The notes beneath the pieces are model-generated. The model did not search any database. It was not told the DNA's origin and saw nothing but the letters and a program-made list of their open reading frames with translations. From assembly GCF_001194135.2 (NCBI RefSeq), contig NC_068985.1:34706561-34764066 (forward strand): a DNA stretch of 57,506 nucleotides. Reading direction: 5' to 3'. The DNA comes from Octopus bimaculoides. Lineage: Eukaryota. This document shows, one piece after another, positions 1-57,506 of this stretch. The position numbers and the translations under genes were made by a program. Numbering within the stretch: position 1 is the stretch's first letter; the number at the start of each line of letters is the position of its first letter.

Positions 1-175
1 TTGTATATGCTCCACAAGGGAAAACAAGGAACATAGTTTACAATGAGGTATTATAATCACAACAGCAAGAAAGTATGTACATGATCACCTTCTTTTACGA
101 AACTTCATTGACTTTCATATATTTATATTGATATACATATATATACGTGTGTTTGGGTGCGTGTGTGTATATACA

Positions 176-266
176 TCTCTATATATAAAGATGATGCGTA
201 GTCTAGACGGCGTTTTTAGATTTCATTATTCTCTTTAACCCGGGCAACGCCGGGTATTTCTGCTAG
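176..266 (+). mobile_element. 91-bp non-autonomous mini-Helitron
   Basis: 5' TC (TCTCTATATATAAAG) after A175; hairpin ACCCGG-gcaacg-CCGGGT at 238-255; CTAG end at 263-266 followed by T. This is the A^TC...CTAG^T Helitron signature. Confidence 0.65.
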
Positions 267-474
267 TACAAACTAAATTTTCCAAAACCATGATTATTTT
301 AAATCTCTGCTCAATCTCCCATTGGTGGTATGCGCATATTAGACGCAATGAAGATGTTTTGTAGGTTTCTTCTTTTTTTTTGGTAGTGGTGTTGGTGAGG
401 GACTGCGTCCAGTAACTATCTCCAATATGTTGTTGAGAACTGTGTTTTTCGCAGCGTGTTATTAAAGCCCTAAG

Positions 475-789
475 ATGCCCTAACGCCCTACACCTTCTAA
501 GGCTTCTGGCAGTGAACCTAAGCGCCAGAAAAAGGTTATGACACTCCATGAAAAGGCACAACTGATGGATATGTTCTGGGAAGGTAAAAATTATGCTGCC
601 GTAGGTCACTATTATGTTGTCAACGAAAGCACCATACGCTACATAAAGAAGAATGAGGTGGCGATCAGGACTACCCTAGCAGTAAGTTTATGTGAACATG
701 CCAAAACGATAACGATAGCGAGAAATAAGCACTTCGTCAGGATGGAATCTGCCTTGGCATTAAGAATATGTATATCAATAATAACATAA
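475..789 (+). pseudogene. Tigger/pogo-family transposase N-terminal fragment (HTH_psq/CENP-B-like)
   Basis: MP*RPTPSKASGSEPKRQKKVMTLHEKAQLMDMFWEGKNYAAVGHYYVVNESTIRYIKKNE; in-frame stop at 481-483; truncated. Confidence 0.75.
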
Positions 790-919
790 ATAAAAAATAT
801 ATATATGCATATATACATAGATATATGTACATACATATATCTTCTACTACATATGTGGAAATTCGGTATGTGTTTGTTTGTTGCATTGTTAGCTAACTCC
901 TCCTATATCATTTTATTGA

Positions 920-2040
920 TTTTGATGAAACTTGACACGTGAGTAGAACTCATCTCTGGAAACTTTGTGACATATTTAGATTATTGAAAAATCGATAATA
1001 CGGCTCCTGGAAGGGATCTTTTTATCTACCTCATATAACTAATTTTTTAAACACCCAAGGGAAATAACCCATAGCACATGCACAATATTTTTTAAACACT
1101 CAAGGGAAATAACCCATACCAACTGCAGTTACAGTTGCTAGTTTTTGGCGAAGCGATCAATATTTGATTCTCACGGTCAGCGGACCTAATTCTGTATTTC
1201 TCTACTCACAGTTTTCAACTGCTAAACCTTATTATTGCACTTTCTTGATGCATGTACACTTTCAATGTCCATAACTCCGATAATTCTGCATATTTCCAGT
1301 TAAAAGTTTTCGATGAAAGTGCAGAAATTTTTAATTCCAGAGCGTATTTAATAAGTGTGTCCCAATACAATGAACTCATACTTTGAATGCTTAAAATACT
1401 TTAAAAATGAAACCAAACTTCCACACCACATTCAGTTGGGACCCCCTGTAACACTTATTTTACAAATCATAATATTTATTACTTATTTACAGTTCATACA
1501 ACATTTTTATGAAACTAATTGAGCCATCGAATTTAGAAATATTTTACAGGTTTCATTGTTTATGTTCGATTATTTGAATATTGATTTTTTGTGTGTCCAA
1601 TTTCTAATTTTTGCATACAATGTCACTGTTATACTTTATTTGATGCGTGAGTAGAATTTATGTCTAGAAACCACGTGACATACTTAGATTGTTGGAAAAA
1701 ATTGATAATAGGATCCCTCCAATGGTTGCTTCTATCTACTACATATTACTAATATTTTATTTAAACAACTCAGGGGAAATAACCCACACCACCTGTAGTT
1801 TTTAGCGAAGCGTCAATATTTGATTCTCACGATCAGCCTAATTCTGCATTTCACTACTCAGTTTTGAACTGCTGAACATTATTATTGCACTTCCTTGATT
1901 TGAATCTTAAGCCTTAAAGACTTCATTCATACATTTCTATACATACATACTTTTTGAATGCCCATTACTCTGATAATTCTGCATTTTTACAGTTACACTT
2001 TTTCCATGATAGTAGATTAATTTTTTTTATTCCACAACGT
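920..2040. repeat. Two diverged direct copies (~920-1340 and ~1640-2040) of a ~400-bp interspersed repeat
   Basis: Shared blocks, e.g. cgtgagtagaa, gggaaataacccaYA, gcgaagcg..caatatttgattctcacg, taattctgYatttcNctactca, ttattattgcactt. Confidence 0.6.
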
Positions 2041-2559
2041 CTTTGTAGTGGCTTCATGCAGGCAGAGCGTGGATTCGATCCTCGATTGCCAAAATTCACT
2101 TAACACTTCAACAGCGCTTTTCTCACGGTAAAACAATAGTTTTCCTGTGAATGGCAGCAGTTATACATATCCCAGATGCTTTCGCTAAGCAGAATAATGC
2201 CTTTGCCACTTGACCCTATTCACCTCTTCTAGGCCACCAGGGGCTGGGATGGAGATAACAGGCCTCCAACGAAATTATATGTTCTCAACAATATGTCTGT
2301 CTTTCTGGCTGCTTTTCGATAGTTATAAAAACAAGAACTCCGTAAACTAAAGGCAGTTACTGAGAGCGACCATCAGTGGGTATGAACGTTATTACTGCAC
2401 TTTCTCTGTTTTATTCTTAAACATAAAACACTTCATTCATGTATTTATATACATATATACTACATTTATATATTACCTTTAATAATTTAGCCTTCATAAA
2501 GTTCACCTTTATAATGCCACGACGAGTCAGAGTACTTTCTTTCTCCAAATCAGAGTAAT

Positions 2560-2900
2560 AAGGCGTTTCAATAGAACATTTTTACCCCCGCGAATTACCT
2601 GGTACACCACGTAGTGTATGTATATTTGCATATATCGGTACAGGACGTCACAAAACGTAAACAACATGGAATACGAAATACGAAAACAACATGAAATACG
2701 AAGACAAATTTTTGTATGCAAATAGCGAGAGAAACAAATGGAAAACAAGACAAGTAACATAAAGAACGACCCTTCATCAGTTGTCGGCTGTTTATCTACT
2801 CCACATTTCGAGCAATTCACGACAATATGTGCCTTCGAGAAACAGTTGCTCTTGCGAACCAAAATAAAATTTGGGATTTGCGGAGGGTCAAAGCTGGTAA
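2560..2900 (-). repeat. Non-coding repeat related to 54700-54960 (+); probably Penelope-derived
   Basis: Shared caaCTGAYGAAGGG..tctttatgtt..gtcctgtacc block in both copies; family assignment is inference. Confidence 0.4.
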
Positions 2901-3372
2901 CAAAAGCAGGACAGTGGGGACAAAAACAGGACAAACAAAACGAAAACAAACAGTGAGGGCCGCTAGGCCAGACGAGGTAAGGTGGCAAACACTGGAGGAA
3001 CATTCTTTGACAAGAGAAAAGATAAGAGAAGAGATAGACAAGAAGGCGTCTGGTCTGTGCGACAGACTAAAAGGAAAAGAAAGATGGATGATGGTCACAT
3101 GTGAGCAACGAAAGAGTAAAGGAGGAAGAGGGACAACAAGAGAGACAGAGACAGACAGAAAACAGTGAAAGAGAGTAAGAGAATTAGAGAAAGGATGAGA
3201 AAGAAAAAAACGAAAGGGGAGAATAGGAGAAAGAGAATTGGAGAAAGGAAGAGAGAGAAAACGAAAGGGGGAGAAAGAGAACAGTAAAGGGTAGAGTCGC
3301 ATCAAAATTATTAAGATAGCATCCATTTCCAAGTATATATATGTATGTATTGTGTGTGTGTGTGTGTGTGTG

Positions 3373-3596
3373 TATTGGGTTGTCCGGAAAGTTCGTACCG
3401 ATTTTTAAAGGAAAGAAAATGATCACTAAATACTTGCCATTACATTTTAAATCAACTAAATATGAATCATTTTGTTGCACGATGTGTCTCCATCTTTCCT
3501 TTAACTTGAAAATACTCTCTTCCCAGAATTGAGGTGGTTTCATGGCAAATAAGTCGAAAGGTAAGCTACTATAAATCAGCACGAACTTTCCGGACA
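3373..3596. mobile_element. Mariner-type MITE
   Basis: Inverted termini TATTGGGTTGTCCGGAAAGTTCGTACCGATTT and AAATCAGCACGAACTTTCCGGACA (right end truncated). Confidence 0.65.
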
Positions 3597-3599
3597 GCA

Positions 3600-4251
3600 A
3601 TGCTACAAGGTAGTGAGATATGGCCCCTGAATGCAGAAGACATGTGAATGCTGGAGAGGAACATAGTGGGTATGTTCTGCTGGATGTGCAGTGTCAGTAT
3701 GCATGTGTGACAGATCATTGAGGTATTGAGAGAGGTGGGCGTATGAGGAATTATATGTTGCATGCAAGAGAAGGGAGTGCACTGGTTTGGTAATATGATG
3801 CAGATGGATGAAGACAATTGCATAAAGAAGTGCTGATCACTTAGAGTAGAGGCCAGATGTGGGAGGGGGAGACCCAGGAAGACTTGGGATGTAATATTGA
3901 AGGATGATCACAAAATGCTGAACCTTATGAAGATGACGGGGTATTAAGTTATGTGGCACATTCCTGTACTCAAGAAAACCCACCCACTACAACAAAATAA
4001 AGATCCTAAAACCAAGGTGCCACATAAAAAAGCATTGGTATGGGTGCTGGTGTCACATAAAAAGCACTGGTGATATTGCCATATAAAAAAAAAAACACTC
4101 AGTACACTCTGTAGAGTGGTTGGCATCAAGAAGGGCATCCAGCAATAGGAAATAAGCCAAAATAGACTATGGAACCTAGTGTGGACCCTGGCTTTGTCAG
4201 TTTCTGCCAGACTGTCCAACCCATACCAGCATGGAAACTGGATGATAAATA

Positions 4252-4282
<31 letters not shown>
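3600..4282 (+). mobile_element. 3' fragment of an RTE-clade LINE (ORF end, 3' UTR, (GAT)n tail)
   Basis: Degenerate ..RGRPRKTW..LKDD coding remnant, 3' UTR block gagtggttggc..aagggcatccagc..aacccat.ccagcatgga, (GAT)n tail. Confidence 0.6.
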
Positions 4283-4284
<2 letters not shown>

Positions 4285-4424
4285 CTGTGTCTAGTATTTT
4301 ATTACCTCTCCTCTAAACTGCTCTATCTTATATATTTGCTCTTCATAATCCCACCATGATGATACTTGTGGTTCATGGGTTACTTTTTTTGCAAAGACAA
4401 GTTCCTATGTTAAATGTTTAATTA

Positions 4425-5788
4425 CACTGGTCAACAAAATGAAACTTTTTTAATCATCAGAGTTGCTGATTGACTTTTCTGGGTTAATTTTTGATGCTGA
4501 TTACGAATCTGAAGTCCGATTTCCTCTATCGGGTCACATTTTCATGTTAATGATACCTGCTGTTTTAACTTATAGGATACGTAAAGTATAACAAATACAA
4601 GATACAATAATTTCATGGGTTTTTATTGTACAAAATTAAAATTATTGTGTACAAATAAGTTAGAATACACTCGAATGCATAACAACTTTAAAATCTTTGG
4701 TATTTGGACTTCCTATGGTGTTTTGTCTCAGGTTCCTCCCTGTATAACATCCAACAGTAGTCAGCTAACATTCTCGCATCCCAAAATCCTTGATATCGTC
4801 ACATCGATGCAATATCTTGATGAAAGCGTTCCCCTTGCTCATCAGACACTGCTCAAAAGGTTCTCTGCAAAAAAGTTCATATGTGAATCAAGGAAATGGG
4901 CTTTTAGTGACATCCGACACCCTATTACAGCGTAGGAATCTAGAAGACATTTCACTCCATTTCTAAACTCTAGAGATCTCTTGTTGCTTAGGAAATTTTC
5001 ACAGAGCCATTTGAAGGATTCCCAGGCTTTAAGCTCAATCTCATCTAGTGTTGTGAGGAATTGGTTGTCCTTCAAGAGTTCTTTTATCTGCGGACCTATG
5101 AATACGTCCTCCTTCAGTTTTGCCTCGGTGATTTTTGGAAATTTGGCTTTCACATATTCAAAACCTTTTGAGCTTTTCTGGGCAAGTGTCTTCACGAATT
5201 GTTTTATGTGAAGAGGGGGAAGAAGAACATTTTCTGGGTTTAAAAGTGGCTTACNNNNNNNNNNATTGAGGAGTACTTGCATGTTTTCATAACACTCCTT
5301 CATGTGCACTGAATGTCCTATGGGAATGGATGGTTTCTTATTGCCATTGTGTAGTAGTACTGCTTTGAGGCTTCCCTTAGATGAATCAATGAATAAGCGC
5401 CATTCAGCTGGAACATGCTCTCGGAACAAACACAGACATGACAAAATATATCAGGTCTGTTCTTGCAATACCTTGACATCCTGAGTAGAATTTGATGATA
5501 ATGATGACTTGGCATCTTAAACAGAAAGTAAAATTTATGAAAAGAAAAGATTATGAAAACATAAAATTACAAAATGAATACAAATAGTTATGAAACAGAA
5601 GTCAGAATTTACCTGTATAAGACGTTTACGTGTAGCGATACTGCTAATGGGAGTTATATACCTCTCTTATCTAATCAGAAAAACTGTGCCTGATAGAAGG
5701 AAACCGATTACATTTCTGAAATCTGCAGACAAAACTACATATAAAACACCATATAATATCCCTGATGAAAATTGGCTGTTGACTAGTG
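4425..5788 (-). mobile_element. Chapaev-like (CMC superfamily) DNA transposon, internally deleted
   Basis: TIRs CACTGGTCAACA / TGTTGACTAGTG, 3-bp TTA duplication on both sides; transposase remnant WRLFIDSSKGSLKAVLLHNGN..LLPPLHIK..FIGPQI..MSLKAHFLDSH at 4842-5444. The family name rests on my recall of Chapaev3 termini and motifs. Confidence 0.72.
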
Positions 5789-5883
5789 TTATTTTTTACA
5801 CTGTAATATTTTGCATCATAGACTTTATGCTCCTTATTTGTAAAAAATGTTTCTATCAGTATTTATCATTTTCTTTGTAGGTA

Positions 5884-5938
5884 ATGGAAGTCAGTCTGTT
5901 ATACTTGAAATTCTTGATAATTATACAATGTGTCTGTG
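5884..5938 (+). CDS. Exon 1 (coding): signal peptide MEVSLLYLKFLIIIQCVC
   Basis: Acceptor ttttctttgtAG at 5879-5880, ATG at 5884, 18-aa hydrophobic peptide, perfect G|GTAAGT donor at 5939 in phase 1, matching the first Ig exon (…CVC-VSLEVEV). Confidence 0.75.
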
Positions 5939-6100
5939 GTAAGTAACAAAGTGTTTCTGATAATAAACTCTATTTTTTTCAAACTATCCATTAGTAGACA
6001 GTAGAATTTAATCATAATTGCTGTTTAATCTTAAGGCCATTACTGATCAAGTAGAATTACATTTAACCTGTTAGCATTCAAATTAATCTGTCAAATGTAA

Positions 6101-7200
6101 TATTGGGTTGGCGAGAAGGTAATTTTGTTTTTCACAGATAGATAGAGTTACAATTTTTTGAATGACTTTTGTCAATGTTAACGATTTTTTTCCTTTTGAC
6201 ACTTGTTAGCTGTTACTTTTAGCTTACTTTAGAAGCAAATTGCACATAATTTTGTTTATAGCTATTAATTCGGTGTCACTTTTAGCATGAAATGCAAAAA
6301 CGAATATTTTCACCATATTTTGCCTTTTTATTTCTGTAAAGGCAAGAAAGCTGCTGAGGCTCACAAAGAGTTATGTGAAGTTTATAGTGTTGATTGCTTA
6401 ACAGAACATGCATGTCAGAAATGGTTTAAAAATTCTGTTCTGGAGACTTTTCCCTCAAAGATGACCAACGTTTTGGTTGACCTACTGAAGTTGATGATGA
6501 CTGAATCTGATTGTCATATAACTGTGTAAGAGATTGCAGGAAGGTTAAATGTATGATGCACAACAATTAAAAAATCACTTAAAATGTTTTGGACTCATTA
6601 AGAAGCTTGATATTTGGGTTCCGCATAAAACAGAACGAGATTCACTTAAAACAACGAATCAATGCTTGTGATATGCAACTCAAATGTAATCTGTTTTTGA
6701 AATGAATCATCACTGGTGATGAAAAGTGGATTGTCTACAATAACATCAATCAAAAACGATCATGGTCCAAGTGTAATGAACCAGCACAAATCACACTGGA
6801 AGCTGAAATGCATCAAAAAAGGTCATGTTGTCAATTTGGTGGGATTACAAAGATGATGTGTATTTTGAGCTGCTTCCAAGAAACCAAATAATCAATTCAG
6901 ATGTTTACTATCAACAACAAATGAAACTGAAGGAAACAATCAGAAAAATGACCAGAATTGGCAAATCATAAAGGAATCGTATTCCATCATGACAATGCTA
7001 GACAGCACACGTCTTTGCTAATTTTCAATAATGGTGATGACCTGAAATCGCACTTGCTTCAGTTTTTGGCTGATAAGGACCAGAAGTTCTATGAACATGG
7101 AATTATGAAGTTGCCAGAAAAATGGCAAAAGTTCATGGAACAAAATGGAAAATATATAATTGATTAAAAGTTCATTCTTTGTATGGGAAAAAATGACTTT
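6101..7200 (+). mobile_element. Degenerate mariner (Mos1/SETMAR-like) element
   Basis: Left TIR TATTGGGTTGGC; HTH region KGKKAAEAHKELCEVY; DIWVPH; TGDEKWIVYNN; FHHDNAR; C-terminus KLPEKWQKFMEQNGKYIID*; multiple frameshifts. Confidence 0.9.
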
Positions 7201-7464
7201 TATTTCACACTATAGTAGGTGTGACATGCCAGATATGATAAGTTTTAACATAAAACAAGTAGAAAATTTTGATCAAGATATAACTGGCTTAAATTCTAAA
7301 TGCTGCATATGAAGATATCTCATATTGTTTTCCCAGGTTCATTTTTCGTTTTTAAGATGATGAGCTGTGATTTGAGGTGAATTTGGTTGCTATGTCTAGC
7401 AGGTTGGTTTGAACCTAACTGCTACATCTATTATCATAGCTACTGTATGTTGGCACGGACATGG

Positions 7465-7640
7465 CTATGTGATTTAGAAGTAAAGTGCAGACATGGCTAA
7501 TAAGTTTGTGTTCCAACCATGTAGTTTTAGATTCAGTCTCACTGCACTGCATGGCACCTTTGGTAAATATCTTCTACTATAGCCCAAAACTGACCAAAGC
7601 CATGTGAGTGGATTTGACAGACGAAACTGAAAGAGGCCCG
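7465..7640 (+). mobile_element. Decayed SINE-like repeat; a related copy lies at ~7960-8110
   Basis: Both copies share catggct.., ttcagtctca.tgca.., tgtcttctacta, caaagcc.t.tga.tggatttg blocks. Confidence 0.45.
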
Positions 7641-7877
7641 TAACCACATGTGAATCGTTGGCGATTTTTTTTCCTCCATCTTCCTTTTCCATTGGACTTT
7701 CCTCTGTTTCTGAAGAAGAGCTTTGCTCGAAACATTAACCCATCGTTCTTTCCTTCCCTGAGCACCTGCTAATACTTTACATGTACCACGTCCTCGCGTT
7801 GCTGTTTTTTTGTGTTTGTTCCTAGTTTTTTTGGGGATATATATATATATANNNNNNNNNNNNNNNNNNNNNNNNNN

Positions 7878-7920
<43 letters not shown>

Positions 7921-8984
7921 CGTGTGTGTGTGCGTGTTTGTGTATGTGTGTGCACGCATGGCTAGGTGCAAGGATAGCTGTGTGATAAGGAGCTTGCTTC
8001 TCAACTGCATGGTTCTGTGTTTAGTCTCATTGCATGAAACCATAGGCAAGTGTCTTCTATTAGATCCATAGGACAAGCAAAGCCTTATGACTGGATTTGG
8101 TAGATGGAAACAATAAAGAAGCACATATGAACATTGTGTGTGTATATTTGTAAATATATATATATATTTATGATGGAAGCATAAAATGAGGGAGGGAAGT
8201 CATAACAGCAGTATGCATTGAGAAATGTGTAAATGAACTTGATAAATTACTGGGTGATGTCTTAGAGAAATCACATTATTGTTGGTGATATAGCATTCTA
8301 TTGCAGCTATGTGACATGTGTTTGTGATTAAGTGATATGTGATGACAATTCACTCCCAAACTGAAATAGGTTCCCAGCCTCTGTATCATGAATGGTCATG
8401 TGGGACCACTCCTAATGAAAGCCACTACATAAAAGGTATTAAGAAAAAATGTTATTTAGATATACTTGTATTTTAGTTGTTTACACTATTTTACACTTGT
8501 TTATGCATTCAAAGTTCAGAAATTTCCTTATTTAAATTATGAATCATATTCCTTTCGATAATATCAATATGATTACGAAACTTCTTTGTAGATGATATTT
8601 TCTGTTTGGGCGACACTAATTTTCAAATTACTGGAGTTCGTTGTTTTACTCATAGTGACGCATAACTGACTCTGTGTAAACATTGGAGTGGGTAAAAATA
8701 CACCTACACAATTTAAAATTTGGTTCTGTGCCTTGTTTGCTGTGAATGTGCCAGTGGAATCTTTAGGGTTGCAAAAGATCAAACTAAGACATACCTCTCA
8801 TTGCTCTATGCAAATAATGTCTGGATGTTCTGGTACCATGGGTTATTTTGATTGACAAAACTGAGATGTAAACAAGAGCTGCTTGGATTAGCTGTTTCAA
8901 ATCCTGCTCAAGACTGACACACTTCAATAACCACTAAATAATCACATACACTATATACTGACACACACTTTTCCCATTTTATTT

Positions 8985-9248
8985 TCGCTATTAACCATCC
9001 TCATGACGCTCTTTGTATCTACAATGGGATCATGAACTATATGATGAGAATCCCAAGTTACTTGTGGTCATTGAATTTTTAATAAAAATGCGAAGGTGGT
9101 TTATCAGTTCAAAAATCGATATCCACGAAATAATCATACTTTCTGATTTTTTTTAATGCTAAACACCTTCCTGATGACCATCTTTGTAATCCCGAAAAAT
9201 ATCATAACCTTTGGTCCAGCCATCTGACCGTAAAGAGAGAACAGACAA

Positions 9249-9279
<31 letters not shown>

Positions 9280-9305
9280 TAATGCCCATTATAGTAAGAT
9301 AGCAA
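8985..9305 (-). mobile_element. Possible Helentron-associated (HINE/DINE-like) element
   Basis: On the - strand it starts ctatcttactataatgggcattat followed by a (GTCT)n tract, a layout typical of HINEs. Confidence 0.35.
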
Positions 9306-9692
9306 ATCTGCCCATCAACGATGGGAAATAAAGGGATAGTATTGCAAATTTAAACCCTCTAAATTCAAGAACTATACGGGCGGGAGGGGGCAGAGTTAAT
9401 CCTCATCGCCGGNNNNNNNNNNNNNNNNNNNNNNNNNNNNNNNNNNNNNNNNNNNNNNNNNNNNNNNNNNNNNNNNNNNNNNNNNNNNNNNNNNNNNNNN
9501 NNNNNNNNNNNNNNNNNNNNNNNNNNNNNNNNNNNNNNNNNNNNNNNNNNNNNNNNNNNNNNNNNNNNNNNNNNNNNNNNNNNNNNNNNNNNNNNNNNNN
9601 NNNNNNNNNNNNNNNNNNNNNNNNNNNNNNNNNNNNNNNNNNNNNNNNNNNNNNNNNNNNNNNNNNNNNNNNNNNNNNNNNNNNNNNNNNNN

Positions 9693-9725
<33 letters not shown>

Positions 9726-10769
9726 CAATTATGTGGATAAACAAATCAGATACATTAAATATATCAAATATAATAGTTTGGGTATGAAATACAAAATGTG
9801 TATACATGCAAAGCATATTTGTAAATGTGAGGCTCCCTCATACAACACAGACATTTGTATTTGTAAACTTTGACACCAAGACACAGTTCCAACATGACTC
9901 ACTACCATTCAAATCCTATCTCTCCTACCCCTCCTATTCATCTCCCAACCTTATCTACCACGTCCCTTGGTACCCTCATTAGTAACCCTTCACTCTTCCT
10001 GAACTATCCTTTCTCCTCTCATCATTTCATCTTAATACCCCATAACCACACCGACCTTCCTATTCCCCCTCTCGTACAGCTAGCTCTCCATATTTAATCA
10101 TACCATCTTTTAACTTTTTTGCATTAAGATCTGATTTGTAAGATCTTCTCTACCCTGATGATGGAGGTTCACCTTATTGATTGTATCCACAATGGCCATG
10201 TATTGTGATAAACCACATTTACCAACATTATTATGGATCTCTGAACCCCTAGAAACATCTGTTGGGCTTATAACACCTTTCTTCCTCTCCTTTAATTTTC
10301 TCTGTCGTTTGTGCTCTGTGTAAGTTGGACATATTAATATATCTATATATTTATACTTAAAAATTCATCATCTGAAAGTTTCCACCTTATGCTCTCTCTT
10401 GTTTTGCATGTATACATATATACATATTTTGTATTTCATACCCAAACTATTACATCTATTATATTTAATATATTTAATGTATCTAATTTGTTTATCCACA
10501 TAATTGCCTCTATATCTACTCTATTTGATCCCTCTTACAGATTCCACCCCCTGTAAAAATGTCGGAGTCTAAGTCTGAATCTTTTGAACATTAGTAAGTG
10601 TTTTCTATACTGAGAATCTTGGAATCTCATCTGTGGACTATATATAGGTGTACGTACATACATAGGTATGTACATACATACATACATACATACATACATA
10701 CATACATACATACATGCATGCATGCATGCATGCATGCAGGCAGGCAGGCAGGCAGGCAGGCAGACAGAC

Positions 10770-11095
10770 GGACCTGATATAATGATTTGGGATAGAGAAG
10801 AGAAACTGCACAGTTGTGGAAATTAGCTGCCCAGTAGATGTTAGAATAAAGCTGCAGATCAGTGAAGAAGAGAAGACCTATGCTGAACTATTGAGAAATA
10901 TGCAGTTACTCTATCCAGATTACAAGTTCAGGTTAATACCTGTAACTATTGGGCCACTGGGATATGTAACACACTGCCTAAATACCAATCTTGAGAAATT
11001 AGGCTTCTCAAAACCAGAAAGGAGAAAGTTAATTGAAATACTACAAATCCAATCCATCACTGGAACTGTAAAATTCTGTAAAACTTTCCAGAAGT
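10770..11095 (+). pseudogene. RLE-type (R4/Dong-like) non-LTR retrotransposon, C-terminal endonuclease fragment
   Basis: PDIMIWDREEK..VEISCPVD..KTYAEL..IPVTIGPLG..IQSITGTVKFCK; runs into an N gap. Confidence 0.75.
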
Positions 11096-11947
11096 NNNNN
11101 NNNNNNNNNNNNNNNNNNNNNNNNNNNNNNNNNNNNNNNNNNNNNNNNNNNNNNNNNNNNNNNNNNNNNNNNNNNNNNNNNNNNNNNNNNNNNNNNNNNN
11201 NNNNNNNNNNNNNNNNNNNNNNNNNNNNNNNNNNNNNNNNNNNNNNNNNNNNNNNNNNNNNNNNNNNNNNNNNNNNNNNNNNNNNNNNNNNNNNNNNNNN
11301 NNNNNNNNNNNNNNNNNNNNNNNNNNNNNNNNNNNNNNNNNNNNNNNNNNNNNNNNNNNNNNNNNNNNNNNNNNNNNNNNNNNNNNNNNNNNNNNNNNNN
11401 NNNNNNNNNNNNNNNNNNNNNNNNNNNNNNNNNNNNNNNNNNNNNNNNNNNNNNNNNNNNNNNNNNNNNNNNNNNNNNNNNNNNNNNNNNNNNNNNNNNN
11501 NNNNNNNNNNNNNNNNNNNNNNNNNNNNNNNNNNNNNNNNNNNNNNNNNNNNNNNNNNNNNNNNNNNNNNNNNNNNNNNNNNNNNNNNNNNNNNNNNNNN
11601 NNNNNNNNNNNNNNNNNNNNNNNNNNNNNNNNNNNNNNNNNNNNNNNNNNNNNNNNNNNNNNNNNNNNNNNNNNNNNNNNNNNNNNNNNNNNNNNNNNNN
11701 NNNNNNNNNNNNNNNNNNNNNNNNNNNNNNNNNNNNNNNNNNNNNNNNNNNNNNNNNNNNNNNNNNNNNNNNNNNNNNNNNNNNNNNNNNNNNNNNNNNN
11801 NNNNNNNNNNNNNNNNNNNNNNNNNNNNNNNNNNNNNNNNNNNNNNNNNNNNNNNNNNNNNNNNNNNNNNNNNNNNNNNNNNNNNNNNNNNNNNNNNNNN
11901 NNNNNNNNNNNNNNNNNNNNNNNNNNNNNNNNNNNNNNNNNNNNNNN

Positions 11948-12230
11948 GTTGTCATCTGCTGGTATTGATACATCAATTAGAAAGCATTTTTTTTCTTCTT
12001 GATCTTTGACAACTATATCTGGTCTATTGGCCTTAATTTTTCTATCTGTGTGTATTGGCATATCCCAGAGTATGGTTGCTTTCTCGTTTTCTGTGACCTT
12101 TTCTGGCGTGTGTTTATGCCATCTTTTTTCTGTTGTTATCCATAGTGTTGGCATAGCTTCCAGTGTATATAGGTCCCAACTCTGTTGTGTCTGTGAATAT
12201 ATTCCTTCTTAGCCAGGACTGGGCAGCCAG
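11948..12230 (-). pseudogene. Second RLE-type (R4/Dong-like) retrotransposon fragment
   Basis: WHKHTPEKVTENEKATILWDMPIHTDRKIKANRPDIVVKDQEEKKCFLIDVSIPADDN, a classic RPD..D restriction-like endonuclease region. Confidence 0.8.
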
Positions 12231-12249
12231 AGATAATATGATTTATTGT

Positions 12250-12850
12250 TTCTTGTCCATCTCCACATATTCACACACGCATGCACACATACCTAACACT
12301 AACAACCCCACGCATGCATGTATACACACCCGCATACACACACAAACACACAACTACATGCACATACACATGCACGCGCACACGCGAAAAAACGAACATA
12401 TACCACCCCACATAATCCCTTGTTCACACACACATGCACACACACATGCACACACACAAAATACATGCACATACATACACACACACATGTACACACGCAC
12501 ATACACTCACGTGCACACACATACAAATACACGCACATGCAAATGAATCCACACATACTTCCCATACACACACAACACACACTCATACATACATGCACGC
12601 AATTATACATACATGGACACACACATGCACATACACGCACACAAAACACATACACACACAACATATACATACATGCACACACACATACTTCAAACTACCA
12701 GCTAAACACCTCCTACTGACCATTCTCCTACACACATGTGAAGGGTGACACACCTCAGACAGTCACTCCTACCAAAATTCTTACTATAAATTCTTCCTAA
12801 GAACTTAAGCGATACTAAGTCCACCCATCACATACATTAGCAGCCAAAAC

Positions 12851-12923
<73 letters not shown>

Positions 12924-12940
12924 ACATGCACATACCCATG
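12250..12940. repeat. Compound (CA)/(CATA)/(CACG) microsatellite field and (CA)n tract
   Basis: Directly visible; source of several His/Thr- and Cys/Val-rich spurious ORFs. Confidence 0.9.
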
Positions 12941-13217
12941 CATACCTCCTATTCTTGCACTCTCCTGTCTTAGTAAGAACTTTTTCTTCACCCATTCCCT
13001 TCCGGTCATTTCAATATGTGACCATGTGCGTATCGTTGGCGATTTTCATTCTCCGTCTTCCCTTCTTTGGACTTTTTCTATATTTCTGATGAAGAGTTCT
13101 ACTCGAAACGTGAAATTCTCTTTCTTTTCTTTCCTTTCCTGAGCTTCCATCAATACAGTACTTGTTCCACGTCTTCGGGGTGTTGTTTTTTCTTGCTTGT
13201 TCTTGTTTGGATTGACT

Positions 13218-13254
<37 letters not shown>

Positions 13255-13260
<6 letters not shown>

Positions 13261-16211
13261 ATTTAGAGAAAAACCAACTATTAACAAATTCAACGATGAA
13301 AATGTCATTCAAAACATCTAGAAAAACAAATATACTACAAAAACCTATTCCAAAAATCAATAAATTACATAATCAATAAATAGCAAATAATATTAAAGGA
13401 CTACACGCGTTTCGTGGCTATATTTTAAAATAAATTTGATTCCATCTAAAAATATAGTCATTCTTCAGGTCTATAATAATCATAAGAATAATAAAAATAA
13501 AAATAAGAATAATACTAAAATCAATGTACGTATCTAAACTTATAATAAAATATCAAATAAATATAGAATAACACTTTTTCACAATAAATAATCGAAAAGT
13601 ATTTAACAACATTACTTAAAATGAAAACATAACTTATCTTATCAAAGAATTTCTGTTAAACGAAAATTTCAAACGTAAAACTAAGAACTTAGTGTTTATA
13701 AGAAGTATATCACATGAAAATATGGCGTAAATATAAAAATTATAGAATAAATAGATAGAATATGCATTTAATCTGTTAAAATGACAAAATGTATTTTAGC
13801 TGTGAGAATAAGAAAAAATTAACTGTTGTATATTATTTACTGGAAAATTATAAAGTCTAAATAATTTAAAATAAAGCCCTAATTTATGCAATGAATAAGG
13901 TAGGAATGACTTATGATGAAGTTAATGTAGTTAAAACGGCTAGAAAATCGTTGATTAAATATAATAATAAATTGTGGGCTAGGAAGGATACTAGGGACTA
14001 TTTTTATAAAGCTATGGGGCACCAGATTCTGCACAGGTAACTGATTTAGTAGGTATTTATTTATTATCGGAACTTCAATTAGAAAATTTAAAGGTAGAAG
14101 GTGGTTTATATTAGGATGACCTTTTATTAATAACTAACTATTGCACTAATAGAACACTAGAAGAAGAAGAAACATAAGAAGAAACTATATAGTCTTTTAA
14201 AAGAAATGGATTAAGTATTACTATATATAATGAGAACTATAATGTTAATTACTTAATAAAAACCTTAGATATATTAATGCTAACAGTAATCATCCACTCT
14301 CAATTGAGAAATCGTTGACAGATAATATAGGTAAAAGAATATCGTTGCTTTCTTCTAATCTTGAAATTTTTCAAAAAAAAAAAAAAAAATCCCACCTTAT
14401 TATAATGAAGCCCTGCGGGAGGCGGGATACAATATTAATTTCTTTAATAATTCTAAATATAATTATAATATAAAAGATTATAATATAAATGATTCCTATA
14501 TTTTTTATAATAATAAACCTAACATTAAGAATTATGATTAGTTTTATTTAAGTAATTATGGTACTAATAATAAGTATTATGATAATACAACAAAACATAG
14601 ATATAATAATAATAGACTAAAAAATAAGATTAAATTTAATTCATCTAATGATAATAATGAATTTAATAATATAAAAAATAAATATAATAATATAAATAAT
14701 AAGAACAAAATTTGGTTAATTATTCCTTATGGAGTTCAAGTTAAAACAAACATTATTAAAGAGATTTTAAATATAACTGAAGTATTCATTAGAGATAATA
14801 GAAAATATAATAACATTTTTTCTGGTAATAATTTTGGAGTTGGTTATTCTACTACTAATAATGTTGGTAATATTTTCTTCTTTTAATAAATTTAAGCTGA
14901 ATAAGTTTTACAAAAATGAATCTAATAATTATTCCAATAATAATAATAATAATAATAATATAGACCAGAATATAATTAATTGCACATGTAGAGATAAAAC
15001 TAAATGTAAATTTAATAATAAATGTAATTTGGAGGATGTAGTATATAAATGTGTAGTGACTTTGATTAATGATAATAATAGGAATAGGTATAATTTAAAT
15101 ACTATTTACATAGGGTCGACTTCTAATAAAATTAAATTACGGGTGTCTCAACACATGCATTCTTTTAAGAATAGAAGTTTAATTAATTCTACTGGCCTTA
15201 GTAAATATATATGGGAACTAAAATCTAAAGACATTAAGTACAATTTAAATTGGGAGATAGAATAGATAGTAATTTTTATTTATTATGTACTAATGAATTT
15301 AAGGAGATATTATTAACTAATAATAAAAAATTACTTAATTCCCTAGATGACCGTAAAATTAAATGTAGACATAAGTTAAATTATTTATATAATAAGTTTA
15401 GCTAATTTGTGTTTCTATGATACTAATTGTTGTAGATATAATTTGTAGTAGTTAAATGTGTATATTAGCGCGAGATTATATTGGGCATATTACATATTTA
15501 GAATAAGATTAAACTATGAAGTTTTTTTAAATAAATAAATAAAGAAAGAAAAATAGATGAAATTATAGAAATTTAGCTTAACTTATGTATGTTACATATT
15601 TTAGACTTAAATTATTTAGACTTTATATATAATTTTCCAGTAAATAATATACTGCAGTTAATTTTTTTTTATTCTCACATTTTGTCATTTTAACAGATTA
15701 AATGCATATTCTATCTATTTATTCTATAATTTTTATATTTACGCCATATTTTCACGTGATATATTTCTTATAAACACTAAGTTCTTAGTTTTACGTTTGA
15801 AATTTTAGTTTAACAGAAATTCTTCGATAAATAAGTTATGTTTTCAATTTAAGTAATGTTAAATACTTTTCGATTATTTATTGTGAAAAAGTGTTATTCT
15901 ATATTTATTTGATATTTTATTATAAGTTTAGATACGTACATTGATTTTAGTATTATTCTTATTTTTATTTTTATTATTCTTACGATTATTATAGACCTGA
16001 AGAATCACTATATTTTTAGATGGAATCAAATTTATTTTAAAATATAGCCGCGAAACACGTGTAGTCCTTTAATATCATTTGCTATTTATTGATTATGTAA
16101 TTCATTGATTTTTGGAATAGGTTTTTGTAGTATATTTGTTTTTCTAGATGTTTTGAATGACATTTTTCATCATTGAATTTGTTAATAGTTGATTTTTCTC
16201 TAAATTATATA
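13255..16211 (+). mobile_element. Penelope-like retroelement with inverted 5' pseudo-LTR
   Basis: Degenerate RT (~13980-14400: DLVGIY..GGLY*DD..NNHP..NIGKRISLLSS) and GIY-YIG endonuclease (DVVYKC..YIGSTSNKIKLRVSQH..STGLSKYIWELK, ~15030-15265); arms ~13255-13870 and ~15607-16211 are reverse complements. Confidence 0.88.
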
Positions 16212-16320
16212 TGTATTATATATTGTGAAATTTGATTTAGAATTGCTAAATTGAATTTTCCCTGTAAGTTTTGGAATTGTATTCCCTATTATTATTATTA
16301 TCATTACTATTATTATTATT

Positions 16321-16360
<40 letters not shown>

Positions 16361-16362
<2 letters not shown>

Positions 16363-16730
16363 TGGTTGTCTACTCCTTATGCAGTTTGACCACCTCCTGT
16401 TTCTACACCTTAGAATCATAATGGCATCTGATGTGGCTTTTTAAACCAAACAATGCTTTGAAAAGACACCCACATAGATTACATATCCTATTTGGATCAC
16501 CTACAGCTGCAGTTAAGTTCTGATCTTTGTGAATCTTAAAATGTCTTTTGAGACCTCCATTAGATTTGCAGGCCTTCTGGCATACATTGCATTGAAAGGT
16601 GTGCGCATACATATAGGCAGAATAGTTAGTGAAAGTTTGTTTTCCATGGCTTCGCAAATGAGATTTGAGCCCAGCAAAAGAAAGGCATTGTCTGTCGCAA
16701 ATGTGCATACAAAAAGGTATATATGTATGT
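16361..16730 (-). pseudogene. 3' end of a LINE (RTE-like) carrying three C2H2 zinc fingers
   Basis: HICDRQCLSFAGLKSHLRSH, CNVCQKACKSNGGLKRHFKIH, CNLCGCLFKALFGLKSHIRCH; first Cys lost by an apparent 1-nt deletion; stop at 16403, short 3' UTR, then a (TA)n/(TAA)n tail. Confidence 0.6.
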
Positions 16731-17130
16731 GTTTATTTGTGAAAGTGAGTTAATATTCACTCTTGTCTTCACATGTCTTCCTGGTTTTAAACAATGACTT
16801 TGTTAGCAGTTGACTGTGGAAGCATAACTGGATTTCTTAATATTTGTGTAATCTTTGAGAAGAAAATGCTCCTTTATATGCATTGTTTATTTCAATTTCT
16901 CTGCACAGACATGTCCAAGGGAGGTTATTATCTTGCCTGGGAATAAGTGGGGGTTAGTGGCATAAAGATCATTCAGCCATAGAAAACTCTAACCCATGCA
17001 AGTGTGCAAAAGTAAATGTTAAAATGATGATGATGATGATGATGTTATATTCTGCTGAACATAGAATTTCTAAAGTGTGAGAGTAAAGCAAAATGTAGAA
17101 AAAAAAAAACAAGAATAATATATTAGAACT

Positions 17131-17345
17131 GTAAGGCAGTGAGCTGGCAGAAATGTTAGCATGCTGGGTGAAATTCTTAGCGGTATTTTGTCTGTTTTTA
17201 TGTTCTGAGTTCAAATTCTACCGAGGTCAACTCTGTCTTTCATCCTTTTGGGGTCAATAAATTAAGTACAAGTTGTGTGCTGGGGTCGATCTAATTGACT
17301 GGCTTCCTCCCCACAAAATTTTAGGCCTTGTGCCTAGAGTAGAAA
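17131..17345 (+). mobile_element. tRNA-derived SINE (octopus OR1/OR2-like); further decayed copies at ~31477-31750 and ~40808-41000
   Basis: gagctggcagaa.gttagc A-box-like head, gagttcaaattc B-box-like motif, conserved ctttcatcctt.ggggtc.ataaattaagta body; family name from recall. Confidence 0.6.
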
Positions 17346-17723
17346 ATAATATATTAGAACTCTGGTATACAAAGTCTTTTCTGGAAAAATAAGTTGACTG
17401 ACATATTCTTGATGTCATTAGTCTATGAATTGCTATAATCAGCCATATCAGTAATGACTATAACTGCAATAACTTTTAAATTCTCAAAATTTCATTTTAT
17501 TTTTTTGTTAATTCTGGAGTTAATGTTGTCATAATTATTAATCCTAAAGTTCTATTGTTTTTAAACTTATGACATGAAAACTCTGCGTTTAGGAGAAGTA
17601 AAAATGGTGTGATGTAATTGTTTCTAGTTTATTTCTGCTGTTAATGTCTGAGTTTTAACATGTTTAGTAGCAAACTGAGGACTGAAAATATGATTTTAGA
17701 AAGTTCCAATTATGTCACCAGAG

Positions 17724-17757
<34 letters not shown>

Positions 17758-18407
17758 TAAAATGAAAATGGAAGGACAATACCCTAAGGAATGGTTAGAG
17801 GAAATTTAAGGTAAAGGAATTTAGGTCAAGATATTGGAGAATTATATCTATTCCTCAGTGTATCTAGAATAATACAACGAAACACTAAAGTACTAAATTT
17901 AAAACCATAGGGAACATTAATAGTTAAATTAGAACAAGACAAACATTTATAGTTAAAATAAGATATACATAAATTTTCTCTTGCTTGATTTACCCCTAAC
18001 CTGCTGTCTATTACTACTTTATCTACCTTCCTCTAAATTGAAATTACTACTATCTTACCCCTCCAATTAGATTATATAGAAATTAAATTCTTGTTTTGAT
18101 TCACTAGACTATTGAATGGCAGCCCAGTCAAGATGGTAGTTTCTTCTCCTACTCTTGTTTTTGCACACATCTACAAAATGACTTTCTAAAATGTAATTCC
18201 TTTATGCAGCTGAGGAGTACATTTTCATTGCACATTTTATGTAGTGTTCTCACTACATGAATAAATGAAGTTTGTACGAAACGTACGTACTGCTATAACC
18301 TATTGAATTTTTGTTGCTTTTNNNNNNNNNNNNNNNNNNNNNNNNNNNNNNNNNNNNNNNNNNNNNNNNNATATATGTATGTATGCTTTATATTTTCTTT
18401 CCTTCAG

Positions 18408-18692
18408 TTTCTCTTGAAGTTGAAGTTATTGATGGTGGTTTAAAATTTGCGAAGAAAAATCAACCAACAACACTTGAATGTTTTCTTGCAATGCAAAACT
18501 TTGAATACTGGCAAATTGAATTTCAAAAAATTAGAGATCCTTGGCCACCAATTAAAAGTGAAGTTTTTGAAGCAAATGTCATTTCTGGGACAGTCAACAT
18601 CTTGAACATCACTCTTTTTTCAAATAATGATGTAGCATTATTTTGTAAGACCACTGGAAAGATGATAAAATTTCAAATAAAACCAATATATA
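18408..18692 (+). CDS. Ig-like domain 1 exon (VSLEVEV..TTLEC..YWQ..LFC..KPIY)
   Basis: ttttctttccttcAG acceptor, A|GTAAGT donor, 285 nt, phase 1-1, Cys-Trp-Cys spacing of an Ig fold. Confidence 0.8.
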
Positions 18693-19107
18693 GTAAGTAC
18701 CAAATAGCAATCATTTCTTTATATTTTCCTGATAATGAATAAAATATATTTCTCTAAACACTAATTTTGAGAATCAGTCATTTCACAAAATCTATTGTAA
18801 CAAACAAATACTGCTAATAGTATTTTAATGTTTATAAATTCCTTTTTTAAATTATTCCAGTATCAGTGAAATGACAAAATTATGGCTGAGACTATTTGTT
18901 TGATTTGCAGAAGAGAGATTTAGTTGCTAGCATGTGATCCACAAATTGTTCTTGGTTTGATGAAATTCACAAAAATATTAATTGTTCTAAAAACCTGAGA
19001 AATGTTATTGTTATTAAAATGGACATTCTTTTAATGCATTAACCTCATCTTTAGTGTGTATACTGGTTGGATTTCTGATTGTCATTAGAAATATTATTCT
19101 TGGATAT

Positions 19108-19145
<38 letters not shown>

Positions 19146-19652
19146 ACACACATATGCATGCACACACACACATGCACACATTATATATATGAGTGAGTGG
19201 GTACATGAAAGAAAGAGGCACTGAATGCAGTTGACTAGGAGTACATCTATTAGTGTTTAATAAGAGCTTGATTTGGCTCCATGTAACTTAAGATTTTGTA
19301 GGCTTATAACATGAACCTAGCTCCTGAAACTTTGGTGATCAAATATATATACATATGCATACATACATATATATAAATCCAAAAAGTGGAACAAGAACGT
19401 AAAAGATGACAATAAAACATCCGGACAGACAGATGATAAAAAGATGTGTTTTTCCTGTCCTCTTTATTGTCTATCTGTCCGAATGTTTTATTGTCATCTT
19501 TTGCATTCTTGTTGCATTTTTTTGATTTATATATACATATAGTGGCAATACATACATTTGTGCTCACCTTATATGTGTGTGTGCATGTGAGTGTGTGTGT
19601 GTATATATATACATATACATAAATACATATATATATATGTATGTATATATCT

Positions 19653-20058
19653 CAGGCACGTGCCATCAGTAATTACTTAGGGTAGACAGTTGGCGCCCTT
19701 TACGTAGTAAAACACACAAAAAATAAGCAAAACACAAGTATATGACTAAGTTGAAGGCAGATCTATTTTTGCCTTTATAGCACAAAGAAAACATTTTGTA
19801 GAAATGTATGCAGTACATGTACTACAGCAGTACTATGCATAGCTTAAATACTGAGATTGAAAAGCGGGGGCGAATTATGCCTACCTAATCTACAAAAAAA
19901 TTGAACGCATTTTGAATTTTATGCATAGTAATCAGACTATCCTTCATAATTTTATTGAATTAGGTGCATATTTTGCCATGAGAGAAAAATGTTGCCACCG
20001 ATCTATTTCATTCAAAGTAGGCACTGCTTACCTCCCCTACTTAGGTAGCACGTCCCTG
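19653..20058. mobile_element. hAT-like MITE
   Basis: TIRs CAGGCACGTGC / GCACGTCCCTG (10 of 11 match); flanks atatatct and atatatat resemble an 8-bp TSD, but in (TA)n-rich context. Confidence 0.5.
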
Positions 20059-20939
20059 ATATATATATAAATATATATATCATACATATATATATGTACT
20101 TACATTTTAGCTAAATTGGCTCTGGCCACTTAGAAGATCAATAAATTAAGTCATTTTAAAGTCAAGCTTTGTAGTATCATGGTTTATTGAAGTAAGGTGT
20201 CATTGTTGACTGAGATGGATCCAGTTATAGGTGGCTTGTCTGGTATTCATTGAAGAAATCTGTCCAAATATTGTTAGAAAATGATAGGATTTTTTCCTTC
20301 TTTGACTTGTTTTAAATAGAACAGGGCCAGTTAAAGAAAAGTAAGTGTGTTGCAATTTGTTTATGTGTTATGAGCCTGGATTGCAGTTCAAGGTCTTTGC
20401 ACAGCATCTGTTTTTTTACACATCACACAGGGCCTCAACTTAGAATAATTCTTAATTTGATGCTAAGGTCACTCAGGCATTGCTAGTGTTATATCCTCCA
20501 CATTGTGCAAATAATTTAGCACTCACAGCAATGTTGGAGAAAATAAAGTTTCAGAGATTTTCAGTGGTTCCAATAATCAAAGTCAGTCATGCCTTTAATT
20601 TTTTTTTAGTGATTACTCTCTGGGGTGTTTCAATTTTTATAATGTTTTGTTTGGTATAGGGAGACCATAAGGGGAAGTAATTTTCTAAGTATGGCTATGC
20701 TCTTAAGGAAAGGGGAATGATGACATCTAACTCTCTGGACCAGAAATTCTGAGAATGCAGGAGCTCATCCTGCAAGCTATATTGACTTTAGTATTGATGT
20801 AAGTGTTCCAGCTGAGATTGTTGTCAACAATTACTCCTTAGTCTCTGAAATTATTCGATGCTGTGAGTAAGACTCTTGAAGGAAGAGAGTAAGGTTGATT
20901 GAACATATTCTCTTTTCCAAAGTGCATGGGTTCAAATTT

Positions 20940-21800
20940 TCCCTCATTTAACAGCATGTTGTTTCTGTCCACCCAATGATTTACGACATGCACCTCAGAC
21001 TGGAGTTTTGTCTGACCTTCTTCACCACTAATAAGTTTTTGAAGCTGTGAATATTTTCATTTTGCTGTGCTTGATGACAAATTGAGATTTTGTTTATATA
21101 GACTACGAAGAGAAGTGGGCCTGAAATGGTCCCTTGAGAAATACCACTGGTGACTTTTGCTAGGCTTGAGTGGATTCCATCAATCACAACTTGTTGGGTT
21201 CTGTTCACCAAGAAATACTTGATCCAGTGAAGCAGTATACCATAGATTCAAGTATTGGACAGTTTTAGCAAAAAAAATATTGTTATTGACTCTGTCAAAG
21301 GCTTTGCTGATGTCAAGATATATAACATCAGTGTTCAATCCCTTTCCAAATACATTAAGAATGACATCAAGGTGATGTAAAAGCTGTGTTAGGCAGTCTC
21401 TGCTGCAACAAAAGCCATGCTGGAATAAGAATCATTTCAATATATACTCTGAGTTAAAAGATTTTCTCCAGAGGTTGGTTAGAGTGGATGCAAGTTGGTG
21501 ACAGTATTCCTTCAGGACACTAGCAGAGAATTTATCAGGGGCTATTGCAGAATAATGCTTGGTTTTATGATGCCTGAGGCAGTAAAAGTTATGTCAGAAA
21601 TAACATGAAGGATGAGTTCATTGAAATATCTTGCATCAATATTACTGAGATCACTGAAGAAAGACCAATATTGCTTCTGCAGGACTCCTGGCATTTCTTT
21701 AGCATCATGGTGGAGATTGCTGTTGTCATCTATCAGTGGACCAATGGGTGAGACAGCAGTTCTATGCTTGCTGACAAATAAATTAAAAAAAACTTTCAGG
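20940..21800 (-). pseudogene. CR1/Jockey-type LINE reverse transcriptase fragment
   Basis: DVIYLDISKAFDRV..GILLHWIKYFLVNRTQQVVIDGIHSSLAKVTSGISQGTISGPLLFVVYIN with frameshifts. Confidence 0.8.
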
Positions 21801-22486
21801 TTGCAATTGATTGTTTTTAATAACCCAGTATTCCTCTATAACCCTTTGGTTGTTGATATACATTTTCATGCTGTTCTCAAAAGGATATTTTAAAACTAAA
21901 GTATTCTTATTGCTGTCGAGTTCATGAACTTATTTGGTACACGTATATGCATAAGCTAATCAATGTTTAGTCTCCCGCCAATCCCATAAAGCCCCCAGGG
22001 ACAAACACCAGCAATCAGAAAAGGGAAGGGCTGGTGGTGGGAGTATAGCAGTCTTTCAGTCACCAGGCAGCTTCTGGTGATATTGAGTGTAAGAGTGCTT
22101 CTGGGTCAATTTATGATAGTTCTTCTTTGTCCTGATAGATGTTACATCTATGAATATTATTCATTGTTGTCATCATTGTGGTAGTAGTGACAGCAATGAA
22201 GATTATCAAAATCTGATTTGTGGAAATAGATTTTAAAATTTTCTGCTAAATCAGTCCTTGATTTCATGAACTTATTTAAGCAATATGACACATGTGTGGC
22301 TGTCTCAAACTATTCCCCTTCTCTTATCTCCCATCCCCATCTCCATCATATGAAAGTCATACATGCATGTACGAACGTATGTCAGACTGGGAAGTGTGTG
22401 TATATATGCATGTGTATGGGTATACATAGATGACTATATAACAATACATGCATTTTTATGTTTGAGCACTGACGTCAGTTTACATT

Positions 22487-23240
22487 ATCATCATCATCAT
22501 CATCGTTGAACGTCTGCTTTCCATGCTAGCATGGGTTGGACGATTTGACTGAGGACTGGTGAAACCGGATAGCAACACCAGCCAACAATCTGATTCGGCA
22601 GAGTTTCTACAGCTGGATGCCCTTCCTAACGCCAACCACTCAGAGAGTGTAGTGGGTGCTATTACGTGTCACCCGCATGAAGGCCAGTCAGGCGGTACTG
22701 GCAACGGCCACGCTCAAAATGGTGTATTTTATGTGCCACCCACACAAGAGCCAGTCCAGGGGCACTGGCAACGATTGCGCTCGAAAATCCTACGAAGGCC
22801 AGTCAGGCGGTACTGGCAATGGCCATGCTCAAAATGGTGTATTTTATGTGTCACCCGCACAGGAGCCAGTCCAGGGGCACTGGCAACGATCTCGCTCGAA
22901 AATCCTTACACATGTCACGGGCACAAGTGCCACAAAGGCGACACTGGGCACAAGTGCCACAAAGGCGACGCTGGGCACAAGTGCCACAAAGGCGACGCTG
23001 GGCACAGGTGCTATCCCGATTTTGAAATTCGCTTGCCCCAATAAGTCTTCGCAAGCTGAGTTTCATGTCCAATGAAGGAGACGACGTTGGCACGGGTGCC
23101 AATCGTCGAATTTAGTTCGATTTCACTTGCCTCAAACAAGTCTTTGCAAGCGGAGTTTAGTGTCCAATGTAGGAAAGGTACGCATGAGTGGGCTGGCTAC
23201 TCCCCTGGCAGAGGCCTTGGATTTAGGTCTCACTTGGCTT
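22487..23240 (-). mobile_element. RTE-clade LINE 3' region with internal tandem repeats
   Basis: (CAT)n tail plus conserved 3' UTR; 115-bp unit twice (22679, 22794); 27-bp unit about 3.4 times (22919-23010); the same family recurs at 57196-57506. Confidence 0.7.
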
Positions 23241-23935
23241 GCCGGGTTTTCTCACGCACAGCACAATATATGTACATAAATATATGCTTGCATGTCTATA
23301 TACATATATGTATTTCATATATGTATGTTTGTATATTGTGTATGAAAAAGAGGGTTCTGGTGTGCATCCAGCCATAGATGCCAAACCAGATCAGATTGGG
23401 ACTTGGTGCAGCTCTCCTGCTTGTCAGCTCTGGTTAAACCATCCAAGCCATGCTAGTATGAAAAACGGACATTAAGTGATGATGATGACATACATAATCA
23501 TACCTGCACTCACACATGCATGATCTGCCAGATTGATTGTCAATTATGTAACAACTCAATGCTATTCTACTGGAAAGGAGTATTATATCCTTGAAAGGGA
23601 TGTTTTTTTTTATTAATACACTATCAAACCTCTGTGTATCAAGTTATTATTAAAAGCATTTTATAAGAGATATTGTGTTGTCACTTGACAAACTTATCTT
23701 GCTATTTAACTATGATTCTTGCTCACAATCACTCTACTTGGCCCATTCCTCCATAAAATATCTTCCAATGTGATTTGGCTGATTTTGATTTGTATTCTGC
23801 AGAAGGAAGAAACCATTTCCTTATATGTAGTATCTATTTTATATTATTAGTTTTTTAATGCAAGTGGAATATGATCAAACAGACTTGTTGTCATTTGATA
23901 AAGCTTGATTCATTATGTAATAATTTGTCTTTTAG

Positions 23936-24247
23936 ATGACATTGGGAATCTTTACCCAAGTTCTGAAACACCAATTGCCATAAAGGATAAAAAATTTACA
24001 TTGAAATGTAATTCAGCTGATGAAAGTACTTCGACAATTTGGTACACTGAAAATGGAACAGTTATTGCTAAATACACTGGAGCAGTCAACCAAAATTATT
24101 CTAAATATTTTGGAAGCCGTCAAGAAGCTGGTTGCCAAAATAAAAGTTGCATATTGAGTATAACCAATGTCAGTTTAGCTGAAGACAACATGAGTATTAT
24201 TTGCAGTTCTTCTATCCATACAAGCATGTTCAGTATTACAGTATTTG
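23936..24247 (+). CDS. Ig-like domain 2 exon, V/I-set-like (FTLKC..IWY..GCQNKSCILSITNV..ED..IIC)
   Basis: ttgtcttttAG acceptor, G|GTAAGT donor, 312 nt, phase 1-1, canonical Cys-Trp-Cys plus L-x-I-x-N-V-x-x-x-D strand-E pattern. Confidence 0.88.
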
Positions 24248-26784
24248 GTAAGTAATTATATTTTGCACAGTTAAGTGTGTGATTTTCTATTATTCTTTTA
24301 GTTATTTCAGTCATTGTACTGCAATGGCCATACTAGTGCACTACTTTAACGGTTTTAGTCAATTAGATGGACACCGATACTTATCGTTTTAGCTAAGCAC
24401 ATTGTGCTATCCTCTTTTTGCCAAATTTCCATATAACTGGGTGGTAAACAAATCTACACTGGTTGTAAACTGGTGAGAAACAAACACAACAATGCACACT
24501 ACTCATACACATCATCTTCATTTAAAGTCTGATTTTGATAACTGATCCCCCTGTTAGGCACACATTAGGCAGAGTCTTCTTCTCCCACGCATTCTCTACA
24601 ATCAGCAGCCTTCCACAGTAGCACTTCCAGGCCTCTTTGCAGAATTATCAACTGCAAGTGTATCACCATCATCCTTGCAAATGCTCTTCTCACCCATAGA
24701 ATCCAAGACAGGCTAGTTGCTCGTGCAGAGAGTACAATGACTGCCTGGTGGTGGTGGTGGTGGTGGTGGGAAGGCCAATGCAAAACTGAAGGAGTCATCT
24801 ATGGGGCTGTGGTGGTACCCAGACCTAGTGACCATAGTAATAGCAGCAACGGATCATCCAACAACACCAGTGGCAGCATCAGAGGTGACAGCAGCAGAAC
24901 ATCAGCACTGACACCAATGACCCCAAAACTAGCATTATAGTCAGAGATGACAGCCATGCAAACACCAGTAGCACCAGCAAAGCTATCAGTTCCCTGCCCA
25001 ATATTACCAATGATGGCAGCCACATCACCATTGGTGATGGCAGCAGCAACACTGGCATTATGACCAGGAATGATTGTTACAATGACAACAGTCACAGTAA
25101 TATTGCCAGAATCACACATTGTAATAACAGCACTGATAACAGTTCTAATAAAAGCAATGGCAACAACATCTCCAGCCCCAAAGCCAACAGAAGATGCATC
25201 AGAGATGTGAACACGACTAACACTCATGCTTGGAAATATCGAGTCAGATGAACTGCCTTCAAGTGGCACCTGTACAACCACAGGTCCTCTATCAGGATTC
25301 CAGAAAGATTATTTGTCATGTCCTTGACAAGCCATGTGTAGCACCTTAAAGATGAAGAGACCCCATACAATATCAAGTGGAGTATCATAGAGTGGCTGGG
25401 ATCCTATATTAACAGGAGTGGATGCTGCAAAATTTGCATTGCTGAGTGAGCAAGGATCCTTAAAGACTCTCTGGAACCAAGGTTATTATTAAATTCCTGC
25501 ATCCATTTCAAATGCTACCTACTGCAAGCATGGGATTCTCCATTCATCGCTTAGATGCAAAAAGCCCATATGGACTGCCAACTGAACTAGTCTTACTGAC
25601 CTGGATTGTTTATTCTTTGCTTACTAACCAACTCTTATATATATGTGCGTAAAAGCAATATCACCCCTCTCTCATTATTTCCTTTAGTCTCTCTCGACTA
25701 TATATTTTCTTCTCATATTGCTTCTAAGAATGTTACTGCTTCTCATTTCAGCTGTTTTCATTACTATTAAACTACTAATACAATAAATGAGAAACATGCT
25801 AAGATAAACACTGATTTCTGTACCCCTCCTTTCTTTAATTTTATGACATTCATTCACCCAGTACTACTTTGGTGTTTCTAATCTGCTAAATTTGACTAGC
25901 ACATGTCAAATCGTTCTCTTTAACGTTACCTTGCTCACATAAAACATTGAGTCTTGTTCTTGATATTCCCATCCAATATTGTGACTCCTCCACCATCTTT
26001 AACACCCTCACACCTTTAACACCCCCCACCATCTATACTGGAAACTTTTCTTCCATCTTTCAATAAGTATATAACACCTCAGTTCCCTGTCTTATACTTC
26101 ATGTACCAGATCCAATTGCCCCTTACTTTTCTCCTTCTATACTATGATCCAGACAACGATGGTTATTAATGTCATAGCAAACATCCATAGTAACAGTAAT
26201 GTTAATTATACTAAGAGTCTATTGATAATAGTTGAAAATAGCACCTATTGTAGCATATGCAGCAAGTATTTGAGACAGAATGAATGATAGCAAATCTTAC
26301 CTGTGTAATTCTACCAAGTGCATTCATAGTAATAAACCAACAAGCAAACAAATCTACTATTGAAGAAACCCCTTTTTCATGAAGTTTCTAAAAATCTAGA
26401 GCTACGACCATAAATATAATTATGGTGAAAAGTAGATCTGGTGAGATTGTAGAGATACTGCAGTAGAGACAAGATATACTGGATGCAAGAGTTGAAATGG
26501 AAAGTACCCTCAACCAAACTACTTGCAAGCAACAACAGTACAAGCTCTTCTGGGTGAGTGGTAGTGACTGAGATATGTGGTAGGCATACTGTTAGCTGAG
26601 ATATAAATAGATAAAGTAACTGAAGTAAAGAGAGTGTATTATAGGATCACAAAAATGAGACTGGCTATAGACAACTCAACAGCAACTTTTATTTCCACAC
26701 ATGCACCATACAGGATTAACATAAGAAAGAAAGAACCACTTTTATAAGTTCCATCTACAGACTAACTCAACAATGATTGACAGT

Positions 26785-27130
26785 GTTTTCATTATTGTGG
26801 CTTGCAACTTCAATTAATATGTTGGCCAACATGATGATGTTTCCCATGACATTAGTGAAGGTTTTGGATGTTGTTTAAGAAATGAGGAGGGTGTAAGGCT
26901 CCGAGAATCCTGTGATGCAATTGATTAAACACATACTTTAAGCAGCCAGCCAACCATCTCATCACTTACCAATCTGGTGAACACAATTAGTTAGATATAT
27001 TACATCTTCACGAAGAAGAGGATTGGTTTGCTAGTGAAAATGTAGACCTTTCCTAATGAAGAATGCACTATACAACATACATTAATGGCCAGTAACATCA
27101 GTCAGAGCTAAGTAGACACAGAAATGAAAG
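26785..27130 (+). pseudogene. RTE-clade AP endonuclease fragment
   Basis: IVACNFN*YVG..GFGCCLRNEEGVRLRESCDA..QPANHLITYQSG remnant. Confidence 0.65.
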
Positions 27131-28109
27131 ATGACTTTGAGAAGGAAAATATGGAAATAAAAAAGATCCCATAACTGGGAATAGATTTAGAGAAATTTTA
27201 ACCGATGCATATGACATAGGAAGAAAGATTTAGACACCTATAGCCACTAGCATGGCTGGGGGAGGGGGCATAGGGGCAGGACTTTTCATCCTGTTATAGA
27301 CTATTGCTGTACATAATATGTGATTTTTGTGGGGTCTGGGGGTGGCAAATGGAAAGGCCACCCCCAGGTGTCACACACTCTAGCTATGTTGGTGCCTGCA
27401 GCACAAATAACAACTGAGAATTTCTACAAAATATATGGTTAAGTCATTTGTTTCTCAAGCATATGTTTCCAAGTTCAGCTTTACTGCACAACACCTTTGG
27501 CAAGTGTTTTCTAGACTGCTTTATATTAGTGGTTCTATTTCCTGCTTTGCCATATCTGTTATACATCTGTAGTATTATTCTATATTTAATAGCCTTGGCC
27601 CTCATTGCTAAGGCTGATTTGTAGCTTTCCTGTAGATATTGAGTTCCAATGTCGACCATCATCACCATCATCATCGTTTAACATCTGTTTTCCATGTTGA
27701 CATAGGTTGGGTGGTTTGATATGGAACTGGCCAGCTGCAGTGTTCAGTTTCAATATCTTAATAGTTGTCAATACTATTTATTGTACAAGACACACTATTA
27801 GCCTTTTTATGAGAAGAGGTGAGCTTGAGGATGTCATCTGCATATCTGAAGAAGAAAGCATTCCAGTTGGTCCATAAATGTGATGGTTTGCTAAGTTAGA
27901 TCAATCAGTGAATATTGTGTATTGCCTTCTGATTATAATCAGAAATAAAACAGTATTATCTTTGTTGGTATCAATAATTATTGATATCAACAAAGATGAT
28001 ACTGTTTTATTTTTCATCAAACTAAAAATATTTAAGCAATATTCACGAGACTGCTCTCATCTCAATTCCCCCTGTCCAGCAAAAATAAAAGATATATAGT
28101 TATATTTTT

Positions 28110-28145
<36 letters not shown>

Positions 28146-28257
28146 CGTACGTGCACATACACACACATGAGCACGCACACACACACACACACACACATAT
28201 TCATTCAATCATTCCATCTATTTACTGATACAATTTTTGTCAATTCTTACATTTCAG

Positions 28258-28578
28258 TTTTACCAAGATCAATCACAATCAAGACTATTTCTAATACAGT
28301 TCCTATGGAAAATCAGAACAAAAGTTATGAATGCCTTATTGAAAATGCTAAACCTGAATTTTCAGTGTTTTGGTTGATTACCAAGAGAAATGGAACACAA
28401 GAAAATGCTACAACGTATATTTCAAACAGTTCAAGTAAATCAGGGAAGCTAATCACCTTATCATCAAAACTGACATTAACTCTTAAGCGCAAGTTTAAGG
28501 AATTACAGTGCATTGTATATTTTCTAAGTAAAAGTGAATTTACTTACCCGTCAAAGAAACTTGAAATACATATGAAAT
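28258..28578 (+). CDS. Ig-like domain 3 exon, C1/C2 (CD80-like) type (SYEC..FWL..SSKLTL..LQC)
   Basis: cttacatttcAG acceptor, T|GTAAGT donor, 321 nt, phase 1-1. Confidence 0.88.
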
Positions 28579-29466
28579 GTAAGTTTTTTTTTATCTCAAA
28601 GCAAAAAGTATAGATTTGTTCAAAATATTTATTCAAAATATATGTTCATTTCTGAATTTATATTTATCACAACAATGAGAGGATTACACAAATTTAACAA
28701 TTTTGAAAATAGCCTTCGTTATTGATTTCATTTTAGTTTTAATATTATATCAATGGCCAATTATGAACTAGTAGACCCCAAAATATTTGTGGTGATATCT
28801 GTAATTTGCTTTAGTTAACTAAAGCATTTACTTCATTGAGTTCTAATTTCTAGAATAAGGTGCACAGCTGAAACATAAATAAATGTGTTCGTTATAAATG
28901 TAAGTATATTTTGTTAGTTGCATGTCTGCTCCCTTCACTATACTTTTGATTTGCAATAACTTTGCATTGTACTTCTTGAGGGTATTAGGCATGTTTTTGT
29001 ACTGTTGTAGCTCCCTTTAGTGCTGGCCATTTAGCACATGTTTATCTGTTTAGGAAGGAAAATGTTTTACAACACTTTTTTTGTCTTTTTCAACAATGTT
29101 ATATGGCAAATTATACCATGTCATTAGGTCTTTTCTCTGTGATTTTTGCATACTTGTTAGATGGTGTTATTATTTCTTTAGATTGTTTACTTATTCTTTG
29201 TTTGTTTGCATTATAGCTTTTTGGTGCAATGCACTATATCCCTGTTGAAGATGGTATTAGAAGGATGATAATGAGGTTGATGACATTTAGTGGCAGGTTA
29301 CATTGTATGTGGATGTACAGTATGGTGGTATTTGTTTTCTGTAACAGCTCTCCAGATTTGAGCTCAGATCTGAGGTTAAACAGAAAAATGAGAATGTTTA
29401 CTATTGTAAAGTGTTAAATAGAACATTGTAATTATTAGCATTTGTTTGTAATCGTAATTATTAATA

Positions 29467-29494
29467 CTAGCTGGACCTGTGAAAAATTCATGGG
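29467..29494 (-). mobile_element. Isolated Helitron-like 3' terminus
   Basis: - strand reads cccatgaatttttcacagg (imperfect hairpin), tccag, CTAG, T. Confidence 0.35.
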
Positions 29495-31973
29495 AAACAT
29501 TAAAAAATGTAAACATCTGTAAATTATGTGCTGGCGCCATGAGAAATGCTTCTATATTGTGACAATTACAGATTACTACCTTATGGTATGCATGTCAGAG
29601 GAGTACTCAGCCACTTTCGTGTTAATTTTATGAGCTGACTGTTTGTTGATCAAATAAACAGGAACCTCGTTGTTGTAATCGACGGAGTGTCGTTTTTAAA
29701 AAAAAGTGAAAGGAAATGTTCCATAATGTAAGGCAAAAATGTCATGTGTTTAGTATGAGCAGTGAAAGCTATGATGAAATAATTGCTATTCCGTTGTTTA
29801 TTCGCCCTTGACTCAGGCTCAGCCTGCACATCAGTGCTTATCTGAGGGCTTGGCCTCCAGATCTGTGAAACCCATAAACTCCGCTGTTAGGACTGGATTA
29901 ACACCCATAGCGACCCCAATGGCTAAAAAGATTTTCTTGCCCCTGTATAGGCTCATTTTTCATTTTCTTCCAGCCACTTGAAGGTTTATCTTGCTTCAGT
30001 CCACTCAGCTGGCCAAAATGAGTTGTAGTTGTAATTTAAAGGGGCCAGCCTTGTCATATTCTGTGTGAGGCCGAATCTCCCTGGGAACTATGTTAATGAT
30101 ATGCATGTCTGTGGAGTACTCATCCACTTGCAAGTTAATTTTATCCTCGTGTGGTAAAGAAAAGTGAAAGTGACATCCAATATTTGCTGTGTCTCTGTAT
30201 CTGTGTATCAACTTTTCTTTGGTTCTATGTATCTACTGCCTCTCTCACTTTCTCTCTTTCTCTTTCACTTCCTCTGTGTTCCTCCTCTCTCCCACTTTTA
30301 ATTTAACAATGTGTGTATGTATCTATGTATCTACTTTTCTTGTGATGTGATAAACATTTAGAAACACAAAATGAAGACTGTCACTTCTCACTGTCTCTTT
30401 CACTTTCTCTCTTGCTTCATCTCTGAAATGTTTAAAAATACAAAACGAATGCCGTCACTACTCACTGTCACTTTCTCTCTTACTTCCTCTCTGAAAAAAT
30501 TAAAAACACAAAACGAATGCCATCACCACTCACTCTCTTTTTTTCTCACTCTCTCTCTTTCTCTCTTACTTCGTCTCTGTCTTCCTCTCTCTCACTTTGT
30601 CACTCTCTTCCTCTTTGAAGTAAGTGTGACACACACGACAGGTACGTACAAAAAGAACAAATTGGCATATTAATATTATTGATCTGTATATAATATATTT
30701 ATATATAATCAAATAGATAATATATATGAAGGAAATAAAAATTGTAAATGTCTGGACATTTACCTCCTCCATGGACAATAACCCTCTGAGAACAACAGAT
30801 GATGATTTAAAACTTCTTAATATATTGGAGAGGGGGTAATTAAGCAAGAGTGGTAATTGTCTTAGAGGGTAATTGTCCTGGGGGTAGTTATCGTTGGGGA
30901 GAATTGTCCTATTGGGGGTGGGGTAATTGTCCTGATATGAGTGGTGATGATGGAGGTGGCAGTGGTGACTGGAAAGTGAAAAGTGTATTTTTTTTAATTG
31001 AACTAAGTTTTTTTTATATCATCTATCACTTAATGCATGCACATAAGCGTAATTCCATGAGATATGCTCACTTATTTATGTGGCAGATGCATGCAGTTTG
31101 ACTAAAGGTTGTATCATATGTTCAGCAATTTTTTTTGTTTATGGGGCAAATGGAAAACAAGAGTGAATATTTATTTTATGAGTGCTGTGTATTAAGTCTA
31201 TAAAATTGTGCATAAAGTATATATTATGTATATAGAAGGTACATTAAGCAATCATTGTATTTCAATTTCTTTCACTTTTCAATGAGTTGCAGATGAGTGA
31301 CTATCTTTCCATGCAGACACAACACAGGCTATGCTTTCAGGTTTTTTGGATAAAGTTTTCAGAAATAACCCAAAAGATTTACCATTAATTTCGTGAAATA
31401 TTCATGGGTCTTACTATTATATATTATTATTACTATCCTCACCATCACCACCCCAGTCATTGTCATTGTCAAGGTGATGATCTGGCAGAATTGTTAGCTT
31501 GCCAGAAAAAATGCTTAGTAGCAAAAGTAATTATTACTATCATGTGGTTAAATAAGCAGCATCAGTAGAGCATGGGACAAAATACTATGCATTATTTAGT
31601 TAGGCCTGTTTATTTTCTGAGTTCAAAGTCCAATGAAATTGACTTTGACTTTCAACTCTTCAGGGTCAATAAAAGAAAGAACCTATCTTAGGGGACTGGT
31701 AGTGAGTAAGCCTTGCCTCTCAAAATTGCTGACCTTTTACCTAAGTCATTACAAATGTGCTTTTCTCCTAAAATTTATTCTTTTTTGCCAATGTTCAAAT
31801 ATTTACTAATATAGAATTATACTTTAAAAACTTTTTTAAAATGGTGATTTTATTCAAAATATACTTTGTTTTGTTCTTTTATTTCTTATGTTTTTTTTAT
31901 TAAGTGCAGGAATTTGATTTTGCTTGGAATAATTTTTTTTTTATTTTAACTTTTTATGTTCTAAAATTCATAG

Positions 31974-32228
31974 ATTCTCCAGAAAGAGATGACATGACAC
32001 TAAATGTTTCTGGAGGAAAAGTATGTGTTGGTACTCCAACCAAATTCCAGTGCAGTTTGAAAGGTGGTGATCCACCAGTAAGTGTAACCTTGATGTATAA
32101 AAATGTATCAAATACTAGTAAAGAAGAAGTTGAAATTACTGTAACACCTGAATCTCATCGAACAGTTAAGTGCCTGGGAACTCATATTGCTGCCAATGTG
32201 TCTCGTGAAAAGAATTTAACTATTTATT
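31974..32228 (+). CDS. Ig-like domain 4 exon (FQCSLKGGDPP..VKC), lacks the core Trp
   Basis: ttcatAG acceptor, T|GTGAGT donor, 255 nt, phase 1-1, C-x-x-x-G-G-x-P motif. Confidence 0.85.
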
Positions 32229-32599
32229 GTGAGTATAAATGAAGCATCTTTTGAAAATTTTTAACTTGTTTTTATCATTTTCTTTTTTTAATTCAAATAT
32301 GAGAAGATTAGTAAAATGTAAGAGTAAATGTACTCTTATATTTTACAAAAGTAAAATGTCTTTTGTAAATGCTGGTTTTTGAGTGAAGGAAACAATTATA
32401 AACAATGCTCTGTTATACCAAAATGGTGAACTATGTATCTAATTGTATTGTTGGAATTTGTTTGTGGTTTTATCACGTAAGTTGAGTATTCAGAGGGAAT
32501 GAACTTATGGTCAAATTCTGATATAAATAAATATTCTTGTATAGCTTTTAAATACTTGGGAGCTCTTTAAATTTCATTTGAGAAGAGAGATAAGCAATT

Positions 32600-33060
32600 A
32601 GAGAGATATCAGATTACTGGACCAGGTCATCAAAGTCAGAAAAAGAGTTATGGCTCAGTTGATTAGGAAGAAAGTTAAACTAGATGAGATGTAGTTAAGC
32701 TTTGTACCAGAAAAAGGTACTACAGATATGATGTTCCTAGTGAGACAACTGCAGAAATACCTGGCAAAAAAGTAAGCTGCTGTACCTAACATTTGTTGAC
32801 CTGGAGAAAGCCTTTGACAGAGTTTACTCATTTGGTGATCTAATAATCACTGATGAAGCTAGGAGTCGATGAATGGCCTGTGTAAGTCACACAGGCCATA
32901 TGCAGGGATGCTGTCCAGCAAGATGAGAATTAGCAATAAGTACAGTGATAAATTTAGTGGGTATGTAGGATACCACCAATGCTCAGTCCCTTTTTATTTA
33001 TCAAATACCTCCATGAAAATTTAAGACTGGGAACTCTTTATGCTAATGTCCTCATTCTTA
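32600..33060 (+). pseudogene. RTE-clade RT fragment
   Basis: FVPEKGTTDMMFLVRQLQ..FVDLEKAFDR remnant. Confidence 0.7.
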
Positions 33061-33689
33061 TAGCTGAAGCTGTAGTAGGATCAGAAAATAAATAGTGGTG
33101 GAGGAATTCCAACCATGTTTCGTGGTTCACTACATCAACAGCTCCTTTATAGGATCCAGTGGTTAAAGACATTATCAGGAGGAACCACACCCGGTTTTGG
33201 CCCCCACTCCGCTACCATTTTCGATGTGGTGGGACCCACCTTTTGGAGGTGTCTTCAGCTCTGGTTTTGAGTGCGTTTCTTCTTTCTCCTTTATTCTTTT
33301 GTTCTTTGGTTTCTTCAATGCAGTATCAACAAATGTCAGAGGGCAACTGACCATCCTGCCAAATTTCCCTTTAAATACTCGCTGTTAGGCTCCAGCAGCC
33401 AGCACCAGCTAACTGCCATGTGACACTGTCTAAGCTTCAACTGACCAATGGAGGGGAAGGACACATAGTTTTAGCCTGCACCCTCTCTAAATCTGCCTTC
33501 CAACAGTGTCATGTTAATTTCAGTTCCAGTAGCCAGAGCTGACCAGCCGTTTGGTGGTACAAGCCTTTGAACCAGCAGGAAGGCACGCTATAAACGAGAT
33601 CGCTACCTTGGCCCACCTGTCAATCAGTGATGCTGCTTAAGTGTCAGCCAGCCTCACCTAGTGACGCTATTTCCCAGTCAGCATGTTAT

Positions 33690-34080
33690 GGCTTTCAAGC
33701 CATTTTGGGTCTTCTTGCTTCAACTGTATATAGAAGCTGGCTTTTCTGACTGCCTCCTGTATCCTCCTGATTAATTTTCTCAGTTCTGAGCTCAAAAATA
33801 CAAACCTTCTTTTAAATAACGTCATCATTTTCCTTTCAATGAAGCCTCTAGCCCCTACTGCCAGGTAGTAATACTCAACAGTCCATCCCTGGTCTCCACA
33901 CTCTTTGATTAATCTCTCATACCTCTTCTCCTTCTGTTACTTTGCATTAGTGATGTTCTCTTCCCATGGCACTGTTAGCTCTAGCAAAATTCTAATTTTC
34001 CATTCTGTGTTCCATAAGATTAAGTCCGGTCTTTTTGTTGTTTTTATGAGTGGAAATATTAACAGTCTCTCTTCCATCTT
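33690..34080 (-). pseudogene. HERO/NeSL-like RLE retrotransposon C-terminal fragment
   Basis: LELTVPWEENITNAK*QKEKRYERLIKECGDQGW..VGARGF..IQEAVRKASF on the - strand. Confidence 0.7.
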
Positions 34081-34269
34081 TCGTCTGTCTCATATATTTT
34101 ATTTGAAGGCCTGGCCTTACATCCTTTTCCCTCCTTCTGGAAGTATATTTGATGTTTTCAAAATAAAGTAGCCAGTGTAAAAAACTGAGTAGAGATTTTA
34201 CTGAGTAGAGAAAGCTCATGGATTTATTACTTCCCTTATAAACATAAAATTTTTCTCTCAAAGGGAAAA

Positions 34270-34720
34270 GCTGAGTTTATGATGCATTTTTTTCAACTTG
34301 GAATGCTTCATGATAGTGAGACCTGACCTTTGAATGTGGAGGACCTGAAAAGCCTAGAAAGAAATTAAGCAAGCATGCTTCACTGGATATGCAATGTTAG
34401 AGTGCAAGATTGATGGAGTACAAATTTGCTGAGAGAAAAACTGGCCATTAGAGGAATCAAATGTTGTGTGCAAGAGAGAAGACTGCATTGATATGTATGT
34501 ATGAAGATAGCTGTAAATAAAAGTGATGATCACTCACAGTAGATGAAATCTGTGCAAGAGAAAGACATGGGATGAGATAGTGAAGGCTCATGTCAAGATG
34601 CTGAGACACATGAAAGAGATGACAAACCAAGTTCATAAGTGATATGCAGTACTCAACAAGATTCACCTTTCTATGCTGGCAGATCATGGCTGAGGCTCTC
34701 AAAGCATAATATATATGTAC
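34270..34720 (+). pseudogene. RTE-clade ORF C-terminal fragment
   Basis: LHDSET*PLNVEDLKSLERN..MLHWICNVR..GIKCCVQERRLH remnant. Confidence 0.6.
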
Positions 34721-36625
34721 ACTATGCACCTAAGTCTTCTCATCTTGTATCCAGACAACTGGTTCCTCCTCCAAGTCACATCCATTTTCCTCATTCTAAC
34801 GGTTGATGACTTTCACCTCACTCTTGTATCCATCTTAAACTCTTATCTCCATTAGTAACTTCTGATCCCTGCCACTTGCTGTTGACACCCATTCTTCATT
34901 CTTGTCATCCATGACTACATTCCTTTCCTTGGTTTCCATTTTTCACACTCACCTCACTTGCAACCTCAACTCCACCTCTATCATCCTATCCTCACATCTC
35001 ACTCACAATCTCTAACTCTATATCCAGCATCCTATCCCCTCGGTCTCCTTCAATTGCAACCTTAGTCCCACCCCTCATCACCCTATCACACCCTATCACA
35101 CCCTATCACACCCTATCACTCTATCACTTTCCTGTCTACTATAATTTCTGCTCTTGTATGAAATTCAAATAGAATCTGTTACTGTATACTATACCATATT
35201 GCTATCTCTGATACTGCTGGTCACCACTCTTCTCTGTACTACTCCCAATTAATTTCTATTCCACATCCTCAGTTTTCCCCCCACTCACACTGATTACTTC
35301 CACTCTTGTTCACCATTCTCTACATTTATCTCCTATATACTGCTGGCCTCATTCACCTCATGGTCAGTTTTACTCTCTTTTGACACTCTTATAGCCTTAT
35401 CCACCATCCTTCATTATTCTTCTGCATCCTTCTCTCTTCCATATATATCTTGGGCATGTTATCATGCAGGTATGTTCTGGTACCTTGTCATCACAATATT
35501 TATCTCTTGGACCCCACTCTAGTCTTCCCCACCCATTGATGCAAAGTAAATAGTTGCCATAAATCTTCCAGCATGTAACAAACTTTTTCTGCCCTCCCTC
35601 AGTCATATTTTAAACTCTCAACACTTTGCTCAAAGAATCTACTCTATCTCTTATCTTCCCTCTTAGTTGAACAGCTCTTCAGTTTTGTAGGTTACAAGGG
35701 AAACTTATTAGTGATGGTGCCATTAAAAATAGCACCCAATAAACTCTGTAAAGTTCCTGGCATTAGGAAAAGCATCCATCTATTGAAGGCATGCCAAAAC
35801 TGAGTTTTAAAAAAGTAGACATAAAATGGTGATGATGATGATGATGATGTTTGTCTGTTTTGAGGAGGATACATACATATAATTTAAGAATCCATAAGTC
35901 AAAAAAATAATCACTCTCACATATGTCAATAGAGTAGGTATATCAATCAACGTGTACAGTATTATAGATCCATGCAGCCAATCTTACAAATTGATTTTGC
36001 ACTGGGTATTAAAACTGGATGATCGTTAATAATACTGTTAAGTAACATCATGTGCTCTTCAGAGCTAGATGGTATGGAAAAATAATCTGTATTGCACTTC
36101 ATGAAGTTAGAAAAAAATGTAAGTAAAATTTCATAAGTTTGCACAAACAGATTTTCATAATTTCATTTTTTTAAACACTGCTTTCTTTTTTTAACTTTGG
36201 CATTAAACTCCCCTAATTTTATAACAATTCATCATTATCAACAATACCAATTTCATTATATATATTTTTATTTAAATTAATTTAGTGATAGTTGTGGAAC
36301 TATTGTAAACTTATATTCAATATTTCCTTTTATTCTGCCTCCTTTCTTCTGAAACTTTGTCTTACAAATTAAATTTTGCCAACAAGGATTTCCTATATAG
36401 CTGTATCTTTTCCAATATATTTGTAAGGATTTGAAAATTTGTGTTGGATATTTTCTTTCAATGTAAAAGATTGCAATGCTAATAGAATTTATTGAAAATT
36501 TTCTCATTTCGTATACATCACTTTATATGTAATGCAGCTTGGAATATTAATTGCTGATGTAATAGCAAAAAATAAAATATCTTTATGCAAGTATTACATA
36601 AATAATCTGATTTTCTTTTATACAG

Positions 36626-36880
36626 ATCCACCTAATACGATACAAATCGAGGCTGATGAACCCTTTCTTGAAGGTCACAAATGTATTTTGCATTGTAAAG
36701 CAATAAATGGATATCCAGAAAAGTACAGCTACAGGTGGGAGCCAAATAACAATACCTTGCAAGATTTAACGTTTCCTAATATCAGTCGAACACAAAATAA
36801 TAAGGTTTTCACCTGTTATGCTTCTAACATGTGCAATAAAAAAAGAGAATTACATAAAACACATTGGATCAACGTAGAAT
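36626..36880 (+). CDS. Ig-like domain 5 exon, C2-type (LHCKAINGYP..YRW..FTCYASN)
   Basis: ttttcttttatacAG acceptor, T|GTAAGT donor, 255 nt, phase 1-1, canonical C..W..FTC-x-A-x-N. Confidence 0.92.
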
Positions 36881-39800
36881 GTAAGTTGAAATATAATTTC
36901 ATTATAAATCTGTGAAATAATTTATTATTTACATTCAAGACAGAAAAGCACTGATTTTTTCATCTTAATTTCTGTTAATTTTGTATTTTAACAAAAAATT
37001 TCTACATAATTAATTTTCTTTGCTTTTCCAAAATAATTTGTTCAATAAAAATACAAATAGTAGGTTGTAAGTTACATAAATTATTCAACTTATTAAGTTT
37101 TAAACAGTATATAACTGGATATACTGGAGACCTGCTTTTCTATATCACATACCAACGATCTCTGATCTTTCAAAAAACTGGTGAATGCTTAGTTATGCTT
37201 TACATTAGCAAAACCTTGAATTGTGTCTGAGTAGAAATGCCTATCTTTTAGTATCCATCTATCTCATCTCATGAATTGGAAGTTTCTGATCAGTCTACTC
37301 TCTTACAGCATGTATTAATATAACAATCTCTGAATCACATTCTTGTATACCTCAAAGTTCAATTATGCATTCACGTAAACATCGTTCTGCCTGTTTCTTC
37401 TAACAAAAGGCTGCTATACACATTATACCCCTTTTTACTCCTGCTCAATTTTCCACACAGCCTTGATACATATGAACAGACTTACAATTCTTCCATGAGC
37501 AGAAGCTTTTAAATCGTCCTTCAATGGAGACATAATATGATAGCATTTGTTTTCACTATCATCAAACATAATCATAGCACATATTAAAGAACAGACTTGC
37601 AACGCTACACCTATTCTATGCTTGAGCAAAACAGCTAAAACTCTCAAAATTGCTAAGTCTCAAATGATATTTCACTGTAAANNNNNNNNNNNNNNNNNNN
37701 NNNNNNNNNNNNNNNNNNNNNNNNNNNNNNNNNNNNNNNNNNNNNNNNNNNNNNNNNNNNNNNNNNNNNNNNNNNNNNNNNNNNNNNNNNNNNNNNNNNN
37801 NNNNNNNNNATATATATATATATATAAAATATTGTCAATACAACATTCTAAAGATTAAGCTTCCTCTCCAGAGTCAGAAATTATTTCAGCTCTGACTAAT
37901 TGATTATCTCCTCAGAAAAAAAGCTGTCAGTAGAATACTACTCTAATATGTGGTATAGTTTTGCTGCTGCAAGCACATAGACACATTATTGACTGCATCT
38001 CTCAAAAGACTGACTGTGAGGAATTCACTTACTAGCATGCTGCAACTAGGAACCTTCAAATTTTCTGCTTCACCTCTTCTACAACTAGTTCTGCTCTAAA
38101 TTAGTAAATAGTGTACCACTTCTGCCCAAGCTTATCTGATGATCCAAGCTATCCTAGTCTCATTATCTTTGGTCTGTATTAATTCCTTCAGTCCTTTTAT
38201 TTCAGAAATGAAAATCTATGAAACTCGCTCCTCAATATTTTTCCTGCAGGCATAAATTTGCACGAAATCAAATTGAGCATCAGCAACCTAACAAAAAGAA
38301 ATTCTGCAAGTGTCATAGATATTGTCCCTCCTCTTCTAAATAGAATCTACTCATAAATTACATTATTCACTACAGCCAAATAAATTTTTGATAACATCAC
38401 AGTTTATATTGCAGTTTTCAATATTTCAGTTCAGCTTTATCAAGCTAAATAGAAATTTTGCTTAATCAATGGTAAACAATATTTCTGTTCAAATTGATAG
38501 AGCTCAAATTCGTTTCAGTCTGTGTAAAGGTTTACAGTTGTACATTTTCTAATGAAAGCTGCTCTTCTTTTATCATATAGTTTGTAGAAAATGTGATTTA
38601 GCACTCGCTGGGTGCTTCACAATCCCATACATAATTCATGGAAGGAAAAGGCGAGGACAAGATCTCTCTGAATAAATAACAATAATAATTTATTTCTCTG
38701 AATAAACGTTCCATCTCTGGTTAACGGTAGCTGCGAACACCTAGGTGAAGAAGCAGCAGGGTTGGTAGTTAGGCACCAAGGCAATAAGGCATTATTGCAG
38801 ACTCACAGTGCCGCTCGCCATTAAAGGTCCCATTCTCAACAGAGCTGCTCTAAGTTGTGTCCTGCCCTGTCAGAAGCTGTGATCGAAGAGAGTGAATGGT
38901 GGTGAAGCCTAGCTGCTGCTGATGATTGTGCATGCGCATAAGGGGCTTCCGTCAGGTCTTCAGAAGGCTCTAAACCTTGTGTATGCGTAGATGAATGTTC
39001 CAACATGGCGTCTAGAACTATGCGTCACTACAAGTTCATATATAAATGTTAATTATCTCAACATCGTGGTATCTAGAACTAAAATATCTACTATGTTCAT
39101 TATATGTTTTATTGTTTGCATCATATAAGTGGCATTATAGCTGTGGTGGAACATGCCTATTGTGAGAGGTATGCTATCTTGATATATATGACTTGAAAGA
39201 TACAGTCTGGTTTTAGAGATACTAGAGATTAGAGGAGGTGGGATGAATGCCTCACTCAACAGGAAGTGCTACTACATATAAAAAGTATTTTAAGGTTTGA
39301 AGTTATCATGTTTAATTATTGCTGCTGTTGCTTAGATTTAAGTCAATCTTATGAAGAAAACCTATAGCATTAGGAAGGGCAACTAGCTGTGACAAACCAT
39401 GCCAAAAGAGACAGAGTAGCTAAGTGCAGTTCTCCAGCTTGCCTGCTCCTGTTCAATTGTCCTACTGATGCCAGCATGAAAAACAGATGTTAAATGATAA
39501 TGATAATGATGATGTTATTGATCATCCTGTCCTTTTGTATATGCAGCACTACCTTGTTCACTGTATCCCCCTTTTTTTTTTACCAGAAATTTGGATTTGA
39601 TTTGAATCCATGACAATTCTAGCAGATTGAATTACCATTCAACACTTCCCTCTTTGGTTCATATGTTTAACTGTTTCCCCAATTGTAAATTTCTTTTTCT
39701 GTTTAAGAAAAAGGAGTTTATTGTGACAGAGAAGGACAGGTAATCATGTAAAGTGTATGGATATATAAAAATATACAGTGAAAGAAAAAAGAATAACTCA

Positions 39801-41227
39801 TTAAAAGATGAGTGTATTTATTCAGTTTTCATTATTTAACACTGAACCCACTGGCCTTGAATTCCATTACCAATATGTGCCTATATCCGATGAAACTAAT
39901 ATTCTGTTTTGCCACATACTTCTGTGTAGCCCTGGTGCACATGCTTTCTGCACCAGTCAATGATCATTTTACATTGCTGCTACAGCTTGTGTTCTTCATA
40001 AAGCTATCACTGTGACTTTTGTGAAGTTTGTGTGAGGCTTGGGGGAAAAATATGTTGTATTGAAAATCTGACATCTGAGTCAGTTAAATATTCAATTTTT
40101 AGTCATTACATGGAACAACCGAAAGGCTTTGATTATAACCATGAAAGTGATTTTGAAAGCATATTACCCAGCAGATGAAGATAGCATGCTAGATGCTGTT
40201 TCTGTACAAAATGTACAAATAATATATGAGAAGTAGTCTCAGATTGCAGAAGAAGGGGTGTGGTAGTACTCCTAATAGTTACTTTTGGATTTGTAATAAC
40301 AATTGTTTTCTAATGATTTCCAACCCAGAGATATCTTGTGTCTAAAAATATTCTTGATAATCTTACTGCAGGATTAGCTAATCCTGTGAATTATTTGATC
40401 CAGTTGTTCTGAATAAATGAAATTTGGTAGCTGTTAGTAGATGAAACCAATAATCAAGCTGTGCAAGTCAAAGCAGCTAATCCCAATAACTGTTATGCAA
40501 TTCACTAACTGTATGAATGAAGATAACCCTGCTGATAAAAATGACAAAATCGATAAATTTCATCTTGTGTTCACCACAATGGAATCTGTTACTTGAAGAG
40601 AGGAGTATCAACACAAAGAATACTCTGTCAAAAAGATAATGTATCAAAAATAAATCCTTCATTTTCTGTTTATAATGGGTATATTCTTGTGTATTGACAC
40701 TGGAGATAATAACTACTGGAAAATTTGGTAATGAAAGATAGAAGACAAAAAAAGATTGATGTAAAGGATATCTCATTACAAATTAAACATATTTATATTT
40801 ATTACGTTGTTAGCATCCTGGACAAAATGTGTAGCTGCATTTCATTCATCTTTCTGTTCTGAGTTTAAATTTTCTAGAGATTGACTTTGCTTTTCATTCT
40901 TTCAAGGTCGTTAAAATAAATACTGGTTGAGCACTGGCTTCAATGTAATCAATCAGCTCCCTCTCCCGAAATTTCAGACCTTGTGTCTATAGTTGAAAAG
41001 ATTGTATTTATTACATTTTGTCCAGTTGAATTTGCTAATATTTTTGCAGTTTTTCTGTGATTTTCATGCAGGTGTCTATAGTGTTGGAGACTGCACACCT
41101 TGTTAGGATTCAAAGAATTAAACAAATTTCTTAATAAATGATAGGAAAATGCAAAATGCTTCATGAAGTTTCTTAAAAGATCTTCAGTGTGTGATTAAAA
41201 ATTTTTTTTATTTATTTATTTTTATAG

Positions 41228-41476
41228 ATGTACCTGATATTACTGCATCAGAGAATATGACATTAATTGAGAATCAAGCATCCATTCTAAACTGTTCTGC
41301 AGAAGGAAACCCTATCCCAGAAGTGAGGCTGGAATATGAAAATCAAAGTTTTCCTTCAAACTCCCCCTTAACTTTTGATCGTAGAAATAGCAGTGATGTT
41401 TTCTGTGTTGCCGTTGCAAAGAGTACAAAACATGGAAATTTGACATCTAGAAAGAAAATTAATATCCTATTGAAAT
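41228..41476 (+). CDS. Ig-like domain 6 exon (LNCSAEGNPIP..VFC)
   Basis: tttttatAG acceptor, T|GTATGT donor, 249 nt, phase 1-1, C-x-A-x-G-N-P-x-P motif. Confidence 0.9.
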
Positions 41477-41499
41477 GTATGTTAAGTATAAATATTTTT

Positions 41500-41501
41500 T
41501 C

Positions 41502-41532
<31 letters not shown>

Positions 41533-41541
41533 TGCTGCTGA

Positions 41542-41591
<50 letters not shown>

Positions 41592-41592
41592 T
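41500..41592. repeat. Compound (CTG)n(CTA)n microsatellite ~25 nt after the domain-6 exon donor
   Basis: Directly visible. Confidence 0.9.
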
Positions 41593-43059
41593 CTCCACCA
41601 TCTTCACCACTACCATTACCATCCCCATCACCACTAGCTCCTATATATAACCTGTTGCATTCCATAACTACAGTTTGTCACTTTTTGAATCACATTGTTA
41701 AACACAAAAGTAAAGTCTTGTAACCAAATAGATTATTGAAGCACTAGAAAATACTTATTAGTTACAGTGTCTTTCCTGTTGCTTGGTTTCATGGTACCTA
41801 TTTAGAGCTTGATGGACTAATAACTGACACGGCATAACACCAGTAGAATACGTGCTGTCTCTTCTTCTTGCCTATTCTATTATTATTACTATAACACTGC
41901 TCCTAACTTTTTGCAACCTCCATCCAAGATTATATAATGCATTTGTCTCTCCCACTTTTCTGATTGCTCAAGCCCTGCACTAACCACTATATACAATCAA
42001 ACCATCTCAGGGCTGAAGTCTGTGATATTCCCTCCCCACTTATGCTTTTTTTGCAGATATTGGTAATCAAAACTGGACACAAACTGTATTAGTCTTACCA
42101 GATTTAGAAAATTTTTGGAAAAAAAAAATGGCTGCAGCTACTTTTAGTTGACTGAGCTCTAAGTAATCATATAATGCTTCCATCTAACATGCTGTTCCTG
42201 CTATATCCACTGTATTTACTCTGAGAATAATATTCATGACACCCAGACTTTGCAATCTTGCTGTTGTTCAGATTCAGAACTTCCTAAGTTTAGGAGAATG
42301 ATCTTCTGTGAATGAACAAATGAATTAATAAATGGTTTGGGATCGTTGATCCTTGCTTTTACTGATAGAATCATTGTGAACAACCTTCATATCAATTTAT
42401 CCAGTTCTGATGGTTTCAGTATTTGTGGTTGTTCTGATCTTTAAAACCACCTTGCTTCTATTAGTATATTGTGTAAACATCTTCAACTGCCCTATTTCTG
42501 CATATTGACATATCTTTTGATATGTTTTAAATGGGAAAATTTAATTTCTCCTATAACTATTGATAGAGAAATAGTTGTCAAATTAATGTTTCACAAAGAC
42601 ATCTTTAATTGAAATATCTCTCCTTAGAACAGAAACTTGAGAAATTAGATGTCTGAACTCATAATCTGTAAAAACAATTACTCATTGAATTGAAAGAGTG
42701 GAAAATAATTTTACTGTTAGAAATGGAACACTAACCTTTTAGCATTCAGAGTACTCTGTCAAATGTAATGCTTAATTATTCACATTCTTTTGAATTAATC
42801 ATGTATTATCTTTTAGTTTCAAGATTTCAATGATGTGACTTTATTTATGGAGAGACATTGTTGGGTTGGTGTGAGAGGCTTGATGTGGTCAGTTTGAACA
42901 TAAAACATATAAAGCATTTGGGCCGGATATGACTAGTTTAGATGTTAAAGGGTTAAATCTCTAAAGAATGTGGCAATAAAATGTGTGGTTGTGCTTAGGC
43001 TACATTGTTGGCAACATCATTATTCTATTTTCAGAGTAATATAATTATTTACAATACAC

Positions 43060-44640
43060 AAGCATGGTAGATAAAGCCATGAAGGATATGAAGACCAGGA
43101 AAGTCCCTGGCCCGTCAGGATTCGCCACTGATATGCTTAAAATATCAGGTGGTGTGGATTATGGTTTAGTCACCTGTATAGTTAACCAGTGTAGTAGCAC
43201 CATAGTCAACTGCAACAAAGTAAAGGTGACACCTGAGATGGAAATAATTACAGCGGTATCAAATTGTTGGATTAATTGAGGAAAGTTATGCAAAGGGTCT
43301 TAGCCTAACTAATTAGAGCGAGAGATAGTCTAGATGAGATGCAGTTTGTTTTGTGCGAGGCAGAAGCACCACTGATGCTATAATTCTGGTAAGGCAACTG
43401 CAGGAGAAATACCTAACCAAAGATAAGCCTCTGTACTTGGCTTTTGTTGACATGGAGAAAGCCTTTGACAGGGTCATCTGATTCCTTATCTGGTGATCAA
43501 TATGAAAACTAGGAGTAGATGAGTGGTTGGTGAGAACTGCACAAGCCATGTACAGGGATGCTGTCAGTAAGGTGAGGGTTGGTAATGAGTATAATGCAGA
43601 ATTCAGTGATGTGTATAGGCAAAGACAGTTGTGTAAAGAAATGCTGATTGCTAACAGTGAAGGAAGCCTGTGGAAGAGGTAAACCCAGTAAGATATGGGT
43701 GGTGAAGCATGATCTTTGAATGTTGGGCCTAATGGATATGATAACAAGTGATCGAAACAAATGACAATATGCTGTGCTTGAGAAGACTCATCACACAAAG
43801 TGAAATTGCAATGTCAATGGCACCTGGGAAATCGTAATTGTAGCCCTTTGCTGGTAACATGATCTTCGAATGTTGAGCCTCATGGAGATGATAAGAAGTG
43901 ACTGAGACCTTTGGTGATATGATGTGCTTGGAAAGTCTCATCAAGCCAAGTGAAATCTTAGTCGTAGCCATTGCTGATGCCATGTAAATGGCACCTGTGC
44001 TGGTGGCATGTAAAAAGCACTCATTACACTCTTGGAGTGGTTGGTATTAAGAAGAGCATCCAGCTATAGAAACCATGCCAAATCAGATTGGAGCTTGATG
44101 CAGCCCTCTAGCTTACTAATTCCAGTCAAACAGTCTAACCCATGCCAGCATAGAAAGAAGACGTTAGACGATGATGATGATGATGAAAAGATTGGTAAAT
44201 GAGCAGAGAAAATATAGGATTAAGAGGAGTCTTTAATGTTGTCTAGCCTAGGATATAAAAACTTCTCTAGTGTTAGCGCCACATTAAAATGCACCCACTG
44301 ATCAGTGATTACAGATGAAGGAGTAGATGAATGGCTTGTGAAAGCCATGCAAGACATATACAGGAGTGCTGTCAACATGATGAGAATTAGCAATGAGTAT
44401 AGTGATGAAGTTAGAGTGTAGGTAGGGTACCATCAATGCTTAATTCCTTTCTACTTATCAAAGACATCCAGAAGTGCTTAAGACTGAGTGTCCATGGGAA
44501 TTCTTTTATGATGATATCCCTTTTCCTATAGCTTTCCATATTGCTTTTCTTAAGCTAGTAGGAGTAGAAAAAGTTACAGGTGTGAAAGCAAATCTTGAAA
44601 TCAAAGGGCCTCAACGTTAACTTGGCAACATTAAAGATGT
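43060..44640 (+). mobile_element. RTE-clade LINE fragments (RT pieces, 3' UTR with (GAT)n tail at ~44000-44185)
   Basis: KAMKDMKTRKVPGPSG; STTDAIILVRQLQEKYL..LYLAFVDMEKAFDRV; LGVDEWLVR..AMY; second RT piece at ~44320-44640. Confidence 0.8.
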
Positions 44641-45082
44641 TTCATTAGGTATAAGGTCAAGTTCATATTGCTCCAAGATTATGGATTTGCAATGGTTTAG
44701 ATCCCTAACTGTGTCTTGCTGCGATTTTCTGAATAAAAAAACAAATTCAATGACAATCTTAGAATATAAAGACTTACAGGGTATGAACAAGAATATATCT
44801 TGCAAAATAAAATCAAAAAAAAAAAAAGGAGGAGAAAGAAAAAAAACATCAATGCAGTAGCAAGTGCTTCAATTGGTTGCATACCACAAGGTTCAGTGGA
44901 ACCTACTGAAGCAAGCCAGCACTCTTGTGGCATTAACATGGGCACATTCATGTATTACTACAACCATATTATTTATAAATTTATTTTTGAAATGTGTATG
45001 GAACTGAAATTTTGTATTAATTTTTATTATATTTTCTAAACTGAAACTGCTTTCTGATTTTGTTTTTGTTATTTCTTTTAAG

Positions 45083-45337
45083 ATCCTCCTCAAGTAAACA
45101 TTCATATTTCAAATGAAACAAATAATACTTTACTAATTAATTGCACTGCATTTGATGGAAATCCAGCAAACTATGAATACAAACTGAAGCAAAAGTGGGG
45201 AAATGCCACTAAGAATACTTATAATATAAGTGTATTATCTATAAACAATTCTACTTTCAATAATACTGGTACATGGGAGTGTCATGTAAGCAATGAAGAT
45301 TTTCATGTGAGTAAATCATCAGACTACAAAATCACAG
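45083..45337 (+). CDS. Ig-like domain 7 exon (INCTAFDGNP..GTWECHVSN), ends at a GC donor; absent from the supplied ORF track
   Basis: atttcttttaAG acceptor; open frame YPPQVNIHISNETNNTLLINCTAFDGNPANYEYKLKQKWGNATKNTYNISVLSINNSTFNNTGTWECHVSNEDFHVSKSSDYKIT; AG|GCAAGT at 45338 gives phase 1 and 255 nt, the same length as the domain 4 and 5 exons. Confidence 0.87.
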
Positions 45338-47579
45338 GCAAGTATTTTACAAAGTCACAATTTAATTTTAAAAACATATTTACAATCAGCTATTTATTTG
45401 ATTTTATCCTATTAGAAGATTGTTGGACTTTGTTTTTTTTATGTATATCAATAAAACTGACAATTTGTAACTGTAAAGTTTTAGGAATGGTTTGATATGT
45501 AAATAGTTAAGAATTGTAGAATTCAATTCATCCGATTTTCTCCAAAAGAAATGAAGCTGTTTTCAAGAAAATTTTAAACATTCATTTTATACAGTGAAAT
45601 AGTTTCCCTATTGAATTTTCTTACCGTTTAGTCTGTTCCATTTCAACTGTCTATTGTATGCCAGTATGAAGACTATACAGCAAATTAACTTATCAGGCAA
45701 GAACATTAAATATTTCTTGTTACAGTAATTCAAATTATAAGGATATACAATTTCGGCCAATAAATAATTTATTTTCTAAGTGTTACAACAGATATTTCCA
45801 AAAACTTTCCAAAAACTTTTAATAGCATGAGGTTTTCATTTAAATTCTATACTATATTATATTTGTTATCTTTAGAAAGAAAAGAAATGTCTATATCGTG
45901 TTTAGGTGTGTATGAAGGACACTTTGTAACATAAAAGTAATGGTTTATAGAATGTCTACCACTTCAAGTGTCTTGAGATTTAAGGTAATGTAAGAACTGA
46001 TGAAACAAGATTATCAGTATAATCTTAGAAATATTGACTGTTTCTGAGCTGCATTGGAGAGATTGTCTTTAATGGAGATGACACAAATTTTGGATTAAGT
46101 GATATTTGAGAAAGAAAATTTCAAAACTTATTAAGAATTAGTCAATTTGCAAGAATAACTTCAGGGTGATATCTAGGACAATATCAGATAATGAAAATTG
46201 CTTCCTAAATTATCATAAATCTAAAAATCTCTGAAGTGAGATCTAATACAGGTTATATAAATCCAGCTCCTTTCAAAATATTTCTTTTTATGTCACACAT
46301 TGGCCTCTTGTCTTTGATCAAATATATGAAAATAATCAGTGAGTGTTATCTATTTTTAAATAACACTTGAAACTATTAACTTGACTTGCTAGTTTTAAGT
46401 GATCAAGGCTTTTTTGTACTTAAAAGCCTTAATGGTCACATCTTAAGTAATGAGTAGAATTGTAAAAAAGTAACTGACTGAGTGTTTGTTATGTATATGA
46501 AGTTAAACTGGATATGGATATAGGTAGCTAATATGACAGATTTGACTGCCATATGCATTGGGTTAGTTAAAAAGTGGTGAATAAGACTCTTTCACAAAGT
46601 TGCCAGATGTCTGTGGGGATGAGATAGCTGGAAGGAAAGGGCTGTGATGTCAACAGACAAGGGTGTTGACTGGAACAGAAAGAGTGAGAGAAGAAGTGAG
46701 AAAGAAGGACCAGGGTCATCCTCTTTTGCCTTGGGTGCTCACGATGAATGGATGTGAGGTGAGTGAGTTGATAGGGATGGGTACTAGCAGTTGCTAGCGT
46801 TAGGTGTGCAGGCTGGGCATGAGCTCTGGATTGAGTATAGCTGGGTGGCAAAATGACAATAAGGTAGGTGAATTATTTATTTCCCTGCATTACAATTCCC
46901 TTATACAACAATGTCTAATAAGTAAGAATTTGTGTAATTGGAATTAAGAGCAATAAAAACTTATATTGCATAAAGGTGTATTTTACTCTATCATTAATCT
47001 TCATTTTGAAATCTTTGTATGTGTGAATGAATTTCTTTCAGATGATTATTATTGTTTGTATTGTAGTAGAACAGACTGCTGTAAAGCATTCACTGGCAGT
47101 TAATCTATATGGTTTAGTGATGTGTAAAATTGAGAAGGTCTTACACAACAATCAAAATTGTGTTTGACATTTGGCAGGTTATTCAGATATTTTACATACT
47201 TACTACAACAGATTGTTAACATAAAATTTAGAGAAATGCAGGTAGTTGGATGACTTGATCAGGTGGAATGTGATGAGACAAGAGTGTTAGAGGATCTTCT
47301 GGGACCATACTCTGTAAAATATGCCATGGTTGTTGTGTAGTGGTTGTAATTGAATGGGATGATACACTAGAGTTCGTTTGATAACTAGGGATTCTAATTT
47401 GGAGGTGAAATGGTACAGATGCTTAGAATTGAGTCAATCTGAAAGTAAATTTCTGTCATCAAATTGTATAATTTACATTTTATTCATTCCACTTATTTTT
47501 TGAAAACTTAGGTTTCTTCTATTTCAAATTTACATTATATATTATTTTCTTTCAATATTTCATTATTTTTTTCCACCAG

Positions 47580-47888
47580 TGAAACCTATTTTCAGTTCAA
47601 TATCAAACAATTCCAAAAAGAGAAATGTGGCAATTGGAGAATCTGTAATTTTCAAACAGTGTTTTTATTCCCATCCAAAATCTTATGTAAAATGGCAAAT
47701 AAATGACGAATTAATTGACTTCAACAAATATTTAACAACTGATTTTGTATCAAGTGATTTTCCTTTCAAAGGAATCTGTACTAGTTTAAAAATAGAAGAC
47801 ATCAAAGATAATGATATTAGTACTTATACCTTAACATTGGAAAACTATGTAGGAAAAGAAGTGATTACTTTTGCCTTGAAGCATCAAG
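47580..47888 (+). CDS. Ig-like domain 8 exon, membrane-proximal, non-canonical cysteines (KQCFYSHP..KW..GICTSLKI..YTLTLEN)
   Basis: tttttttccaccAG acceptor, G|GTAAGT donor, 309 nt, phase 1-1; D-x-S-T-Y-T-L-x-x-x-N strand-F motif with Leu in place of Cys. Confidence 0.9.
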
Positions 47889-48412
47889 GTAAGTTGTTAC
47901 ATGTTTGTAATTATTCTTTAATCATTTAAAATATTGTTTCATATTATACAGAATTATTTAGAATTGATTAATTCATTGCAAAATACTCAAAGTTCTGCTT
48001 TTAGCTCATGTCTTAAAATTAGCTATGTTATAAAGATGGAGGGTCAATTTTGGCTTTGTTTCTTGTTTAAGCACTTTTACATTTGTAGGTAAGCAATTTT
48101 CTTTTCAGAAATATTTTAGATAATTACTGGAGCAAAACTTTCACTGAAAAATCATACCCTAACTCTGAGAATGACGTTTTCTGTTCAATTAACTATTTAT
48201 TTTAAGTATATTTATTTAAATATTTACTTCATAAGTAGAATCGAGTTAATTTGAATGTGGTAAGAATTTCAGCTAATAAATGGAGACAGCAAGCTGATGC
48301 ATGCGAATACTAAAATTTTACGTCTTTTTGGCCCTTTACTGGTCCAAATAGGTTAAATCTATTAAGGTATTTTCTTTGAGATTATTATTACCTCCTTAGG
48401 GCATTTTAGCAT

Positions 48413-48530
48413 TTGAGGCTTTTGAGATATTAAAAAATCAGGGTAACATTATTAACAAAAGAAACGAAGTGCTTTATGCATAAAAATCACAGGACCTTTG
48501 CAAAACTCAGTTAGTTTAGTCCCCCTCTCC
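48413..48530 (+). repeat. 118-bp Penelope 3' piece, near-identical direct repeat of 50655-50772
   Basis: 117 of 118 identical by manual alignment (gacctttg vs gaccgttg). Confidence 0.9.
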
Positions 48531-48827
48531 CCACTTCTATGAAGTGGGGAGAGGGGGACTAAACTAACTTCATAGATATGGGGAAGTTTACCTGTTGTTT
48601 CTAGAATGTTGGGTTTTCTGTTGGTTTTCTGGTATTTTTTAAGTCTACTGTTTCAGTAGAATTCTATGCATGCGGGAAACATCAGCCAAAAGTGAAACAT
48701 TGGGAGATTTTAGCTTTTTGAAAGCTGGTAGGTGATGGATGAGCAAGGTGGAGGAAGGGGCATTGAGTGTTTCTTTAAGAAAAATTAAACTATAAAAATG
48801 TATATATACATATATATATAAGGCTCT

Positions 48828-49012
48828 GAATTTACCTTCAAACGAGGAACAAAGTTTAAAATTAAAACCAATTTCTCTTGTTCCTCTGGTAACCTCATTT
48901 ATGTCCTTACTTGCGCAGGTTGCCAAAACTTCTGTATCGGACAGACGAGCCTCCCATTACGTAGAAGAGTAGCTGTCCATAAGGAACAAATAAACCTCCC
49001 TCAATACCGCCA
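48828..49012 (+). pseudogene. GIY-YIG endonuclease fragment of a different Penelope-like lineage (CxxC type)
   Basis: FSCSSGNLIYVLTCAGCQNFCIGQTSLPLRRRVAVHKEQINLPQYR, cut by an N gap. Confidence 0.75.
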
Positions 49013-49588
49013 NNNNNNNNNNNNNNNNNNNNNNNNNNNNNNNNNNNNNNNNNNNNNNNNNNNNNNNNNNNNNNNNNNNNNNNNNNNNNNNNNNNNNNNN
49101 NNNNNNNNNNNNNNNNNNNNNNNNNNNNNNNNNNNNNNNNNNNNNNNNNNNNNNNNNNNNNNNNNNNNNNNNNNNNNNNNNNNNNNNNNNNNNNNNNNNN
49201 NNNNNNNNNNNNNNNNNNNNNNNNNNNNNNNNNNNNNNNNNNNNNNNNNNNNNNNNNNNNNNNNNNNNNNNNNNNNNNNNNNNNNNNNNNNNNNNNNNNN
49301 NNNNNNNNNNNNNNNNNNNNNNNNNNNNNNNNNNNNNNNNNNNNNNNNNNNNNNNNNNNNNNNNNNNNNNNNNNNNNNNNNNNNNNNNNNNNNNNNNNNN
49401 NNNNNNNNNNNNNNNNNNNNNNNNNNNNNNNNNNNNNNNNNNNNNNNNNNNNNNNNNNNNNNNNNNNNNNNNNNNNNNNNNNNNNNNNNNNNNNNNNNNN
49501 NNNNNNNNNNNNNNNNNNNNNNNNNNNNNNNNNNNNNNNNNNNNNNNNNNNNNNNNNNNNNNNNNNNNNNNNNNNNNNNNNNNNNNNN

Positions 49589-49633
<45 letters not shown>

Positions 49634-50101
49634 TTTCCCAGATTCATAATCTCTGTATTTTTCTACGTAGATAGCAAAAAAAATTCGATAAAAAAGTTAC
49701 AAATTAAGAAATTGAGGTGGGGATAGGGGGAAATTTAAATATTGGAAAAGTGATTTCTGGTCAAAATCGTATTAACCCCCTTTTATACAATGAAACAATA
49801 CATAGTTTCTGATCCTTCTTAAGAACAGAAAACACTTGCATGCAAATTGTACCCTTGCCCTTCACTATTAAACAAACAATAACTTCTATTATTCCATTAA
49901 CTATATATCAGCTGTGCCGATTCTGCCCATAAGAAAAGAGCAAATAATACTGTGTACTTGTAGGTCATAACACCCAGGCAATGCATCTTTATTGTTTTTG
50001 AAGTCTTCAGCAGCAGTTGTGTACCCCAGCATCTACTAACCTTCATAACCCATTATCTTTTTAATATATTAATGCAAGGTCTTTTTAATATATCTTTTCA
50101 G

Positions 50102-50185
50102 AAATTACGGAAGACTCTTTGGGAACAATTATTGGTTGTGTTATAGGAATTGTATTATTAATAATTTTGGTACTTCTTATAAGAG
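50102..50185 (+). CDS. Transmembrane exon (E)ITEDSLGTIIGCVIGIVLLIILVLLIR
   Basis: tatcttttcAG acceptor, AG|GTTGGT donor, 84 nt, phase 1-1, about 21 consecutive hydrophobic residues ended by Arg. Confidence 0.85.
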
Positions 50186-50269
50186 GTTGGTATATTTTAT
50201 ACATTATAAGTGTCTATCTGTCTATCTATCGAGAGACTTACACACACACACACACAGATATATATATAT

Positions 50270-50772
50270 ATATAATTTAGAGAAGAACCACTTAAATAAT
50301 TCAATAATAAAGAATGTAATTCATACCCTCTAGAAAATAAATATATCATAAAAACCTTATTCTAAAAATCAATAAAGTACATCACTGTCTCAGGAAGGAT
50401 GTAGTTTATAAGGGCATTGTGACCACCAATAATAATATCTTTCACTACACTGGAGCCACTGTTTCCCAATTTAAATGGAGATATTATAATCATGTCTACT
50501 CCTTCAAGATATATAATAAGCATAAGTGTACATCGCTGGTTGAGCTGGTTTGGGACTTAAAATTGAAGAGCACCTCATATACGATTTCTTGGTCTGTTGT
50601 GATGTCTGCTCTCCCCTACACAGGAGGAGGGGGAAGAGTGCAATCTTTGCACAGTTGAGGCTTTTGAGATATTAAAAAATCAGGGTAACATTATTAACAA
50701 AAGAAACGAAGTGCTTTATGCATAAAAATCACAGGACCGTTGCAAAACTCAGTTAGTTTAGTCCCCCTCTCC
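50270..50772 (+). mobile_element. Penelope-like fragment: inverted pseudo-LTR-like piece plus GIY-YIG 3' end
   Basis: 50270-50390 resembles 13255-13380; DVVYKGIVTT..YTGATVSQFKWRYYNHVYSF..TSLVELVWDLK..YTISW at 50398-50658. Confidence 0.78.
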
Positions 50773-52199
50773 TCACTCCATAAATATTTATTCCCTTCCC
50801 CAACGGCCCATTTCAACAGTTTATAGTAGCTTATGGGGCTTCACTGCATAGCATCCCAACACCTTCTCATGAGAATCCACCCACAAGGACATAAAAGGTT
50901 TTTATGCTCCTCCTAACCATCCTGCTTTTCACTTCTTCCTGCTCTGATATAATTACATTCTCCAGTTTGTGGCTTGGTCGTCCGATTGTCCATTTTGGAC
51001 ACTTACAACTTTTATATATTAAATACCTGCGTCTGGTTACACTACTAGCATTACACATCTACTTTAGCTAATCCTATTAGCCCTCATCAACTTATTTTTA
51101 ACATTCATATTTTAAATGTGTAAAGTGGAGTTTTGGTTCCACAAATGACCTTCTTCGTTTGATTCTGTTCACCTTTCGTAATTCAGTTCTCTAACCTTTA
51201 GGATTTGTAATGTTTTCTATTAATTTCTTTTATGGATTATATTCCAAAACTTTTCTTGTTTCTATTGATCTTATTGGTGTTTGCCTTCCTATCATTCTTT
51301 TCCAGGTTTCAACCTCCCGAAATAATATATATTTTTATAAGTTGTGGATTTTATAATATTTAGTTTTTCACATTTCACCTGATCCAACAAGAGCTTTAAA
51401 TATTTTTTTTGTTCCTCTCCCATATGTATTGCACTTTCTAGCTGTTTCTATTTCTATCTTTACCTTTATTTTTAACTTATGTAACAGAATTGATATATTT
51501 TATGCAACATACCCCACCACAACTTAATCTAAGATTTATACACACCCTTTCTCACGGAGGTTTAGACACTTACTGCAGATGTAATATGAGGTTTTACCAT
51601 TATGTTTTTCATTTTCCCTTTCTCACTCGATCCTTGACATTATTCAAAAAGAAAATAAATTTATATTTTATTTTTTTATATATACTCACATGTGCCTAGC
51701 CATATGTATGCACATATGTACACATATACACATGTACTGGCAGGTTACACAAATAGCCATATGTATATATGTGTACATACATATATACATGCATATAAAT
51801 AAAAAATTTTAAATGCGTGTGCATAACAAGCATCAAATAGTTGATAAGGGTGTATTAATGTGGTTATTAATGCAAGGTAGGTGTGTGAATAATAGTCAAA
51901 CATATATAAATGTTGCCAAGTGTGTACGTTCAAATGTTTGAATAATAGTCAAACAGTTATAAAAGTTAGCAATTGTGTATGCTCAAATGCTGGTAGAAGG
52001 TTACTACTGGTATGTACAAAAGGTTAATTAGGTGGTTGGTAAAGATAATGCTAAATTTAGGTATAATAGAGATAGATATTAATATAATTGATAGTTTAGT
52101 TAGGTAAGAGTTAGGGGAGAGGTAATTTATATTAGTGAAGCTAGGGAGTTTAAAGGGTTGTACAAATATTCCAGTGAGAGAAATAAATTAATTATTTAA

Positions 52200-54130
52200 A
52201 TTTAGAAAAATACATATTTTCCCGCTTGAACACACAATTTTTTTCTCATTTCTTAAGTTAAGTTGGGTATTCTTAGATCTAACAATAAGGAAAGCTTCAG
52301 TGATACAAAGATAACATATTTTCTTGTTGACTTTTTAAGCTGGTGTGGAAGCAATGATATCCCATTCAGTTTCAAAGTCAGTACTATTATCTTGTACTTC
52401 TCATATAAATTTACTTAATCCAGTGGAATTGGTTTTTCTGCTTATTTTTTAAAAGACTGGAGATGATTTGCCACCCGAGTCTCAACCTTATTTTCAGTCG
52501 AGCCAATAAAAATATAATTCTTGCCCTGAGCTATAACAGTGCATTGATAAACTACATATTTTCTTTTACATGAATTCTTAAATTTACTATTATTTTTAAC
52601 TCTACAATCACAATTTTCATAAATATTGTTATGTGTGGATCTATCAGAAGAATTCGTATTAGTAGTGTTAGTATGGGTTGTTATAGTTCCATTATTGAGA
52701 TTTATATGAGCATAATTATTAGGGTTAGTGAAATTTGGGAGATATATTTTAAGTTCAGGGGAGTTAGAATTATTATGGACATTTCTATTGGTGTAGAATT
52801 GCTTAATTTCCTGTTGTTAGTGGATGATATAATTGTAAATAAGTTAGGAGTGAGGCGAAAACCAATCTTGACAGTTTTGTGGTTTATGATTTTATTTATC
52901 ATGAATTTATTATTTGTATGATTTGTATTTATTATGAATGTTAAAGTATTTATGAATGGCTTTAAATATAGTTTTAACTATGTTATTTTTAATTTGCATT
53001 GAATATGGAATAATAAATCATATTTTATTAGATTTATCAGGGTGATTATTATTTATGCGTATATTAAAATCTATTTTAGGTTTTTTTAGAGTTAATGAAG
53101 TGGGTGTGTGGTTTAATATTATTACTATTCGAGGCATTATATGAATTAACAGTGGTGCTGGTATCATAAGTGATTAATTGATTATTGATAACACTATGTT
53201 TATTAATTATGTTATTTATCGTTGTAGAACTCATTACAATTGTAAATTGGTTATTTATTATTTATTTTGTGTATATGAGATAACTTAGTAATGGTTTTTC
53301 TATTATTATGTTTGATACTATTAGTTTGATTTAAAATAATCTTAGGTTTGTTATCGTTATCAATTCCTTATTTATGTAGTTGGGTTACTAGTTATATGCT
53401 TATTTTTAATTATATTACTATTTATGGTGGGATTATAAAATTTACCAGTTTTATTTATTTATTTGCTTTTTTGCTTGTAATTAATTATGCTATATTTATT
53501 AATGTTGCTAGGTTGATGGTATTCTATTTTATCTCTATATCCAGTGTTTGCTAGAGCTGTATTGTAGTGGTTCACATATCTATTAAATATTTCTTCATTA
53601 GAAGATAAATAGGTTAGTCTTTTACCAATGTTGGAGGCTAATGCATTCTTAATTGTTCTTGGATGGTTGCTTTGGCAGTTAATATAGCTTAAATTAGAAT
53701 TATGTCTTCTGAAAGGTTCATGCAATCTGGATGATAAATTGAAGTTAACATCTAAAAAGTTAATTGAATTATTATCCCTCTCAATAGATATAAAAAGACC
53801 ATGCCTTTTAAAAAACTTATAAAATCTTTTCTTAAATAGTTCTAATTTTCTATTGGATGCATTTTTTATGATAAAGAATGCATCGTCTCTATACAGTCCT
53901 CCCCTGATTTCAGGAAATTCATCATGAAGATAGATTCCAACAAGGTCAGACACTTGGGTGGAGTCTGCGATGCCCATTGTGATGTCAAAACGATTGGGAG
54001 TGTCCTTTCTAGTCTGAGACCAAATTTATCTAGATTTATAAATATAACTATATTCATACCAGCAAATAACTTGCACAATTCTCTCTCCTCTTTCATATTT
54101 TTTTTTAATATAAAAACGAAATGAAACACT
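52200..54130 (-). mobile_element. Degenerate Penelope-like retroelement (RT plus GIY-YIG)
   Basis: RT: MG..SDLVGIYL..GGLYRDD..INFLDVNF..YINCQSNHP..NIGKRL (53459-53977); endonuclease VVYQCTV..IGSTENK..RVANH..STGLSK..EW..CYLCITEA at ~52250-52570. Confidence 0.88.
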
Positions 54131-54949
54131 GACATTTATTATTCAGGCATAAAAATTTTAAGAAACCATTATGCTAATTTTACTTCTCCAGAAATGCTAT
54201 AGGGTATAAATAAATATTTAAAATGCCACTAACTAATCGAATTTAACAGAGCGAATGCCACGCATCCTTTTCCAAGTAAGTTTTATCTTAATATTACTAT
54301 GCGCACTCTTCTACTATCTCTCTCCCTCTCTTGTTCTTCATCCTTTCTGTTTTTCTCTCCCACTCTTTCCTTATTCTTCTTCTCTCCCTTTCACCATTTC
54401 CCCTCTCTCTCTCTCACTCCTCCTCTTCCTCCTTGACCATCTCGTTGCTGACACGTAACGAAAGGGGTTCTTTCTTTCTGCCCACTGGTATTCCTAAAGA
54501 ACATACGTGAATTTTTCTGTCTCTTCTACTTAGCGTTCATAATAATTTTTCTATCAGCTTGGCCCAACAGACCTCACCGTTTGTTTTAACTGTCGTATTT
54601 TTACTTGTTTTTACTGTTTTCATTGTTTTTACTGTCTTGTTCTCACTGTCCTGTTCTTGTTAACACTTTCACCCTCTGCAAAAAATTCAAAATTCTATTT
54701 AATCTGCTTTGCGGGAAGGACTGTTCCAACAAAGTTGCGTAATATCCTTGCCTTCGAAACGCAGAGTAGATGGACAGGAACAACTGACGAAGGGATATAC
54801 TCTTTATGTTGCATGTCTCGTTTCTCTGTTTGTTTTTTTTTTGTTGTTCGAAAAAAGTTCATTTTCTGTTTTCGTTTTTATGTTTTCGTTTTTCGTTTCT
54901 CATTGTGTTCACGTGTTTTAGATGTCCTGTACCCATATAGGTATGTATG

Positions 54950-55242
54950 TATACATATAGATGTAGGTATGTACATATATGTATGGATATNNNNNNNNNN
55001 NNNNNNNNNNNNNNNNNNNNNNNNNNNNNNNNNNNNNNNNNNNNNNNNNNNNNNNNNNNNNNNNNNNNNNNNNNNNNNNNNNNNNNNNNNTTAAGTTGAG
55101 GCACCAGAATTTAGTATGCTATTATCCATACAATTTCAAAATAAGGTGATTATAAGGTGATTGTTGCTTATTTTGATTATATGTATATATACATATGTAT
55201 ACATACATATATTCATATAGTATATATATGTGTATATATATG

Positions 55243-55287
<45 letters not shown>

Positions 55288-55314
55288 NNNNNNNNNNCTA
55301 TATCTATATCTATC

Positions 55315-55345
<31 letters not shown>

Positions 55346-55550
55346 ATATACATATGTATATTGTGAATATATATATATATACATGTATATATACATATGT
55401 ATATTGCGAATATATATATATGTATATATGTATGTATATCTATATCTATCTATCTATCTATCTATATATATATATACATGTATATTTATCTGCATCTATA
55501 TATTTATTTACATCTATATTCATGTGTATGTGTGTGTGTGTGTGTGTGTG
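54950..55550. repeat. (TA)n/(TATC)n/(TG)n microsatellite field with gaps
   Basis: Directly visible; source of Tyr/Ile-rich spurious ORFs. Confidence 0.9.
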
Positions 55551-55916
55551 TACTCCTACCATTGCTTGACGACTGATGTTGCTGGGTTTACATCTCCTTA
55601 ACTTAGCCGTTTGGGAAAACGCATGAATAACATAAGTACTAGGCTTACAAAAAATAAATCCTGAGGTCAATTTGTCCTTCTGAAGGCAGTGCTCCAGCAT
55701 GACCCCATTCACATTACTGAAACAAGTAAAACAACAAAGAACTATAACGTTTTAATCTCGAGATGAAACTTGAGATGAAATCGCTTCTGATAAAATTACT
55801 GCTGTAACTAATGGTAGTTATGTTTGATATAAAAAAATTGTTACACTTACTACTCTTACAAGACATGTTTAATATTGAATAACATTTCTATACACATCAC
55901 GTTTTTCTCTTTTCAG

Positions 55917-55935
55917 CTGTGATGTACAATAAAGT
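55917..55935 (+). CDS. Candidate 19-nt cytoplasmic micro-exon, (A)VMYNKV
   Basis: Strong acceptor gtttttctcttttcAG and perfect GTAAGT donor 19 nt apart; open in phase 1. No downstream partner exon identified. Confidence 0.4.
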
Positions 55936-57195
55936 GTAAGTATATAACATTTTTACCTGTTGTTTATTTGCAAAGTAGAGAGGAAATTTCTATCAAAGAT
56001 TAACTTTCAAATGCTTTGGCAATTTACAGAAATGTTGCAGTTTAGCTGAGGTTAAAAGGCATCTGAAATTTTCTTCCATACATGTTGTTGAAAATGATAT
56101 TAGCTATCAACTAATAATATTTTTCTTTTTGTGCTTGCCTCAATACACTTATGCATGTCAATGTTTTAATAATTAAATATGCTTTCAACTACATGTTTAT
56201 GTAATTATCACCTGGATAGCATTTGGTTTGAGTTTAATCAATAAGTATATTGTCTAGTGTGCCTAGTATTATATTAGATAAGCTATAATTTGCTTTGAAA
56301 TTTACATTAGCTGCTTTTTCAATACAGATTTTATTTTAAAAACTATTCCTTGTTTCTTGCTATGGATAGTAAGACAAGGAAAGTAAATTATATTGTAAAA
56401 GAGAGTTTTTGAGAGATGTGACATACAGTTACAGAAGTGTATGCTCTCATAATAGATTACTATTTACAGGGAAAAGGGAAAAGTTGGGTTGCTGTAGAAG
56501 CTAATTCTGGTGTGCATCAATGATGACAATTAGAAGGAATCTGTGTTTACACATTAAATAAGGTATCAGAAATAAAGAATTTGGTGCACTTGATAGATGA
56601 AAGACTGGGATGAGTGCAGGTCCATAGAAATGTGGTGAAAGTGGATGGTAAACATATTACAGTGATTTGCCTTGCCCTTTTTTGCTTTTGTTGAGAGACT
56701 TCAAGTAACTTTGGATGCCGTTGAGTTTCAGCTGCATGCTGGCACCAATGGCGGGGCTCTAACGTCCCTCTCCATGTTGAACATTCCAGCAGTGAGTTGC
56801 TGCTGGTGCTGTGCCTCCATGGCAATAGTCAGTTTCAGCTGCAATATCAGTAGCTCGATGTACAGAATGAACGTTGTCCAGAGGCAGATGTGGAGGGCCG
56901 TGTGAGTTGGCAAAGAAGTGAGTGGGAGCAGCAGTGTGGAAAAGGAAGGGGAAGACGAAAGGGTCTCCTGGGCCAACCAAGAGGTAGCGCAGCAAGGTGC
57001 ATGGGTAGTGTCCTTGTCTTTGCTGCAGCTGGCAGGGCTCATGTATTTAGGCTTTTGATACTACAGATGAAATGATCATATAATTAATGCTCCAAATGAC
57101 TGGGAGAATATTTGATTGATCTTGCTAATGGCTCTTCTTTTTGTAAGGAAAGCATTTTGTCAGAAACTTATTGTATATATGTGTGTGTGTATATT

Positions 57196-57506
57196 ATATC
57201 ATCATCATCATCATCATCGTTTAACGTCCGCCTTCCATGCTAGCATGGATTGGACGATTTGACTGAGGACTGGTGAAACCGGATGGCAACACCAGGCTCC
57301 AATCTAATTTAGCAGAGTTTCTACAGCTGGATGCCCTTCCTAACGCCAACCACTCAGAGAGTGTAGTGGGTGCTTTTACGTGTCACCCGCACGAAAACGG
57401 CCACGCACGAAATGGTGTCTTTTATGTGCCACCCGCACAAGAGCCAGTCCAGGGGCACTGGCAACGATCTCGCTCGAAAAACCTCATGTGTCACCCGCTC
57501 GAAAAC
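57196..57506 (-). mobile_element. RTE-clade LINE 3' end, same family as 22487-23240, running off the window
   Basis: (CAT)n tail, conserved 3' UTR, same gagccagtccaggggcactggcaacgat block. Confidence 0.75.

Follow-up and report, generated by a model that had tools for sequence, protein, structure and literature searches.

An eight-Ig transmembrane protein of a tandemly duplicated cephalopod family in Octopus bimaculoides as a candidate recognition receptor

The window analysed here, a stretch of 57,506 nucleotides of the Octopus bimaculoides genome (34,706,561-34,764,066 of NC_068985.1; positions below count from its first letter), contains exons 2-12 of LOC106879981. These 11 coding exons lie on the + strand in a single open frame and encode a signal peptide (SP), eight Ig domains with one domain to an exon (D1-D8), a transmembrane (TM) segment and a 19-nt juxtamembrane stretch. 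All 11 are open with intact splice sites, and from the SP donor through to the 19-nt exon's acceptor all boundaries are in phase 1. The SP exon (5881..5938) has its acceptor at 5881, an in-frame ATG at 5884 and a phase 1 end at G/GTAAGT; it is matched at 100% identity by residues 5-23 of protein P0001 in tblastn, and hydropathy is about 2.0 over the N-terminal 19 aa. D1 (18408..18692) carries a Cys24-Cys79 pair, Trp34 and one N-glycosylation sequon, D2 (23936..24247) is V/I-like with an additional Cys66-Cys71 pair (Pfam Ig_3, E=0.002), and D3 (28258..28578) is of the C2-set_2 type (PF08205, E=3.7e-6). D4 (31974..32228), without a core Trp, starts a block common to all five RefSeq isoforms, and is followed by D5 (36626..36880; Pfam Ig_3, E=5.7e-7) and by D6 (41228..41476), also without a core Trp, with a G-strand motif, AKSTKHGNLTSRKKINILLKYPP, whose conservation extends to a bivalve protein. 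D7 (45083..45337) has eight N-glycosylation sequons and a GC donor (CAG/GCAAGT) that is also present in the paralogue loci L002, L003 and L004, and D8 (47580..47888), an I-set domain (E=3.6e-7), has Leu at the F-strand Cys position. The TM exon (50102..50185) encodes TIIGCVIGIVLLIILVLLI (hydropathy 3.37, helix 776-801), and its donor, G/GTTGGT, is weak yet kept in paralogues. The final coding exon within the window is the 19-nt exon (55917..55935), which encodes (A)VMYNK(V) and runs from phase 1 to phase 2; P0001 then runs on ...AVMYNKVTSSAKG. No match to the cytoplasmic tail was found in the window, and the tail exons lie downstream of it.

An earlier note, made from the sequence alone, had proposed ten exons splicing into a signal peptide, eight Ig domains and a TM segment. 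The exons are present at the place that it gave and splice in one open frame, and the count becomes eleven with the 19-nt exon, whose donor AAAGT/GTAAGT accounts for the note's end coordinate of 55935; the phase 1-1, one-domain-per-exon layout that it described is true of every Ig exon and of the TM exon. The spliced product matches XP_052824251.1 (isoform X2) at 100% identity over residues 5-806 of the latter; this Octopus bimaculoides LOC106879981 protein of 975 aa, named "uncharacterized", includes every exon of the window. The gene is therefore already annotated and unfragmented, contrary to the suspicion that automated annotation had broken it up, and a previous model of 798 aa had likewise spanned SP to TM. 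The length had been put at about 793 aa; the full protein (RefSeq XP_052824250-254) is 966-980 aa, with residues 1-4 (MCHK, the first coding exon, upstream in RefSeq X2) and 807-975 (169 aa) encoded outside the window. In full, the gene encodes a type I membrane glycoprotein: a signal peptide leads into eight Ig-like domains, which bear 31 N-glycosylation sequons, and these are followed by one TM helix and a 177-aa cytoplasmic tail. The gene itself is already listed in RefSeq as an uncharacterised protein, and LOC106879981 and its tandem paralogues go unmentioned in the literature searched.

The assembly gaps in the window are all intronic, and no exon adjoins one. Four of them (7852-7877, 9413-9692, 11096-11947 and 18322-18370) fall within the SP-D1 intron, the last of which stops 37 nt short of the D1 exon and leaves the polypyrimidine tract intact, and the others lie in the D5-D6 intron (37682-37809) and the D8-TM intron (49013-49588). 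No extra Ig domain is present at the gap junctions in the colinear O. sinensis P0003 or Argonauta hians P0050, which derive from independent assemblies (the P0050 comparison is one single alignment stretch), and exon order is identical in paralogous loci. As judged from these alignments, there seems to be no hidden Ig exon inside a gap.

Domains of the immunoglobulin superfamily are beta-sandwiches in which a disulphide joins strands B and F and the C strand usually bears a Trp. Pfam assigns the whole protein to Ig families (Ig_3, I-set, Ig_2, ig, C2-set_2; best E=6e-24); domain by domain, scores are good for D3, D5, D7 and D8 and weak for D2, D4 and D6, and D1 searched singly has no Pfam match, V-set included. 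An AlphaFold (AF2) model of D1-D2 (pLDDT 87, pTM 0.79) gives two beta-sandwiches matching tandem Ig structures, so that both Pfam and this model place the protein in the immunoglobulin superfamily by its Ig-like beta-sandwich domains. A Cys pair is reported for every domain, though with the F-strand Cys of D8 replaced by Leu, and our residue check agrees with the earlier description of this loss and of the missing Trp of D4 and D6. The top match in a PDB profile search is neuronal growth regulator 1.

The gene is one of at least five paralogues in tandem (LOC106869178, LOC128247863, LOC106879981, LOC106874069 and LOC106874055) that occupy 0.84 Mb of chromosome CM046605.1 (34.30-35.13 Mb). They have the one-domain-per-exon layout in common; LOC128247863 is truncated, and LOC106874055 is truncated and has no SP-D3. 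Exhaustively searched with a profile, 1.84 billion protein representatives yielded only 308 matches at E<=1e-3 and no conserved bilaterian orthologue. Species with strong relatives are O. sinensis, O. vulgaris and Argonauta hians, and the cuttlefish Acanthosepion pharaonis has a weaker one. Strong matches (E<1e-30) of looked-up or known source are nearly all cephalopod, apart from one sponge protein, multi-Ig and 5157 aa long. Outside cephalopods, the best matches share about 25% identity and are multi-Ig proteins whose automatic names disagree (nephrin-, syg-2-, hemicentin-, peroxidasin- and CD22-like). These results uphold the earlier suggestion of a lineage-specific family member with no recognisable orthologue, and the check for clustering proposed with it yields a tandem cluster whose strong relatives are found in coleoids only. 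On the matches obtained, the family is coleoid-cephalopod-specific and tandemly duplicated. As in clustered immune-type Ig families of the LRC or Alr kind, tandem paralogues are combined with a most variable domain that is membrane-distal.

This most variable domain is D1, to which the fast evolution noted earlier can be localised. Its identity to relatives is 35-56%, versus 64-93% for D4-D8 where these are detected (the exception being D7, at 61% in one Obi_106874545 model). D1 dN/dS is 1.46, 0.85 and 1.30, versus 0.46-0.59 for pooled D2-D8, with bootstrap P (D1 dN/dS <= rest) of 0.003, 0.175 and 0.000 for the respective comparisons; the D1 values are not significantly above 1 (P 0.09-0.7), and dN/dS is raised (0.4-0.8) across the whole gene. 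Against all three paralogues, the D1 exon has diverged beyond its flanking introns (Fisher p=0.014, 5.5e-5 and 0.02), reaching 26% mismatches versus 14% in the flanking intron in the comparison with p=5.5e-5. The intron identities in all of these comparisons are taken only from stretches that align locally, and are thereby biased upward. The exons of D2-D8 are, with one exception, more conserved than their introns, which by this comparison indicates purifying selection on these domains. Variable positions of D1 fall in strands A', B, C, C', F and G, strands D and E are constant, and the Cys pair, Trp and conserved FEANV and ILNITL strands are retained. No orthologue of the window's D1 was seen in other species. 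Such an absence is also expected of a decaying exon.

The cytoplasmic tail, which lies beyond the window and did not figure in the earlier note, is known from RefSeq models and is in that respect computational. It has 11 Tyr, including three YVNV as well as YLPM/YLFL units, in acidic contexts. At three paralogue loci, the tail consists of arrayed mini-exons of 42 and 60 nt, flanked by AG/GT and with one Tyr motif each, and the RefSeq isoforms are predicted to include these alternatively. The YxN repeats are shared by the cuttlefish relative (NEPQYINV), and motifs of the putative pYxN and pYxxM types are present, repeated and conserved over the family including this relative. SH2 domains of Grb2 select pYxN and those of PI3K p85 pYxxM. 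Family members of Argonauta and O. vulgaris terminate in TIYADI or TIYADL. The sole ITIM-like match is VMYNKV, in the exon at 55917-55935; at that place paralogues have RAVKCKKD and RGVKRNKE. Short tyrosine motifs of this kind may also be chance or endocytic (YxxPhi) occurrences.

We propose, with a probability of roughly 0.55, that LOC106879981 is a diversifying recognition receptor signalling via phosphotyrosine docking sites, in which D1 divergence would be a signature of diversifying selection between paralogues. It is a good candidate because it belongs to a cephalopod-only tandem family and has an unusually fast outermost domain. D1 would tip a rod of eight Ig domains and bind a ligand, either a surface molecule of another cell or a microbial one, and its diversification between paralogues would be driven, altering strands A', B, C, C', F and G on a fixed D and E framework. 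Ligand engagement would then lead to phosphorylation of tail tyrosines, at which D-x-x-Y-V-N-V units could recruit Grb2/Drk and E-P-R/K-Y-L-x-M units PI3K p85; because these units fit the respective SH2 consensus (pYxN and pYxxM), the tail may be a multi-site docking scaffold into Ras/MAPK and PI3K signalling. Since each symmetric 42- or 60-nt mini-exon holds one motif, alternative splicing might set the number of docking sites. The cell type would be immune or neural. Support for the recognition-receptor reading is computational. Known lineage-specific expansions of cephalopods are those of protocadherins and zinc-finger genes, and to our knowledge almost nothing is established about cephalopod immune or self/non-self surface receptors; a coleoid eight-Ig family with a putatively diversifying tip domain and a modular SH2-docking tail would therefore be a concrete candidate recognition system.

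The divergence of D1 could instead reflect lost constraint, if the window's SP-D1-D3 cassette or the entire unit is a relaxed, decaying duplicate and isoform X2 a prediction artefact of the tandem array. A D1 dN/dS near 1 and not significantly higher, the gene-wide values of 0.4-0.8, the lack of any D1 orthologue above 56% identity and the truncated neighbours LOC128247863 and LOC106874055 are as such decay would predict. So is the choice of 5' exons in RefSeq, where four of the five isoforms (X1, X3, X4 and X5), as predicted models, swap the window's SP-D3 for another cassette onto a common D4-to-tail, a feature absent from the earlier note; the D1 analysed here may therefore be a minor or unused cassette. 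We nevertheless regard decay as improbable: all 11 exons are open with intact splice sites, the Cys pair, Trp and FEANV and ILNITL strands of D1 are retained, the exon-intron comparison of D2-D8 points to purifying selection, and the excess of exon over intron mismatches in D1 (p=5.5e-5) is not expected from neutrality alone. Very unlikely, in our estimation, is a function as inhibitory co-receptor in the manner of CD22, Siglecs and PECAM, with SHP-type phosphatases recruited to ITIMs. The long Ig ectodomain, the one ITIM-like VMYNKV, the TIYADI/TIYADL ends of the Argonauta and O. vulgaris members and CD22 d6-d7 among the weak PDB matches (E=1e-3) fit such a function, but VMYNKV is only 5 residues off the membrane and not conserved in paralogues, the repeated conserved units are YxN and YxxM rather than [IVLS]xYxx[ILV], and D1 has no V-set match.

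The 5' cassettes bear on two further proposals. The locus as a whole might be a cephalopod variable-constant Ig receptor array, in which SP-D1-D2-D3 cassettes spread over hundreds of kb are spliced onto a shared D4-D8-TM-tail, with D1s under diversifying selection and a tail assembled combinatorially from single-motif mini-exons. Models of O. sinensis LOC115212116 form a mosaic of two O. bimaculoides units over 780 kb and have family genes nested within that span. Most units own a D4-D8 of their own, so that read-through chimeras stay an alternative to cassette splicing, and we consider the array rather doubtful. If true, it would amount to a germline-encoded, splicing-based recognition-receptor repertoire in an invertebrate, analogous in layout to clustered protocadherins with Ig cassettes as the building blocks, and alternative 5' cassette splicing, if real, would be a new case of receptor diversification by splicing. 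The same two cassettes placed by RefSeq onto identical D4-to-tail exons, and the 780-kb models with nested genes, might instead serve a neuronal or epithelial adhesion-wiring molecule with homo- or heterophilic trans-binding like nephrin, SYG-2 or IgLON, in which alternative 5' Ig cassettes joined to constant exons in the clustered-protocadherin style would provide cell identity in the large nervous system of the octopus rather than immunity. A multi-Ig, single-pass architecture, nephrin-like or syg-2-like automatic names among the nearest non-cephalopod proteins, the match to neuronal growth regulator 1 and the expansion of clustered protocadherins in octopus (PMC10084454) lend this adhesion role some plausibility. 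Against it, the protein has no FN3 domain, the "nephrin-like" similarity is about 25% with inconsistent names, and the tail motifs are of an adaptor-docking type, not PDZ or catenin; we treat it as a possible but tentative alternative to the diversifying receptor proposed above.

This receptor candidate can be compared with several known families. As the earlier note had anticipated for nephrin, hemicentin and Dscam, identity with these, and with CD22, is rejected because the matches outside cephalopods are generic proteins with multiple Ig domains and an identity of about 25%. Nephrin, SYG-2 and Sns are marked by an FN3 domain between Ig array and TM, and Dscam has 10 Ig and 6 FN3 domains with arrays of mutually exclusive alternative Ig exons. 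Pfam finds no FN3 in the octopus protein at E<=1, where the I-set D8 adjoins the TM exon, which rules out nephrin and Dscam architecture; nor are there Dscam-style exon arrays, every Ig exon being single-copy in the window. A separate, much weaker match, cuttlefish P0061, does have FN3. Like nephrin, SYG-2 and Sns (the IRM family), the protein is single-pass with about eight Ig domains and tail tyrosine motifs of the kind that dock SH2 adaptors, and bivalve proteins automatically named nephrin-like or syg-2-like are among its best non-cephalopod matches. These nevertheless score 84-94 bits versus 1984 bits within the family, their similarity is partial, the octopus units are YxN and YxxM rather than YDxV, and the PDB searches returned no nephrin or SYG-2 chain. 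Hemicentin is a giant secreted protein that combines VWA, EGF and fibulin modules with over 40 Ig domains, unlike a 975-aa protein with a TM helix and Ig families only. CD22 and other Siglecs have an N-terminal, sialic-acid-binding V-set domain and tail ITIMs, CD22 also has a YxN site of the Grb2 type, and in PECAM-1 the tail derives from short exons that are spliced alternatively. In common with CD22, PECAM-1 and CEACAM1, the octopus protein has C2/I-type Ig domains arranged as a rod, a single TM and a multi-tyrosine tail, but it has no sequence orthology to them (PDB E 1e-3 to 1e-6), no sialic-acid V-set and no conserved ITIM, its lone ITIM-like site being juxtamembrane. Hydractinia Alr genes form a lineage-restricted cluster with alternative splicing and tail tyrosine signalling motifs (PMC9546547), and resemble the octopus genes as a tandem single-pass cluster with Ig folds despite missing diagnostic motifs; they belong to another phylum with no homology, have 1-3 Ig-like domains and ITAM/ITIM in contrast to eight Ig domains and YxN/YxxM, and octopuses are not colonial. 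The public LOC106879981 record, which describes the same gene, adds the upstream exon and cytoplasmic tail and gives no function. Clustered protocadherins and UGT1A offer a parallel to the predicted RefSeq layout, with alternative 5' SP-D1-D2-D3 units joined to a shared D4-tail over hundreds of kb and units nested in an intron, the variable unit in octopus comprising four exons rather than one.

Eleven open segments on the + strand are bounded by canonical splice signals and splice into one reading frame. Their translation matches a 975-aa Octopus bimaculoides RefSeq protein, XP_052824251.1 ("uncharacterized protein LOC106879981 isoform X2"), with 100% identity over residues 5-806. That protein's initial coding exon (MCHK) and its residues 807-975 lie outside the window, and a search within the window for the upstream MCHK exon found none. 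The RefSeq range of LOC106879981 spans 258 kb and has a 100-aa gene nested inside it. LOC106879981 is annotated and complete in RefSeq, and an older 798-aa model already covered the protein from the signal peptide (SP) through the transmembrane segment (TM), so that the suspicion in the earlier note of a fragmented automated annotation is not borne out. The family is new and undescribed, of a known kind, and the gene itself is already annotated as uncharacterised. No paper in the searched literature mentions any of six locus names of the family, and no description of it was found in the literature on octopus IgSF, haemocytes and ITIM.

All exons lie on the + strand. The signal-peptide exon (5881-5938, acceptor at 5881 and ATG at 5884) is followed by eight exons each encoding a single Ig domain, numbered from the membrane-distal end: D1 (18408-18692), D2 (23936-24247), D3 (28258-28578), D4 (31974-32228), D5 (36626-36880), D6 (41228-41476), D7 (45083-45337, with a GC donor) and D8 (47580-47888). 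A transmembrane exon (50102-50185) and a 19-nt juxtamembrane exon (55917-55935) complete the series. The eight one-domain exons between SP and TM, all of them phase 1-1, are as first read from the DNA, and the total rises from the ten exons then counted to eleven. The RefSeq protein places the donor of the juxtamembrane exon, AAAGT/GTAAGT, at 55935, which coincides with the end coordinate of the earlier note and excludes a stop-containing terminal exon at 55917-55939. D7 is followed by a GC-AG intron (donor CAG/GCAAGT, 45338-45343), a feature kept in three paralogous loci (L002, L003 and L004); an alternative GT donor at 45310 was dropped in favour of the conserved GC donor. The weak donor of the transmembrane exon (G/GTTGGT) is also kept in paralogues. 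The D6 donor is directly followed by a (TGC/TGT/CTG)n-type microsatellite (41477-41640), which extends the D6 open frame into poly-Cys or poly-Leu and could mislead ORF-based exon calling.

Assembly gaps within the gene span are all intronic and no exon touches one, so frame continuity across them is not at issue. Four fall in the 12.5-kb SP-D1 intron, the last ending 37 nt 5' of the D1 exon and leaving its polypyrimidine tract intact, and the remaining two lie in the D5-D6 and D8-TM introns. An extra Ig exon concealed in a gap is unlikely, since relatives from independent assemblies, in O. sinensis (P0003) and Argonauta hians (P0050, aligned in a single stretch, 19-914 against 15-894), are colinear with the window product and have no additional domain at the gap junctions, and since exon order in the paralogous loci is the same.

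Rfam and tRNA scans of the window gave no matches. The SP-D1 intron holds a transposon remnant, an ORF at 6287-6529 (+) with a Mos1/mariner transposase HTH domain (PF17906, E=8e-14), and an antisense ORF of 101 aa at 16403-16708 (-) with C2H2 zinc fingers (E ~1e-5 to 1e-7), which may derive either from the expanded octopus C2H2 family, as a fragment, or from a TE. Reverse-transcriptase-like intronic fragments occur at 43338-43478 (+; RVT_1 at E=0.002, below threshold) and 20981-21211 (-). An interspersed repeat of ~300 bp, with copies 84-94% identical, is present twice in the window (22483-22785 and 57198-57478) and three times at a paralogous locus, L001 (about 29910-30008, 41460-41756 and 48587-48888). 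The longer intronic ORFs at 14834-15265 (+), 50341-50655 (+), 53459-53977 (-) and 4842-5444 (-) had no Pfam match and are presumably unclassified repeat-derived sequence.

Pfam assigns Ig families across the whole protein (E=6e-24); when each domain is searched alone, the matches are clear for D3, D5, D7 and D8 and weak for D2, D4 and D6, and D1 has none. A residue check agrees with the first reading that D4 and D6 have no Trp and that D8 lacks its F-strand Cys, which is replaced by Leu. The ectodomain carries 31 N-glycosylation sequons, one of them in D1, and hydropathy over 19 residues of the TM segment is 3.37. As the full-length AlphaFold model (13-sequence alignment) reached a pLDDT of 38, a model of D1-D2 (21-sequence alignment; pLDDT 87, pTM 0.79), which forms two beta-sandwiches, was used for fold search instead. 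It matched tandem Ig structures (titin, scFv, pIgR and LAR) at 9-15% identity, generic neighbours with no specific relative among them, and PDB sequence searches likewise returned only weak, generic Ig matches. Pfam found no FN3 domain in the protein, and this absence excludes the nephrin and Dscam architecture.

A word-indexed search returned 14 proteins, every one from O. bimaculoides, O. sinensis or O. vulgaris. A profile built on 13 sequences and scored against 1.84 billion representative proteins matched 308 at E<=1e-3 and 22 at E<=1e-30, and it recovered no conserved bilaterian orthologue, in keeping with the original view that the receptor has none recognisable. The strong matches whose source was looked up or already known include a full-length protein of Argonauta hians (786 bits), two cuttlefish proteins, one spanning D4 to the tail (246 bits) and one with an FN3 domain (197 bits), a sponge multi-Ig protein of 5157 aa, and octopod proteins and fragments. 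Weaker matches are giant multi-Ig proteins and multi-Ig proteins of bivalves, a hemichordate and a horseshoe crab, which carry conflicting automatic names (nephrin-, syg-2-, hemicentin-, peroxidasin- and CD22-like). A freshwater-mussel protein is colinear with late D4 to D8 (25% identity, E=1e-21) and has the distinctive D6 G-strand motif in common, which indicates that the membrane-proximal module has remote molluscan relatives. A separate set of proteins of ~300-400 aa, most with a TM, is built from domains like D1 and D2 of the family; it comprises P0110 (O. bimaculoides LOC106876419, on the same chromosome), P0070 (O. vulgaris), P0122 and P0140, with common motifs GNL.P, W[YF]..G and a C...C pair before strand E. 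Because such small separate proteins exist, the D1-D2 module seems to represent an octopod-specific Ig type that extends beyond the family.

Members of the family are clustered in tandem on chromosome CM046605.1, with LOC106869178 at 34.297-34.381 Mb, LOC128247863 at 34.430-34.475 Mb, LOC106874069 at 34.857-34.946 Mb and LOC106874055 at 35.031-35.126 Mb. LOC106879981 has XP numbers consecutive with those of its neighbours and fits the 0.38-Mb interval between LOC128247863 and LOC106874069. Paralogues have the one-domain-per-exon layout in common, and introns are ~75-86% identical between units; LOC106874069 is without D5-D6 and the LOC106874055 model begins at D4. The SP-D1-D2-D3 exons of the window are used by only one of the five RefSeq isoforms, X2. 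The other four (X1, X3, X4 and X5) join a different SP-D1-D2-D3 to the same D4-to-tail exons, from 31974 onward, and this other cassette is the former separate gene LOC106874545, which has its own D4, D7 and D8. In O. sinensis (GCA_006345805.1), the LOC115212116 protein is a mosaic whose D1-D3 match O. bimaculoides LOC106869178 (78-88%) and whose D4 and D6-D8 match the window unit (86-93%); its gene range of 780 kb has a 464-aa Ig family gene nested in it, and LOC118763632 is nested in the range of a longer, 1173-aa gene model. As all Ig exons are phase 1-1, any cassette join remains in frame. The isoform structure reflects either an organisation of variable cassettes on a constant block or, in a tandem array, read-through or chimeric gene models.

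Identity to relatives is lowest in D1 (35-56%, against mostly 65-93% for D4-D8). Pairwise dN/dS against three paralogue loci was 1.46, 0.85 and 1.30 for D1 and 0.37-0.81 for D2-D8; in bootstraps of the three comparisons D1 exceeded the rest at P=0.003, 0.175 and 0.000, and an excess of D1 over 1 was not significant. In all three comparisons the D1 exon was less identical than its own flanking intron (73.7 vs 81.3%, 73.6 vs 86.4% and 66.7 vs 74.6%; Fisher p=0.014, 5.5e-5 and 0.02), whereas D2-D8 exons were, with one exception, more conserved than their introns; as intron identities cover locally alignable stretches only, more weight belongs to how D1 differs from the other exons than to the percentages themselves. 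In D1, strands A', B, C, C', F and G vary strongly, D (FEANV) and E (ILNITL) little, a pattern that fits a variable GFCC' binding face.

The cytoplasmic tail is encoded beyond the window; its 11 tyrosines lie in acidic contexts, and it is arranged as repeats of EDSEPRYL(P/F)(M/L)KHP and D(D/G)VYVNVS(R/K)KP. YVNV is the Grb2/Drk SH2 consensus, YxxM that of PI3K p85. Up to 9 YxN and 10 YxxM motifs occur in paralogues and in the O. sinensis relative, and the cuttlefish relative has NEPQYINV repeats. At three paralogue loci, AG/GT-flanked exons of 42 nt and 60 nt, with one tyrosine apiece, line up in an array that encodes the tail, and the RefSeq isoforms differ by inclusion of exactly these single-tyrosine units. 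The family juxtamembrane and tail cassettes, carrying NYATIPDEAL, EEQYAEASGPSYLELKPA and YVNVSRKPD, also follow a GPCR-like part in an O. vulgaris protein named 'adhesion GPCR G6-like' (P0088, CAJ1099246.1), which is probably a fused gene model.

We favour, at a probability of about 0.55, the reading of LOC106879981 as a diversifying recognition receptor that would signal via phosphotyrosine docking sites, be it in immune cells or in neurons. Clearly less probable is a role in neuronal adhesion or wiring, with isoforms that follow a protocadherin-like logic. That the divergence marks a relaxed or decaying cassette is unlikely, as the exons are intact and have diverged more than the introns, and an ITIM-type inhibitory co-receptor is less probable still, given that the motif content of the tail speaks against it. 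The published system nearest in kind is the Hydractinia Alr complex, an IgSF cluster specific to its lineage, with tyrosine motifs and Ig domains of atypical form (PMC9546547).
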